A DNA stretch of 64,000 bases. Source: Rubripirellula sp. (GTDB lineage: Bacteria; Planctomycetota; Planctomycetia; Pirellulales; Pirellulaceae). Location: assembly GCA_012270385.1 (NCBI GenBank), contig JAAXIK010000289.1, positions 17,248 through 81,247 on the forward strand, read 5' to 3'. A program made the position numbers and the translations under genes. The notes below the pieces were generated by a model. It was not told the DNA's origin. It made no database searches and saw only the letters and a list, made by a program, of their open reading frames with translations. Of the stretch, positions 1-64,000 are shown in pieces (the stretch's first letter is position 1; the number at the start of each line of letters is the position of its first letter).

Positions 1-1721
1 CTCAACAAGACATCTATACGATTACTGCTGAGACCGCCTCAACGAACCTCAGAGCGATCCGCTTGGAAGCACTAACGCATCCATCTCTTCCAGGCGGTGG
101 GCCGGGTAGACACTCTAACTCCAACTTTGTGCTCAGCGAGTTCGAACTGGAAGCAATCTCGATCCTCAACCCCAACAACAGTAGGAAAATTAAATTTAAG
201 AGTGTTGTGGCAGATTACTCGCAACAGGGCTATGAAATCGGCAAAACCATAGATGGGCAAGTTTCCAACAACAGTGGCTGGGCTGTAGACGGACCAACTC
301 GAAAAAAGTCGGCAACAGCGATTTGGGTCGCTAATGAACCTTTTGGATATGAAGGGGGGACTCAATTGAAGTTCACCCTCAAACACCAAGCGAACTTTGC
401 CACACACGGTATTGGTCGCCCAAGGCTATCGATCACCTCGGACATGCGTACCCGATATGAATTCACTAATATTCCAAAATCCATCCTCGCCAAAATTGAG
501 AAACCCTTTGAAGAATTGGCAGAGAAGGAACAGCAGGAATTGACCGCATATTTTCTTGAAAAACATGATCCACGCGCTGACCTTCGTCGGCAAATAGAGA
601 ACTTGCAAAATAAATTGAACCAGCTGATTCCCACAACAATGGTAATGGCTGAGCTCTCGCAACCGCGCACGACCCATATTCTCGAACGTGGACAATATGA
701 TCAACCTGGGGCACCGGTCACCGCAGGCGTTCCAGAATGTTGTTCAGCATCGACGAAGATGGAAATCAAGAACCGGCTTGATTTTGCGACGTGGCTAACC
801 GAACCCAATCACCCACTTACTGCACGTGTTGCTGTAAATCGTCATTGGCGTCGATTATTCGGGCGTGGCTTGGTGGAAACTGCCGAGGACTTTGGCATTC
901 AGGGTGACCTACCTAGTCATCCTGAACTTCTTGATTGGCTCGCTACAGATTTGATCTCTAATGGGTGGGATATCAAATACTTACAACGTCAGATCATCAC
1001 CTCCGCGACCTATCGACAGTCATCCATCGTAGAGCGTGAAAGCTATGAGTTCGATCCTGATAACCAATGGCTATCACGCGGACCAAGATTCAGACTAGAT
1101 GGTGAACAAATACGAGATTCAGCACTTTCAGCAAGTGGATTACTGCACACACAACTTGGAGGAAAGAGTGTCTTTCCCTATCAACCTGAAGGCCTTTGGC
1201 TTGAACTCAATAATCGACCGGGATACTCAAAAGCTTATCCGCAAGGTACTGGGGAGGATTTGGTAAGACGAAGCATCTACTCATTCTGGAAGAGAACGGT
1301 CCCATCACCCATGCTCAAAACCCTTGATGCGCCAGAACGAGAATTCTGCACCATTCGACGCTCCAGGACCAACACACCACTGCAAGCTTTGCTACTGTTA
1401 AATGGTACACAATTCATGGAGGCCTCGATCTTCCTCGGGTCCCGTATGATGCTGGAGGGTGAAGGCGATATAACACAACGAATTGCCTTTGGTTTTCGGC
1501 TGGTGACCTCACGTTTTCCTTCAGAGGAAGAATTAAAGATTTTACGACAAGAGTACAATGCATCTCTGCAACAAACAGTGGATGTGAAAGAAGATGATCC
1601 AAGCTTGGGTTTGGTTATCGTTAAACTTCGTGATCTTCAACTCAACCCAACTCAATTACGCGCCTACGCAAACGTTGCGAGGATCATTCTTAACCTGGAT
1701 GAATCCATCACCAAAAGCTGA
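1..1721 (+). CDS. PSD1/DUF1553 (planctomycete cytochrome c-associated) domain protein, 5'-partial
   Basis: Frame is open from nt 3 (QQDIYTITAETAST...) into the 63..1721 ORF. It has PSD1 motifs RGQYDQPG, HPLTARVAVNRHW, GDLPSHPELLDWLA, RLDGEQIRD, RRSIY and TNTPLQALLLLN, and is followed directly by a DUF1501 gene, the usual partner. Confidence 0.9.
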   Translation, partial: QQDIYTITAETASTNLRAIRLEALTHPSLPGGGPGRHSNSNFVLSEFELEAISILNPNNSRKIKFKSVVADYSQQGYEIGKTIDGQVSNNSGWAVDGPTRKKSATAIWVANEPFGYEGGTQLKFTLKHQANFATHGIGRPRLSITSDMRTRYEFTNIPKSILAKIEKPFEELAEKEQQELTAYFLEKHDPRADLRRQIENLQNKLNQLIPTTMVMAELSQPRTTHILERGQYDQPGAPVTAGVPECCSASTKMEIKNRLDFATWLTEPNHPLTARVAVNRHWRRLFGRGLVETAEDFGIQGDLPSHPELLDWLATDLISNGWDIKYLQRQIITSATYRQSSIVERESYEFDPDNQWLSRGPRFRLDGEQIRDSALSASGLLHTQLGGKSVFPYQPEGLWLELNNRPGYSKAYPQGTGEDLVRRSIYSFWKRTVPSPMLKTLDAPEREFCTIRRSRTNTPLQALLLLNGTQFMEASIFLGSRMMLEGEGDITQRIAFGFRLVTSRFPSEEELKILRQEYNASLQQTVDVKEDDPSLGLVIVKLRDLQLNPTQLRAYANVARIILNLDESITKS

Positions 1722-1759
1722 CCTGACACGGTACTAGAAACACCGCCTACACACTCACC

Positions 1760-3214
1760 ATGCAGACCTTAACACTCCCACACAATTTAGATCGCCGTCG
1801 TTTCTTGGAGCGAACCACCCGCGGTCTGAGCAGTCTTGCCTTAGCAAGTCTTTTGAACAACCAGACTGATCAGGCTCTCGGTGATACGGTAGATGGTGCG
1901 GCGAATCCTGCGAACCCTCTGCCACATTTTGCTGCTAAAGCGAAACGTGTCATCTATATGCTTCAGTCGGGTGCACCGTCTCAAGTTGATCTGTTTGACT
2001 ATAAACAGACGCTGAAAAATCTCCATCTGACTGAATTACCTGATAGCGTAAGACAATCTCAACGTCTGACAGGAATGACCGCTGGCCAAAAGCAGTTTCC
2101 GATCGTTCAGTCACCCTGGAAATTTAATCGACACGGTCAGTCCGGAACACGATTCAGCGAGCTATTACCTCAAATAGGTTCAGTGGCGGATGACTTATGC
2201 GTTATTAAATCGATGCACACCGAAGCCATCAATCACGATCCAGCAATCACTTTTTTCCAATCTGGGAATCAGCAACCGGGTCGACCAAGTGTGGGAGCTT
2301 GGCTTAGCTATGGTCTAGGCAGCGAGACAGAAAATCTACCAGCATTCGTCGTTCTTCTGAATAAAAACTCCTTCTTTCAAGCCCAACCACTTTACGATCG
2401 ACTTTGGGGAAGCGGCTTCCTCCCGTCGAAGTATCAGGGGGTAAAATTTCGGAGTACGGGAGATCCGGTCCTTTACCTAAAAGATCCGCTAAATAGTTCA
2501 GCGTCGATCCGAAGAGCTAGATTAGATCGACTTTCCGCCCTCAACCAAATCCGATCCAAAACAGTGGGTGAGCCAGCAATCGATTCGCGCATTGCACAGT
2601 ATGAAATGGCTTTTAGGATGCAAGCATCGGTTCCTGAATTAACCAATCTAAATGATGAACCGGAAAGCACATTTAAACTTTATGGAGAAGATGCAAAAAT
2701 TCCGGGCAGCCACGCAGCAAACTGCCTGCTCGCAAGAAGGCTTGCTGAGAGAGGAGTACGATTTATTCAGATTTTCCATCGCGGTTGGGATCATCATTCT
2801 AATGTAAAAACACATTTACCGACGCTCGCCAAAGAAACAGACCAAGGTTCGGCAGCACTCATCAAAGATCTTAAACAACGAGGAATGCTCGAAGATACAT
2901 TAGTGATTTGGGCAGGGGAATTTGGAAGAACGGTTTATTCACAAGGCAATCCCAATACTTTTGGTCGAGACCATCACCCCAGATGTTTTTCGATCTGGAT
3001 GGCAGGCGGCGGAATCAAAGGTGGGTATTCTCATGGCGAGACCGACGACTTCTGCTACAACATTATTCAAGATCCAGTCCACGTTCATGATTTTCATGCA
3101 ACGTTGCTCCATTGCCTTGGCATTAACCACAAGCAACTCACCTATCGTTTTCAAGGGCGAGATTATCGATTGACCGATGTTCACGGGAAGGTCGTTCAAG
3201 ATATCCTCGCGTGA
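1760..3214 (+). CDS. DUF1501 family protein (Tat-exported, alkaline-phosphatase/sulfatase-like)
   Basis: Twin-arginine leader DRRRFL; motifs GAPSQVDLFDYK, INHDPA, GWDHH, GEFGRT, GRDHHP, HVHDFHATLLH. Confidence 0.92.
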   Translation: MQTLTLPHNLDRRRFLERTTRGLSSLALASLLNNQTDQALGDTVDGAANPANPLPHFAAKAKRVIYMLQSGAPSQVDLFDYKQTLKNLHLTELPDSVRQSQRLTGMTAGQKQFPIVQSPWKFNRHGQSGTRFSELLPQIGSVADDLCVIKSMHTEAINHDPAITFFQSGNQQPGRPSVGAWLSYGLGSETENLPAFVVLLNKNSFFQAQPLYDRLWGSGFLPSKYQGVKFRSTGDPVLYLKDPLNSSASIRRARLDRLSALNQIRSKTVGEPAIDSRIAQYEMAFRMQASVPELTNLNDEPESTFKLYGEDAKIPGSHAANCLLARRLAERGVRFIQIFHRGWDHHSNVKTHLPTLAKETDQGSAALIKDLKQRGMLEDTLVIWAGEFGRTVYSQGNPNTFGRDHHPRCFSIWMAGGGIKGGYSHGETDDFCYNIIQDPVHVHDFHATLLHCLGINHKQLTYRFQGRDYRLTDVHGKVVQDILA

Positions 3215-3266
3215 GACTCCGCAGATCTCTGTCACCATGACCCAACATTCACCTTATCGAATTCGA

Positions 3267-4226
3267 ATGAAAATGTATTACCCACCTGCCATTCTGCTGT
3301 TACTCGCAACCACTTACACTTGTTCGTTACATCTCCCTCTCGCAGCAGGCGAAAACGAAGTCAAGCCAACGAAACATCGTATTGACACCCACATTCATCT
3401 CTATGACACACGGAGGGATGTTGAAATCACCTGGCCACCCGAATCGGACGAGATTCTTTATCAGCCGCATTTGCCAAACCAATACACCCCCCTGGCGAAA
3501 TCATCCGGCGTGACAGGTGTAGTGGTTGTCGAGGCGAGTCTTAATTACGACGACAACCAATGGGTGCTCGATTTAGTGGCGAATGAAAAGGATTTTTACG
3601 TTGGCCTTGTCGGCAACATCGATATCAATGAAAAGGAATTCAGGGCCCGATTACGCGAACGAAAAAAAGATTCCAGATTCGTAGGCATCCGCCCGAGGAA
3701 CCGTGAACCGATTGACTATACAGACAAAGTTGTATTAAAGAATCTCCGGATCCTTGCCAGGAATGACCTGACGATGGATTACCTGACTAACGGAGGTGGT
3801 ATAGCTGGTCTCGAAGCGATTGAAAAAGTAGCAACCGAAATTCCCAAATTAAAAATCGTCGTCAATCACTGCTTAGGTTACAACTTCGACGGTAAAGCAC
3901 CATCAGAGGATTGGATCAAAGCTGTGAATCAACTCGCATCGCATCCAAATGTTTCTTGCAAGATTTCTGGTCTCTACCAACGATCAACTCAGCAACCGGC
4001 ACCCCAAGATATCACTTACTACGAAGATGTCCTCGAAGTTCTTTGGAGTGCATTCGGAGAAGATCGTTTAGTTTACGGGAGCAACTGGCCTGTTACCAAG
4101 CACACCGGCTCCTATCAAAGCTTTGTTCAACTTGTAGATCAATTCATCAGCAAAAAAGGTTCCGAGGCCAGGGAAAAATATTACTGGAAGAACGCAACGG
4201 AGCTCTACAAGTTGCCACTCAAATAG
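3267..4226 (+). CDS. Amidohydrolase_2 family protein (sugar-lactonase-like), with signal peptide
   Basis: IDTHIHLYD metal-binding motif, VVNH, CKISG and RLVYGSNWPV. Hydrophobic N-terminus after ATG 3267; the start is chosen by eye. Confidence 0.82.
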   Translation: MKMYYPPAILLLLATTYTCSLHLPLAAGENEVKPTKHRIDTHIHLYDTRRDVEITWPPESDEILYQPHLPNQYTPLAKSSGVTGVVVVEASLNYDDNQWVLDLVANEKDFYVGLVGNIDINEKEFRARLRERKKDSRFVGIRPRNREPIDYTDKVVLKNLRILARNDLTMDYLTNGGGIAGLEAIEKVATEIPKLKIVVNHCLGYNFDGKAPSEDWIKAVNQLASHPNVSCKISGLYQRSTQQPAPQDITYYEDVLEVLWSAFGEDRLVYGSNWPVTKHTGSYQSFVQLVDQFISKKGSEAREKYYWKNATELYKLPLK

Positions 4227-4317
4227 ATCTTTCAAATGATCTATTACTCAAAACTCCCCTCACTGCGTCCACAAACCATGAGGGGCAGAGATGTCCAAGC
4301 GAAGTTCTTTGAAGTCA

Positions 4318-4344
4318 GGGATGAACTGGCTGTCATCCCATTTT
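4318..4344 (+). terminator. Possible intrinsic terminator hairpin between convergent genes
   Basis: GGGATGA-(8 nt)-TCATCCC followed by ATTTT, in the gap between the stops at 4226 (+) and 4361 (-). Confidence 0.3.
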
Positions 4345-4360
4345 GAAGACCGAGAGCTTT

Positions 4361-7294
4361 TCAATCGAGAAAATTCTCTGTTTGCACGAGTGCTCTTATC
4401 AATTTTTGTATTGGATAGCCCTCGCTTCCTAATTCTCTCACGATCTTGTGCGTGACTACACGATCTCCCGGGGTTAGCTCTCTTGCGAGTGCATAACGCA
4501 TAAGATGCTGCGTGAAAGCATTTGCAAACTGCTCAGACTCTCCCAGCAAACGCTTTTTGAACTCGGTCACGTCACTGAAGGCGTCACGCTGAAATAGCTT
4601 GCCGCTCACGTCGACATCTCTGCCATTTTTGTATCTTGTACGCCAACGCCCCGTAATATCGTAATTTTCGAGAGCGAAACCTAACGGATCCAGTTGGTTG
4701 TGACATCCAGAACATGATGGGTTTGCACGATGTTGTGAAAATTTCTCGCGAATCGTTAATTCTGTTCCGCCGGCTTCCTCATCAAGCGGCGGAATATCAT
4801 TTGGTGGGGGGAGAGGGGGATCATTAAATAACACTTCTGTCACCCATACACCTCGAGCAACGGGGTGCGTTCGATTGGGTCCGGAAGTCATGGTAAGCAC
4901 CGCGGCATTCGTCATGATGCCTCCGTAACGAGGATCCTGTACTTCGGCACGATCGAAGGTTGGATCACTCATTAATTTCTTCAGCCGATCTTCGAAAGAC
5001 CTCTGATTTGCTCTCTTCACTTCCCCAAGATCGATGTCAGCAGGAATCTCGGTAAGAGCTTTTCTTGCAACCTTCAATTCCCTCCGTTCTTGGTCAATGA
5101 CTGACATTTGGTTCCCGGTCAACGCAAGGCGGAGTTCCTCATCTGTAAGATAACTTCCACCATACCGGAAAGCGCTCAGAACATCAGTCTCCGATAAAGG
5201 TCGATCGTAGAGTGCTGCACGATCAATACGCACATTCAAGTATCGATTTCCACCAGCAGGTAAATGGCGAAGCCCAAACAATACAGAGGATTCTCCGCTC
5301 TTAAACTTTGCTCGGTTTTTTGTAAAAGATCCGCCGTAGGGCTCTCCATTGCGGTAAAGCTGAGTGGTTCCGTTCTCGTGATAAACCATCACCAAGTGAA
5401 TCAATTCATCCGTGATGTTCTCGGCAAAGGAATCAGGAAAGTCATCCGTTCGAGCAAAGCCGTTGCTTCCGGAAATCCAATGGCGATCTTTTCTTTCGCC
5501 AATCACAATCGAATCAAACAATCCTCCGGGTCCCTGCATGGTCATCAGTCCACCACCTCTCTGATCAAGATCAGACAAAGCAAACAACACTTCGAAACTC
5601 TTACCTGCGAATTCAATCGGTAAAGCCGAACTTTTTAGAAATGACTTTTGAAGGACGACTGCCCCATTTTCGTAAGTGACTGCACCCTCTGCGGTGAGAT
5701 GTAATTCACCAACACTATCTCGCAAATTCTCGTCGAATTCCCAAACTGCATAAGGCTTAAGATCGATTGTATTTGGAACGCCATTTCGCTTCCGTAAGAT
5801 CCCCTCGCGCACCGGCTCGATGATCGCTTCAATTCGTCTTTCATGGTCGCCAATCTGTTGGCGGAGTTTTGCTCGTGCCTGAGCTCGTTCCTCGTTGGTT
5901 TTTTGAATTGCATCCTGGTCAACAGGGTCTGGTTTTAAGTTGCCAAAGTACCACTCTGTCAGAAACTTACTTTGATAGACAACCTCTGGTGATAGGAATT
6001 CGATGATAGATCGATTCTCCAAATAGATCAGATCAAATAACAACAGAGGTTCGACAAGCATGTGCAATCCCGCAGGAGCCTCTGGATTCAAAGAGTAAAA
6101 CCGATTCAGCTTGGGATTGGGTGTAGCCGCCAAAACGTTTTCTAATTGCAGCCATTGAACGGGAAACGAATCAAGGAACCGCTGCACTTTGGCATCAGCA
6201 AGCATTCTTTTCACGGTTTTATCGAGCACATCCGGATCACGTAATTCTCCACTCTCGGCGAGGTCCAACAGTGGAAGATCAGGACCGCTACTCCAAAGGA
6301 AATAGGAGAGCCGTGAAGCTAAAGGGTAACAACTACTCTCTTCAGCTCGAGAAGAAGTTCTGTAGAGGAATAGTGGTGAAGATAATACCGCAGCAGCTAC
6401 TTTCTTCATCCCCTTTTCCACCGAGTGCTCAGCTTCAATCTGAACTAAGGCATATTCGACATATCGTTCCAATGTGGCCACTTCAACGTTCTGCCGAAAT
6501 GCAAGCCTCAGGAAGTCACTCAGGCGACTCCTGACAAGCACTCCCAAGTTCTCTTCAGCTTGGGGTTCAGAAAAAAACTGTGACCAGATACCAACCGTCT
6601 CCGAGTTGAAATCTGGACTCTCAACGATTGACACGCTTAATTTAAAAAAAGAGTCGAGCAAGAGAGGAGATAGCGTAAGTTGATTCGCCTGATTATCGTA
6701 CCCATGCTCGGCTCGCAGATCTTTGGGAAAAGGCTTCACACCCTCCAGGACCGGCTGCTGATGAAGCGATGCGGGCAGTACTCGGACGCGGTCGGGAAGA
6801 TGCTGTTATTGGTTGGCTGTTTCGGAAACCTCCAGATAATTGTCTTCTCGGTGAATGAGTTTTTCCGCGAGGACAAAAAGGTCACGATCAAGCTGAAAAA
6901 GATCTCGCACTGTGTAGTTGTATTGAAACCTGTTTAGGCGGCGGATCGGATTGGGTTCGATCTCGGCATCCTTCACCAACGCTTCTAATCTAGACCTCAT
7001 TGGGATCAGAGCTGCATTCAGAATCGCTTGATCCAATATTTCATGATCCGGAGGCGGCATGGTCCTGTGCGATACTTCTTTGATCACCCGCTCCAAGAGT
7101 GCAGGATTTTCAAAAACCGAGCGAGGACCTTTCTCGACATCCAACCGCACGTCCCCGCTAGGATCATCAGAACTATGACAATCTAAGCAATGGTTCTCGA
7201 TCAATTGGATGGATCCAATGTCTGCTAACTCATTTGCTGCACAGACAGATGCGAACCCAAAGCAGAAACAGGCGACGATCATTTTCATCATCAT
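4361..7294 (-). pseudogene. DUF1592-family (PSCyt/DUF1587/1595/1592/1588/1585) diheme cytochrome c protein with LamG-like insert, interrupted by one in-frame TAA
   Basis: ORFs 6806..7294 and 4361..6739 share a frame. Reading through the TAA at 6806-6808 gives ...SETANQ*QHLPDRVRVLPASLHQQPVLEGVKPFPKDLRAEHGYDN. The N-part has a signal peptide, CLDCH and RRLNRFQYNYTVRDLF; the C-part has LASRLSYFLWSSGPD, HPVARGVWV and CSGCH..LDPLGFALENYD. Confidence 0.85.
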
Positions 7295-7385
7295 GTGCGA
7301 TTCCTAACGGAATGGTTTGGACTTGTGATCCCAGACATGTGGACCGTCTCAACAAGAATACTGCCGCGACGGCACTCAGATTCAA

Positions 7386-8750
7386 TCAGCTCCACAGCTC
7401 CGAAATCACACCCGTACTGTCAGCGTAGGAATCCCTCTCCAAGCCCATGAGCTGCGCGATGGTTAGCCACAGGTTGGAGTTGAGTGTTCCACTAGGCATT
7501 TTGATAAATCGACCCTGCTTGATCTGGTTCTGTGCTTTACCTGTAATCATCATGGGTAGATCGTAGTACTGGTGCGTTGCTCCATCACCGAGACCTGCTC
7601 CGAAAGCGACAAGCGAGTTATCAAACATCTTGCTACCATCGACTTCTTGCACCTCTTTCAGTCTCTTCATCAGATACGCAAATTGTTCCATATGGAAAAT
7701 ATCGATCTTCTGTAGCTCTTTATAACCTTCACCCTTTTGATTATGCGTCATGTTATGGTGCTGCACGGGCTGATCGAATACACCTTCATACATCAATGTT
7801 GCGTCCCATCTTTCAGGGCCAATCATAAATGTCGCTACATTGGTGATTCCCATCTGAAATGCCAAGAGCATGAGATCCATCTGTAGCCTGATGTATTCAC
7901 CTCTCGGCAATACCTCATTTTTAGGAATATTAAGATCTACGCCTGAAAGCATCTGGTCCATCTTGGAAATACGCAACTCGATACTGCGAACCATTTCCAT
8001 ATACTCGTCTAACGTACGTCGATCTTTTGATCCGAGTTTGTTGGCGAGGCTGCGAGCATCCGCAAGTACCAAATCTGATACCTCCGTTACGTGAGATCGA
8101 TAGCTTTCTTTCAAAAACAGGCGATCATACAGCTTCTGTGGATCCCTGATTGAAGGTGCAATTTTACCTGGTCCATACCAGGAAATATTGTCAAATTCGA
8201 TTGGCTCCTTGGGGGCTGTAAAACCGTTACAGCTAATTTCCAGGGTGTTGTAGACAGACGAAAAACCAACAGCGTCCCCGATGACCTGATCTAAAGTTCG
8301 GCCATTGGGATGTGCCATGCCCCGATTTGCAGCTTGCTCTGGAGAAACACTTGTCAAATAACAAGAGGCACCCTGCGCATGCACATCTTGGCCATTTTTG
8401 TAGGTTCGATCCAATCCAGTGATCAACGTAAAGTCTTGAGTGTGTTGCCGAAGCGGCTCCATCGTTGATGTGAGCTCAAGTGGATAGATACCAGGTTTAT
8501 TGAGGAACCTTCGTTCGTTTTTTGTTTTGTCAGCGTTAAATCCACCAATGAAGCCGGGTATTTCCGCTTCTTCTTCTCCGGGAAAAAAACAGCGGCGGAC
8601 AATCCCATTAGGTAAATAGATGATGGCTAGTTTCTTAGTGGGAGCGCTGATGGAGGAGGAAGCTTTGTCCGCCCAAATCAGTGAATCCATCATTGGTAGA
8701 GTGAGGGTTGCCCCACCACCTCTTAAAACTGCTCTCCTTGATAGCTCCAT
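7386..8750 (-). CDS. DUF1552 family protein (Tat-exported)
   Basis: ATG 8750 is preceded by an AGGAGAGG SD. Tat motif LSRRAVLRG; motifs YLPNG, DVHAQG, TLDQVI, QHHNMTH and GDGATHQYYDLP. Confidence 0.9.
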   Translation of the reverse strand: MELSRRAVLRGGGATLTLPMMDSLIWADKASSSISAPTKKLAIIYLPNGIVRRCFFPGEEEAEIPGFIGGFNADKTKNERRFLNKPGIYPLELTSTMEPLRQHTQDFTLITGLDRTYKNGQDVHAQGASCYLTSVSPEQAANRGMAHPNGRTLDQVIGDAVGFSSVYNTLEISCNGFTAPKEPIEFDNISWYGPGKIAPSIRDPQKLYDRLFLKESYRSHVTEVSDLVLADARSLANKLGSKDRRTLDEYMEMVRSIELRISKMDQMLSGVDLNIPKNEVLPRGEYIRLQMDLMLLAFQMGITNVATFMIGPERWDATLMYEGVFDQPVQHHNMTHNQKGEGYKELQKIDIFHMEQFAYLMKRLKEVQEVDGSKMFDNSLVAFGAGLGDGATHQYYDLPMMITGKAQNQIKQGRFIKMPSGTLNSNLWLTIAQLMGLERDSYADSTGVISELWS

Positions 8751-8944
8751 TTTACCTCTCCTGATTAACATCGCCCGAAGGCAGTGAAGATGACGTCATC
8801 ACAGACTTAGCGTAGAGTCCCGCTTGCGTTACACAGTTTAATCGCCACCCATCATCCGAGGGAATCACGCTAACTAATTTCGCGGGATTGCATCCAGTAA
8901 TTGACTATAGATCAGGGAAAATCACCCGACTATCGATAACCGTC

Positions 8945-10144
8945 TCACTCGAAGGGAGTCAAGAGCTCCCCCACAACAGAAGTCGCGTTGGGTGGTGGAA
9001 CCAGATGCAGAAGCATTCTCGCGATCATCGGAATCTTACTGGAGCCGTGATTGCGCAGAAACCACGCCACCTGCCGATTTGTTTCCATGGATTTTGGACC
9101 GATGGATCGTACGAAAAAATTAGTGAAAGCTCGTGCCCGATGATCGCGGTAGGCATCGAGATCAAAGTTTTTGCTGAGCAAACCGAGTCGCCCTACGGCT
9201 TCAGCAACTAGTAAGAAACTAAAGCATTTATAACAACGCCCACAATTCAAAAAGATCGTGTTATCGTGAGAACCCCTTACACATAAATTGATCTTCCCCG
9301 TGAGTGAGTGATTTGCCAGAACCTCCAACATTTTCTCCAGTCGCGTAGAGTCACCACCAAATTGGGAAAACTCGTTTTCTCTCGTCCTGAGCATAGGCAA
9401 TAGAATCGGATTCAGCGCATCAATGACACGACAAGGCATAGCTTTCAACCCAACTTGCAGGTCTGTACCCGAAGCGAATAAATAACGGTGGTAAACGGGT
9501 GAGAGGGAAAGGGTAGCAGCCGTTGTCCTCATGCTATGACTCTCAAGAAATGAGTAATCAGAAAAGAACTTCGCGGTGTCACAGGATGCCCCTGCTAGCT
9601 CTAGACCATACTCACCAGAAAATCTCTTCGCATGTTCGACATTAGTTTCGTAAAGGCTATCACGCATCACGCTCCCCACTTTGTGATGCATCAACATCGA
9701 AACGGAATAATCATCAGGGAGTTGAGGGTCTCCGATTTTCCGATTGATCAGTTGCATGCTATCAACACCACCACTAAATCCGGTTGCAACGTGATCACTG
9801 GTGGTGATTGCATCACGCAGATCTCTTGGATCCGCTTCGACGTTTACCGTTTGCAGTTCTGGAAAGCAGAGTTTTAGTACTGTCTGCAGACTGCCTCGAG
9901 CATGAAAGAGAAGGTGTGGATCCACTGGATCTTCAACAAGGATATCCTGCTTTGTTTTCATCGCGTGCATGAGCAGCAGAATCAAAAAACAGTCCGGCCT
10001 TGGCTGCACACTCTCTAATCCCTCCACACTACTGAATCGTTGAAACCTGACATCGGTATCACCATCACGCGAGGAGATTGCAGCGATCAGATCGCTCCGA
10101 TCTTGATGGCTCTCTTGCCTGAGATTGGAGATGCGTAAGGCCAT
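8945..10144 (-). CDS. Uncharacterised PP-loop (adenine nucleotide alpha-hydrolase-like) protein with Cys4 Zn motif, QueC/MurL-like fold
   Basis: GFSGGVDS PP-loop; RLEK; C-x12-C-x2-C-x2-C (INLCVRGSHDNTIFLNCGRCYKC); no signal peptide. Confidence 0.7.
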   Translation of the reverse strand: MALRISNLRQESHQDRSDLIAAISSRDGDTDVRFQRFSSVEGLESVQPRPDCFLILLLMHAMKTKQDILVEDPVDPHLLFHARGSLQTVLKLCFPELQTVNVEADPRDLRDAITTSDHVATGFSGGVDSMQLINRKIGDPQLPDDYSVSMLMHHKVGSVMRDSLYETNVEHAKRFSGEYGLELAGASCDTAKFFSDYSFLESHSMRTTAATLSLSPVYHRYLFASGTDLQVGLKAMPCRVIDALNPILLPMLRTRENEFSQFGGDSTRLEKMLEVLANHSLTGKINLCVRGSHDNTIFLNCGRCYKCFSFLLVAEAVGRLGLLSKNFDLDAYRDHRARAFTNFFVRSIGPKSMETNRQVAWFLRNHGSSKIPMIARMLLHLVPPPNATSVVGELLTPFE

Positions 10145-10246
10145 ACTCTCAATGATTATGTGCTTGGGATTTGAGATGAGTTACTAAGATTGGAAAGATC
10201 TTGGAATCCTTCAAAAACTATGGCTAGATCGAGTACGGCATCCAGT

Positions 10247-11638
10247 TCAGTTCTCAAGCAGTTGAGGAACATCAGGATGTAAAGGCCGATTGAGGGTGTC
10301 CTTACTCAGTGCCCCTTGAGGAACTGGTGGGCACTGTTTAAGTAAATACTCGAGTTCTCGGCGGACCTGTCGCGCCTCTTCATTAGCGGACTCACTGAGA
10401 TCTTGCTGCTCATCGAGATCCACGGGAACGTCATAATATCTTCCGTCACGATAAAGCTTGTACCTTGCGGTTCGCGCATACTGCCCTGGTTTCTTGTTCC
10501 AGTAACATTGGTAATGACACAACACCCACTCTCGTAGTCGGCCGGGCTCTCCATTGAGCTGAGGAAAAAAGCTTCTCCCATCGAATGGCTCCTGTGAGGT
10601 CTTTACCGTGCCTGCTGCATCGAGCAGAGTTGCGTAGAAATCCGTAAAGTCGATGAGGTCAGGTAGAACCGTGCCTGGAGGTGTATGCCCTTTCCACCTC
10701 GCCACAAAAGGGACGTGTGTCCCATTATCTTTCATCCCTGCTTTTCCACCTTTAATTTCTCTTCCGTCCCACTGCGAACGAATACCTGTATTGGTTCCAT
10801 TGTCTGCGGTAAACATGATGATGGTGTCTTCTGCGATTCCAAGATCATCAATTTTCTTTGTAATGCGTCCTATCAAGTGATCCATGTACTGAACCATCGC
10901 AACAAAGTTTTTCTTCTTCGCTTCATATCCTTTTGGTGCTCGGTTCAGGCCATGTGTGATTGGTTGTTCTCCAACCGTCTCGGGTGTGGGGACAAACGGG
11001 TCGTGCACCAGAACCATTGGATAGTAGACAAAAAACGGATCATCGACGTTATCCTCCATAAAGTCACAGATAAAGTCCGTCAATAAATCAGGTCCATACT
11101 TTCCTTGATTCATTTCCTTGCTGATAAACTTGCCGTTGTGTTCAAGAGGTGGATTCCAAAAACGCTCTCCCCCATCTCCGCCCTTACCCTTGGTGACTTG
11201 CCACAGCAAGGATTCGTGAAATCCAGCGTTTTGTGGCCTCTTGGGATCCTGATGACCGGGTAGCTGGTTATAGAGACCATTTAACTGCCATTTTCCCGCG
11301 ATCGCCGTCCGATACCCAGCCTCTTGCATCATGTGTCCAAATGTTCGCTCTTGGGGATCGAGATAACCGAAGTGCGTGTAGTTACGAAAACCATATTTGC
11401 CGGTCATTATCTTGACGCGCGAAGGCGTGCAGATAGGTGTCGAGTAACAGTGTTCAAAACGTATCCCATCGGAAGCAAGTTGATCGATATGCGGCGTGGA
11501 GTAATCCTCACCACCGTAACATCCAAAGCACTCCCAACTGACATCATCCGCCATAATCAGCACGACATTGGGTCGATCAGAAGCCAGCAGGGAATGCGTC
11601 ATGAACGAAAAAAATAGAATTGACGTTGCTAATTTCAT
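10247..11638 (-). CDS. Sulfatase (S1, Cys-type)
   Basis: Signal peptide, PNVVLIMADD, CTPSR..IMTG, AGKWQL, TADNG. Confidence 0.95.
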   Translation of the reverse strand: MKLATSILFFSFMTHSLLASDRPNVVLIMADDVSWECFGCYGGEDYSTPHIDQLASDGIRFEHCYSTPICTPSRVKIMTGKYGFRNYTHFGYLDPQERTFGHMMQEAGYRTAIAGKWQLNGLYNQLPGHQDPKRPQNAGFHESLLWQVTKGKGGDGGERFWNPPLEHNGKFISKEMNQGKYGPDLLTDFICDFMEDNVDDPFFVYYPMVLVHDPFVPTPETVGEQPITHGLNRAPKGYEAKKKNFVAMVQYMDHLIGRITKKIDDLGIAEDTIIMFTADNGTNTGIRSQWDGREIKGGKAGMKDNGTHVPFVARWKGHTPPGTVLPDLIDFTDFYATLLDAAGTVKTSQEPFDGRSFFPQLNGEPGRLREWVLCHYQCYWNKKPGQYARTARYKLYRDGRYYDVPVDLDEQQDLSESANEEARQVRRELEYLLKQCPPVPQGALSKDTLNRPLHPDVPQLLEN

Positions 11639-11887
11639 CACAACGATGGACCTAAACGAGAAATGGTTTGCCAAAGTAAAAATTGCCGTATTATTCTGAG
11701 AAGGCTTTCAGGCTACCATATAAAGTCCCTCGACGTTTATCCGAATTAAGATAGAGATTTAGAGTAGCGAAGAAAAAACGGATGGCTGCCTCGTAAATTG
11801 ATTAGACAATTCGGAACCCGTCGCGGAACGGGGAAACTTGAAGAGTATCACGAACAAAAACGAATTCGCATCTTAAAAAGCAACACA

Positions 11888-14800
11888 ATGAGATTATTCC
11901 TGATCAGTCTGCTTGCGGTATTGCCCTATGCATCTTTAACGGCAGACGATTTCAAATCCATTTTTAATGGTCAAGATCTTTCGGGTTGGGTTGGAAAAGA
12001 CAACCACTGGAAGGTCGATTCAGGTGTGATTAAAGGTGAAACTACCAAAGAAAACCCAACCAAATCCAATACGTTCCTCATTTGGGAAGGCGGTGAGGTT
12101 GGAGACTTTATTTTCAAGACTCTTGTCCGTTTCTCCGGAAACAACTCTGGTGTGCAGTATCGTAGCGAGCGAATGGGTGATCCATCACAATTCGCAGTCA
12201 AAGGATACCAAGCAGATTTACATCCCAAGCCTGAATACTTCGGGATGCTTTATGCCGAAAAATGGCGAGGTATCGTTGCCAAGCGATTTCAAAAGGTAGT
12301 CGTTGATAATGATGGTAATGCCGAGGTGGTTGGTGAAGTTGGAGATCGCAATCAGAACTTGACTGATTGGGAATGGAATGAACTAACCATCATCGCAGTC
12401 GGCAATCGCCAAATTCACCAGGTCAATGGCGTAACAACGATGGACCTGATCGACAATCACCCTGAAGCAAAACGCAAAGGCATTCTGGCGTTGCAACTTC
12501 ATGCGGGTGCACCCATGAAGGTGGAATTTAAAGATCTGAGAATAAAAGAACTGAATTCAGATCAAGGGAAGGAAGCCATCAAACCCTTCGTGAAGAATGA
12601 AGGGAATTTAGCAACACCTGTTGACCGCATCTCCGTTGCTGACGGGTTTAAAGTTGAATTACTTTATTCTGTACCTGGAGATTCTCAAGGTTCGTGGGTG
12701 AATCTCTGCGCAGATGAAAAGGGCCGACTGATCGTCAGCGACCAATTTGGTGGCCTATACAGAATACAACCCCCTGCCGCTAATCAAGTACTCGGTCTCG
12801 AGGATATCCATGAAGTCCCCGCTGACATTCGCGCTGTCAATGGAATGGCTTGGATTAACAAAGCCCTTTATGTCGGCGTTAACGACTACGAACGCAAAAT
12901 ACCCTCTGGACTATATCGCATCACCGACAGCAATGATGATGATGAATTGGATCACGTGGAGGTTCTCAGAGAATTTGAAGCCAGGGGAGATCATGGTGTA
13001 CACGCGGTTGTGCCGAGCCCTGATCAGGATTCACTTTTTCTGGTGACTGGCAACAGTACGACGATGACCGAAATCAGTGATCACTCGCCGGTTCCAAGGA
13101 ATTGGGGTGAAGATCACTTACTAACCAGCTTTCCTGATGGACGAGGACACAATCGAGGTGTTCTGGCACCAGGGGGTATCATTTATCAAGTTGATCTGGA
13201 GGGCAAAGAATTTCGCGCGTATGCGAATGGCTTCCGTAACATCTTTGACGCAGCATTTAATCGCGACGGCGAACTGTTCACCTACGATGCTGACATGGAG
13301 TACGATTTCAATACGCCATGGTACAGGCCGACTCGGATCAATCACGTCGTCAGTGGTGCTGAGTACGGTTGGCGTAATGGTGCTGGCAAACGTCCCACGT
13401 TCTACCCAGATAATTTACCCGCAACCATTGATATTGGCCCTGGATCGCCCACTGGAGTGACTTTTGGTTACGGTGCGAAATTCCCCAACCGATACCAAGA
13501 TGCTCTGTTCGCTCTGGATTGGAGCTGGGGAAAGCTGTACGCCATCCATCTCGAACACGATGGAGGATCCTATAAAGCTACCAAGGAAGAATTCCTCACC
13601 GGTGCTCCGCTGCCAATCACTGATGCGATCATCAATCCAATCGACGGAGCAATGTACTTCACCATCGGAGGTCGAAAGGTTCAATCTGGACTCTATCGAG
13701 TCACCTATGTGGGGACCGAGACGACAGATGAATCTGTAAAACCACAGATGATCAACTCCGCTCAGAAACTGCGTCGCAGACTGGAATCCTTTCATGGGAA
13801 AATCAACCCTGGAGCTCTGGATGCCGCGTGGCCCCACCTTGCCAATCCGGATCGCTACATTCGTCATGCCGCCAGAATAGCCATCGAACATCAACCCGTT
13901 GAATCATGGATCGATCGTGCACTGGTGGAAGAGGATGACGCAATCAAAGTAGAGCTACTGCTCGCGCTCTCTCGATCAACTGCTGATTGTCCACTCCATT
14001 CAAACGATGGAGCAACAAGCACTGACGCGGTATTACGTGACAAATTAATCGCAAGCTTCTTGGACATTGATTTAGACTCAATCACCGCTGATCAACAAAT
14101 CACTGCCTATCGCGCAATGCAAATCCTTTTACACCGATTTGCAAAACCCGACGCACAAACCATTGAATCCATCATTGGAAAATTGGATCCAAGATTCCCG
14201 GCAACTACTCCAGAATTGAACTGGATACTTTGCGAAACACTCGCCTGGTTGCAGGCACCGAACACTGCAAGCAAAGCGATTGCGTTGATAAAAGATTCAC
14301 CCACGCAAGAAGAACAGATGCAGTACGCACGCTCGATTCGGTTCTTGAAAACTGGATGGACGAAGCCGTTGCGAATTGAATACTTCAACTGGTTTCTCAA
14401 AGCAGCGAACTATCGCGGCGGTGCAAGTTTTGAAAAGTTCATTGAGTTTATTAGAAATGATGCTGTGGCAACTTTGAGTCCAGAGCAAAAAGAATCACTC
14501 AAGGTTGTTCTGGCTAAGGAACCAGAGAAGAAGTCCGCACTTGAGAATTTAGGCGAAGTTTTTGTTGACCGGAAAGAAAAGCAATGGACACTCAACGAAC
14601 TCAGTAATTATACAAGCGAGCATCTTACCAACCGAGATTTTAATAACGGAAGAAAGATGTTCGCAGCATCGGGTTGCTATGCCTGTCATCGCTTCAATAA
14701 CCAAGGGGGCATGACCGGCCCTGACCTGACGACAGCGGGCAGAAGATATTCCATCCGTGACTTGAGCGCTCAGGTGGTCACTCCAAGCAAAGTCCTCAAC

Positions 14801-15091
14801 GAGCAGTTCTCCGCGGTGAAGATCCTGACCGATGACGGGCGACTCCATTCAGGTGTGATTGTCAATCTTGGGGTGAGGCGTGATGGTGACATGTTGGTAT
14901 TAAATACCGATCTCACCGACCCCAATGCTCGAGTCAGTATCGACAGAAATACCATTGAGCAACTTGCAATTTCCAAAACGTCTCCCATGCCGTCTGGTTT
15001 ATTTAATCGGATGACAAAACCCGAAATCGCTGACCTGATCGCCTACCTGCTAAGCGGGGGAAACCCAAAAGACCAAATGTTCAAACCTTAG
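11888..15091 (+). CDS. DUF1080 domain + PVC-type beta-propeller dehydrogenase-like protein with C-terminal heme c (CxxCH)
   Basis: The N-terminal DUF1080 has FNGQDLSGW, NNSGVQYRS, GYQAD and GILALQLH. The propeller has GFKVELLY, GDHGVHA, NGFRNIFD, DADMEYD and GPGSPTG. A helical repeat region follows, then the heme domain CYACH..GPDLT...SPMPSGL. Confidence 0.88.
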   Translation: MRLFLISLLAVLPYASLTADDFKSIFNGQDLSGWVGKDNHWKVDSGVIKGETTKENPTKSNTFLIWEGGEVGDFIFKTLVRFSGNNSGVQYRSERMGDPSQFAVKGYQADLHPKPEYFGMLYAEKWRGIVAKRFQKVVVDNDGNAEVVGEVGDRNQNLTDWEWNELTIIAVGNRQIHQVNGVTTMDLIDNHPEAKRKGILALQLHAGAPMKVEFKDLRIKELNSDQGKEAIKPFVKNEGNLATPVDRISVADGFKVELLYSVPGDSQGSWVNLCADEKGRLIVSDQFGGLYRIQPPAANQVLGLEDIHEVPADIRAVNGMAWINKALYVGVNDYERKIPSGLYRITDSNDDDELDHVEVLREFEARGDHGVHAVVPSPDQDSLFLVTGNSTTMTEISDHSPVPRNWGEDHLLTSFPDGRGHNRGVLAPGGIIYQVDLEGKEFRAYANGFRNIFDAAFNRDGELFTYDADMEYDFNTPWYRPTRINHVVSGAEYGWRNGAGKRPTFYPDNLPATIDIGPGSPTGVTFGYGAKFPNRYQDALFALDWSWGKLYAIHLEHDGGSYKATKEEFLTGAPLPITDAIINPIDGAMYFTIGGRKVQSGLYRVTYVGTETTDESVKPQMINSAQKLRRRLESFHGKINPGALDAAWPHLANPDRYIRHAARIAIEHQPVESWIDRALVEEDDAIKVELLLALSRSTADCPLHSNDGATSTDAVLRDKLIASFLDIDLDSITADQQITAYRAMQILLHRFAKPDAQTIESIIGKLDPRFPATTPELNWILCETLAWLQAPNTASKAIALIKDSPTQEEQMQYARSIRFLKTGWTKPLRIEYFNWFLKAANYRGGASFEKFIEFIRNDAVATLSPEQKESLKVVLAKEPEKKSALENLGEVFVDRKEKQWTLNELSNYTSEHLTNRDFNNGRKMFAASGCYACHRFNNQGGMTGPDLTTAGRRYSIRDLSAQVVTPSKVLNEQFSAVKILTDDGRLHSGVIVNLGVRRDGDMLVLNTDLTDPNARVSIDRNTIEQLAISKTSPMPSGLFNRMTKPEIADLIAYLLSGGNPKDQMFKP

Positions 15092-15247
15092 AACCTTTAC
15101 AGATGGAGACTCCGGTCTCAAGAAGCGATTCAAGATTAAATCCCAAGATGATTTATTGAACACATGTGACTGCCTTAGCTTGGCACACATGCAACACCCT
15201 CAACCTCAATGCATGGCTGACGAATACTCTGTTGCTTATTGAGATTT

Positions 15248-16828
15248 TCACTCAGCAATGCATATCAACTCTTTCATCGTTCTTGCGTAGAGTCGACCTT
15301 TGCTATAGGCCATACTCGAAAGCGACCATGTACGACCTGCATGTCCAAGATCACTGATGGATACGATGGATTCATCATTTAATTCAGGACTATTCCAGCG
15401 AATCACATAGACTGTCCCTATCATCGTAGGCATATATAGATAATCCCCGACCACGATTGGGCTTGCAGCAGAAACATGTCCCCATCCATCCAGAGTGGCT
15501 CGCTTATCTTGGTAGACGAGAAACCCATCCTGATTTCGCACATCATTTTCCAACGCTTGATTCCATCGCACCGTATCGTTTGAATCTTCACGAACTACCT
15601 GCACAGGTACTTGTAAATACTCTACTTTTTCATTTACCAAATCCACGCGTCCGATTAAGTATTGGCTGTGGGTACGAAAGAAATGAAAATTCTCAACCAG
15701 ACAGTTTGTATGGTATGTCGTGGGTCGCGTTTTTTTTCCAAAATCCAAATCGATTTGCTTCTCCGTTAAATATCGTTTCAATTCGGGGTTGTACCTGCAG
15801 AGAGTCACATCGCGAGACAGGGATATATCTGACAATAAATCTCCGGTGTTGATATCGATAGTTTGATGCTGCATTCCGAGGAACGCAGCCGCGAAACGAC
15901 GGTTCCAGACAGCGTTTTGATGCGCGTGGTAAGAGGGAATGGACGATTCCCAAAGGTTTTCTCCCGTATCTGCTCGCAGCAAAGAGAGTCCATAAGGTTC
16001 CTCAGGTGGTTGGTGGCCACCTCCTCGACCGGTCAAGATGGCGTACTCTCCATCTTTTATCTCTTGAATCATCGAGAGGGAATGGACCGACGACCCTGCC
16101 TCAGCTATCCAATTCAACTTGCCCGTTGAGATCTCGTAGGCATGAAGCCGCGTCCAGAATTCCTCACCCCTACCCAACGGTTTCGCACCCGCTTTAGTGG
16201 TAGCTTTGATAGGGAGATCTTCAGCAACGGTGCGAAGAATGATCACCTTACCGTCATGAAGGAGTGGCTCCTGTTGCCTCGCGTGGTGCCTTCCGAATGG
16301 TACCCAAGTCTTTTGCCAGATCAATTGACCACTATGGTCGTACGTTTGTATCGACCCACCCACATTAACAAAGCAGACATATTTGCCGTCTGTTACCGGA
16401 GTGGCTGCCGTATTATCACTGAAACCGCTTGCCATATCGGTTAGGCGAGTTGCGGGGAGCTCGCGCCTCCACAGCTCCTCTCCTGTTTCGGCATCAAAAC
16501 ACATTCCGTAAATTTCGCGGCCCGGCATGGAATCGGCAGACATCGGAGCATGACAGGTCAAAAAGACCTTCCCATTAGCAACGACGGGTGTGCTTTCGCC
16601 GGTATTAGGTAACGGAACACGCCACCGAATCGATTGGTTTCTTGCGACGCTAAAACTTTTCGGCGCGTTTCCAGACGTTTGATAATTATGTTTTGGTCCC
16701 GCGGCTAGAGGCCAATCTGCAAATCCCGGTGAAGGAAGCCCCATGAGCAGGCCATACGAAACGATAACCCATGCTCTGAATAACGAGCCGTGATGTTTAG
16801 TTTGTGCATCGTAATTGAGACTTCTCAT
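15248..16828 (-). CDS. PQQ-binding-like beta-propeller repeat protein (exported)
   Basis: DWPLAAGP, IRWRVPLP, STPVVANGKVF, CFDAETGEELWRR, TPVTDG and a C-terminal GRLYARTMKELICI. Confidence 0.85.
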   Translation of the reverse strand: MRSLNYDAQTKHHGSLFRAWVIVSYGLLMGLPSPGFADWPLAAGPKHNYQTSGNAPKSFSVARNQSIRWRVPLPNTGESTPVVANGKVFLTCHAPMSADSMPGREIYGMCFDAETGEELWRRELPATRLTDMASGFSDNTAATPVTDGKYVCFVNVGGSIQTYDHSGQLIWQKTWVPFGRHHARQQEPLLHDGKVIILRTVAEDLPIKATTKAGAKPLGRGEEFWTRLHAYEISTGKLNWIAEAGSSVHSLSMIQEIKDGEYAILTGRGGGHQPPEEPYGLSLLRADTGENLWESSIPSYHAHQNAVWNRRFAAAFLGMQHQTIDINTGDLLSDISLSRDVTLCRYNPELKRYLTEKQIDLDFGKKTRPTTYHTNCLVENFHFFRTHSQYLIGRVDLVNEKVEYLQVPVQVVREDSNDTVRWNQALENDVRNQDGFLVYQDKRATLDGWGHVSAASPIVVGDYLYMPTMIGTVYVIRWNSPELNDESIVSISDLGHAGRTWSLSSMAYSKGRLYARTMKELICIAE

Positions 16829-17019
16829 CTACTTATCTTGGAGTTTCCAATGTTGCGGACATTTACTTTTTCTGAGGAAAAGCGATTACACCTCGATCAA
16901 AAACATTCGTCACACTTTACCATATTGAGTGATGGATCATTCTAAGATCTGCTCGGTCGTTTCAAGCATTGAACTGTAAGTCAACCGAAAATCAAAAACT
17001 CAAACTTTCCACCAGCCTA

Positions 17020-18345
17020 ATGAAAAACCTGATCATCGCTATCGGATATCTGATAGGTGCCGCATACCTAACTAACGTAGAAGCGGAAGAAATCAAGAGG
17101 CCAAATATTCTGATCATCTTTACAGATGACCAAGGCTACTCGGATATCGGTTGTTACGGCAGTACTACCAATCGAACCCCGAGACTTGACCAACTTGCTC
17201 AAGAAGGAACACGCTTCACCTCTTTTTATTCACAAACTGTATGCGGACCCTCAAGATCGGCGCTGCTCACTGGACGCCAGCCGATCCGCAGTAAAGGATG
17301 GAGCATGCCCGCTTCGGAAATCACATTTGCTGAGCTGATGCAATCCGTTGGATACCAAACCGCGTGTATCGGAAAATGGGATGTTTCAAACCGCAAAGCC
17401 ATCACTGAGCGGATGCCAAATGCGCAAGGCTTTGATTACTACTTTGGCACACTCGGAGCAAATGATAATGGAACCGTATCCTTTCACGAAAATAATTTAC
17501 CTGGGGATTCCACATCAGATATGGGTAGCTTGACGAGACTGTACACCAACCATGCCATCGATTATCTGACATCACAACGAGATCCTGAGAAACCATTTCT
17601 GCTATATGTTGCCCACACGATGATGCACACCATCATTGATGCATCCGATCGGTTCCGTGGTAAGTCCGAAGGGGATTTATATGGCGATGTTGTGGAGGAG
17701 TTTGATTTTGAAACGGGACGACTGTTAGATACCCTCGATGACCTAGAACTATCCGATAACACATTGGTTATCTACACCAGTGATAACGGACCGTGGAATC
17801 AGGATAAATACACAAAGAGAAAGAAAGGGCACCCCGCCGATTCCATTTTCTGGGGCGATGCTGGACCATTACGAAATGGAAAGGGCTCACCCTATGAAGG
17901 AGGTTATCGTTTGCCTTGCATCATTCGTTGGCCAGGAAAAGTGCCGGAGGGAAATACTTCAGATGCGATCTTTGCAACCATCGACTTCCTACCCACATTT
18001 TCCTCCCTAGCGGGTTATGAAATCCCAACGGATAGACATATAGATGGGGTGGATCAACTCGATCTTTTGCTCGGGAAAACAGACTCAGGAAGAGATCATT
18101 TCTATTTCAATCGTGCAGGAGTTCGCAGAGGTCGATGGAAATACCTGCGAGCTTCAGCGCATTTCTATGGTTACGCCATCGAACCGAATCGTGAAAAAGT
18201 AGAAGAACTTTATGATCTCAAAATGGACATAGGGGAAACAAAAAATGTTGCCCTTCAATATCCAAAGCTACTTGCGGAACTGCGAGAACTAACACAATCC
18301 ATTGAAGGCAGTGATGCCGGAGAATCCGAACCTGGAATTCAATGA
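17020..18345 (+). CDS. Arylsulfatase-like sulfatase (S1, Cys-type)
   Basis: RPNILIIFTDDQGY, CGPSRSALLTG, TSDNG, YEGGYRLP. Confidence 0.95.
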   Translation: MKNLIIAIGYLIGAAYLTNVEAEEIKRPNILIIFTDDQGYSDIGCYGSTTNRTPRLDQLAQEGTRFTSFYSQTVCGPSRSALLTGRQPIRSKGWSMPASEITFAELMQSVGYQTACIGKWDVSNRKAITERMPNAQGFDYYFGTLGANDNGTVSFHENNLPGDSTSDMGSLTRLYTNHAIDYLTSQRDPEKPFLLYVAHTMMHTIIDASDRFRGKSEGDLYGDVVEEFDFETGRLLDTLDDLELSDNTLVIYTSDNGPWNQDKYTKRKKGHPADSIFWGDAGPLRNGKGSPYEGGYRLPCIIRWPGKVPEGNTSDAIFATIDFLPTFSSLAGYEIPTDRHIDGVDQLDLLLGKTDSGRDHFYFNRAGVRRGRWKYLRASAHFYGYAIEPNREKVEELYDLKMDIGETKNVALQYPKLLAELRELTQSIEGSDAGESEPGIQ

Positions 18346-18492
18346 TGACCATGCCTTCTAATCTCGAATTCTCCACCCAAGACGTCCAGAAGATTCTCCC
18401 GGAACCTAAGCGGTAAACAAGGGTTCAAACAAGCTTTCGAAGATGCTCTTGGCTAAAGCAAATTTAATGTCAATCCAAAAATAGGACGTACG

Positions 18493-19737
18493 ATGTATCG
18501 CAGACACCTTTTCTTCATCTCTTCACTTGGATTAGCTAGCGTGCTGATCGCGGTTGCTCAGCAACCACCACGGCCCCGACTACACCGCGTCATAAAAAAA
18601 GGAAATCTCCAACCGATTCCAGCGGACTCCACCAATCCACAAACAAACGAAGTCAGTATCGACATCGTGGGTAATCAACGAGTCATTCAAGCAAACGGGA
18701 TACCAGCTCACAAAACCGGAACGTTCCCAAACCGAGGTAATCCTAATCGGATCTCTGTGCAGGACCACGAGTACAGAATTCCCGCTAATCCTAAACAAGC
18801 CACTGAATCTACGCCCATTCAAGGTGAATTTGGTGTAGCGATCAATGGAGTACCTTTCGACCCGGGGGCAGGGGAGTTCTACGATGGAGAACCTGGCTGG
18901 CAATATGAACCTCTGTCCGGAGCCATTGCGCTCGGCATCGACGTCTCGCATGCGCATGTTCAGCCCAACGGAAAATACCACTATCACGGACTGCCGACAG
19001 GCTTGCTGGACTCCGTAAAATTGAACTCAAAACAACATTCGCCACTGATCGGTTGGGCCGCGGATGGCTTTCCAATCTATGCCGTGTATGGTTATTCAGA
19101 TCCGAACGACAGCAAATCAAAAGTTCAAAAGTTAAGCTCGAGCTATCAACTCAAAACTGGATCACGACCAGGTGGTGATGCCCCAGCGGGGATCTATGAT
19201 GGTACTTTCGTTCGTGACTACGAATATGTACCTGGGAGTGGAGATTTGGATGAATGCAATGGCCGCCAAACGGTAACCCCTGAGTTTCCCAATGGCACCT
19301 ACGCTTATTTTCTTACCGAGCAGTGGCCGGTGATTCCACGCTTTTGGAAAGGAACTCCATCACAAGATTTCCAAAGGGGAAGAGCGGGCGGAGGCCAACT
19401 ATTCCCTCGAGGGCTTGGAGAACGATCAGCAGGAAGAAGTCCAATGGGTCAACGGCCTACGGGACCCAATGGATTTGGTGGATCCAGAGATTTTGGTGCA
19501 CCCGGATCACGTAGGCCGAATGGCAACCAACCGTTTGGTGCTCCTCCAAAACCGGGACAAATATTACCTGATTTTGTGAAACGATCTCTCAATTTGACTG
19601 AAGATCAACAACAGCAAATCGACAAGCTCCAGATTTCAGTCGATGAACAGCTCAGAGAAATCCTCACTGAGGAACAAATTCGTCGCCTCGAGAATGGTGC
19701 TGGACTTCGATCACCGAGAAACCCACCACGCTTCTAA
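18493..19737 (+). CDS. YHYH domain protein with Gly/Pro/Arg-rich linker and C-terminal LTxxQ-like helical hairpin
   Basis: Signal peptide; GVAINGVPFDP, HAHVQPNGKYHYHG, IGWAADGFPIY, GDLDECNG; tail LNLTEDQQQQI...ILTEEQ. Confidence 0.88.
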   Translation: MYRRHLFFISSLGLASVLIAVAQQPPRPRLHRVIKKGNLQPIPADSTNPQTNEVSIDIVGNQRVIQANGIPAHKTGTFPNRGNPNRISVQDHEYRIPANPKQATESTPIQGEFGVAINGVPFDPGAGEFYDGEPGWQYEPLSGAIALGIDVSHAHVQPNGKYHYHGLPTGLLDSVKLNSKQHSPLIGWAADGFPIYAVYGYSDPNDSKSKVQKLSSSYQLKTGSRPGGDAPAGIYDGTFVRDYEYVPGSGDLDECNGRQTVTPEFPNGTYAYFLTEQWPVIPRFWKGTPSQDFQRGRAGGGQLFPRGLGERSAGRSPMGQRPTGPNGFGGSRDFGAPGSRRPNGNQPFGAPPKPGQILPDFVKRSLNLTEDQQQQIDKLQISVDEQLREILTEEQIRRLENGAGLRSPRNPPRF

Positions 19738-19769
19738 TTTCTCGTCTCATCTAATCAATCAGACTGAAC

Positions 19770-22484
19770 ATGATCGCGCGCAATCATCATCCCAAATGTG
19801 ATGTAAAAAAACATATCGATAAACCGGGTGAAAATTTACCAAAGGGTAACCTTTGGCTTTTCCTGATTATTTTTTTACTGATCAGTCCAGCAGTCGTCGC
19901 CCGTGGAGAAATAATGCTACCGAGCATTTTCTCAGACAACATGGTACTGCAACGCGACTTGAAAGTGCCTATTTGGGGATCGGCCGCAGTTGGTGAAGTG
20001 GTAACCGTAAAGTTTGCGGGACAAACGAAGCAGACCCAAGCGGATCAAGACGGAAAATGGATGCTCTACTTGGATCCTTTAACAACCTCGAGCGAAGAGC
20101 AAACGTTGGTGATTGATGGGAGCAACCAACTTAGAATCACAGGAGTGCTAGTCGGAGAGGTTTGGCTTTGTAGTGGCCAATCGAATATGGCTGACTCTTT
20201 TAATTCAAGTAAGAATCGATTCATTGAACCAAAGTATTTTGAATCAGGCCTAGAACACATGCGAGTCTCTACTCGCAATGGCTGGACACCTATCGATTCA
20301 AAAACTCAGCGGACAGTTTCCCGCGTGGGATTTTATTTCGGGGAAAAGTTGTATCGCGAATTAGGTGTGCCAATCGGTCTTATCCTGCGTTACAACTCAG
20401 GAACCCCTATTCAATCATGGATTCCAAAGGAAGAGTCAGAAGTCATCCGAAAACGACTGGACATTCCAGAGGACTGGAACGACTTTCAGGAGAATCGTAA
20501 TCCAGGTGTGCAATTCGCCGACAAAATCGCACCGATTATACCCGTATGCTTCCGTGGAGTGATTTGGTATCAGGGCGAACGAAATGCAAAAGCGGAGACC
20601 GGTTATGAATACCGAGATCTATTGCCGTTCATGATCGAAACTTGGCGAAAGCGATTCACCGGTCATGCTTCGGGGACTTATCGAAAGTTCCCTTTCTACT
20701 TCGTACAAGTACCAACACAGGATTCGACAGGTGAGTGGCCATGGCTGAGAGATTCGATGCGGAGAGTTCTAAGCTCAACATCGAACACGGGTATGGCAGT
20801 CTTTTATGACCATGGACCCAGTTTGCATCCTGACAACAAAAAGGTGGCCGGGACGCGATTAGCTTTATGGGCTTTGGCTAAAGACTATGGGTATGCAGAT
20901 CTAGAATATTCCGGACCGCTACTCAAAGAGGTTCGCTACAACAATCACCGTGCGGAGCTCGAATTCGATCATATTGCAAAAGGCCTCAAGAATCGTAACG
21001 GGAATCCGAAACAATTAGAGTTCTTTGAAATTGCAGGCCAAGATGGAAAATATGTACCTGCACACGCAGAGATAGTCGGAGATCAAGTCCACGTTACACA
21101 CCCGAACGTGAATCAACCCAAATACGTTCGATATCTGTTTCGTAAAACGGAATCAAACCCGACAGTCAGCTTGGTTAATTCTGAGGATTTACCAGCATCG
21201 AGCTTTATCACAGATGACTTCAAGCCGCCTCGGAACATACCTGTCGATGTCAATACAGAAGAGAAACCCAACGGCAGAAGATCATCTCTGGATCGGGGCC
21301 CGACAGAAACTCCGGCAAATTCATCGCAACGCAACCCAATGAGCTATGCCGAGCTGGTTTCTCTCAGTGAATCTGGCCAACCAGCTCCAGCAATTGAGAA
21401 TCTAAACTTATCTCAAGTTTCTTATTCAAACGAACGGAAGCTTCCGGATCTGAATCAACCCTATATTGACACCTCACCGGAGGACATGGCTGATGGAATA
21501 GAGGTCGGAGAACTCGGACAAGATACCGGTAATAAGGAACTCGTCCTGAATTTTGCTAATGAAATTGCATCTGGAAAACATGGCGAAATCGATAGCTTGT
21601 TAATTCATCATGATGGCCGCCTCATTTTTGAATCCTATTACCGACGCGGGAGGGTGAATTACCCTCACTATCAAATGTCAATCACCAAGTCGTATACAGC
21701 TTTGGCGTTGGGACGCGCGATGACCCTTGGCTACATTACCATGGCGGATCTGAAACGCCCCGCATTGGAATTCCTGGATGAGATTAATAGAAATCAGATT
21801 GCCGTGGGTAGTGACACCATTACGCTCCACGATGCTCTGAATATGCACTCTGGTATTCGGATAAGTCAACTTGCGGCAACCAAATTACGTAAACCAAGTC
21901 AGTCACTGCAGGGCCAAGGACTAATCCAAGCATTCTTGGAAGAATCTGGTCCAATTGATTCGCAAAGCAAACAATACAAATATCAGTCCTCTGATCCCTC
22001 CATTGTGATGCAGGTAATTCAGCAGATTGCTCCTCAGTCAGCAAAAAAAATGATTGTAGAGGAGTTATTGAACAAGCTCGGGATCACAAAGTTTGGTTGG
22101 CAAGATGATGCGAGTGGTCTTCCAAAATCGGCTGCTGGAAGCAGTATGCGATCGCGAGACATGATCAAATTTGGAGTGTTGGTCCGTAATGCTGGGAGAT
22201 GGGATGGTGAGCAATTAATCCCCGAAGAGTTTATCCAAAAAGCTACATCTCGCATCTACACCAACCCACAAAATACATCCTATGGTTTTTTTTGGTGGAC
22301 CCATGATGCAGAGGTAAATGGAAAAAGTTATACGGTAAAATCTGCTCGAGGAGCCGGTGGTCAATTTATCCTAGTGATCGATGACTTGGATCTGATCATC
22401 GCCATCACCGCTCACAATCAGGGCATGGGAAATATGCTTCAGACAGCTCCACAACGGCTGATTCCTGCAGTCCTGTCTCAATAA
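19770..22484 (+). CDS. Fusion: sialate O-acetylesterase-like (SGNH/SASA) + beta-lactamase-fold serine hydrolase
   Basis: N-part has LPSIFSDNMVLQR, GEVWLCSGQSNM, GVIWYQGE and LHPDNK. C-part has SITKS (SxxK), LNMHSG, YKYQS, YGFFWW and ARGAGGQFI. A low-complexity linker joins them and there is no internal stop. Confidence 0.88.
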   Translation: MIARNHHPKCDVKKHIDKPGENLPKGNLWLFLIIFLLISPAVVARGEIMLPSIFSDNMVLQRDLKVPIWGSAAVGEVVTVKFAGQTKQTQADQDGKWMLYLDPLTTSSEEQTLVIDGSNQLRITGVLVGEVWLCSGQSNMADSFNSSKNRFIEPKYFESGLEHMRVSTRNGWTPIDSKTQRTVSRVGFYFGEKLYRELGVPIGLILRYNSGTPIQSWIPKEESEVIRKRLDIPEDWNDFQENRNPGVQFADKIAPIIPVCFRGVIWYQGERNAKAETGYEYRDLLPFMIETWRKRFTGHASGTYRKFPFYFVQVPTQDSTGEWPWLRDSMRRVLSSTSNTGMAVFYDHGPSLHPDNKKVAGTRLALWALAKDYGYADLEYSGPLLKEVRYNNHRAELEFDHIAKGLKNRNGNPKQLEFFEIAGQDGKYVPAHAEIVGDQVHVTHPNVNQPKYVRYLFRKTESNPTVSLVNSEDLPASSFITDDFKPPRNIPVDVNTEEKPNGRRSSLDRGPTETPANSSQRNPMSYAELVSLSESGQPAPAIENLNLSQVSYSNERKLPDLNQPYIDTSPEDMADGIEVGELGQDTGNKELVLNFANEIASGKHGEIDSLLIHHDGRLIFESYYRRGRVNYPHYQMSITKSYTALALGRAMTLGYITMADLKRPALEFLDEINRNQIAVGSDTITLHDALNMHSGIRISQLAATKLRKPSQSLQGQGLIQAFLEESGPIDSQSKQYKYQSSDPSIVMQVIQQIAPQSAKKMIVEELLNKLGITKFGWQDDASGLPKSAAGSSMRSRDMIKFGVLVRNAGRWDGEQLIPEEFIQKATSRIYTNPQNTSYGFFWWTHDAEVNGKSYTVKSARGAGGQFILVIDDLDLIIAITAHNQGMGNMLQTAPQRLIPAVLSQ

Positions 22485-22532
22485 ATTTGATGCAGCCGGA
22501 ATGAATTGGACGAAAAAGGTTAACAAATATCG

Positions 22533-24578
22533 ATGAAGTTCATTTTCTTTCTGATCCCAGCATTGCTACTCATCGACTCTGCTTCTGCGGAAAATCCAAA
22601 GAACATTGTGCTCATCCTAGCTGATGATCTTGGATGGTCTGACACGTCACTCTTCGGAAAAACGACGCTTTACGAGACACCCAATATTCAGCGGCTCGCA
22701 TCGAGAGGCATGACCTTCTCACAGGCTTACGCGAGCCCTATCTGCTCTCCCACGCGGGCCAGCATCATGACGGGGCAGAATCCGGCTCGACACGGAATGA
22801 CGGCGCCGGCAGCACATCTGGCACAAGAAATCTTTAACGCCGTAGTGAATGAATCGGGTCCACCTCACCAAAAAAGTACAAACGTTAGGAGTTCGACTCG
22901 GTTAGATCCAGATCTCCCGATGCTAAGTGAACTTTTACTGAAAGCAGGATATGAGACAGCGCATTTTGGAAAGTGGCATTTAGGACGTGAACCTCATTCA
23001 CCGATAGAGCGGGGCTTCATTATTGACCTTCCACATTGGTGGGGTCCCGGTCCAAAGACGAGCTACCTCGCGCCGTGGGGCTATGAGAACCCTGATTTCA
23101 TCGAAGGTTTCCCAGGTGAACACATCGAAGATCGCATGGCCAACGAAGCACTGAACTGGTTAAGCAGTAGGGATAAATCCAAGCCTTTTTACCTGAACTA
23201 CTGGCAATTCTCTGTTCACGCACCCTTCGGAGCGAAGCCTGAACTCATCGCGAAATATCGCAAGAAATTAGGAAGTTCAGTGATTCCCCAAACCCGTTCT
23301 GCTGTGAAGAATCGATTACTGAGTTCTCATGAACCACTTACAAATTTACCTCAGCAATCTCCCACTTACGCCGCCATGGTTCACTCTCTTGATGACGCAG
23401 TGGGAAAACTATTGGACAAGCTTGACTCGGAGGGTCTAACTCAAGATACCATCATTATTTTTTACTCCGATAATGGCGGAAATATTCACTGTGGACTCGA
23501 AGAAATCGCGATCAATGGCGATACCTACATCACGCCGATCACAAGCAACCACCCGCTGCGTGGCGGTAAGGGTAGTATCTACGAGGGCGGTATCCGCGTT
23601 CCAGCTGTCATCGCTTGGCCAGGTGTCACTCAACCCGGAACAACGAGCAATGTGCGAATTCAGTCCACAGATCTCTACCCTACTATTCTGAAAATGCTGA
23701 GTGTCGATCGGCCGACTGACCATCAGATTGATGGAGTTGACTTCACACGAGCACTAAAGGGTGAAGCGATGGATCGTGAGCCTATGTTCACGTTGGTTCC
23801 AAGCCATGGTGCCACACCGCATTGGTTGCCCCCTTCGATCTCTGTGCATCATGGTAAATGGAAATTGATACGAACCTTCTATCACGGCAAGAATCAGGCT
23901 CATGAATACCGGCTTTTTAATTTGGAGACAGATATCGGTGAGATGCAGAATCTAGCTGCAACTCATCCTGAAATCGTCGACAAACTTGACCTTCTCATCA
24001 CCGACTATATCCGATCGACGAACGTAGTCGTGCCTCGGCCAAACCCCAAGTTTGACGAATCGGTATTCAATGCACAGTCCATCGGAGTACAACCAGGGGG
24101 CTTAAAGATGCCTCGAGAGTTCATACGCGATCAGGCCCCAAAGAAACAATTGGGTGGTACTACCTTAATTGATTCAGAAAAAATGCTCGGTTGGACTATC
24201 AGAGGCGGTTCAGCATCCATTACCCACGAAGCACTACAAATTAAAGCGGAGAGCAAGCAAGCTTTGCTGATCAATTCCGCTATAAATGTCGACGGTGCAA
24301 ACGCTTTGAGAATACGAATCAAAACATCCAAGCCAATCACAACAACATTGCAGTGGAGAGTAGCGGGACAAGAACGTTTTCCGGATACCGGTCAAAAAGT
24401 CTCGCTGGATATAAAAGGGGGGCAGTGGGAAGAAATGAGCGTTGATCTTCCGATGAATGAAAAGATAATCCACTTCCGATTCCTCCTTCCAAAGACTAAC
24501 CAGGCAATAGAAGTTGACTGGATTGAGCTTCTTGTTAATGGGAACAAAAATTACCGCGGGAAACGCTGGGATTTCTGA
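22533..24578 (+). CDS. Sulfatase (S1, Cys-type) with extra C-terminal beta-rich domain
   Basis: NIVLILADDLGW, CSPTRASIMTG, GKWHLG, SDNGG. About 150 aa of C-terminal extension ending ...FRFLLP...VDWIEL. Confidence 0.93.
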   Translation: MKFIFFLIPALLLIDSASAENPKNIVLILADDLGWSDTSLFGKTTLYETPNIQRLASRGMTFSQAYASPICSPTRASIMTGQNPARHGMTAPAAHLAQEIFNAVVNESGPPHQKSTNVRSSTRLDPDLPMLSELLLKAGYETAHFGKWHLGREPHSPIERGFIIDLPHWWGPGPKTSYLAPWGYENPDFIEGFPGEHIEDRMANEALNWLSSRDKSKPFYLNYWQFSVHAPFGAKPELIAKYRKKLGSSVIPQTRSAVKNRLLSSHEPLTNLPQQSPTYAAMVHSLDDAVGKLLDKLDSEGLTQDTIIIFYSDNGGNIHCGLEEIAINGDTYITPITSNHPLRGGKGSIYEGGIRVPAVIAWPGVTQPGTTSNVRIQSTDLYPTILKMLSVDRPTDHQIDGVDFTRALKGEAMDREPMFTLVPSHGATPHWLPPSISVHHGKWKLIRTFYHGKNQAHEYRLFNLETDIGEMQNLAATHPEIVDKLDLLITDYIRSTNVVVPRPNPKFDESVFNAQSIGVQPGGLKMPREFIRDQAPKKQLGGTTLIDSEKMLGWTIRGGSASITHEALQIKAESKQALLINSAINVDGANALRIRIKTSKPITTTLQWRVAGQERFPDTGQKVSLDIKGGQWEEMSVDLPMNEKIIHFRFLLPKTNQAIEVDWIELLVNGNKNYRGKRWDF

Positions 24579-24656
24579 TTCTATAGCTCATTATATTTTT
24601 AAATAGCACGAGGCTGGATTCAAATTCTTGTACTCAGCGTTAGACCATTAACACTC

Positions 24657-27224
24657 ATGACTACAAAATATTCCGTTCGACTTGCCCAGACTCTGCTCAT
24701 CTACTGTGTATTGGCTAGCTTTACCGGTGCGAATGAATTTGTCCGAAACGCCACATTTGAAGATACGTTTGCAAACGACAACATCGATGAAGCTCGAGTG
24801 CAAACGTTCCTTGAAACCTACTGTGTAAAATGCCACGGGAGCGATCAGCAGAAGGGAAACATCTCGTTAAACACCATCGGAAGAGATACGACGTTCAAGC
24901 AAGAGATTGAAGTCTGGGAGTCCGTTCTTGAAATACTAGAATCGGGTGAGATGCCCCCGTCATCTGAGGTTCAACCCAAAAGTAGCGAGAGACAGATTGT
25001 CATATCATGGATTGAAACGCAGCTTAGAAAATCATCCCACTCCGCTAAAGTAGTCCATCGAAAGTCAGTAACCCGCCGGCTGACCAATATCGAATACCAG
25101 AACACATTGCGTGATCTTTTTGGATTCGAGTTGGAAATCATTGATAAGTTACCCAAAGATCCAACTAAACCCTACCAATTCAATAACACTCCAGAATTGA
25201 TGCTTATCGGTCCAGAGCAGATCGATCGCTATCTTGAAATAGCTCGCCAAGTTCTGGCGAGTGCGATTGTGGATCCACAGGAACCCGTAGTTCACAAGAC
25301 CCGCCGTGAATGGCTACGACACGGCCTTGATCGCGGATTAGCGTTAGATGAAATCGGGGTGTATGGAAATCGGCGTCACAGCGTTTCACAAGGATTCAGT
25401 TTAAAAAGCTTTCCCAAGACTGGGGATTTTAGAATTCGCGTTCGTGCTTCTGCGATCCTTCCACCAGGGCACCAAATGGTACCCCTCCGCTTAATCATGG
25501 GGAACGATATTCAGATCAACAGTTCCACGCGAGAAACTCGGGAAGTTGGAGTCGTACAACTGGCGAACACACCTGACTCACCTCGAACCATTGAGTTTAC
25601 GGGTCGTATTGAAAATTTCCCGCCACTGCCGGGAAAAATGGTAAACGAAAAACAGCAACCAGCTCGGATGACCATCACGCCGCAAAACATCTTCGACGAT
25701 GGATCTCTGAATGATCGTTACAGTTACGGGAACCTCCGCAACATTGATTTGCCACGGATAGTGATTGAGTGGATGGAATTTGAATCACCCATAACGGATA
25801 AGTGGCCACCGGATCACCATACATCCATTCTATTCGAGTCCCCGCTGCAATCAGACGATTTGAATGCTTATGTTAATCAAGTGATTAAGCGTTTCATGAC
25901 GCGAGCATATCGCCGACCGGTTGATCCAGAAGAGGTGGAAATATTCTTTCAGATTTATGAACAAGTGAAATCGGAATTCTCTACGTTAGAAGGAGCAATG
26001 CGAGAGACACTGGCTATGGTGTTGATCTCTCCTCAGTTTCTCTACCACACGGAAACCGAGAGAGCACCTGACGATCACTACGCTATTGCCTCAAGACTCT
26101 CTTATTTTCTCTGGGCCAGCATGCCGGATGAGGAATTACTGGATCTCGCCGAAAAACAACAATTGAATGACCCTGCGGTCATAGAGAAACAGGTTCTGAG
26201 ACTCCTTGGTGACGAACGGGCCGAGAGTTTTATCCGTAACTTCACGATGCAGTGGCTCAACTTGGAGAAAATGAAAACCGTTCCGATCAATCGCGATCGC
26301 TTCCCTCGTTTTTTGTATTACGTCTCCGCGGGTGAACGCGCTGGCACTGAGATGCCATATCTACCGACAGTGCGGGACTACTTGCTCGAAGAGACTGTAG
26401 CTTTTGTAGGTGAATTGATCCGGCGAAATGCGAGCGTTCTCAATATTGTTGATTCTGATTTCGCGATGCTGAACCAACGCTTGGCATCTCACTACGGGAC
26501 TAAGAAAATTCAAGGGACGCATTTCAGAGCTGTTCCGCTGTCCCCCGAAGATAATCTGGGAGGGCTTTTAACACACGGCTCTGTTTTGATAGGAAACGGA
26601 ACAGGCACAGCTGCACATCCTATCTATCGTGCTGTCTGGTTACGAGAAGCAATACTCGGTGACGAGGTTCCTGAACCACCCGCAGAGGTCCCAGCCTTGT
26701 CCGATTCCGCCGGAGAGTCTGCCGATCGTGCGTTTACGATCGCAGAGCTTCTGGCGCAGCATCGCAACGTTGAAAGCTGTAATGATTGCCATTTTCGACT
26801 GGATCCTTGGGGCATTCCTTTTGAGCAATACAACGCAATCGGTCAGTTTCGCCCCATGGTTCCCAGTGAGGGAATCCGTGTTTCCGTCTTTGATAAATCT
26901 AAACATGAGGATATGGCAGGCTATCAGAACTATCTAGATTCCATCAATGTAAACTCGCTTTCCTCTGAAGCCACACTCCCAAATCAGGCAACAGTTAGTG
27001 GTGTCCGCGGGCTAAAAAAACATCTGTTATCCAATTATGCTGACTCCATTGTCAGGAATATAACCCGGCGACTGCTGAGCTATGGCATGGGAGAACCCTT
27101 GGATCATCACGATTGGGTTACCCTTGAAAGTATCATGGAGCAAACCGAAGCTGGGGGACATCGTCTCCGAGACATAATTATCGCCATCTGTAAAAGCGAT
27201 TCATTTACAGCAAACAGCAACTAA
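24657..27224 (+). CDS. DUF1592-family diheme cytochrome c protein
   Basis: Signal peptide, CVKCHG, GEMPP, RRLTNIEYQNTLRDL, ASRLSYFLWASMPD, HPIYRAVWL, CNDCH..LDPWG. Confidence 0.92.
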   Translation: MTTKYSVRLAQTLLIYCVLASFTGANEFVRNATFEDTFANDNIDEARVQTFLETYCVKCHGSDQQKGNISLNTIGRDTTFKQEIEVWESVLEILESGEMPPSSEVQPKSSERQIVISWIETQLRKSSHSAKVVHRKSVTRRLTNIEYQNTLRDLFGFELEIIDKLPKDPTKPYQFNNTPELMLIGPEQIDRYLEIARQVLASAIVDPQEPVVHKTRREWLRHGLDRGLALDEIGVYGNRRHSVSQGFSLKSFPKTGDFRIRVRASAILPPGHQMVPLRLIMGNDIQINSSTRETREVGVVQLANTPDSPRTIEFTGRIENFPPLPGKMVNEKQQPARMTITPQNIFDDGSLNDRYSYGNLRNIDLPRIVIEWMEFESPITDKWPPDHHTSILFESPLQSDDLNAYVNQVIKRFMTRAYRRPVDPEEVEIFFQIYEQVKSEFSTLEGAMRETLAMVLISPQFLYHTETERAPDDHYAIASRLSYFLWASMPDEELLDLAEKQQLNDPAVIEKQVLRLLGDERAESFIRNFTMQWLNLEKMKTVPINRDRFPRFLYYVSAGERAGTEMPYLPTVRDYLLEETVAFVGELIRRNASVLNIVDSDFAMLNQRLASHYGTKKIQGTHFRAVPLSPEDNLGGLLTHGSVLIGNGTGTAAHPIYRAVWLREAILGDEVPEPPAEVPALSDSAGESADRAFTIAELLAQHRNVESCNDCHFRLDPWGIPFEQYNAIGQFRPMVPSEGIRVSVFDKSKHEDMAGYQNYLDSINVNSLSSEATLPNQATVSGVRGLKKHLLSNYADSIVRNITRRLLSYGMGEPLDHHDWVTLESIMEQTEAGGHRLRDIIIAICKSDSFTANSN

Positions 27225-27266
27225 AATTAATTTCGATCCAATCACTCACACCTGAAACTTCGAATC

Positions 27267-28649
27267 ATGGCATCAAAATCTTGGCAGATCAAACGACGGG
27301 AGGTTTTAAAAGGAGCTGGTATCGCACTTGGCTTACCCTCCCTGGAAGCGATGACCATCAAAAGAGCAGGGGCTTCTTTATCTCCCAAGAATCCACCCAA
27401 GCGAATGATGATCGGCTATATAGCCTATGGGACCTACATGCCAGATGGCCAATCGGGAGTCCGATCAAAAACCCATCCTATTGACCAGCACCCTGAATGG
27501 AGTTGGTGGCCTTGCAGCCAACCTGGCGAGCTAACTTTTAATAAGTCGTCGGAACCTTTCAAGGATTTAAAAAACTATGTGAGCTACCTTCGTGGCCTAG
27601 ATCATAAGGGTGGATGGAAGATGGGTGGCCACAGCTCCGGTGACGTCTTTGCAACCGGGGCCGATATGACGGAGACGGAAAAAACCAACAACATATCGAT
27701 TGATCAAGTGGCTGCTAATCTGCATGGTCATGAAACTCGCTATCGATCATTGGTCTTGGGCACCGAGGGAGGCACAGGATCGTATGGCTCGAGCAAGACG
27801 CTCTCACACCGAGGTCCAGGACGACCGATTCCATCGATGCACAAACCGCAAGAAATCTTCAATCGACTTTTTGATCCTTATTCCGGGAAAGGAATCGAGC
27901 AAGTCAGAGCAACACTTAAACGAGAAGCAAGCATTCTTGATTTACTCTTGGAGCACAGCAAAAGCTTTCACAGGAAACTGGGCCGTCAAGATCAAGAAAA
28001 AATGGATGAGTACCTTGAGTCGGTTCGGTCAATCGAAAAACGTGTTGAACGTACTAGTCAATGGACGCACGAGCCTCTTCCTGTCATGGACACAAAAGGT
28101 CTCAATCTTGATGTAGCCTACAAAGAACCGAAAGAATATATCCGCTGCATGTACGACCTGATCTATCTTGCATTCGTCACTGACTCAACACGTTACGCAA
28201 CTTTGATGCTTGAGAGTGAACAATCCTCAACGTCAGAGATGTGGAATTATGCCACTTATGTGTTGGGCTATAAGGGAGCAACACATGACATCGCGCACAA
28301 ACGCCCAGAAGATTACTCTGGGCAGTGGGATCGTTGGCGTGCAGAGCAACATGCCTACTTTCTGAGACGGCTAAGAGACACCTCGGAGGGTGATGGCAAT
28401 ATGCTTGACCACACCGTTGTTCTTTGGGGATCAGCCCATCCCCACGCATCGCACAGCACTAGAAATTATCCGATTCATCTAGCTGGCGGTAATCGCTTAG
28501 GCTTCAAGCATGGCAGGTTGCATGAATTCATCGGTGACAAAAAAGTTCCATTAGCGAACCTATTTGTTTCCATGCTCAATGCGATAGATGTGCCGGTAGC
28601 GCAATTCGCTGATAGCACCGGATCCATGAGTGAATTGATGAAGGGTTAA
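27267..28649 (+). CDS. DUF1552 family protein (Tat-exported)
   Basis: IKRREVLKG..LPSLEAM, GGHSSGD, ISIDQVAA, DSTRYAT, THDIAH, SHSTRNYP, FADSTG. Confidence 0.92.
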   Translation: MASKSWQIKRREVLKGAGIALGLPSLEAMTIKRAGASLSPKNPPKRMMIGYIAYGTYMPDGQSGVRSKTHPIDQHPEWSWWPCSQPGELTFNKSSEPFKDLKNYVSYLRGLDHKGGWKMGGHSSGDVFATGADMTETEKTNNISIDQVAANLHGHETRYRSLVLGTEGGTGSYGSSKTLSHRGPGRPIPSMHKPQEIFNRLFDPYSGKGIEQVRATLKREASILDLLLEHSKSFHRKLGRQDQEKMDEYLESVRSIEKRVERTSQWTHEPLPVMDTKGLNLDVAYKEPKEYIRCMYDLIYLAFVTDSTRYATLMLESEQSSTSEMWNYATYVLGYKGATHDIAHKRPEDYSGQWDRWRAEQHAYFLRRLRDTSEGDGNMLDHTVVLWGSAHPHASHSTRNYPIHLAGGNRLGFKHGRLHEFIGDKKVPLANLFVSMLNAIDVPVAQFADSTGSMSELMKG

Positions 28650-28652
28650 TCC

Positions 28653-29399
28653 ATGCGAATTTATCTTGCTCTCGTACTCACTCAGCTAACCATTACTTTT
28701 TGTTTTTCCGATCAGGAGCACGAGTCTGCGAATGTACCACGCGTTCTAATCATCGGTGACAGTACATACACTCAACATACGCGAGAGTTAGGCAAGGCTC
28801 TCCAAGACAGGTGCCAAATCACCTACGCAATGATCAATCCTGACGAAATCGTAGACTCGAAGAGTACGATTCATTTACTGGATCGACATCTTGGAAGAAT
28901 TGATCGAAACGGAAAAAAAATCGATCCTGAATACTGGCCTAGCTGGGACTTGATCCATTTCAACTGTGGGCTTGGTGATCTGATCCACCGCACACCGCAG
29001 ATGAAATCGTTTCGGGTGATGCCTATTCACGTAGGCGGGATCCGCAATACCTCTGAAAAGGAATACGCTCAGAATCTAGATACGTTAGTGAGGGCGTTGA
29101 AGGAGCGGGCTCCAAAAGCAAAGCTCGTATGGGCTAGCACGACTCCGATTCGCGCCTCAGCAAGCAACGTATTTGAATTGGGATCCGAAGTTCAATACAA
29201 CCAGATTGCGGCCTCAGTGATGCAGAAGCATAACGTTGTAATCAACGATATGTACAGCTTTACCAAAGAGTTGATTGATATGGAGAAACCAGCCGGCTTC
29301 GGAGCAGATCCATTCCACTTCGATAAAAAATCACTCCATCCAGGGATCACTCGAGTGCTCGAACAGGCATTCAATCTTCCCAGTGAAACGACAGAGTAA
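28653..29399 (+). CDS. SGNH/GDSL hydrolase family protein
   Basis: PRVLIIGDS (block I), HFNCGLGD (block III), VWASTTP and DPFH (DxxH); signal peptide; 3 nt after the DUF1552 stop. Confidence 0.88.
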   Translation: MRIYLALVLTQLTITFCFSDQEHESANVPRVLIIGDSTYTQHTRELGKALQDRCQITYAMINPDEIVDSKSTIHLLDRHLGRIDRNGKKIDPEYWPSWDLIHFNCGLGDLIHRTPQMKSFRVMPIHVGGIRNTSEKEYAQNLDTLVRALKERAPKAKLVWASTTPIRASASNVFELGSEVQYNQIAASVMQKHNVVINDMYSFTKELIDMEKPAGFGADPFHFDKKSLHPGITRVLEQAFNLPSETTE

Positions 29400-29498
29400 T
29401 GAGTGATTCAAATAAGGCTCAAAGGGGCTGATTCACTTTCACGAACCTCAGCAAATAGCTTTTCTTGGCTTTGCACCTAAGCTTAGGAACTGGGATGA

Positions 29499-30467
29499 TC
29501 AAGGTGAATTGAGATAACTATCCCAATGTTCAGCCACAAAATCCAGGTCGAGAGGTTTGGAGGTTACCAAATACCGGTACCTGGAAACGTAGTCTTTTCC
29601 GGGCTCGATTTTAAACTTCCCACCAACACACGGGGCGAAACAAAAATATGGCTTATGGGGATGCAGTCTTACATGCTGAGGGGCACGAAAATTGTTGGGG
29701 CTACAAAACACGCTCAAGCTGGCATCCTTCCCTTCAAGTTTCCCACTCAGTGACACCCAGTTCGGTCTCGTGTGATTTCCCTCCCAGCGATTTTTACCTT
29801 CGCTGGTTATGAATTGCAGATCTCCTCTACCGGTAGTTCGATCATCCTTTTCTTTCAGCCACACTGAATTCCCTCGAATCGCCATGCCGCCATAATGATA
29901 CTCATCGATCTCGAGCGGGGATTCCGAAACACATCGCTGAACACTCTCTATGTCAAAAAGGAAATAGTCTGCAGGGGTATCATGAACCGTTACAGTCCAC
30001 GTCTCATGAATGACGTCCTCTTTTTTGTTATCCAGTCGCACGAAAAAGTTGTGTTCTGCTGCGAATGAAACCGAGTTACCACCACGACTAATATTGCGAA
30101 TACCCCTAAATTCAATCCCGGCCAACTGCTTTGCCTGATTCCAGAAATCAACGCGTCTTCCCTTGAAACGCGATTTTACCCAAGCAAAAAAAAGAGCATG
30201 TTGGTGTGCATGATCCAGTGGATAATCCCCGGTAAACTCTTGGCCCGTGGGTGTGTAAACAGGATGGATATATCCACTACGTTGAAAATAACCCTCTAAG
30301 CCGCTTGGAACCGGCCTTGATGTCTTCACGTACTGAAGCACTGGCTTGTTGCCATGAAGGATCCTGATTTCACCCTCGGTGTCCAAGATTGTCAATTCAG
30401 CGATGAGTTGTGAGTGAATTCCCAGCGTGCATGCAATCAATGAAATGCATAAGAGGCGAAGATTCAT
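29499..30467 (-). CDS. 'PmoA'-annotated / DUF6807 family exported protein
   Basis: RSGYIHPVYTPTG, DHAHQHALFFAW, YHYGGMAIRG, RPNWV; signal peptide; no multi-pass membrane pattern. Confidence 0.8.
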   Translation of the reverse strand: MNLRLLCISLIACTLGIHSQLIAELTILDTEGEIRILHGNKPVLQYVKTSRPVPSGLEGYFQRSGYIHPVYTPTGQEFTGDYPLDHAHQHALFFAWVKSRFKGRRVDFWNQAKQLAGIEFRGIRNISRGGNSVSFAAEHNFFVRLDNKKEDVIHETWTVTVHDTPADYFLFDIESVQRCVSESPLEIDEYHYGGMAIRGNSVWLKEKDDRTTGRGDLQFITSEGKNRWEGNHTRPNWVSLSGKLEGKDASLSVFCSPNNFRAPQHVRLHPHKPYFCFAPCVGGKFKIEPGKDYVSRYRYLVTSKPLDLDFVAEHWDSYLNSP

Positions 30468-30491
30468 CTGCCTGACCTTTTACAACTGAAA

Positions 30492-32096
30492 TTAAAAAGA
30501 AATATTTTTCTTCTTCTTTGGGGGTGGAACGTACTCTGGGTCAACATAAGGTTTTTGATCAAATGTTGCTCCATCGCCAATCACGCGTGGATCTCCCGTT
30601 TCACGGAGTTCTTTCATCATACGCTCCAGAAGCTCATCTCTCACCATGGTGTAATCTGGATGTGATGCAACATTCACTATTTGATCCGGATCTTTTTCAA
30701 GGTCATACAACTCATATGCAGGCCGTTTCCCAAAGGCATATTCGTGGTAATCCGAGAAGTGTTCGCGATTTTCCATCAAGAAAACCTTAGTGGGACTGGC
30801 ATCCATATCGGGGTAGGCGAGATAGTGATTTTGCAAGAGATCTTCCGCAGCGGAATCATGCTGAAAAATATCACCCATCGGATTCCGCTCTGGTTTGAAA
30901 TTCCGTATGAACAAAAAATCTTTTGTTCTGATGGCCCTTGAAGGATACGGCGTTCGATCTTGACGGGCTTCACCCACGTGTCGCTCACGACCAATAATGA
31001 CATGGTCTCTCGTGGAATCGACCCATCCATGCTTTGATGAAACCAACAGATCAAGAAAGCTTTTTGCCAACATATTTTTAGGTCGTTCGATACCAGCGGC
31101 CTCAAGGATGGTTGGAGCGATATCCATTAGGCTCACAAAATCATCAATCTTTCTTTTTGCGATAACTCTTTCCGGCCAACTCACCAGTAGTGAGACAGAG
31201 GAACCGAAGTCATGCAGGTTGCATTTACCCCGTGGCATGCCTGGCATACCGTGGTCACCCGAAACGATGATGATCGTATTGTTCAATTTTTCTCGCGTTT
31301 TCAATTCTTGGACGAGTGAATGGATCATCCCATCCCACGCTTGAGCTTCCCCGAGGTAATCCGCCAAATCCTCACGAACATCATGAACATCAGGCAGAAA
31401 AGCAGGAACCTTACCCTTCAGTGAGTCAGGATCTATGCCCCACAATTCTTTACCGGAACCTCGCACCCACTGCCGATGAGAGTGGTGGGGCCCAAACCAA
31501 TAGAAGAAGGGCTGATCGCTGGGCTGCTGGTCGAGAAACTTCTTAAAATTAGATTGAACCAGGGAGTAGATCCTCTGCTTACAAGCCTCTTTATCCTCTG
31601 CAGCGGTCACTGCTTGCGAAAAGTAATGAATCGGGTTTCCGTGTGTCCTATCGACTTTCTTGCCGGCCTTATTCGTTGTCTTACCCCAATGCATTACGTG
31701 ATAACCGTTTTGCACGAGTAACTCGGAGAAGCCCGTGAGGGATCGATAAGGGTCATCAGCTCCGCCAAATTCACGGCATCGCAAAAATGCATTTGTGCCG
31801 CAACGGTAAAATGGCATACCGGTAGAGACTGAAGCCCGACACGGTGTGCAACTTGGGGCACTCACGAATGCATTTTGAAAGACCACACCACTTCTTCCGA
31901 TCTCATCCAGCGTGGGAGTATTGATGACATCGCACATCCCTGGCTGAGACGGGTTCTGATAGATACTTGCGTACCGACCCCAATCATCTGCAAAACAAAA
32001 CAGAATATTTGGGCGTTGGTCTGCATAGGATATCTTGGCTGCGAAGCAAGACATCAAGAAGATCATTTGGCAGACCAAAAGCTTTGAAGCACTCAT
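30492..32096 (-). CDS. Sulfatase (S1, N-sulfoglucosamine sulfohydrolase-like)
   Basis: RPNILFCFADDWG, CTPCR, GDHGMPGMPRGKCNL, GRERH, YPSRAIRT, ELYDL. Confidence 0.93.
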   Translation of the reverse strand: MSASKLLVCQMIFLMSCFAAKISYADQRPNILFCFADDWGRYASIYQNPSQPGMCDVINTPTLDEIGRSGVVFQNAFVSAPSCTPCRASVSTGMPFYRCGTNAFLRCREFGGADDPYRSLTGFSELLVQNGYHVMHWGKTTNKAGKKVDRTHGNPIHYFSQAVTAAEDKEACKQRIYSLVQSNFKKFLDQQPSDQPFFYWFGPHHSHRQWVRGSGKELWGIDPDSLKGKVPAFLPDVHDVREDLADYLGEAQAWDGMIHSLVQELKTREKLNNTIIIVSGDHGMPGMPRGKCNLHDFGSSVSLLVSWPERVIAKRKIDDFVSLMDIAPTILEAAGIERPKNMLAKSFLDLLVSSKHGWVDSTRDHVIIGRERHVGEARQDRTPYPSRAIRTKDFLFIRNFKPERNPMGDIFQHDSAAEDLLQNHYLAYPDMDASPTKVFLMENREHFSDYHEYAFGKRPAYELYDLEKDPDQIVNVASHPDYTMVRDELLERMMKELRETGDPRVIGDGATFDQKPYVDPEYVPPPKKKKNISF

Positions 32097-32429
32097 ATGC
32101 TCTATTTTCCTAAGGAGCTTAAATCTGTGTTTTCGAACTGGAATAAACTCTGATCATTTTTCGCGTATTCATACGATCAAAATGCCGGCGACAGCAAATC
32201 GCCGACGGATATTCTACGCTTGAGTTTGGATGTATGTGAACCGATTCATCTCTCCATGGAATATTCGTGTTAAGAAGATGCTTACGGATTGGTAGAATCC
32301 TCTTACCAAAGGAGGCTCGATAATTCGGTTCTTTCCTGTTGATGAACTAAGATAGTAAGGAAAGGCCAAGCAGTTTTTTGTGAACAATTCTGAAATCCCT
32401 CAACACTCCACACATTTTAAGAAAGCAGC

Positions 32430-34778
32430 ATGATGAATTCCCTTCCACGACGCATCATGTTAAAGATTGGCAGTTTCAGCGCAGCGTGCTTGGGATTATC
32501 TCGACACCTAGGTGGGCAAAATAAGCTGAGAGATCAAACTGGCGCGTTGACCACAACCGGTCATGATGAACCCACGCACATATCATGGGAAAAATGTCAT
32601 GACCGAGTCTGGCTCCACCCACGGATCTGGGCCAACCCAATGGAAGATTGGGCAGTCCGAGGCGGATGGGCCGAATGCCTCACACTGGGAGGTAATCGGA
32701 ATCTTCATCTGATTACCCATCAGTGGGCTCATCTTCAGGGAAATGCAGACATCAGTGTGAAGCTACAAGCGGTGGAAGAACCCGGGGAACGAGCGAGTGC
32801 CGGATTTCGCATCGGTATACAGAGTGAACTCAATGAGTTCCGGAGCAACTGCTTTGCCAATAGCGGTATCAACATCGGTATCGCCGGCAACAGGCTTATT
32901 GTAGGGAGAATCAAGGGAAGCAAACCGGTCAGCTTGCGAGAAGAAATCAAATTGACGTTATCGGCAAAGTGCGACGGGAAACGAGCTGAACTGAGCCTAA
33001 AAGCCACCGCAGCAGATGGTTCACTGATCGATACTGTTAGTCATGTTTTTAACGCGGATGAATTGTTAGGAAATCTGGCACTTGTTAACAATTTTGAAGC
33101 CAAATTGAATAGCAAACAGGGTGGACGATTTCGATTCAACGATTGGTCGATTTCAGGTTCTGTATTTGAACAATCTGATTCCCGAAAATTCGGACCCATT
33201 CTTTGGTCAATGTACAGCTTGAGCGATTCACGCTCCGTTGAAGGGTTCGTTCTGAAAATCTCGGCTCTAACTGGGCCACTAGGTGAAAAAGATAATAAGA
33301 AAATCGAATTACAAACCCAAGTCGATGGTGTATGGAAATCACATGGGGAAACATCACTCGATACCGATGCATGGACAGCAACATTCCGCATCCCGCAGTG
33401 GGATGAAAAGAAAGCCACACCCTATAGACTGATTTATCGCGAACAAAATGTGGAGGGTGAGGAAACGCTGTCATCTTGGGGTGGAATGATCAAAGCGAAC
33501 CCAATCGGGAGACCTTTACGAGTTGGAGCTTTAACATGTCAAAATCACTACGGATTCCCCTACGAACCCGTTGCCGAGAACCTCATCAAGCTGGATCCCG
33601 ATCTCTTATATTTCTCTGGTGATCAATTATATGAAAGTCATGGTGGATACGGAGTCATTCGTGAACCTGCTGACCTGGCGATACTGAATTATCTCAGGAA
33701 GTATTACATGTTTGGTTGGGCCTTCCGTGACGCGATGCGGGATCGACCCACCCTCTGTATCGCTGACGACCATGATGTTTTCCAAGGAAACATCTGGGGC
33801 CAAGGTGGTATTCCGATGGATACAGCTGCTGGAGGAACATCATCTAATGGTGGATACCGACAACCAGCGAGGATGGTCAATGCAGTACATCGAACCAACA
33901 CATCGCATCACCCCGACTGCCATGATGCAAAACCTGCTGAACAGGGAATCAGCGTTTATTTTGGCGAGATGGTCTACGGTAATGTTGGTTTTGCTATCCT
34001 CGGAGACAGACAATTTAAAAGTGGTCCGCAGTTGGTAGATACCGGAAGTGGTCGTGCGGATCACGTGAAGGATGCGGAATTCGACACCACACAACTCGAT
34101 CAGGAAGGACTAGAACTACTGGGTGTTCGACAGGAAGAATTCCTAAAAAAATGGAGTCAGGATTGGCGTGGCCACGACATGAAGATACTACTCAGCCAAA
34201 CCGTCTTTGCCGGAGTTGCAACACACCATGGCAACTACGATGGTTATTTGAAAGCAGATCTTGATTCAGGAGGGTGGCCGCAAAACGCAAGGGATCGCGC
34301 TCTGGAAATCCAGAGTGAATCCCAGGCACTGCATATCAACGGTGACCAGCACCTTACCTCTTTAGCTCAATACGGTGTTCAGAAACAAAGAGACAGCTTG
34401 TGGTCATTTTGCACACCCGCCATTGCGGCGGGCTATCCACGTTGGTGGCGCCCGGATGAAGTGAATATGCCTCATCGCAATCGACCGAAACACGGACTCA
34501 GCAACACAGGGGAATATCTCGATGGTTTTGGCAACAAGATATACATCTATGCCGTAGGCTACCCCACTGTGGCAACACAGAAAAATCGTTACGACAAACC
34601 CCACCAGAAAGGCAGTGTATTTGGATTAGTCACGGTCGACACGGATGCCAAAACCTATTTAATTGATAGTTATCGATTCTTGATTGATGCTACGGATGAG
34701 AATCCTGCTAACCAGTTTCCCGGCTGGCCTGTATTGATCCACCAGGCGGAAAATGCTGGTGACAATCAACTGAGTTAG
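32430..34778 (+). CDS. Alkaline phosphatase D (PhoD)-like metallophosphoesterase with long N-terminal extra domain, Tat-exported
   Basis: Tat-like LPRRIMLK; DLLYFSGDQLYE, DDHDVFQGN, GDRQFKS, DSGGWP, HINGDQH. Confidence 0.85.
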   Translation: MMNSLPRRIMLKIGSFSAACLGLSRHLGGQNKLRDQTGALTTTGHDEPTHISWEKCHDRVWLHPRIWANPMEDWAVRGGWAECLTLGGNRNLHLITHQWAHLQGNADISVKLQAVEEPGERASAGFRIGIQSELNEFRSNCFANSGINIGIAGNRLIVGRIKGSKPVSLREEIKLTLSAKCDGKRAELSLKATAADGSLIDTVSHVFNADELLGNLALVNNFEAKLNSKQGGRFRFNDWSISGSVFEQSDSRKFGPILWSMYSLSDSRSVEGFVLKISALTGPLGEKDNKKIELQTQVDGVWKSHGETSLDTDAWTATFRIPQWDEKKATPYRLIYREQNVEGEETLSSWGGMIKANPIGRPLRVGALTCQNHYGFPYEPVAENLIKLDPDLLYFSGDQLYESHGGYGVIREPADLAILNYLRKYYMFGWAFRDAMRDRPTLCIADDHDVFQGNIWGQGGIPMDTAAGGTSSNGGYRQPARMVNAVHRTNTSHHPDCHDAKPAEQGISVYFGEMVYGNVGFAILGDRQFKSGPQLVDTGSGRADHVKDAEFDTTQLDQEGLELLGVRQEEFLKKWSQDWRGHDMKILLSQTVFAGVATHHGNYDGYLKADLDSGGWPQNARDRALEIQSESQALHINGDQHLTSLAQYGVQKQRDSLWSFCTPAIAAGYPRWWRPDEVNMPHRNRPKHGLSNTGEYLDGFGNKIYIYAVGYPTVATQKNRYDKPHQKGSVFGLVTVDTDAKTYLIDSYRFLIDATDENPANQFPGWPVLIHQAENAGDNQLS

Positions 34779-34804
34779 CTCTGATTTGATCCAGGCGGGT
34801 TCGG

Positions 34805-34828
34805 CTACTGAGTCGATAGATTCAGTAG
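34805..34828. terminator. Hairpin between convergent genes (possible bidirectional terminator)
   Basis: CTACTGAGTC-GATA-GATTCAGTAG, a 10-bp stem with one G.U pair. No clear U-tract. Confidence 0.3.
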
Positions 34829-34854
34829 GTCGGTAGACGCAAAAACAGCAGCAT

Positions 34855-35085
34855 TCAGTCATTCATGGGTACGGCATATAAGAGAATTCGACCACACTTT
34901 GTGCATAACCTCCCGTAGATGTTACCCTCGGCTTCAATGCCGAACATAAATCCTGCTTTTGAATCCTCAGCGGCATACTGTTGATCAACCCGAGAGGTTC
35001 CCTCCGACCAAAATCTTTCTGTAGCGTCGGTGAGCTTAATCCCACGGAGTGTGGTCCCACAATCAGGACATTCAGTGTGTGCCAT
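34855..35085 (-). CDS. Small zinc-ribbon protein (76 aa)
   Basis: ATG 35085 gives MAHTECPDCG...CTKCGRILLYA, with two CxxC knuckles. The longer GTG-start version in the ORF track looks non-coding. Confidence 0.72.
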   Translation of the reverse strand: MAHTECPDCGTTLRGIKLTDATERFWSEGTSRVDQQYAAEDSKAGFMFGIEAEGNIYGRLCTKCGRILLYAVPMND

Positions 35086-35417
35086 GGTTGGATATTCCCT
35101 TGATGGTGTAAATTGGAATCGATTAGATCGCTGTGAGGAGTTGCTCAAGAGTTTCATCATCAACTGATCACGAAAGATCTTTCTACAGCCGTTATAACCT
35201 ACACTCTCTCGATATGAATGCACCAATAAGAAAATGACTCCACCAAAATCGGATTCGCAAAGAACACCCACCGAAGCCGTTCGCTTGCCACCTGTATCGC
35301 CGACCGCACTTGATGGATAATTCTGTACTGAATTTAAAACTTAGCATTCACAAATTAGTATGATCTGCGGGTCGCAGTGCAATCCTCTGTCCGCCAATCA
35401 AATCTGGAAGATTCTTC

Positions 35418-35780
35418 ATGCCACAAGTTATTGACATCAGAGAGAAGCTCAGCACTTTCAATTCACATTGGACGCCAAAAGTGATTGCGGAACTCAACGG
35501 CCAGCACGTCAAAGTCGCCAAACTGCTGGGTTCGTTTGATTGGCATTTTCATGAAGATGAGGATGAACTTTTTTGGGTGATAAGTGGCAAACTCATCATC
35601 CACTTCCGAGATTCTTCAATTGAATTGCACCCTGGACAACTATGCGTCATTCCTAAAGGGATCGAGCATCAGCCAGTAGCTGAGGAAGAATGTGAGATTG
35701 CTCTCTTTGAGCCTGCAAGTACATTGAATACCGGGAACTTAAAGAATGCTCGTACAGTAAGTCATCCCGATCATATTTGA
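35418..35780 (+). CDS. Cupin domain protein
   Basis: WTPKVIAELNG, FDWHFHEDEDELF, IPKGIEHQP cupin motifs. Confidence 0.9.
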   Translation: MPQVIDIREKLSTFNSHWTPKVIAELNGQHVKVAKLLGSFDWHFHEDEDELFWVISGKLIIHFRDSSIELHPGQLCVIPKGIEHQPVAEEECEIALFEPASTLNTGNLKNARTVSHPDHI

Positions 35781-35829
35781 TTTTTCATCTTTAAAATCGA
35801 TAGATCAATTTCAAGAAAGATTTGGTGTT

Positions 35830-37344
35830 TCAATTCGTTCCTATGCAAATCAATTGTTTGATCGTGCGGGCGTAAAGTTTACCCGAGTCAAAACTGATGC
35901 TGGATCGCGTCCAGGTGGATCCAGCGACACCCAAATCATTGATCGAGAGGATTGCAGTTTCGTCAAGCGAACCAACATTCCAATCTATACAATAAACGGT
36001 ACCGGACATGGTTGGTATGTAGAGATGGCTGCCGACCACCGTCATGATTGGCGACGCGTGATGCCCCCAGGTATTGGTGCGTGAACGTCTATCCCCCATG
36101 ACAAGAAAACCGTCATTGTTCTTCATGTCAGCGGGTATGAAGCTCGAATCATTCAATGACCAAACGAGTCGATCCGCTTGATTCTTGTTACGCAAAACCT
36201 GAACGGGCAATTGTAAATATTCAATTTCTCCAGTCTGAATATGGATTCGCCCGAGGTAAGTATCTCCATACGCTCGGAAATAATGATAGTCACCGATCAA
36301 AAGGTTGGACTGCTGAGTGATCGCTCGCCCCTTCGATGGTTTAAAGTTTAGATCTTCAACACTGTCTACGTAAGTTTCCCCGTTCCAGCGGCGAACCGAA
36401 GCTCCTTCACAGAAATTGACTCTTCTATCTACTCTACCCGAGCGATCAACCCAGAGGTGCTCAGGTCCATGAAAAATTAAAGCGTGATCCTCAGCAACCG
36501 GATAGGTTTGGGTGGACATAAAGCGATCTAGAGAAAGCGTCCAGAGAGTCTTTCCCGTTGCAGCCTCGATCATTGAGACTCCGAGAGGTTTTTCGGGCGG
36601 GGAATGCCCACCGCCGCGTCCTAACACAATGACTTCTTTGCCATCAGACAATCGGCTGAGCATAGGAATTGCTCCCATGTTCACACCACACTCCGAAATC
36701 CATGCTGAAGATCCAGTCTTGAGTTCCAATGCCTCTAATTGCGTCCATAAGTCTCGGGGGGCATTCTCATTTTCATGCCCAAACTTACCCTCCTTCGGCA
36801 TAATCATTTGCTTGGTGTAAATCACCATGCCGTCGACCACGAACGGTTGGGATCGGGCCACCGCCATCAAGTTACGGCTCCATTTTTGATTCCCATCTAA
36901 ATCAAAGCAGGTGATGCCACCTGAGGCATTGAAAAAACAGACTCTCTCTCCATCCGTGACCGGAGGAGGTGACGTACTATCCGCGAAACATCCACTTAAT
37001 CGCAACGGATATTCACCTGGTATATTTCTTTCCCAGATCACTTCACCCGTTTCAGCGTCAGCACAATAAGCGACGATCTCCGAAGCCAACTCACTGTCAC
37101 CTTTAAGCTTTTGATAACAGGTGTAGAAGAGTCGGCCTGCACTGCAAACCACTGTACTCTGACCTGTCTCAGGAAGCTTGTGTGCCCAAACAATGTTTTT
37201 TCCGCTTACGACACTCCACTCTCGAGGTGCTTCACCATCGGTCACATAAGAGGCCGACGGCCCCGCGCCTTGAGGCCAGTCTGCTGAACACACAGATAGT
37301 GAGCAACCGAGACAAACTAAGAGACGCACATACGTCTTGATCAC
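35830..37344 (-). CDS. PQQ-binding-like beta-propeller repeat protein (exported), paralog of 15248..16828
   Basis: DWPQGAGP, LPETGQST, DAETGEVIWER, PVTDG, GKLYARTIKQLICIG. Confidence 0.85.
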   Translation of the reverse strand: MIKTYVRLLVCLGCSLSVCSADWPQGAGPSASYVTDGEAPREWSVVSGKNIVWAHKLPETGQSTVVCSAGRLFYTCYQKLKGDSELASEIVAYCADAETGEVIWERNIPGEYPLRLSGCFADSTSPPPVTDGERVCFFNASGGITCFDLDGNQKWSRNLMAVARSQPFVVDGMVIYTKQMIMPKEGKFGHENENAPRDLWTQLEALELKTGSSAWISECGVNMGAIPMLSRLSDGKEVIVLGRGGGHSPPEKPLGVSMIEAATGKTLWTLSLDRFMSTQTYPVAEDHALIFHGPEHLWVDRSGRVDRRVNFCEGASVRRWNGETYVDSVEDLNFKPSKGRAITQQSNLLIGDYHYFRAYGDTYLGRIHIQTGEIEYLQLPVQVLRNKNQADRLVWSLNDSSFIPADMKNNDGFLVMGDRRSRTNTWGHHASPIMTVVGSHLYIPTMSGTVYCIDWNVGSLDETAILSINDLGVAGSTWTRSSISFDSGKLYARTIKQLICIGTN

Positions 37345-37367
37345 GACAAAACTCCGCGCTTTTTCGA

Positions 37368-38708
37368 CTACGAAAGAAGGTCAGAAAACTCCCCGGTACT
37401 ATCGGCGAATCGCTCCGCTGGAATGCCGAGTCGATCTAGGATGGTAACAAAGAGATTCGAGAGTCGCATGTCCTTCTCGCTGTACCTGAGATACTGGCCG
37501 TGCTGGATTCCCAAGGCACTACCACCGGCAAGTAAGAGAGGGTAGTTATGGTTATTATGGGTACGACTGTTACTCGATCCGTAGAGTACGATGGTGCGAT
37601 CCAGGACGGATCCCTGTCCCTCCTGAGCATCCGCTAGGCTTTGTAAAAATCTTGAATGATTTTGCGCGAGGAATTGGTCGAACATTCCAAGCTTCTCAGC
37701 TCCACCTTTTTTTCCTGCTCCATGTGCCAATCCATGCCAGTTACCCGGAAGACCTAAGCACGCCGGAAAAGCATTGGCGATGGTTGTTGCACCTGCCACT
37801 TGCCCCATCATATACGTCGCTACCCGAGTCGAGTCAGTACGAAATGCGAGGGACATCAGATCATACATTGCCCTGATGTATTCTTTTGGACCCTCTTGCG
37901 TTGCTTCAAGATCTAGGATGTCTGCGTTCACCTTTGGCTTCGGTATTTCCAACCAAGACTCTGCACGACCGACACGCTGTTCCACTGCATCAACGGACGC
38001 CAAGTACGCATCCAACTTTTCTTGATCACTCTTCCCAAGCTGTCGGCTCAATGATCGCGAATGCTCTAGCACACGATCCAACATACTCGCAGAATTCTTC
38101 AATCGTCTACGCGCTGTGGTTGCATCACGTTCTGTTTCCTGTCCAAATAAGCGATTATAAATTCTCCTTGGACTTGATAACGCTGGTAATGGCCTACCTT
38201 CTCGAGAGAAGGACAAAGTCATCGATCGAGTCGGCTCTCCAACACCGCCATCACTTGACATAATCAGAGATGCATAGCGAGTGCTGTTACCAAACCGCTC
38301 TGCCACGAGTTGATCCAACGAAATGGTATTCTCGAAAGAGCCATTATCCAGCTTAGCACCGGTTAGAAAAATATCTCCCGTATCGTGCCCACCCATGGAC
38401 CAGCCGTTAGGATGAGAGATGCCGCCGATGACGGTGACCTCCTTTCGCAGTGGTTCCATCGATTCCAAAACATTTGTGAATCGATATTCCTTTTTCGAAC
38501 CCTCCGGAAACCATCCCCACTTCTTATCTGCGTCAGAGGGTGTCGCTACCACTCCAAAAGGCCAATAGACAGCGCAAAATCGATTCGGTAAATCAGCATC
38601 TCCCGAAGCTGCGCCTGCCATCCCTTCCATCCATGGCAGAGCCATGGACACACCAGAGCCTCGCAAAAATGTTCGTCGGCTAAGATGCCACGATTTTTTT
38701 GTCATCAT
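37368..38708 (-). CDS. DUF1552 family protein (Tat-exported)
   Basis: LSRRTFLRG..LPWMEGM, GGHDTGDIFLTG, ISLDQ, DSTRVAT, WHGLAH, THNNHNYP, FADSTG. Confidence 0.92.
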   Translation of the reverse strand: MMTKKSWHLSRRTFLRGSGVSMALPWMEGMAGAASGDADLPNRFCAVYWPFGVVATPSDADKKWGWFPEGSKKEYRFTNVLESMEPLRKEVTVIGGISHPNGWSMGGHDTGDIFLTGAKLDNGSFENTISLDQLVAERFGNSTRYASLIMSSDGGVGEPTRSMTLSFSREGRPLPALSSPRRIYNRLFGQETERDATTARRRLKNSASMLDRVLEHSRSLSRQLGKSDQEKLDAYLASVDAVEQRVGRAESWLEIPKPKVNADILDLEATQEGPKEYIRAMYDLMSLAFRTDSTRVATYMMGQVAGATTIANAFPACLGLPGNWHGLAHGAGKKGGAEKLGMFDQFLAQNHSRFLQSLADAQEGQGSVLDRTIVLYGSSNSRTHNNHNYPLLLAGGSALGIQHGQYLRYSEKDMRLSNLFVTILDRLGIPAERFADSTGEFSDLLS

Positions 38709-38791
38709 ACAACTTTTTTCTAGCGTGCTAATTGATTCTCACTCAGTGACCTGCGGAACCATTAGATGGGAAAAAAACCATTCCCTATATC

Positions 38792-41650
38792 TTACTTACT
38801 CTGGAAGACCTCGCTCTGCGCTATCTTCACAATCAACCGACTTAGGCGAAAGCCACTCTCTCTAAAGTCAACAACTAATTCTTCAACGACCAGTCGATCC
38901 TCCAGCACAAGCGACCGACCCAGCGCATAGGCCAACATATTTTTGACAATAGCCCTCGCTAGCCGTTCTTGTTCGTTCTCTAACAGATAATCCTTCAGGT
39001 CCTGAACCCCATCGATTTTCGTACCGTTGGGCAACACCGTCATCTGATCGACAGCACTGCGCACTGTCTTTTTTCCCACTTTCCGTTGCACTTGTTGACG
39101 TGCTAAGCCAATCGCATCGAACCCTTCGAAGGCGATTCCCCAAGGATCAATGCCGCGATGGCAGTCGTTGCAGGCTGACTTGGTTCGATGAATTTCAAGC
39201 TGTTCTTTGAGCGACAAGGAGACAAAATCTGGCTGTTCAGAATTGAGCTCCGGTACATCAGGTGGAGGTGGAGCAGGCGGGTCATCCAGAAGTCGATCTA
39301 AAATCCAGACAGCACGACGTATCGGATGAGAATCCTCGCCATCTGAATTGATCATTAAAAAACTAGCCTGCGTGAGCAAACCACCCCTCACGGAATCCGG
39401 CTCTAACTCGACGCGTTCAAAGACCTGTCCCTTTGGGTATCCGTTGGGATTGAAAATCCCATAGTGCTTTGCGAGCGGTTCGTTAAGCATAAGAAAATCG
39501 GAATCAAGGAGATTCATGATATTCAGATCTTGCGTAAGCAATTCGCCGAAAAACTCGCGTGTCTCATCCTTCATGGATGACTTTAGCTTATCGTCAAATT
39601 CTCGGTAGTAGTTGGGATTAATTGCAACGCGGTCTAAGCCATCGAGATCAAGCCATTGATCGGTGAAGTGTTTCACAAAGCGTTCTATACGAGAATCGGA
39701 AATCATGGAGAGCACTTTCTCTTCTAACACACTCTCTTTCGAGAGAAGATTAGAGTCCGCTAGTCTACTCAGCTCTTCGTCTGGCATCGTCGACCAAAGA
39801 AAATACGAAAGTCGTGACGCTAACTCATATTGGCTAAGCTTTTGATTTTGCTCTGAACCCGGTTCAACTAGGTAAAGAAACTCGGGAGAGATTAATATCA
39901 TCGCAAACGCTTCCCGCATCGCTTCCTCGAAGGATGGTGAAGCTGAACGTACCTGATCGTAAAAGGCAAGCACCGGTTCAACGTCGGTCACGCTCACGGG
40001 CCGCCGATAGGCTCGTCTCATGAAATTCTTAATCGCCAGCTTGGCGCGGTTTCTCTCTGGCCCATCAGATTTTGGCAACAACTGAGTATGGGATCGAGGA
40101 GGCCAGGTTTCGTACAAAGGACCTTCAAACTCAACGTAATCAACGACGAGAGCACTTCGAGGTGGTCCACTCGGCTCGGAATAAAACAGTTTTTTAGGAT
40201 AACGATCAATGGGATCAATACCCCGAAATGCTGCAAGAATCTGATGCCGCATCTCGAGGCTCTTTTGATTTAGATTTCTATACCGTGCAACGACCTCATC
40301 CGGATCCTCTTGAAGCATTTTCGCGAGATTTTTTAGTGCGTTAATTTCTTGATCAAGAGCCACCTGAATATCAAAAACCCGATACGCTAAATCGGTGCGG
40401 TTCACATGCTCCGGTGAAATAAGCCTCAGTTCCTCAATTTGCTTCTGAAGCTTATCGATTGAGGTTGTCGTTTTCTCCGCTAATGGAACACCCTTAATCT
40501 GATCCTGCGAGAAGGGCAGCTTAGGTCTGTTATTTTTTGTCGACTCCCCAATCTGTTTCTTTTGTTCTGAGTTGAAAGTGATAGCCCGGTATTTCTGCAC
40601 CTTCGGAGGTGGCAGTCCGTCATCGTAGGTATTGGACACTGTGATGGTCATGCCTGGAAATTTTGGATTGTGACCTGGTAATGGAAATTCCTCCATTCGA
40701 CCTCGGAACTCGTAGATTTGCTTCCGACTTTCCGAATTTCCTACATCACTTATTCCTAGAACTTTAGAAGGGCTCTGTGTATCTGATCTCATACCGAGAG
40801 ATACTTGCATGACAGGAAACCCCATGTTCTCCGGAACCTCAGAACCCGCCATGACTCGGATAGCAAACTCACCTTCCCGGGGGTATTCCAACATCTTGCC
40901 GGAGAATTTTCCCCCAGGAAGCATCCGATTACCGGTCAGACTTTGATCTCGGTTACTGCCGGCGGTAGATTTCTCAAAGCGATGAAGATGCACTTCAGGT
41001 GCAGGTCCTTGGACGATTACTTTATCAAGTGCATTACGAGCGGCTTCCAAATAGTACTCGATCTGTAATGGAGAAATCCCAAGTGCTGCGCCGTTATTTT
41101 TAAATCCATCAACTGAAGACGGCTCCGGGGGAAGATCGCGAGCAAAATCGAGTTTCACTCCGAGTAAATCTCGCAAAGTATTGTTGTACTCGTATCGATT
41201 CAATCTTCGCATGACTACCTGATTGCGATCACCTTTCCTTTCTCTCGCGACTCGATCCAGATTATCGCGGATCCATTTTGTCAACTCGGTTCGAGATTCC
41301 GAATCGATGGGTTGCTGCTCAGCGGGTGGCATTTCACCGCTGGCTACTTGATTAAGAACGTCATGCCACGTCTCCGCTGATAGTCCTTGAAATGTAGGAT
41401 CCAGAGAATCAATGCGAAGCATTGCCTTTGATTCCTCGGGACCATGACACGACACGCAGTTTGCAGCCAGGATCGGCTCAATGACATTGGCGTTCTTGTT
41501 GGAACCCAAATTTGATGGCTTGGCGCGGCTACCATCAATCTCTTGGCCGAAGCTTAAGGAAGATGGGATACCGGTTACTATCACCAACAAAAGTGCTGGC
41601 AAGGTCGCTGAATACCATCCTTGTTCAAGTTCGGCGCGAAGAGAGTTCAA
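38792..41650 (-). CDS. DUF1592-family diheme cytochrome c protein with helical insertion
   Basis: CVSCHG, GEMPP, RRLNRYEYNNTLRDL, YELASRLSYFLWSTMPD, SHPIRRAVWI, CNDCH..IDPWG. The TTG start is uncertain. Confidence 0.9.
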   Translation of the reverse strand: MNSLRAELEQGWYSATLPALLLVIVTGIPSSLSFGQEIDGSRAKPSNLGSNKNANVIEPILAANCVSCHGPEESKAMLRIDSLDPTFQGLSAETWHDVLNQVASGEMPPAEQQPIDSESRTELTKWIRDNLDRVARERKGDRNQVVMRRLNRYEYNNTLRDLLGVKLDFARDLPPEPSSVDGFKNNGAALGISPLQIEYYLEAARNALDKVIVQGPAPEVHLHRFEKSTAGSNRDQSLTGNRMLPGGKFSGKMLEYPREGEFAIRVMAGSEVPENMGFPVMQVSLGMRSDTQSPSKVLGISDVGNSESRKQIYEFRGRMEEFPLPGHNPKFPGMTITVSNTYDDGLPPPKVQKYRAITFNSEQKKQIGESTKNNRPKLPFSQDQIKGVPLAEKTTTSIDKLQKQIEELRLISPEHVNRTDLAYRVFDIQVALDQEINALKNLAKMLQEDPDEVVARYRNLNQKSLEMRHQILAAFRGIDPIDRYPKKLFYSEPSGPPRSALVVDYVEFEGPLYETWPPRSHTQLLPKSDGPERNRAKLAIKNFMRRAYRRPVSVTDVEPVLAFYDQVRSASPSFEEAMREAFAMILISPEFLYLVEPGSEQNQKLSQYELASRLSYFLWSTMPDEELSRLADSNLLSKESVLEEKVLSMISDSRIERFVKHFTDQWLDLDGLDRVAINPNYYREFDDKLKSSMKDETREFFGELLTQDLNIMNLLDSDFLMLNEPLAKHYGIFNPNGYPKGQVFERVELEPDSVRGGLLTQASFLMINSDGEDSHPIRRAVWILDRLLDDPPAPPPPDVPELNSEQPDFVSLSLKEQLEIHRTKSACNDCHRGIDPWGIAFEGFDAIGLARQQVQRKVGKKTVRSAVDQMTVLPNGTKIDGVQDLKDYLLENEQERLARAIVKNMLAYALGRSLVLEDRLVVEELVVDFRESGFRLSRLIVKIAQSEVFQSK

Positions 41651-42033
41651 GCTGGTCCCCTACAAATCCAGACAATTTTTCAAATCAGTCGAGGTCGATA
41701 CGAGTACGCCTCTGGTTCCAGTATAGACGAACCAAACCATTTTCGGAGCTTTTAAGTTGATTCAATGAAGTCAAGCGTGCGAACGAATATTCAACGTTTG
41801 CGTTTTCTTTCATTTATCTGCGTCAGACTCACTACAACAGCAATTTAGATCTCCATGTAATAAGCCGAGAAACACTACTTCTTAAAGATGCCGTAGAAAA
41901 TGTGTGGAAGATTCTTGGTGTGCCACAGCCTGCGTCTTGCTTTGCCTATAAGGTTGTAATCATGATTTGCTTTACCAATTCGATGTATGATGATCTATCG
42001 GTTCGAGGATCTACCTTTGGTCAGGCAATCATT

Positions 42034-43278
42034 ATGAAATCTTGGTTCATCGCTCTCCTGTCTTCATTGACAGCTTTTAGCTGGATGGTCTCATTGCAAG
42101 CAGGCGAGGTAGATCGTCCTAACATCTTATTCATCTTGGCAGATGATGTCGGTCGGGAAGTGCTCGGTTGCTACGGCGGCCAATCCTACGCTACTCCGAA
42201 CTTGGATAGACTCGCCGCAAGTGGCGCTCGCTTTAACCACTGTTATTCAATGCCAGTGTGCCATCCAACTCGCATCACTCTCCTGAGCGGGCAGTATCCA
42301 AGGCATCTGAATCACCCCAAGTGGGGCACGTATCCCCAAGCCGCAGAAGGTAAGACGTTTGCGAATATTGCGAACAGAGCCGGCTATGCGACAGCGGTGG
42401 CTGGAAAGTGGCAGCTTTGCATGATGGCCGAGAAACTCATGCACCCTCAGATGCTTGGTTTCGATCAGTGGTGTCTCTTTGGATGGCATGAGGGTCCAAG
42501 GTACCACCATCCAATGGTTTATGAGAACGGCCATCTAAGGACAGATACCGAAGGAGAATACGGGCCCAATTTATATGTCAAATTTCTGGCCAATTTTATC
42601 GACCGCAGCGTCCATGAAGGGAAACCCTTTTTAGCTTTCTATTCCATGGCACTGTGTCATGATGTGACAAACGATCTCGCTAAACCAGTGCCTTATGGCC
42701 CTCGGGGACGCTATGACAATTTTTCTGAGATGGTTGAAGAAATGGATCAGCAGATCGGTAAACTCATGAACCACTTGAAACAATCTCAGTTAGATCAGAA
42801 TACGCTAATCATTTTCACTTCTGACAATGGAACGGCCGCTAAATCAAAATTGAAAGCGATCAACAACAAGAATGAGTTCCGATATGAGCAAGTCCGTTCA
42901 GAATTTGAAGGACAGTACGTGAGAGGAGGGAAAGGGACGCTCACGGATTGGGGTACTCGTGTCCCAATGATTGCAGTCTGGAAAGACAAAATTCATCCGG
43001 GGCAAGAGTGGAATGATCTTGTTGATTTTAGCGATTTCCTGCCAACCATCACGGATCTCACCGGTGGGGAATCGCCCAAGGGTTTTGTCGCCGACGGTCA
43101 TAGCTTTGCCCCGCTTCTCAGAATCGGAGAGAGGACCACTCGAAAGTGGGCATACTCCGAAATGCGAGGACGTTTCTTTCTGAAAACTGAAAAGAGCAAG
43201 CTTTACAACACGGGTGAATTTTTCCATACCGATGACGATCCTTACGAACCATCCCCGCTTGATCCAACCAAGCTCTAA
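42034..43278 (+). CDS. Sulfatase (S1, Cys-type); C-terminal helix possibly cut off by a premature TAA
   Basis: RPNILFILADD, CHPTR..LLSG, AGKWQL, TSDNG. The frame continues 18 codons past the TAA to TGA 43335. Confidence 0.92.
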   Translation: MKSWFIALLSSLTAFSWMVSLQAGEVDRPNILFILADDVGREVLGCYGGQSYATPNLDRLAASGARFNHCYSMPVCHPTRITLLSGQYPRHLNHPKWGTYPQAAEGKTFANIANRAGYATAVAGKWQLCMMAEKLMHPQMLGFDQWCLFGWHEGPRYHHPMVYENGHLRTDTEGEYGPNLYVKFLANFIDRSVHEGKPFLAFYSMALCHDVTNDLAKPVPYGPRGRYDNFSEMVEEMDQQIGKLMNHLKQSQLDQNTLIIFTSDNGTAAKSKLKAINNKNEFRYEQVRSEFEGQYVRGGKGTLTDWGTRVPMIAVWKDKIHPGQEWNDLVDFSDFLPTITDLTGGESPKGFVADGHSFAPLLRIGERTTRKWAYSEMRGRFFLKTEKSKLYNTGEFFHTDDDPYEPSPLDPTKL

Positions 43279-43390
43279 GGGGAACTATCCTCTGATTTTG
43301 AGCTCCTGCAAGCAGCAATGAGAAAACAAAAGTGAATCTATTCTTTATGATTTGAACAGCATCTAAACGACTCTCTCACATCCCCAATCG

Positions 43391-44344
43391 ATGGCTCACA
43401 TGCTAAGGCTTCTTTCTCTTTTCTTAATCACAGTCGTCGGGTTGATGGGTGTGTCATTTGGAGAATCTAACCCGCTCGACAATGAACTGACTATTGAAGA
43501 GCTCAGCGATCGACTTGTCATCCGGCTAGGCGAAGAGGAATTACTTCATTACGTATTTGATGATTCCTCTATCCGTCGGCCCTATTTCGCCCACGTCAAA
43601 ACAGTGCAGGGTAATCAGGTCACAAGAAACCACCCTCCTATAAAGGGTATAGACTCGACTGATCACACTACGATGCATCCTGGCATCTGGATGGCTTTCG
43701 GCGATCTAAGTGGCGAGGACTTTTGGCGTAATCAGGGTTCCGTGGATCATGTGCGATTTATGGACAAGCCCAAAGTAGGAGCATCCAAAGCTGTTTTCAC
43801 AGAGGAGAAGTGTTATACGGCATCAGATGGAAGTGAAATATGTAAAGAGATCTTCCGATGGAAGTTGGAAGTTTTGAAAAATGGATTGCTGATGAGTTGG
43901 GAATCGACTTTCAAATCAGATCGGAACTTTTTCTTTGGTGATCAAGAGGAGATGGGCTTGGGCGTTCGCGTTGCAACACCCATGTCTGAAAAGTCTGGTG
44001 GTGGATTGGTGGACTCAGAGGGTCGAAGTGGCGCAAAAACTATCTGGAGCAACTCCGCAAGCTGGTGTGATTATCGGGGCGAGAAACATGATCGTTCCGT
44101 TGGGATTACAATTTTTTGCCACCCAAACAACTTTCGCCCATCATGGATGCACGCGAGAAACTACGGCTTAGTAGTAGCCAACCCATTTGGCCGCAAGGCA
44201 ATGGGAAAAGGAAAAAAAAGCCAGTGGGTAGTTCAAGCTAACGAATCCTTCGTACTGCGATATGGCGTTTGGATCCATGACACGGTGATTGGAGAAGAGA
44301 TTGACATAGATCCGACTTACCAGAAGTATATTCAATCAAATTGA
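43391..44344 (+). CDS. 'PmoA'-annotated / DUF6807 family exported protein
   Basis: RRPYFAHV, VTRNHP, DHTTMHPGIWM, EEMGLGVRVA, WCDY, HARNYGL..ANPFG; signal peptide. Confidence 0.82.
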   Translation: MAHMLRLLSLFLITVVGLMGVSFGESNPLDNELTIEELSDRLVIRLGEEELLHYVFDDSSIRRPYFAHVKTVQGNQVTRNHPPIKGIDSTDHTTMHPGIWMAFGDLSGEDFWRNQGSVDHVRFMDKPKVGASKAVFTEEKCYTASDGSEICKEIFRWKLEVLKNGLLMSWESTFKSDRNFFFGDQEEMGLGVRVATPMSEKSGGGLVDSEGRSGAKTIWSNSASWCDYRGEKHDRSVGITIFCHPNNFRPSWMHARNYGLVVANPFGRKAMGKGKKSQWVVQANESFVLRYGVWIHDTVIGEEIDIDPTYQKYIQSN

Positions 44345-44354
44345 TGAGAATCTA

Positions 44355-45839
44355 ATGGCGATTTTCACGCGAACTACCTTTTTAATTTTGGCTTTGAGTA
44401 CCTACACACTTGTGGCTCAAGAACGTGAGAGCCGAAAATTAAAGCCACCGAATATCCTCTTTATCGCCATTGACGATCTGCGTCCAGCGTTGGGCTGTTA
44501 TGGAGATCCACTTGCAAAAACCCCCTACATTGACCAATTTGCAAAAACCGCGAGGCAATTCAATCACGCCTATGTACAGCAAGCGGTCTGTGGTCCTTCA
44601 CGCGCTTCATTATTAACGGGGCTCCGCCCAGACCGGATCAGAGTGTGGCATAACCGTAATCAATTCAGGAATACCATTCCTGATCACATCACACTACCTG
44701 AATGCTTTAAGAATCAGGGCTACGTCACTCTAAGCCTTGGAAAAATATTTAGCGGAAATGCTGCAGAGCTCGATCCAAGATCTTGGTCACAGCCAGAGGT
44801 TTTACGTATTAAGAATTGGAAGAACTACCTTTTGCCTCGCAATCAGGGTTCATCGAAAAAACAGTCCGCGTATGAGGATGCCAATGTAGAAGATGACGGA
44901 TACCCAGATGGAAAACTGGCCAATCTTGCCATCAAAAAAATCTCGGATTTAAAGCACGATCAACAACCTTTCTTTTTGGCTGTTGGTTTCTTTAAACCTC
45001 ATCTACCCTTTAATGCACCCAAAAAATATTGGGATCTCCACGATCGCAATTCGTTTGTCTTGACTGAAAAACTCAGTCAAGTGGTGGATGACCATCCACC
45101 ACTTGCTTTGCATTCACATCGCGAATTGGGCGGATACAAAGATGTTCCCAAAGATGAATCTCTCTCCCCGGAACAAACCCAACTCTTAAGACATGGTTAC
45201 TACGCATGCGTAAGTTACGTGGATGCACAAGTTGGAAAGATATTGGATGCGTTAAAACGATATGATTTAGAAGGGAATACCATTGTTGTCATTTGGGGTG
45301 ACCACGGATTCGCTCTAGGAGAAGGCAGTCGATGGTGCAAAGGTACAAACTTTGAAATCGACACTCGTGTCCCCCTTTTGATTCGAACACCTGAGTTGAA
45401 CCAACCAGGTACCGCTACTAATTCCTTGGTTGAGATGGTCGATCTCTATCCAACCCTTACCTCTCTTGCTGGAATACCGGTAACCGAAAAACTGGATGGC
45501 CGAAACCTCACGCCGATTCTTCATAATCCCGCGGAGGAAGGTCGGGAGATGGTTTTAAGTCAATTTAACCGACCATGGACAAGCGATACCCCCAAGATCA
45601 TGGGCTACTCCATCAGAACTGAAACGATGCGATACACAAGATGGATGAATTGGATATCAAAACAAACCGTAGCGGAGGAACTATATCAATATGAAACCTC
45701 GAAGAATCAGACTCCTCAGGCAGCTACTTTTGTAGAACAACAAAATCTCGCATCACAACACCCAGAGTTACTAAAATCCCTGAGTCATCAAATGGACCGA
45801 TTCCTTTCCGAAGCAGCATCTGAGAGATTTGAAAGGTAG
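44355..45839 (+). CDS. Sulfatase (S1, iduronate-2-sulfatase-like)
   Basis: PNILFIAIDDLRP, CGPSRASLLTG, VGFFKPHLPF, GYYACVSYVDAQVG, WGDHG, MGYSIRT. Confidence 0.93.
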   Translation: MAIFTRTTFLILALSTYTLVAQERESRKLKPPNILFIAIDDLRPALGCYGDPLAKTPYIDQFAKTARQFNHAYVQQAVCGPSRASLLTGLRPDRIRVWHNRNQFRNTIPDHITLPECFKNQGYVTLSLGKIFSGNAAELDPRSWSQPEVLRIKNWKNYLLPRNQGSSKKQSAYEDANVEDDGYPDGKLANLAIKKISDLKHDQQPFFLAVGFFKPHLPFNAPKKYWDLHDRNSFVLTEKLSQVVDDHPPLALHSHRELGGYKDVPKDESLSPEQTQLLRHGYYACVSYVDAQVGKILDALKRYDLEGNTIVVIWGDHGFALGEGSRWCKGTNFEIDTRVPLLIRTPELNQPGTATNSLVEMVDLYPTLTSLAGIPVTEKLDGRNLTPILHNPAEEGREMVLSQFNRPWTSDTPKIMGYSIRTETMRYTRWMNWISKQTVAEELYQYETSKNQTPQAATFVEQQNLASQHPELLKSLSHQMDRFLSEAASERFER

Positions 45840-45971
45840 TCCACCATCTCACAGACACGGATTGGTGATTGCTCCGCGATGACCCGAGCAAAATATCCTG
45901 CGTGGCGGAACGCAAAGTAGACAACCGATACCTGCATTTAACCGAAACCCTAGGTTGATGGATTCAATAAC

Positions 45972-47447
45972 GTGCACCTATTGCCAGAGCTTTACGTCCC
46001 GTTTCTCATCGCACTATCTTATTTGCTTAGCGGTTCTGATCCCAGTCTCGCATCTACGCTTGGAGGGGAATCCCCACCCAACATCCTCTTGGTTTTATCC
46101 GATGATCATAGCATTCCACATTTAGGCTGTTACGGAAGCGAGAATTGTATTCGCTTCGACATCACGCCGAATCTCGACAGATTCGCTCAGGAGAGCATGC
46201 GATTCAATCGCGCCTACACCACTTCGCCTCAGTGCGCTCCGTCTCGTATTTCAATTTTTGCAGGACAATCTCCAGTTGGCTTAGGGGTGACTCGATTTGC
46301 ACAACCTCCACGTGGCGATGTGATCTTCTTCACTGACATTTTACGAAGCAATGGGTACTGGGTGGGTCTGGATGGTCGACATCAGCACCTAGATGGTCGA
46401 GCAAAGGAAGCAGCGCATATTGATTCCGTCCTTCGGGAAGAAGGAATGCAAAACCTGAGTGAGCGATTCGACCACTTTGTTAGACGAGCAAGCACAAAAG
46501 GCGAGCAGTTAGATCAAGTCACCCAGCAAGTCACCAAGGCGTTGAATAAAGTGCCCGAAGATAAGCCTTTCTTTCTCTATTTTGGTTTTAATCAGCCACA
46601 CCGAGGGTTTAGTAAGGAACACGAAGAAATTGACCCGGAAAAATTATCATTACCCCAAGATTGGCCCGATCTTCCCGAGGTAAGAATAGACTACGCGAGA
46701 TATCTCAATGAGGTACGTGATCTCGATAGAGGATTCGGGATGGTGCTTGATGTACTGAAAGAGAAAAAATTGGAAGAGAATACACTTGTGATTTTCATGG
46801 GTGACAATGGCGAAGCTTTATTACGGGGAAAAGGAACACTGTACGACAGGGGGACGCATGTTCCACTCATCGTTAGATGGCCAAATCGGATTGAAGAAGG
46901 TTCGCAAAGCGAAGCGTTGATCAGTGGAATTGATCTCAGTGCCACCATTCTCGAAGCGGCCGGATTGGAGATGCATGAAACAATGGATGGTTTGAGCTTT
47001 CTTCCACAGCTGCTTGGGATTGAGAGTAAGCCGCGAACTCATCTATTTGCCGAACGCGGCTGGCATTGGGGTCCGATTACCCGAACGGATGGGCTTGATT
47101 TTTCACGCTCGGTTACCAGCACGCGTTACCGCTATATTTACAATGCTCTACCGGACCGTAGTTACACGCCCGTTGATATGTCCAAGAAAGATGCTTGGAC
47201 TGCCATCACCGAGTCTCACAGGCAGGGGCAATTATCCAAACTTCATGAACGTCTCTATTTCCAGAACCCAAGACCGGTCATCGAACTATACGATCTCGAA
47301 AATGATCCGCTGGAGCTGCGCAACTTATCGGGTCGTCCTGGCTATGAGAATACCGAGCTTCAGTTACAAATGGAGCTTGAGCGATGGATGATTCGAGAGC
47401 ACGATTATCTGCCATTACCCTCGCACGCTATACAAAACGGCATCTGA
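45972..47447 (+). CDS. Sulfatase (S1, N-sulfoglucosamine sulfohydrolase-like)
   Basis: PNILLVLSDDH, CAPSR, QPHR, MGDNG, RGKGTLY, AERGWH, ELYDL. Confidence 0.92.
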   Translation: MHLLPELYVPFLIALSYLLSGSDPSLASTLGGESPPNILLVLSDDHSIPHLGCYGSENCIRFDITPNLDRFAQESMRFNRAYTTSPQCAPSRISIFAGQSPVGLGVTRFAQPPRGDVIFFTDILRSNGYWVGLDGRHQHLDGRAKEAAHIDSVLREEGMQNLSERFDHFVRRASTKGEQLDQVTQQVTKALNKVPEDKPFFLYFGFNQPHRGFSKEHEEIDPEKLSLPQDWPDLPEVRIDYARYLNEVRDLDRGFGMVLDVLKEKKLEENTLVIFMGDNGEALLRGKGTLYDRGTHVPLIVRWPNRIEEGSQSEALISGIDLSATILEAAGLEMHETMDGLSFLPQLLGIESKPRTHLFAERGWHWGPITRTDGLDFSRSVTSTRYRYIYNALPDRSYTPVDMSKKDAWTAITESHRQGQLSKLHERLYFQNPRPVIELYDLENDPLELRNLSGRPGYENTELQLQMELERWMIREHDYLPLPSHAIQNGI

Positions 47448-47535
47448 TAGGGTGTGGACATAGGCTAACAAAACGATCAATCAGACATCGAAACTCAACA
47501 TTGGAAAGCAGTGAAAAAACTGCTCAGTGGAAACC

Positions 47536-48870
47536 ATGATCCTACGTACTCTTTTTCTTTCCCTGATATCAATACTCTTCACATTCTCAAGTCACGCCAG
47601 AGAAAAACCAAACGTTATCCTCATACTTGCAGATGACGTTGGCTTTGAATGCTTCAGTGCCTACGGTAGCCGAGAATACTCAACACCGCGACTTGATGCA
47701 CTTGCGTCCAGTGGCACCCGTTTTAATAACTGTCACTCCACACCGCTCTGCACACCCAGCCGGGTGAATCTATTGTCAGGAAAGTCCAATGTGTTCAACT
47801 ACTTCGATTTTGGTATCTACCCAACAGGTGAACCCACCTTCGGTACTCACTTTCGAGACCATGGATATGCCACCGCAGTAGCTGGCAAGTGGCAGTTACT
47901 CAACGAAGCAGGCGGCATTACTCCCCAAGAGGCCGGGTTTAATACTTACTGTCTGTGGAACTTTCCGGGCGGAGGTCGGAATCGCTACTGGGATCCATCA
48001 CTAGTCAGTGATGGTAAAGTTCTGGAACTCCCTGAAAATAGCTACGGGCCGGATGTGGTAACGGATTTTCTGATCTCCTTCATCAGAAAAAACCATGAGA
48101 CACCGTTCCTCGCTTACTATCCGATGATACTGCCACACAACCCGTTCGTTACGACACCGAACAGCTCGAACCCAGAGTCAAAGGATCAGAAACAAAACTT
48201 CATCGACATGGTTCAGCACATTGACAAAAATGTGGGTCGAATCGAAGACACTTTGATTGAACTAGGTATTCGAGAAGAAACCCTAATTCTGTTCACAGGT
48301 GATAATGGTACGAATGCAAGTTTGACCTCGAAGCTACACGGCCAAAATATCCAAGGCGGTAAAGGTTTCACCCGAGACCATGGAACCCACGTCCCTTTGA
48401 TCGTGAACTGGCCGAACCAAGTGCAAGCTGGTCAGGTAGTGGACGACCTAATTTGCTTTTCTGACTTATTCCCCACCTTGGTCGAAGCCGCAGGTTTAGC
48501 TCCAAAACAGATTGCCCAAGGTGATGGATGGAGCTTTTGGCCTCAATGCACTGGAAAGGTTGGACGAAAACGTGACTGGATCTACTGCTATTATTTCCCG
48601 CGCCCTTCATCGACTAAGTATGACAATAAATACAACCATTTCGAAGTTCGTTTCGCGAGGAACAAAAGGTATAAGCTTTACGATAGCGGAAAAATGTATG
48701 ACACCATCAAAGATGTTGCTGAAGAAAATCCTCTTCCCGTGGGAGAGAGTGAATCGCCAGTTGAGATTGCTCGATCCAATCTGCAACGGGTGATCGATTC
48801 CTACCCAGAATCCGGAATAAAAGTGAATCGCATCAAACCACTTGGACCGGCTAAAGGAAGCTCGCAATAA
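47536..48870 (+). CDS. Sulfatase (S1, Cys-type)
   Basis: KPNVILILADD, CTPSR..LLSG, AGKWQL, TGDNGT; same GKWQL group as the genes at 10247 and 42034. Confidence 0.94.
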   Translation: MILRTLFLSLISILFTFSSHAREKPNVILILADDVGFECFSAYGSREYSTPRLDALASSGTRFNNCHSTPLCTPSRVNLLSGKSNVFNYFDFGIYPTGEPTFGTHFRDHGYATAVAGKWQLLNEAGGITPQEAGFNTYCLWNFPGGGRNRYWDPSLVSDGKVLELPENSYGPDVVTDFLISFIRKNHETPFLAYYPMILPHNPFVTTPNSSNPESKDQKQNFIDMVQHIDKNVGRIEDTLIELGIREETLILFTGDNGTNASLTSKLHGQNIQGGKGFTRDHGTHVPLIVNWPNQVQAGQVVDDLICFSDLFPTLVEAAGLAPKQIAQGDGWSFWPQCTGKVGRKRDWIYCYYFPRPSSTKYDNKYNHFEVRFARNKRYKLYDSGKMYDTIKDVAEENPLPVGESESPVEIARSNLQRVIDSYPESGIKVNRIKPLGPAKGSSQ

Positions 48871-49011
48871 TCGTCAACTCGATTGAATGCGGTGCATGGG
48901 TTGGGCAGTGAGCTTTGCTGTTGCGTAATCCGACAATCCTGGAAACTCCTAATGAAATAGAAGAATAACATTCACGCGAATTAACCCATTTAACCCGTTG
49001 CTTATGAATTG

Positions 49012-50493
49012 ATGAGATACTTCCTTTTTTTATTCGGACTGACCTTCCTGGCCTTAAGACAAGCTTGTATGGCGGATGCTCCACCAAACATCTTACTCAT
49101 TGTCTCAGAGGATAATGGACCGGAACTCGGATGCTATGGTGATACTTCCGCACGGACCCCTCATCTTGATAAGCTTGCCAGTGAAGGCGTTCTTTTTCAA
49201 CGCGCATTCGTTCCACAAGCAGGATGCAGTCAGTCACGGGCGAGTTTTTTAACGGGTCTCTACCCTCACCAACATGGCCAGATTGGATTGGCCACCTGGG
49301 GTTTTAGAATTTACCGTTCGGATATTCCGAATCTACCTAGGAGCCTCAAAGGTGCAGGATACCGAACTGGCTTGATCGGCAAGTTGCACGTCAATCCTGC
49401 GTCCGCGTTTCCGTTTGACTCACATAAAATTGCGAGTGCGAATTTTCAACGATCTCAACTAGAACAATACGCGCGGGAAGCTAAAGACTTTTTTCTTGAC
49501 GGCGATGGGCCTTTTTTCCTCAGTGTGAACTATCCTGACGCACATAAACCCTGGATTAATCGGATTGGTGGTCTGCCCAAAGACCTTCAGACCGAAGACG
49601 ATGTTCAGGTTATGCCCTACATGGGTATTACCTCAGACCGCCTCAGGGAACTGGTAGCAGGTCACTATAACTGCATGAGTCGGCTTGATTCGCTGATTGG
49701 TGATCTATTAATAGCACTGGATGAGTCTGGAAAGATGAATGACACAATCGTCATTTATATTGGTGATCACGGCGCTGACATGCTTCGAGGCAAACGCACC
49801 TGCTATGAAGGTGGGCTTCGCATTCCCATGTTGATTCGATGGCCGGGTCATATCGTCCCGCAGATTCGAAGCGAACTCGTGTCAACCATCGACCTCATGC
49901 CCACCCTACTCAAAGTGGCAAAAGCTGGTGCGGTGAGTGGTCTGGAAGGTAAAGATTTAACCCCACTGTTCAAACCGGGACCTGTCGAATGGCGGGACCA
50001 TTATTTTGCGGAATACCACACCCACGCAGCCGCTCCAAACTACTTCCCTCAGAGGAGTGTCCGGAGTGATCGCTTCAAATTAATTGAGAGTCTTCTACCT
50101 GATACTATCCATCCAGACTATGAGATCACCATCGATAAACTTCATGAAACGTATTTTGAACAAACTGGCAAAGAACTTGATCTACGTGATCTGATCGCGA
50201 ATGCGACTCCAATAACAAAAGCTGCTTATCGCCTCATGCGTCAACCGCCTCGCTTGCAGTTATATGATTTAGAGAATGATCCGCACGAATTTCAAAATCT
50301 TGCAAATCAATCTGAGTATGCTGTGATCCAAGAAAAGCTCGAAAAAGAACTCGAGCAGTGGAGAGCCAAAACTAAAGATCCACTTATCGACCCTCTCAAA
50401 TTACAAATGCTCTCGAAGGAGGTGGGGTCAGTTAAGAAAAAATCAGTTGGAAAAAATTTCACGTGGAAATATCCAGAATACCTACTGCAGTAG
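49012..50493 (+). CDS. Sulfatase (S1, N-sulfoglucosamine sulfohydrolase-like) with atypical CSQSR motif
   Basis: PNILLIVSEDNG, CSQSRASFLTG, GKLHV, GDHG, RGKRTCYEGG, YFPQRSVR. Confidence 0.92.
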   Translation: MRYFLFLFGLTFLALRQACMADAPPNILLIVSEDNGPELGCYGDTSARTPHLDKLASEGVLFQRAFVPQAGCSQSRASFLTGLYPHQHGQIGLATWGFRIYRSDIPNLPRSLKGAGYRTGLIGKLHVNPASAFPFDSHKIASANFQRSQLEQYAREAKDFFLDGDGPFFLSVNYPDAHKPWINRIGGLPKDLQTEDDVQVMPYMGITSDRLRELVAGHYNCMSRLDSLIGDLLIALDESGKMNDTIVIYIGDHGADMLRGKRTCYEGGLRIPMLIRWPGHIVPQIRSELVSTIDLMPTLLKVAKAGAVSGLEGKDLTPLFKPGPVEWRDHYFAEYHTHAAAPNYFPQRSVRSDRFKLIESLLPDTIHPDYEITIDKLHETYFEQTGKELDLRDLIANATPITKAAYRLMRQPPRLQLYDLENDPHEFQNLANQSEYAVIQEKLEKELEQWRAKTKDPLIDPLKLQMLSKEVGSVKKKSVGKNFTWKYPEYLLQ

Positions 50494-50745
50494 ATATTTC
50501 ATCAGTCCACTTAAACCTGAGTGATCGCGGTAACTTATTCACTGGGCAAAGTCCGCTTTCCTTGCTCAATGGACAGACATTCAGCTCACGGCTTGGAGCT
50601 GAGCAACTTAGATATTGGCGTTGTCATCAACAGAACACCCAATAAGATATCCCGTTTTACTCCGTGAGCAATTTCTTGTTGTAGATTGTATAATCTCTGA
50701 CGTGGATCAGGACCTAACTACTCATTATCAGAATAGCGACTTCAA

Positions 50746-50955
50746 ATGGCCAAACATTTAAAACTACAAAGTAGTGAATCTGTTGTTGTCTCCGCAGCAG
50801 CACAAATCTATGCAGCATACATTTCAGCGGGCAAAGTGACGGAGGGAAGCGAAGATCAATGGATGACACGCTCGATCAAAGAAGCAATCAAAATTGCCCT
50901 CGCTACTGACGATGCCATCATTAGCGATGATGAAGTGGAAAGCACGCCACTCTGA
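50746..50955 (+). CDS. Small hypothetical protein (69 aa)
   Basis: ATG start, ordered helical sequence (SESVVVSAAAQIYAAYI...SIKEAIKIA), acidic tail; fills an otherwise empty gap on the same strand as its neighbours. Confidence 0.7.
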   Translation: MAKHLKLQSSESVVVSAAAQIYAAYISAGKVTEGSEDQWMTRSIKEAIKIALATDDAIISDDEVESTPL

Positions 50956-50995
50956 TAGTAGCAGTCAGACTCTCGCCTTTTAGAGGATCACAATC

Positions 50996-51550
50996 ATGGA
51001 TACTTTGGTGATCGGTATCTTCGCGCTGATTATTATCGGGGTGATTCTGTACCAAGTTGCTCGATTCTTAAAAGGAAAACTCGAGCTGAAACTCATTAAA
51101 GATTCAGTATCGTCGGGTGACGCATTGAAGGGAGGTGTGACGGTAACGGCGAAGAAACCCATGCGAGGTCAGCTTAGAGTTGCTTTGGTTGCTAGAAAGA
51201 AAAAACGGAAAACCGGAGCAAGCACCAATGACACGACTCAATACAAATGGGGTGAAGTCTACCGCCGTGATGAAGTACTGGTTGGCAAGCGAGAATTCCC
51301 CGCGGGTTTCTCTCAAAACTACACCTTCGAAATCTTAGCACCCACAAGCTCAGAAGCTCGTCAAGGTGGTGCTTCTATCCGAGCAACCGCTGAAGCTTTG
51401 GATGACGGCATGATGAGCTCAGTTCTGAACCTAGCTGCTAGTGCTGCCGATATGATGCAGAGCCGCCTCTACTGGCATATTGAAGCGCGGCTCGAAGTTG
51501 AGGGGGTCGATCTCTACACTAAGCAAAAGGTTTATATCAACCTCAGTTAA
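50996..51550 (+). CDS. Membrane-anchored hypothetical protein (possible arrestin/SpoOM-like beta-sandwich)
   Basis: GAGGA SD upstream; N-terminal TM helix; G-x-V-x-V strand, YTFEI and C-terminal WHIEARLEVEGVDL. Confidence 0.7.
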   Translation: MDTLVIGIFALIIIGVILYQVARFLKGKLELKLIKDSVSSGDALKGGVTVTAKKPMRGQLRVALVARKKKRKTGASTNDTTQYKWGEVYRRDEVLVGKREFPAGFSQNYTFEILAPTSSEARQGGASIRATAEALDDGMMSSVLNLAASAADMMQSRLYWHIEARLEVEGVDLYTKQKVYINLS

Positions 51551-51717
51551 AGCTTGAATAATTACCTGACCACCATGCGGCCCAATGCACTAAGGGCTGG
51601 CAGAGATTTCATGATTAGTAAACCTAAGATACGGTACTCTTTCTAATAGCAGACGGCAACAGAATCTAATGGGGTTGGTCGTCTTTCAAGCTCTGCCCAC
51701 TGACGCCTTGAGATTCC

Positions 51718-52464
51718 ATGTCAAAAATCACCTCTCGGAAAATGCATCGCTGGTTATCGGTGCTGATTGGAATTCAATTGCTCCTCTGGACAGTAAGTGG
51801 ATTAATCTTTAGCTGGAATCCAATCAGCCAAATCCGAGGTGAAGATAATATCAAACAGCCGGTCAAAGTTGATCTCAAGGAATACGAATTAGTCGATATC
51901 CACTCAATACTGGGTCAACCTGATCTCATTCCACCAGAACAATCGGTAATCGGTCTCGAATTAAAATCGATTCTTGGGAGACCTTTTTTTGATCTTAAAC
52001 TCGACGGAAGGTTCAAAAAGCATGTACTGGTGGACGGGATCACCGGGGAAGTTTCGTCCCCAATTTCCCGGGTCGAAGCTGAAGCGATTGCCATCGACGA
52101 CTTCGCACATCCAGCTAAAGTTCTCGAAAGCACTTTTATCGATCAAGTCCAGGACGGACACTCAGAATATCGATCGAAAGAGGTTCCTGTTTGGAAAGTC
52201 CTGCTGGACCACCCATCTCAGACAGCAATCTATGTTTCCGCTCAGCGGGGTGAAGTGGTGGCGAGGAGAAATGCACGCTGGCGCGTTTTCGATTTTTTTT
52301 GGATGCTTCACACCATGGATTACCAAGGTCGGGATAATTTTAATTCACTTCTACTTCAGGTCATGGCAATCTCAGGAGTAGTGAGTGTTCTTTCGGGCTA
52401 TTGGCTATGGATTGGTATGCATCGAAAGAAAATAAAGGAATTCATAAAACAATGGATGCCGTAA
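51718..52464 (+). CDS. PepSY-associated TM / PepSY domain membrane protein
   Basis: RKMHRWLSVLIGIQLLLWTVSG, PepSY-like VDGITGEV and YVSAQRGEV, WRVFDFFWMLH and a C-terminal TM helix. Confidence 0.87.
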   Translation: MSKITSRKMHRWLSVLIGIQLLLWTVSGLIFSWNPISQIRGEDNIKQPVKVDLKEYELVDIHSILGQPDLIPPEQSVIGLELKSILGRPFFDLKLDGRFKKHVLVDGITGEVSSPISRVEAEAIAIDDFAHPAKVLESTFIDQVQDGHSEYRSKEVPVWKVLLDHPSQTAIYVSAQRGEVVARRNARWRVFDFFWMLHTMDYQGRDNFNSLLLQVMAISGVVSVLSGYWLWIGMHRKKIKEFIKQWMP

Positions 52465-52588
52465 ACACTAGAATTCAAGATCGGCGAAATAAAAAAGGTC
52501 GAAAGGACTCGAAACACCGATCACCATGACGACTATGAGTAACCTTAGCCAGACATACCTTCACCACACCTTTCATTTTCAGAATTCC

Positions 52589-53116
52589 ATGAAGCACACT
52601 CTCCTCGTCGCGTTCTTGCTGTGCTGTGTCCAAAATCACTGCCTAGCAGAAGAGCAAATTGCTGCTCCCTCTGATACTCCTCCAGTCCTAGGGACTGCGA
52701 TTGCTGAACCTGACCCTGATTCTGACTACTACTCAGTAGAAGTGACGGTACCGAAAGTCCGCTGGAAAGTGGTGGGTGAAAAACGCCCAAAACTTGAATG
52801 GCCAGAATTGAAGGTCAAAACCGATTTTCATCGCGTTAGTGTCTTGATGACCTATGATCAATCCGAGACACAAAAATTGTCTCAATTAAGTGCTAACGCT
52901 CAAAATCGAGTCGTTGATATCTCGGGCAAACGCCTCAGCAGCGATCAAGTGCTACAACGACTCAAGTCCGAAACCGCGGTGCTTGTCTCAGTCTCCGGTA
53001 ATATGCCTGATCGCTATTACCTTCAGACGACGCGACAGGACACGTTGATTATCATTCTGGGAATTTTATCCGACGCTCCAACACCGGAATTATTGCCCGC
53101 AAAATTAGACCCGTAG
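52589..53116 (+). CDS. Secreted hypothetical protein
   Basis: Signal peptide MKHTLLVAFLLCC...; ordered C-terminal part (ISGKRLS...VLVS...YYLQ..RQDTLIIIL). Start chosen by eye. Confidence 0.65.
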   Translation: MKHTLLVAFLLCCVQNHCLAEEQIAAPSDTPPVLGTAIAEPDPDSDYYSVEVTVPKVRWKVVGEKRPKLEWPELKVKTDFHRVSVLMTYDQSETQKLSQLSANAQNRVVDISGKRLSSDQVLQRLKSETAVLVSVSGNMPDRYYLQTTRQDTLIIILGILSDAPTPELLPAKLDP

Positions 53117-53130
53117 ACGAGTTATCATCA

Positions 53131-55806
53131 TCACCGAGTTGCAAATACTGAACTCTTCGTGATGGCAATGATTAAATCTCGCAGCCCATATCCAGTTTCC
53201 GCCACACGGCTTGCGATTGCGTTTATCTCGCCTTGATCTTGAAAAGTCATGGTGCGCCCAGTGGCATACGACATTAACTTTTCAGTCAGCGCCTGGGTCA
53301 CGCGATCTTTTCGTTGGATCAGCAACTGCTTGAGATCGCCCTCATTGGCAAATGATTCTCCGGAGGGCAGTCTGCCTGATCCGTCTATCAAGATCCCCTT
53401 TTGACCACGCATGGGGTAGGTTTCACGAAAAGCGCCAATCGGATCATAAAACTCCAAGGCAAACCCCACCGGATCAATCCTTGAGTGGCAATCTCTGCAA
53501 GCTTCTACAGTTCGGTGCTTGGCGAGTTGGTCTCGCACACTTGTAGTACCACGTGTATCGGGTTCAATTGCGGGGACGTCTGCTGGTGGTGCGGGCGGTG
53601 GAGTTCCTAAGATTTTCTCTAACACCCAGACGCCTCGTACAATCGGAGAGGTTTCAATCCCATTCGCACTGAGTGTCAATACGCTTCCCTGACCAAGCAA
53701 GCCCCCACGTCGATGCTTCGGCTCCAGTGTCACCTTACGGAACCGCTCACCCTCCACTCCATCAATACCATAGTGTGCTGCGAGCGTATCATTAACAAAG
53801 GTATAATCACTCTGAATCAAATTGAGAATGGAATGATTGGTTTGCAACAGTTCTGAAAAATAGAGTCGTGTTTCCTTCTTAAATAAGTCCTCCAACCGGT
53901 TGCGGTAATAAGCCTCAAATGCTTTGGGATCAGGGGGCATCGATCCAAGAGTGTTGATCCCTAGCCAGGTATCTGTGAAATGCTCGACGAATGCTTCTGA
54001 CCTTTCATCATTAAGCATACGAAGCACGTGAGATTCAATCTGCTCCAAGGTAGTCAGCTTGCCCGATTCCGCAGCATTGATCAATTGTGCATCTGGCATA
54101 CTGCTCCAAAGAAAATAGGATAGCCTTGAAGCCAACTCGTAGGAATTCAGTCTTGAATTCTCTTCATCGTTTCCTTCATCTAGATAAAGAAACCTCGGTG
54201 ATGTCAACATTGCAGCCATGGATAACTTAATGGCTTCACTAATTGAGTCACCAAGTTCTATTCTTTGCTCCGTAAAATCAACATAGTGTTCAATTTCATG
54301 CTCCTCGATGGGTTGTCGAAATGCACGACGAGCGAATTTCTGAAGTGTCTGTTCCGTATCGAGAACGGCCTCCTCTGTAGATCTCCCATACAAGATTTGG
54401 TGACTTTGGGGTGGCCATTGTTCCACATCAGGACCTTCAATCTTCATCTCCCAAATACGAACACGGGGACCTCTGTAAACCTCTGAGAGCAGGGCATTAC
54501 CTTCATTTTTCTTGAGCTGATCAACCAAAGTTTTCGCTTGAGGATCACCTAATGCTGCGGCGTCTAGTTGAGTCTGTGTTGCTCGGATAACCTCCGGATG
54601 ATATCTCTCAGCAACACGTCGTATATTTCCTTTCGAGCTAATCCCATTGGTCCAACTGACGAACGGGATCGCTCCTTTTTCCAGCCATACTCGTTGGGTG
54701 AGTTCTTCGGGTTCGCCGTCGGGGAGATCCCAAACCTTCACTAACCTTCGCTGATCAGCAGCGTTCTTCTCAAGCAATGCTGCCTCGGGTGCAATCCAGA
54801 GAGCAAGCTTCAATTTTTCTTTGGTAAAACGATCAAACTCTTGATGTTGATATCCATGATCGAGCCGATTTGCCGCAGCCGCCTTGAGTGTAATTAAATA
54901 CCAGCCTTCGTTAGGTACTCCCCCATCCCTAGCGAACGATTTCACAAAGTTGGGATGACGTTCACTGGGCTGACCATGACCTATTTCTAGATAATCCTCA
55001 TCCACTATCAGCCGCCAGGTTACGGGCGCCCGCTGATAGGCACTCACTCCGTTGAAGTCGACACCTCGATAGGACCAGCTTTTACTGATTGGCTGATCGA
55101 CACCAAAAAATGTCGCTGTATCGATGGCTGATTTTGCCACCTCAAGGTAACGCTGCAACTGATAGTCTGACAGGATCAGCGCTTCCCCGTTATTGTCGAA
55201 ACCATGCTCCGTTGCATCGACTGGAAAATCCGAGGTCACGTCGAAATACTCACGATTCAATCCGAGCAAGTCTCGCATTGTATTCACGTATTCAAATCGA
55301 TTGAGTCGACGCATTACCGTAGTCTGTGAAGCATTTGCTTGATTTAACTCGACTAATAATTGTGTTAACACTGCCACTACAGTTCGTGTTTCTTCAGCGG
55401 TTGGCTGAACTACAGATCTTTCACGAGGTGGCATATCACCTCGATTGATTGCGTCTAACACTTCTTCGAGCAAGTCGATCGCATCATCCCCCACACTGAT
55501 CCTTGGTGGTATCGAGTCAAATCTCCGATCACCTTTTTGCTGGTTCCCACCATGACAACCATAACAATATTGCTGCAGGTATTTTGTGACTTCTGGATCT
55601 ATCAAATCATTTGAAGCATGGGATTTTGAATTTGTTGTCAGTAAGCTGAACCAAACCATCAAAGTCAGGTTGATGCATTGCCTCCAAAAGATCACTCCAT
55701 GGGATTGATTACCTCTCCGGTGATAGTTGATCATCCCGTGCCGCTGAGCAAAGGAAACGAGGATCGCAACGACAGAGAGATTCAACCACTTGGTTTGCCA
55801 ATTCAT
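53131..55806 (-). CDS. DUF1592-family diheme cytochrome c protein
   Basis: CYGCHG, GDMPP, RRLNRFEYVNTMRDL, YELASRLSYFLWSSMPD, TSPIVRGVWV, CRDCH..IDPVG. Its start overlaps the DUF1552 stop (ATGA). Confidence 0.92.
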   Translation of the reverse strand: MNWQTKWLNLSVVAILVSFAQRHGMINYHRRGNQSHGVIFWRQCINLTLMVWFSLLTTNSKSHASNDLIDPEVTKYLQQYCYGCHGGNQQKGDRRFDSIPPRISVGDDAIDLLEEVLDAINRGDMPPRERSVVQPTAEETRTVVAVLTQLLVELNQANASQTTVMRRLNRFEYVNTMRDLLGLNREYFDVTSDFPVDATEHGFDNNGEALILSDYQLQRYLEVAKSAIDTATFFGVDQPISKSWSYRGVDFNGVSAYQRAPVTWRLIVDEDYLEIGHGQPSERHPNFVKSFARDGGVPNEGWYLITLKAAAANRLDHGYQHQEFDRFTKEKLKLALWIAPEAALLEKNAADQRRLVKVWDLPDGEPEELTQRVWLEKGAIPFVSWTNGISSKGNIRRVAERYHPEVIRATQTQLDAAALGDPQAKTLVDQLKKNEGNALLSEVYRGPRVRIWEMKIEGPDVEQWPPQSHQILYGRSTEEAVLDTEQTLQKFARRAFRQPIEEHEIEHYVDFTEQRIELGDSISEAIKLSMAAMLTSPRFLYLDEGNDEENSRLNSYELASRLSYFLWSSMPDAQLINAAESGKLTTLEQIESHVLRMLNDERSEAFVEHFTDTWLGINTLGSMPPDPKAFEAYYRNRLEDLFKKETRLYFSELLQTNHSILNLIQSDYTFVNDTLAAHYGIDGVEGERFRKVTLEPKHRRGGLLGQGSVLTLSANGIETSPIVRGVWVLEKILGTPPPAPPADVPAIEPDTRGTTSVRDQLAKHRTVEACRDCHSRIDPVGFALEFYDPIGAFRETYPMRGQKGILIDGSGRLPSGESFANEGDLKQLLIQRKDRVTQALTEKLMSYATGRTMTFQDQGEINAIASRVAETGYGLRDLIIAITKSSVFATR

Positions 55807-57089
55807 CCGTTCACCTCGAGACCATCCAAGGTTCCACGAGCCGTACCAAACTGATCGATTTCTGGGTTGAATCGTTTCAGCATGGAGACAAAAAGTCTAC
55901 CTGCTTCCGTGCTAAGATTTCTCGATTCATCTTTAAAATGAGAATGGTGGGCGCCATGCTTAAAACCGCCTCCCGCCAAAATGAGAGGCAAATTTTTATT
56001 TGAGTGAGAGCTCGCGTTTCCCATGCCCGAACCAAATAACACCATGGTATTGTCCAACAAGGAGAGGCCATTCACGTCTTGGCGGCTAGCAAGCTTTTTC
56101 AGAAATCTTGCTAACTGTTCCATATGGAATTGCTCAATGATGGAGAGCTCGGTGATGTATTCGGGCACTTTGCCATGGTGTGTCAATTGATGATATCCGC
56201 GACTGATACTGAAACCGCCAAAGTTAGCACCAATATCAGCGAGTCCGAGCGAAAGAATTCGTGTTGAATCTGTCTCTAACGCTAGTTCCATTAGGTCGTA
56301 GTAAAGGGGAACCCTTTCGATAAACGGTAAACCACCCGCAGCATCAGGCATCTGGTAATCAACACTTGCTTTAGGCTTATCCAGCCATTGATTCGATTTC
56401 GCGATTTTGCGCTCTACCGAACGTACCGTTTCAAAGTATCTATCTAATTTCCTTCGATCCCTCGCACCAACTCTCTTTGTGAGCAAATCCGCATCATTTT
56501 TTACAAGATCCAAAATACTCTTTTGTGCCGCGAGTGCCTGTTGTCGTTGATCACGAAGAGCAGGATCCGTCTTTTGAAACAGTAGACTAAAGATTCTTTG
56601 AGGATCAGAAATGGGTGGAATTGATACTCCGGATGCACTCCAAGAAAGCATGTTATTTGGATCATTACCGGAAGCAAACTGAAGCGATGCAAAACGATTT
56701 TTCGAACCGACTACCTGTGCTGCTTTCTGATCGACGCTTATGTTTGCCTCCGGCATCCCTGCTGAATTCTTGGAAAGCACTCCCGACAGAAAAGCATGAA
56801 CACCGCCGTGCCCACCCTGTGCATTGACACCATGATCTAGTCCGGAGAAAACGGAAAATTTATCGCGTACTCCAGCCAACGGTTTGAGTCGGTCAGTCAG
56901 TTCGTAGTTCTCTCCAGTTTGCTTTGGAAAAAATAGTTGAGGAACTAACCCAAAATTCAGACCCACGCATACCATGCGCATCGGGTCTTCCGAATCAGAC
57001 GTCTCTGCCATGAGATCTAGACAGGGTAGGGCCATTAAAGCTCCACCACAGCCACGAAGCGTAGTCCTTCGATTCAGATTCATACTCAC
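55803..57089 (-). CDS. DUF1552 family protein (Tat-exported)
   Basis: LNRRTTLRG..LPCLDLM, GGHGG, ISVDQ, DSTRI, YHQLTHHG, GMGNASSHSNKNLP. Confidence 0.92.
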   Translation of the reverse strand: MSMNLNRRTTLRGCGGALMALPCLDLMAETSDSEDPMRMVCVGLNFGLVPQLFFPKQTGENYELTDRLKPLAGVRDKFSVFSGLDHGVNAQGGHGGVHAFLSGVLSKNSAGMPEANISVDQKAAQVVGSKNRFASLQFASGNDPNNMLSWSASGVSIPPISDPQRIFSLLFQKTDPALRDQRQQALAAQKSILDLVKNDADLLTKRVGARDRRKLDRYFETVRSVERKIAKSNQWLDKPKASVDYQMPDAAGGLPFIERVPLYYDLMELALETDSTRILSLGLADIGANFGGFSISRGYHQLTHHGKVPEYITELSIIEQFHMEQLARFLKKLASRQDVNGLSLLDNTMVLFGSGMGNASSHSNKNLPLILAGGGFKHGAHHSHFKDESRNLSTEAGRLFVSMLKRFNPEIDQFGTARGTLDGLEVNG

Positions 57090-57118
57090 GACCCTTTCTC
57101 TTCTGCCAACCTGCCTGA

Positions 57119-58690
57119 TTAAAATTCAGTCTCTTGCATTTTTGTCAAACATTCTGCGCGGTTCTGTTTGAAACGAGCCAGATCCAGTTCCAGTTTCTGG
57201 TCGGCTTGATTGATGAGTTTCTGGTCACCTTTTGCTCGCTCAATCCTCTGTTGATGAACTTTACGTGCATTGACTTCAAAACGATCAAGCTCTGAGAATC
57301 TCGCCTGATAGACCTCATCAAGGTTTTCCGCATCGATTGCCTCTAGATAACTCGACATCGCGGCCTTTAATTGCAGAGCAACGATGGGACGCTCATCGAT
57401 GATGTTTTTGCTCTCCCCATAATCGACCGAAACATCAAACAGCTTTTGCTCTCCTGTCCTCAGATGCTCCATTAGTTTGTAGTCGCCCAACCTGATCACG
57501 GTCAGTGGAGCTGCAAAATAACAGGGATAATGAAAAACAAATCCCTCACCGGAACGACTGACCGATCCCACATCACCATTTTCAAAGAGATTGGTCAGAC
57601 TGCCACCATCCAAAGAACTGGGTAGCTCAGTTTGACTTTTACTCAATTCATGAATCGTAGGAAGCAGATCCCACTGCGCGATAGGCAGATCGCACTGAAC
57701 ACCAGACTGAACACCAGGACCTGCCACAACAAATGGAACACGCAATCCACCCTCATACAGTGTCGCCTTTCCACCCCTCAATGGACCATTGGGTGTCAGC
57801 CCACCTCCATTATCTGAAGTGAAAATGATGATCGTGTTATCAAGTTGTTTTCTTTGTTGCAGAACCTCGACTATCGCCCCAAGACCTTCATCCACTTGCT
57901 CAACCATCGCAGCGTACTGCAATCGCCACGAACTGATCTTCTTCCCTTTTGGTATCTCATTGACTGGTAGGTAGTCATCGTCTTTGCAGTGTTTTCCTCT
58001 TGGCAGCTTACGATACTTCTCGATCAAATCATCTCTTGCCGCGTGAGGAACATGCACGGCGTAGTGTGAAACCATCATGAAAAAAGGTTGTACCCCAGCA
58101 TACTTGGAAACGAAGTCAACCGTACTCCGCTGCAACGTTGCCATTCTTTTTGGATCCTCGGGTGGCAGGGGTATTCGATTAGCCAAGCTAACGAACTCTC
58201 CGTGGAAGTTACCATTGTCGGCATTCCCATCAATCTCATCGGTTATATCGTAACCAATGGTTTTCATCTGCTCACCGCTCATTCCCTTACCAAAATGGGC
58301 GGTGATATATTCTCCGTCCGAACTTTTCACCACATCAGCTAGGGAAATTTCATCTTGCCATTTCAGATTTCTCTCCAACGCAAGAACATCATGAACGAAG
58401 GTGTATTTCAAACGTCCGGGCGTTTTCCCAAATTGAATACTCTTTCTTGAAGGAGTGCATGTGGGCGCTGGCGCGTAGGCGCAGGAGAACTTCATTCCTC
58501 GATTGGCTAGTTTTTCTAAATGAGGAGTTTGATGAAAATCACTTGCAGAATCGGAATCGGTGTCCATCATGCGCACGGATGTGTCAGCCCATCCAAGATC
58601 ATCCACATAGAATAGGACTATATTTGGATACTGTTCGGCATATCCAGCTGCCGCAATACCCATGGTCAACAATGCAAAAATCAATCGCAT
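57119..58690 (-). CDS. Sulfatase (S1, Cys-type) with divergent active-site surroundings and C-terminal coiled-coil extension
   Basis: PNIVLFYVDDLGW, CTPSRKSIQFG, HYAVHVP, TSDNGG, YEGGLRVP; helical tail ...RFSELDRFE...ELDLARFKQ. Confidence 0.9.
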   Translation of the reverse strand: MRLIFALLTMGIAAAGYAEQYPNIVLFYVDDLGWADTSVRMMDTDSDSASDFHQTPHLEKLANRGMKFSCAYAPAPTCTPSRKSIQFGKTPGRLKYTFVHDVLALERNLKWQDEISLADVVKSSDGEYITAHFGKGMSGEQMKTIGYDITDEIDGNADNGNFHGEFVSLANRIPLPPEDPKRMATLQRSTVDFVSKYAGVQPFFMMVSHYAVHVPHAARDDLIEKYRKLPRGKHCKDDDYLPVNEIPKGKKISSWRLQYAAMVEQVDEGLGAIVEVLQQRKQLDNTIIIFTSDNGGGLTPNGPLRGGKATLYEGGLRVPFVVAGPGVQSGVQCDLPIAQWDLLPTIHELSKSQTELPSSLDGGSLTNLFENGDVGSVSRSGEGFVFHYPCYFAAPLTVIRLGDYKLMEHLRTGEQKLFDVSVDYGESKNIIDERPIVALQLKAAMSSYLEAIDAENLDEVYQARFSELDRFEVNARKVHQQRIERAKGDQKLINQADQKLELDLARFKQNRAECLTKMQETEF

Positions 58691-58722
58691 AATCAAACTC
58701 TTTAAATCAGGAATCAGTAAGC

Positions 58723-61215
58723 CTAATCTTCGAATGTAACCTGCACCTCGATAATCCCAACCGCAGTCCCATCGCGGGGATGGACATTGATTCGAATTGC
58801 GTCACACTGAGTAGGAGCTGCTGGGTGAACCACATTGAACTGATTAGCACGCGTATCATACCGATCGGTTGTATAAAGCTCGAAGGGTTTCCATTGCCCA
58901 TTCTTTCGGACTTCCAGATCCCATTCTTCAGGGAGACGGACATCCCCCTGCCAGCGATCCATCCAAAAGACTCCAACACTACGTAATGAGCGTAGCCGAT
59001 CGAATTGGCCGATGACCCATTGTTCTTCGCCAGGCTTTCCACGACTCGTCCAACGAGAAACCTGGTTACCACTCGACCACTCATCCACCTCACCGTCACC
59101 GATGGCATTGACGGTATCCTCTTGAGCAGTGTGTGAGGCCGTAATCTCTGCAAATACACTTTCCTTAGGTAACACGTGTGGATCGAAGACACTGAGCTCC
59201 TTATCCCTCGGGAACCAAACCGTCATCGATGAGATTCCCCGATTGTTCCATGCATAATATGGCGTGAGCTTTAACATATGGTTGACGGTTTCTCCATCAG
59301 AGGTCAAAGCCTGTACTGGAACCTCTGTCTGGAAAAAAAATCCATGATCCAATTCTGTTGGTGTTGTTATCAACTTAGACAACCGGGGAAGTTGATTTAC
59401 AAAGAACCTCTGCGTCGGGCCTCCATTATCAATTCCTTCAGCACACATGACGAATGGCCCGCGGGTGAAAGCAATTCGGTTTTTGTTCGCTTCAACTAAA
59501 GGATGGCATTCTGTCACCCGTATCGGCATGGGCAGGTTGATTGCGATTTGATCACCCACATGCCATTCGCGGTCTATAGCAATAAATCCTTTATCCAGTT
59601 TTAAAGATACTTCCTCGCCATTGACTGTGACTTGAACGAACTCTTTGCTCTCATCGATATATCGATATAAAGATCCAGGAACAAACTGTTGGCGTGTCCA
59701 AGTTGGAATACGAAGCCACAAACGAAAATGCTTTGGCTGTGCTGGATGAACTGTCAAATCGATTTTACCGTTTCTTGGATAATCGGTCTTCTGTTGGATA
59801 CCCACCATTACTCCCCCTAACTCAACTTCCGTGCTGCTGTTGGCATAAAAAGTAAGGTAGAGATCATCCTCATCGTGTGCGTACATCATCCCGGGAACTT
59901 GGGGCAGTAGCCTTGCCATATTGGATGGGCAGCAAGCGGTCCCAAACCACGGAGCACGGCCTGCTGTCCCATGATTAAAAGGATACTTGCCATCTGCTTC
60001 GAGTGGATTGACGTAAAAAAATCGGTTTCCCTCGAAGTTGACCGCGGCAAGGACATTATTCAACAGAGCCACTTCTGCAACATCCAGGTACTTTGCATCT
60101 TTATGCAAAAGAAACATACGATAGTTGAGAAGTACATTTCCCACCGCAGCACACGTTTCATTGAATGCGTCTGCATTGGGTAGCTCATACTCTGGTCCAA
60201 AGCCCTCAATCCCGTGAACCGCTCCCAGTCCCCCCGTAAGATGCATGCGAGTATCGGTGATATTCTTCCAGATCTTATCCAACGCATTACCGTAAGCTGT
60301 TTCACCGGTGAGTGTTCCGATGTCAGCCATCGCCGAATATTGATAGGTGGCTCGAACAGCGTGACCCACCGCTTTCTCCTGCTCGATAACTGGTGCATGC
60401 TGTTGAGCGTATGTGGGGGACATCACGCCCTCACCGTCAGGAACATAGGTCACACCTCGTATCTCCAAAAACTTGCGTGCCATGTCCAAGTAGAGTCGAT
60501 TACCCGTCACTCGATACAGCTTTACTAACGCTAGCTCTAATTCTTGGTGCCCAGTCGCCTGAAGAATGGGTTTCCCGTCGTTGTAATTCGGATCACCCTC
60601 GAAGATAACTCGGTTAATATGATTTGCACTCTTCTCGGCCACCTTCAGGAGCTTATCTTTCCCCGTTGCCTGATAATAGGCAACCGCAGCCTCATACAAA
60701 TGACCTACGTTGTAGAGTTCATGGCTGTGAACGATAAAGGCATAAGGCTTATCACCCATCATATCCTTCTCGGTTCCCACACCCGTAGTGTGAGAGGGAT
60801 AAAGGTAGCCATCTTTGTGCTGAGCTAATGCCACCAGGTCGGCTAACTCATCAAGTTGATTCTCAAGATCGGGATCACGTCGTAGTTGAAGCAGGTAGGC
60901 TGCGCCCTCCATAACTTTATACAGATCCGAATCAATAAAACGATGTGGTCGGTGATCCTCGACAGGCTTCCCCGCAAGATAGTCGCGGGCTGCCCGCAAA
61001 TGCTCAACACCAGATTGAGTTCGCTCAAAGGCAAAAGGTACAAGGGTCTTACGTTGTGTTTCGAGCCGAGGTCTCCAAAAGCTACTGGTCAACTCTACGT
61101 CACTGAAGGAGACGGGTTTGAGTGGGTAATCTGCAAAAGTTGCAGAGCCGGTCAATAACAACCAAGCGATTGGTAACCATTGTCTGGAAATCACGGGGAG
61201 AAACCGTTGTATCAT
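58723..61215 (-). CDS. Glycoside hydrolase family 127 protein with C-terminal beta-sandwich domain
   Basis: DSDLYK..EG, HELYNVGH, GHQELELAL, GHAVRA, ETCAAVG, FFYVNPL, CCPSN and RGPFVMCAE (Zn-Cys3/Glu GH127 signature); signal peptide. Confidence 0.93.
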   Translation of the reverse strand: MIQRFLPVISRQWLPIAWLLLTGSATFADYPLKPVSFSDVELTSSFWRPRLETQRKTLVPFAFERTQSGVEHLRAARDYLAGKPVEDHRPHRFIDSDLYKVMEGAAYLLQLRRDPDLENQLDELADLVALAQHKDGYLYPSHTTGVGTEKDMMGDKPYAFIVHSHELYNVGHLYEAAVAYYQATGKDKLLKVAEKSANHINRVIFEGDPNYNDGKPILQATGHQELELALVKLYRVTGNRLYLDMARKFLEIRGVTYVPDGEGVMSPTYAQQHAPVIEQEKAVGHAVRATYQYSAMADIGTLTGETAYGNALDKIWKNITDTRMHLTGGLGAVHGIEGFGPEYELPNADAFNETCAAVGNVLLNYRMFLLHKDAKYLDVAEVALLNNVLAAVNFEGNRFFYVNPLEADGKYPFNHGTAGRAPWFGTACCPSNMARLLPQVPGMMYAHDEDDLYLTFYANSSTEVELGGVMVGIQQKTDYPRNGKIDLTVHPAQPKHFRLWLRIPTWTRQQFVPGSLYRYIDESKEFVQVTVNGEEVSLKLDKGFIAIDREWHVGDQIAINLPMPIRVTECHPLVEANKNRIAFTRGPFVMCAEGIDNGGPTQRFFVNQLPRLSKLITTPTELDHGFFFQTEVPVQALTSDGETVNHMLKLTPYYAWNNRGISSMTVWFPRDKELSVFDPHVLPKESVFAEITASHTAQEDTVNAIGDGEVDEWSSGNQVSRWTSRGKPGEEQWVIGQFDRLRSLRSVGVFWMDRWQGDVRLPEEWDLEVRKNGQWKPFELYTTDRYDTRANQFNVVHPAAPTQCDAIRINVHPRDGTAVGIIEVQVTFED

Positions 61216-61427
61216 GGGTGAAATAGGTCCCTGAACGAAAACGTAAGGAACAGGTAAAGATCTTTTTTCGTGCCGAGATGACGATTGACAATTCCAGTTG
61301 AATTCCTGTCCTTCAGAACAACCGTCAGGCCGCAGCGTTCACTATCATAGCTCGTGTCATAACCAAATATCCAAAATGGTTGACGCAAAATACACAATGC
61401 TCTTGAATCAACCCAATCGGGGTAGAA

Positions 61428-62954
61428 ATGGTGACTATTCAGCTGCGCAAAAAGTTCACACTCATCCATTTATTATTACTTTCAGGAATCTGGCCCGCGG
61501 CTCATTTACAAGCTGAAAGTCGCCCCAACATCTTGTTCTGCATTTCAGATGATCAATCTTATATACATACGTCGGCGAACGGTGATCCGGTTGTCCAGAC
61601 TCCGGCTTTTGATCGCGTTGCACGAGAAGGCTTACGATTCACACATGCTTTTTGTGATGCACCTACATGTGGTCCATCCAGATCAGCCATTCTCACTGGT
61701 CAGCCTATTTGGCGTCTCGAGGAAGCTGGGAATATCCACAGCACACTCCCCGCAAAATTTGCGACCTACACCAATCGATTAGAAAGCGCTGGATACTTAG
61801 TCGGATACACCGGTAAGGGTTGGAGCCCCGGGCGATTAGAACCTGGGGGCCGAACACAGAATCCTGCTGGAAAGATTTTCGACAACCGATACAAGAAGCC
61901 GCCATTCAAAGCGATGAGCCATGCCGACTACGCTGGAAACTTTGAAGACTTTCTTGCCGATCTTCAAGACGATCAACCGTTCTGTTTCTGGTTGGGAACT
62001 TATGAATCACACCGTGCGTTTCAACCAGGCATTGGCAAGCTGACTGGAAAAAATCCAGATGCAGTGAACGTCCCCGCCATCTTTCCCGATCACTCTGTCG
62101 TCCGAAATGATCTATTGGATTATCTCGTCGAGGTGGAACACTTTGACTCCGTTGTAGCACAGGCCATCGATGCCATCGACGCACGGGGTGAGCTGGACAA
62201 CACGATTATTGTCATCACCAGTGATCATGGAATGCCATTCCCGCGTGCGAAAGCGAGTCTCTATGACGCGGGATCTCGGGTTCCTCTTGCGATTCGCTGG
62301 CCAAACGGGATAGAAAAACCGGGAAGGGTCATTAACTCGTTTGTGAACTTAAGCGATCTAGCACCAACCTTCTTAGAGGCTGCCCATCTGGATAAGCCTC
62401 CATCCATGACAGCGCAAAGTATCATTCACCTTTTTAATGATCCTAGTGCTCGTCATCGTGATGCAGCCTTTATCGCCATGGAACGACATGATGGTTGCCG
62501 GCAAGGTGGAAAGGGTTATCCATGTCGAGCTATTCGAACCGAAAACTATCTCTACATACATAACTTCGAGCCATCACGATGGCCGTCCGGTTCCCCGGAT
62601 CCGACGGTATGCGCGCGAGCGATTCCGTTCGGAGAAATTGACTCATCACCGACAAAAACCTTCATGATGAGCCACCGAAATGAGCACGGTAACGCAAGAC
62701 TTGCTGAACTAGCATTTGGAATGCGTCCAGCAGAAGAACTTTACGACATCAGAACCGATCCTGATCAAATGAATAATCTTGCGGGTCGAATGGATGTGAA
62801 GGAAGTTCAATATGCGCTTCAACAACAACTTTTTGAGTATCTAAAAAGCACTGATGATCCTCGTGTGGTTGGCGGGGATATCCTCTGGGATTACTACCCT
62901 TACTACGGCAAGGTAACCACGAAGGGCTGGCAGGTTGACCCAAGGCCTGAATGA
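61428..62954 (+). CDS. Sulfatase (S1, N-sulfoglucosamine sulfohydrolase-like), paralog of 30492..32096
   Basis: RPNILFCISDDQ, CGPSRSAILTG, SDHGMPFPRAK, MERH, YPCRAIRT, RPAEELYD, DDPRV. Confidence 0.94.
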   Translation: MVTIQLRKKFTLIHLLLLSGIWPAAHLQAESRPNILFCISDDQSYIHTSANGDPVVQTPAFDRVAREGLRFTHAFCDAPTCGPSRSAILTGQPIWRLEEAGNIHSTLPAKFATYTNRLESAGYLVGYTGKGWSPGRLEPGGRTQNPAGKIFDNRYKKPPFKAMSHADYAGNFEDFLADLQDDQPFCFWLGTYESHRAFQPGIGKLTGKNPDAVNVPAIFPDHSVVRNDLLDYLVEVEHFDSVVAQAIDAIDARGELDNTIIVITSDHGMPFPRAKASLYDAGSRVPLAIRWPNGIEKPGRVINSFVNLSDLAPTFLEAAHLDKPPSMTAQSIIHLFNDPSARHRDAAFIAMERHDGCRQGGKGYPCRAIRTENYLYIHNFEPSRWPSGSPDPTVCARAIPFGEIDSSPTKTFMMSHRNEHGNARLAELAFGMRPAEELYDIRTDPDQMNNLAGRMDVKEVQYALQQQLFEYLKSTDDPRVVGGDILWDYYPYYGKVTTKGWQVDPRPE

Positions 62955-63096
62955 GAGATCCTAGTCGGCGATCGGAGCAACCGATGCCGTGATCTTTGAT
63001 TCGCGGGGGTCATCGGATAATCACGGTTTCCTATTTCACAATAGCATCCAAATAAAATGAAATGAAGAAACAAGAAGAATGCAAGCGGAGCACTGC

Positions 63097-64000
63097 ATGA
63101 CACGAAGAATGAGCATCACATTAGGTCTGTTTTTAGCTTGTACATTACACGCGATGGCTCAAAACCAATGGCTTTCGCTAAAAGGGACGAACGGAATAGG
63201 TAGCGGCCAGCACGTTGTCTTTATCACGGGAGAAGAATACTACAGATCCGAAGAAGCGATGAGTATGTTTGCTCGGATCCTCTCCCAGAAGTATGGTTAC
63301 AAGTGCAGTGTTCTTTTTTCGATCGATAAAGTAACGGGCACCATCAATCCCAATCAGAGGAATCATATTCCGGGGCTGCACTTGCTGGAGGATGCAGATT
63401 TAATGGTTATATTTGCTCGGTTCAGAGAACTGCCAGATTCTGAGATGAAATACATCGTCGACTACGTTAACGATGGGAGACCTGTGATCGGAGTGAGAAA
63501 TGCTACTCATGCTTTTCGTTATCAAGCGGATTCACCAAGTCTATACACCTCTTGGGACTGGCACAGCACACGATGGCCCGGTGGATTTGGGCAGCAGATT
63601 CTTGGTGACACATGGGTAAGTCACTACGGAAAATTTCAACAGGAAGCCACACTCGCGCACATCAATTCGGTCCACCGCAACCATCCCGTAATGCAGGGTG
63701 TAAAAGATAAAATATTCATCCGGACAGATGTGAATGGTGTGAATCAACTTGGACCCGAAGACAAGATCCTACTTCGAGGACAAGTTCTGTCAGGGCGCAC
63801 ACCAGAATCCTCTCCGGTAACTGACGAACGGAAAGACACCCGCATGCCGTTGGCTTGGTTTCGCAGCTACAAAGCTCAGTCAGGAAAAACGGGACGTGCC
63901 TTTTGCACGACAAGTGGTGCATCAGTCGACTGGCTGAGTGAAGATTTGCGTCGGCTGATGGTTAACGTCATCTTTGACCTGACCGGGCATACTCATGAGA
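63097..64000 (+). CDS. ThuA-like (class I glutamine amidotransferase-like fold) exported protein, 3'-partial
   Basis: Absent from the ORF track because it runs off the window. My translation gives MTRRMSITLGLFLACTLHAMAQ...HVVFITGEEYYRSEE...PVIGVRNATHAF...GGFGQQILGDTWVSHYG...RAFCTTSGAS. Confidence 0.85.
   Translation, partial: MTRRMSITLGLFLACTLHAMAQNQWLSLKGTNGIGSGQHVVFITGEEYYRSEEAMSMFARILSQKYGYKCSVLFSIDKVTGTINPNQRNHIPGLHLLEDADLMVIFARFRELPDSEMKYIVDYVNDGRPVIGVRNATHAFRYQADSPSLYTSWDWHSTRWPGGFGQQILGDTWVSHYGKFQQEATLAHINSVHRNHPVMQGVKDKIFIRTDVNGVNQLGPEDKILLRGQVLSGRTPESSPVTDERKDTRMPLAWFRSYKAQSGKTGRAFCTTSGASVDWLSEDLRRLMVNVIFDLTGHTHE

Follow-up and report, generated by a model that had tools for sequence, protein, structure and literature searches.

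Paired genes encoding a diheme-motif protein of the DUF1592 or PSD1 type and a twin-Arg DUF1552 or DUF1501 protein belong to families that rank with the largest in Planctomycetota still lacking an explanation, and the pairs are likely a sugar-oxidizing enzyme of a new kind, not an uptake system like SusC/SusD. Modeling of one pair predicts that DUF1552 has the α/β/α fold of alkaline phosphatases and sulfatases, and the two proteins of each pair are predicted to assemble into a periplasmic complex. A cluster of four conserved histidines in DUF1552 is likely to be a metal site. That the pairs are periplasmic metal/heme oxidoreductases acting on sugars is our tentative reading, to which we give slightly less than an even chance.

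Modules of this kind are in print. As far as the available parts of PMC5615132 (He 2017) and PMC3542564 (Kamneva 2012) go, these papers describe PSCyt3/PSD2-5 proteins ('group III') with DUF1552 and PSCyt2/PSD1 proteins ('group II') with DUF1501, together with the pairing, Tat export, sulfatase neighbors, CBM inserts, and a guess at periplasmic redox action on mono- or oligosaccharides. Papers citing it trace the PSCyt and PSD domains to Studholme et al. 2004. The hypothesis of an earlier note on this DNA, that each pair is a periplasmic unit handling sulfated oligosaccharides, was therefore anticipated by He et al. 2017 (PMC5615132), whose available text already has the pairing, the sulfatase neighbors, and periplasmic action on mono- and oligomers; because the module and its sulfatase neighbors are already known, finding them in this window is no discovery. 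No function for the PSCyt, PSD, DUF1552, or DUF1501 families, named in 2004, is given in the literature found, and the accessible portions of PMC11495043 and PMC4982196 add nothing further on the pairs.

The window, a 64,000-nucleotide stretch of a contig from a marine Rubripirellula sp., has five pairs, four of them DUF1592-type/DUF1552 and the fifth PSD1/DUF1501, and Pfam searches agreed with the earlier note that all are adjacent and co-oriented. The relevant features are as follows.

1..1721, plus strand: pair E large subunit, 3′ part, a PSCyt1-PSCyt2-PSD1 diheme-motif protein of 1065 aa (Pfam)
1760..3214, plus strand: pair E DUF1501, twin-Arg leader; conserved H159, D344, H346, E387, and H405
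4361..7294, minus strand: pair A DUF1592-type gene with PSCyt1, PSD3, PSD5, PSD4, a Laminin_G_3 insert, PSCyt3, and PSD2 (Pfam); in-frame TAA
7386..8771, minus strand: pair A DUF1552, twin-Arg leader; His 131, 339, 343, and 400
24657..27224, plus strand: pair B DUF1592-type diheme-motif protein; CxxCH at 56 and 708
27267..28649, plus strand: pair B DUF1552, twin-Arg leader; His 122, 340, 344, and 396
28653..29399, plus strand: SGNH/GDSL-like protein, often the third gene in B-subfamily loci
37368..38708, minus strand: pair C DUF1552, twin-Arg leader; His 108, 325, 329, and 384
38792..41650, minus strand: pair C DUF1592-type diheme-motif protein; CxxCH at 65 and 827; insert related to that of B
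53131..55806, minus strand: pair D DUF1592-type protein with N-terminal cytochrome c (CxxCH 81, MPP 125), PSD3, a CBM-like jelly roll (240-460), and a helical core
55803..57089, minus strand: pair D DUF1552, predicted alkaline-phosphatase/sulfatase fold; His 94, 300, 304, and 362; predicted docking on the DUF1592 partner
57119..61215, minus strand: sulfatase and GH127, lying 5′ of pair D and forming a single co-directional run with it; genomic context, outside the module

All four DUF1592-type genes (A read across its stop) encode PSCyt3 with PSD4 and usually PSD2, PSD3, and PSD5, and pair E, a PSCyt1-PSCyt2-PSD1 protein adjoining a twin-Arg DUF1501, fits the group II module; its PSD1 gene starts ~1.5 kb upstream of the window, and both of its CxxCH motifs lie upstream of base 1. 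The claim that each DUF1592-type protein carries exactly two CxxCH sites holds for the reading frames, the second site in pair D being CxxCH 770 with H764 near the C terminus, but not for the pair A protein, as one in-frame TAA at 6806-6808 leaves that gene as two ORFs (162 and 792 aa), each with a single CxxCH. Contigs from 4/4 other marine runs have a Ser codon at this position, and the stop thus appears private to this assembly. Twin-Arg leaders on 5/5 partner proteins and the three His motifs in 4/4 DUF1552 proteins were as the note had described, but its term 'His-rich' applies to four conserved residues and not to composition (2.0-4.6% His versus 2.3% genome-wide). Sec leaders of the large subunits were read by eye, and the start codons of C and D are uncertain. 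DUF1552 comes first in A and D, the cytochrome gene in B, C, and E. Pairs A, B, and D each lie in a co-directional run with a sulfatase, that of pair D having an S1_16 k-carrageenan sulfatase as its best solved relative (E 1e-51), and an SGNH/GDSL-like gene lies directly 3′ in 29/57 orthologous B-subfamily loci with room for it. What had been called a sulfated-glycan locus does contain 11 sulfatases, but Pfam searches of the 38 window ORFs describe a sulfatase/esterase island, with one glycoside hydrolase (GH127), no lyase, and no TonB-dependent transporter. Four DUF1552 genes fall where 0.54 are expected (Poisson 0.002), in a window chosen after the fact.

Several lines of evidence point to the predicted fold and active site of DUF1552. 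First, an AF2 model of the pair D protein (pLDDT 85.6) retrieved sulfatases at the top of a Foldseek search (E 1e-5; 48 matches at E ≤ 1e-3), and VIA aligned it with NPP7 (Z 16.0, rmsd 4.0, 248 residues aligned), PafA (Z 15.8), and sulfatases (Z 13-14.3). Second, by profile comparison DUF1552 is homologous to DUF1501 (hhalign over 360 columns with the His motifs in register, probability 98.7, E 1.8e-16), and DUF1501, whose fold is assigned by profile, in turn aligned with sulfatases (95.6, E 1.3e-8), with a His on the column of the CxPxR Cys. Third, the Ser, Thr, or formylglycine nucleophile at the helix start is replaced by His in both families (43/43 DUF1552 and 58/58 DUF1501 proteins), and the C/S-x-P-x-R formylglycine sulfatase motif is not present in either. 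Among genome paralogs H94, H300, and H304 are conserved in 43/43 and H362 in 37/43; in relatives, H94, H300, and H362 are kept in 39/39 and H304 in 37/39. The motif at the first metal site reads His-x3-His...His in DUF1552 and Asp-x-His...His in DUF1501, against a canonical Asp-x3-His...His, and its columns match those of iPGM in low-probability alignments read by motif (0.6-25 for iPGM and NPP profiles). At the second metal site, no conserved acid was found at 43-47 or 354-357 in DUF1552; DUF1501 keeps one Glu (E387) beside a first site of D344, H346, and H405. Alignments of NPP and phosphopentomutase-like profiles to DUF1552 were rejected, their probability being low and the NPP alignment out of register. 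Neither DUF1552 nor DUF1501 showed a relative in PDB sequence and profile searches, and the ESM Atlas gave no usable match for DUF1552.

Complex prediction, which covered the pair D DUF1552 and its large subunit outside the N-terminal cytochrome and insert, gave an ipSAE of 0.81, compared with 0.00 for the best of three controls; the ipSAE mark was reached by 116/157 solved and 2/215 mismatched pairs. Runs agreed in at least 94% of contacts, with a partner pLDDT of at least 88. His94, His300, His304, and His362 all fall within the predicted interface, and the His face lies in the model under partner loops that lead to the C-terminal heme motif. Recall of a similar complex by the predictor is unlikely because profile searches gave neither chain a solved relative beyond the cytochrome c domain. 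Across 68 pairs the subunits also co-diverge (mirror-tree r=0.82), which is weak support for binding because joint duplication alone predicts such agreement. These results favor the proposed heterodimer, and the predicted fold and His set likewise support the proposal of a heme carrier joined to a metalloenzyme.

Among 75 partners, two CxxCH motifs occur in 70, MPP in 64, and H764 in 63, and the Met of MPP is a candidate distal ligand of heme 1; positions in the lid are variable. The DUF1592 model is helical with one β-sandwich. Foldseek found nothing for it at E ≤ 1e-3, and its VIA list was filled by the insert, which does not imply a novel core; PDB searches gave only weak cytochrome c matches and none beyond that domain, and ESM Atlas leads for the core reached only 0.79. 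The variable insert is modeled in pair D as a β jelly roll that VIA aligned with CBM36 (Z 11.4, rmsd 2.6, 119 aligned), a fold that also matches Eph receptor and adhesin domains. Pfam assigned LamG to the pair A insert, CBM60 in 1/20 long paralogs, and F5/8C in 2/20; minimal copies have no CBM insert. No FAD- or PQQ-binding domain was found in either subunit by Pfam or by fold searches of the DUF1552 model. Homology between DUF1592 and PSD1-type large subunits is not claimed, as the visible strong part of the hhalign match (97.3) is the shared N-terminal cytochrome.

The 5.1-Mb genome has 48 DUF1552 and 70 DUF1501 genes over cut-off and 50 PSD4 matches, and ten class relatives have 3-15 DUF1552 copies each. 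A co-oriented partner lies within 650 bp of 41/48 DUF1552 genes in this genome, and an adjacent partner was found at 39/40 sites in relatives, the remaining one being an ORF missed by the gene caller. Tandem local expansion was rejected: identity among pairs B, C, and D is just 31-40%, and their nearest paralogs mostly lie elsewhere. DUF1552 is present in 24/42 COX1-positive and 0/18 COX1-negative planctomycete genomes (by family, 12/22 versus 0/9, p=0.005). Heme c alone could account for this bias toward aerobic hosts, and genomes that share ancestry are not independent data points. Copy number correlates with sulfatase load (Spearman 0.72).

Linkage of the pairs to sulfatases is about twofold above expectation, strong for subfamily D, and absent for most pairs. 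Outside this contig, 15/45 DUF1592 genes lie near a sulfatase where 5.7-6.0 are expected (p ≤ 0.0003), as do 12/44 DUF1552 genes where 6.0-6.2 are expected (p 0.012-0.016), with expectations from flank-matched and crude secreted-gene controls. In relatives alone the difference is not significant (9/40 versus 3/40, p=0.11). Counted within 5-8 kb, a sulfatase is nearby at 16/48 DUF1552 genes here and 9/40 sites in six relatives, and absent at 32/48 and 31/40. D orthologs lie by a sulfatase in 12/17 long loci, and these sulfatases come from 15 different clusters. The proposed carbohydrate link thus has some support from enrichment and CBM-like inserts, but most pairs have no nearby sulfatase. Among 123 flanking genes in relatives were DUF1559 (five), sulfatases (four), DUF1501 (four), and, at two loci, a tricarboxylate transporter; no glycoside hydrolase was found in the 123/160 pair-flanking genes scanned (Pfam, E ≤ 1e-15). 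Coverage of 37300-57200 in two metatranscriptome runs was set aside as a measure of expression, DNA carry-over being possible because coverage is nearly even, spacers included. A fucoidan proteomics study (PMC11685898) does not mention the pairs in its main text or five supplements; two large spreadsheets outside that scope may hold induction data.

The same metal-and-heme architecture might instead act mostly on non-carbohydrate substrates, such as aromatics, organic acids, or sulfur and phosphorus compounds, with sulfatase proximity reflecting shared accessory islands of exported genes. The mixed flanks and the at least two thirds of pairs without a nearby sulfatase agree with this explanation, as does a 59-member exported family, half of it with CxxCH, that is equally sulfatase-proximal (34%). 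Among copies outside Planctomycetota, drawn from 16 plasmid records, those of Sphingobium adjoin aromatic oxygenases or hydroxypyruvate/glxR genes. We nonetheless regard this explanation as unlikely, as the enrichment survives both controls, subfamily D keeps company with diverse sulfatases, and CBM-type inserts exist. It is equally doubtful that DUF1552 and DUF1501 are one-metal enzymes with a His nucleophile that hydrolyze sulfate, phosphate, or phosphonate esters or transfer the corresponding groups, with the cytochrome activating the enzyme, presenting substrate, or acting as a redox gate. Sulfatases and phosphodiesterases share the predicted fold, an invariant His sits on the nucleophile column, DUF1501 retains Asp-His-His at the first metal site and a single acidic residue at the second, and neighboring sulfatases would share substrates; however, DUF1552 has no Cys, Ser, or Thr nucleophile and no second-metal ligands, and a hydrolase would have no need of two conserved hemes or an oxidase-bearing host. 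Least probable by a clear step is a SusC/SusD-like capture or sensing unit, present once per sulfated-glycan cluster as the earlier note supposed, with DUF1552 as a non-catalytic binder: co-directional sulfatases at A, B, and D, CBM-like inserts, and a DUF1552 fold match to YejM/PbgA, which we take to be a catalytically stripped alkaline-phosphatase-fold binder, are outweighed by the position of most pairs away from sulfatases, the absence of DUF1552 from genomes with 17-31+ sulfatase matches (G043, G010, G001, G021, and G045), the non-glycan Sphingobium copies, the lack of a membrane barrel or transporter in the module or the 38 ORFs and of a conserved signaling partner in pair flanks, and the invariance of the His set where the active site would lie, which favors chemistry.

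A sugar-oxidizing complex would work as follows. The two periplasmic subunits would oxidize imported sugars or sugar fragments, each paralog being tuned to a different substrate. In DUF1552, His94 is predicted to occupy the nucleophile column and His300, His304, and His362 the first metal site, the second site being gone; a helical hairpin is predicted to clamp PSD3/PSD5 of the partner, whose loops, including a proline-rich segment entering the C-terminal heme motif, would cover the His face. The four His may hold a single metal capable of redox chemistry (Fe, Cu, or Mn), the CBM-like insert and variable lid loops may select the substrate, and electrons would flow from this metal through the C-terminal and then the N-terminal heme into the aerobic chain. 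In line with this reading, one Sphingobium copy without the N-terminal heme has cytochrome c′ and cytochrome b561 genes after it, at a single locus. Substrates in the window would be pieces of sulfated, acetylated glycans, and other paralogs would have other substrates.

This reading turns 'unknown' families into a bench-testable claim: it names four His, predicts an interface, and points to a lid region and a CBM-like insert, with subfamily D as the first target given its strong sulfatase link. Redox catalysis on an alkaline-phosphatase scaffold would, if true, be new chemistry, with a bearing on the breakdown of marine sulfated glycans. A bolder version, which we think improbable, is that DUF1552 and DUF1501 define a new class of carbohydrate-active oxidoreductases, with an alkaline-phosphatase scaffold, a four-His Fe/Cu center, and a diheme CBM-bearing partner, of which >100 paralogous units in one planctomycete oxidize sugars of recalcitrant marine glycans, send electrons to respiration, and possibly prime sulfate or glycosidic-bond elimination. 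Such a class would offer an oxygen-dependent route in place of glycoside hydrolases and would account for the inverse PSCyt-versus-GH pattern in the available text of He et al. 2017 (PMC5615132).

Compared with the alkaline phosphatase superfamily (NPP, PafA, formylglycine sulfatases, iPGM), the pairs are alike in predicted fold (Z 13-16) and first-metal-site position but have His for the Ser/Thr/Cys nucleophile, have lost the second metal site in DUF1552 and partly kept it in DUF1501, and add a helical hairpin predicted to dock a diheme-motif partner; an enzyme of the alkaline-phosphatase fold that hands electrons on to a cytochrome is not known to us. SusC/SusD systems are two adjacent, co-oriented genes in many paralogous, co-diverging pairs that encode a β-barrel transporter and a lipoprotein. 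The present pairs resemble them in gene arrangement and co-divergence but have hemes and an enzyme fold in place of a β-barrel or SusD-type lipoprotein and lie mostly outside glycan loci. Fungal cellobiose dehydrogenase and PQQ sugar dehydrogenase offer a works-like analogy of catalytic unit, heme relay, and CBM, and a comparison with cytochrome/CBM sugar dehydrogenases is drawn in Text S1 of He 2017 (PMC5615132, seen in part); the pairs differ in having no FAD or PQQ domain, a proposed His-bound metal, and two genes with separate export routes. DUF1800-DUF1501 operons of Proteobacteria, beside chitin synthase genes, likewise combine a Tat-exported DUF1501 with a dedicated partner, there DUF1800, a likeness drawn from their description in the available part of PMC5122149. 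Finally, the modules of He 2017 and Kamneva 2012 are the same as ours in domains, pairing, twin-Arg partner, CBM inserts, and sulfatase neighbors; relative to the accessible text of those papers, the predicted fold, the DUF1552-DUF1501 homology, the active-site reading, the predicted complex, and the quantified enrichment are new.

Pfam searches of 38 of the 41 window ORFs of at least 150 aa confirmed the four DUF1592-type/DUF1552 pairs and the single PSD1/DUF1501 pair that an earlier note had read from the sequence:

4361-8771, pair A, DUF1592-type/DUF1552
24657-28649, pair B, DUF1592-type/DUF1552
37368-41650, pair C, DUF1592-type/DUF1552
53131-57089, pair D, DUF1592-type/DUF1552
large gene starting before the window, pair E, PSD1/DUF1501

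Among these 38 ORFs the pairs are accompanied by eleven sulfatases, a single GH127, and a number of esterase-like genes, and the window is a real, dense cluster of an already known, uncharacterised module. The twin-Arg leaders and His motifs described in the note were present, as were the two CxxCH sites of each large subunit, but an in-frame TAA at 6806-6808 breaks the large gene of pair A, and that of pair E is incomplete in the window. Contigs from four of four other runs read Ser at the pair A stop. Single in-frame stops also fall within family matches on contigs C530, C510, C324, and C368 and in several sulfatase loci, so such breaks are not rare in this assembly (5.1 Mb, 553 contigs, 90% complete), in which the window spans C24:17248-81247. 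The nearest named relatives of the genome are marine Planctomycetota, and its DNA is present in sequencing runs from marine or reef metagenomes.

Pairing of DUF1552 with DUF1592 is a genome-wide rule. The genome holds 48 DUF1552 and 70 DUF1501 genes over the cut-off, 50 PSD4 matches, and at least 148 sulfatase matches; for 41 of the 48 DUF1552 genes, a DUF1592 gene in the same orientation lies no more than 650 bp away, and the remainder are mostly close to contig ends. In six other genomes, a DUF1592 gene was present at 40/40 DUF1552 sites, with a pair called in 39. Identity matrices of the two subunits correlate across 68 pairs (Spearman 0.82, shuffled maximum 0.25, broken pair A excluded). 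Pairs B, C, and D are just 31-40% identical and are therefore old paralogs brought together here, which rules out a tandem burst. Further clusters of two to three DUF1552 pairs in 10-36 kb occur on contigs C426, C497, C367, and C308, with three pairs and no sulfatase on C367, and a second, different pair often adjoins orthologues of pair D (L102, L104, L106, L114) and pair B (L199, L200, L202, L211, L235).

The structure model of the pair D DUF1552 protein (pLDDT 85.6, 87 sequences) matched sulfatases in Foldseek (48 matches at E ≤ 1e-3, with a best E of 1e-5) and NPP, PafA, and sulfatases in VIA (Z 16.0, rmsd 4.0, 248 aligned). Profiles built from genome paralogs identified DUF1552 and DUF1501 as homologous over their full length (probability 98.7, E 1.8e-16) and linked both to sulfatases (probability 77.1 and 95.6, respectively), arguing for one catalytic scaffold in all five modules. 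DUF1501 is a member of Pfam's alkaline phosphatase clan. His159 of the pair E DUF1501 protein occupies the sulfatase Cys/NPP Thr column and aligns with His94 of pair D DUF1552; in weak alignments with iPGM, His300-x3-His304 falls on the Asp-x3-His of the first metal site and His362 on its last His. His94, His300, and His304 are invariant in 43 genome paralogs, with His362 in 37, and the four are kept in 39, 39, 37, and 39, respectively, of 39 proteins from relatives. No conserved acid was found at the second-metal-site positions of DUF1552. From these sequence comparisons we infer that DUF1552 may bind a single metal through up to four His and has probably lost classical ester hydrolysis. A hydrolase or transferase that uses a His nucleophile, with the cytochrome in a regulatory role, would suit the position of His159 and fit less easily with the missing second-site acids; we regard it as unlikely.

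In the pair D large subunit model (pLDDT 89.2), an N-terminal cytochrome c domain accompanies a helical core, which had no significant Foldseek match, and an insert (240-460) whose fold resembles that of CBM36/22/35/6 (Z 11.4, rmsd 2.6, 119 aligned) as well as those of Eph and adhesin domains. Pair A carries a LamG insert by Pfam, and 3/20 long paralogs carry CBM60 or F5/8C. Among 75 partners, the own-genome ones picked for possessing the C-terminal motif, two CxxCH sites occur in 70 and the MPP motif in 64, and in 63 a His stands six residues ahead of the second CxxCH.

Modeling of DUF1592 160-240 plus 462-891, DUF1552 34-428, and heme supports binding between the pair D subunits, as the note had proposed. 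The complex scored 0.81, compared with 0.00 for the best of three controls; 116/157 solved and 2/215 mismatched pairs reach this mark, counts that apply just roughly to this job. Contacts agreed between runs by at least 94%, with partner pLDDT of at least 88. In the predicted complex, the DUF1552 helical hairpin 188-228 packs against PSD3 and PSD5, and DUF1592 segments 193-200, 621-629, 715-718, and 740-752, the last running into the CxxCH at 770-774, cover the DUF1552 His face, placing all four His residues in the interface. Three covering segments checked were variable among paralogs, as would suit substrate-selecting loops. The sulfatase-type fold and conserved His set likewise lend computational support to the proposed metalloenzyme subunit.

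Judging by the leaders and by what is generally known of protein export and of heme attachment, the DUF1552 or DUF1501 chain most likely folds in the cytoplasm and exits by Tat, its partner most likely exits by Sec and then receives two hemes, and the subunits most likely meet in the periplasm. A sugar under the lid would then be oxidized at the His-metal centre, with electrons passing via the two hemes to an oxidase, a reading we favor tentatively, at somewhat below even chances.

A 1097-aa protein (11798-15091, +) has a 3-keto-disaccharide hydrolase domain fused to a cytochrome c at its C-terminus (CxxCH 960); together with DUF6807 (29499-30467, 43391-44344) and ThuA (from 63079), it may be a sign of oxidative (3-keto) sugar processing in the island. 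The island also encodes a PhoD-like phosphatase (32430-34778) and a YHYH protein (18493-19737), both with twin-Arg leaders, and two PQQ_2 beta-propeller proteins (15248-16828 and 35830-37344), the second of them immediately after pair C. ORFs 8945-10144 (-), between a sulfatase and pair A, 50996-51550 (+), and 52526-53116 (+) had no Pfam match.

Sulfatase linkage depends on subfamily. In the genome itself, a sulfatase lies within 5 kb of 16/48 DUF1552, 19/49 DUF1592, and 17/69 DUF1501 genes and 15% of 3748 other genes. Once the window contig is removed, enrichment against flank-matched or crude secreted-gene controls is 2-2.6 fold (p 5e-5 to 0.016). Sulfatases occur at 13/25 loci of pair D orthologues (12/17 of those 10 kb or longer; the sulfatases fall into 15 distinct clusters) and 10/72 of pair B orthologues (8/31). 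The sulfated-glycan role suggested in the note is thus partly supported, by the sulfatase enrichment in this genome and at D loci, but in relatives sulfatases flank 9/40 pair sites and 3/40 control stretches (p=0.11), and the flanks there are of mixed content, with no GH found among 123 flank genes scanned. An FG-GAP/esterase-like protein occurs at eight D-orthologue loci. An SGNH-like third gene (28653-29399, +, directly after pair B DUF1552) is kept at 29/57 B-orthologue loci with room (L188-L259), more often than a sulfatase, seven of the 29 in a longer fused form; the catalytic Ser is present in 19/30 and the His in just 6/30, so many of these proteins may be non-catalytic.

Across 60 planctomycete genomes, first-look candidate counts of module copies and sulfatases correlate (Spearman 0.72), and DUF1552 is present in 24/42 COX1-positive and 0/18 COX1-negative genomes, kin not being independent; the module is missing from five oxidase-bearing genomes that are rich in sulfatases. 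The identical redox machine acting on non-sugar substrates would accommodate the many pairs far from any sulfatase and the mixed flanks, and less readily the sulfatase enrichment; we consider it improbable. Copies on plasmids of Sphingobium, Novosphingobium, and Chondrinema have varied gene settings. On Sphingobium herbicidovorans pMSHV (L128:10295-14486), genes for a cytochrome c' and a cytochrome b561 come after a minimal 551-aa DUF1592 with the C-terminal CxxCH only and a DUF1552; aromatic oxygenases and a TonB-dependent receptor are encoded nearby. The Sphingobium TomTYG46 plasmid (L130:5990-11796) has an IclR regulator, a 406-aa protein without assigned function, DUF1592, DUF1552, and a glyoxalase-family gene; a GH-like protein and hydroxypyruvate/glxR genes lie alongside. 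In Chondrinema litorale, a Bacteroidota isolate from a red alga, a 1212-aa plasmid DUF1592 (L127:11369-16341) with an N-terminal DUF2231 membrane domain is possibly a membrane-anchored form. The note's analogy to SusCD, a capture or sensing unit, does not hold up given that most pairs lie apart from sulfatases, that no GH was found among the flank genes scanned, and that sulfatase-rich genomes lacking the module exist; we consider it very doubtful.

He et al. (2017, PMC5615132) describe PSCyt3 genes adjoining DUF1552, PSCyt2 genes adjoining DUF1501, CBMs carried by PSCyt genes, sulfatases as frequent neighbors, an inverse correlation with GH density, greater abundance in epilimnion genomes, and possible action on imported mono/oligomers; the glycan idea was in print as a hypothesis in 2017. 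For the DUF1501 module, Kamneva et al. (2012, PMC3542564) describe a twin-Arg signal and the transfer of electrons to proteins or sugars, which a 2022 preprint restates, and Wecker et al. (2009) place two members under stress regulation. Our search, thin on subscription papers, found no reported fold, complex, or activity for the module. The structural reading, not found in the literature searched, makes the function of this known module directly testable.
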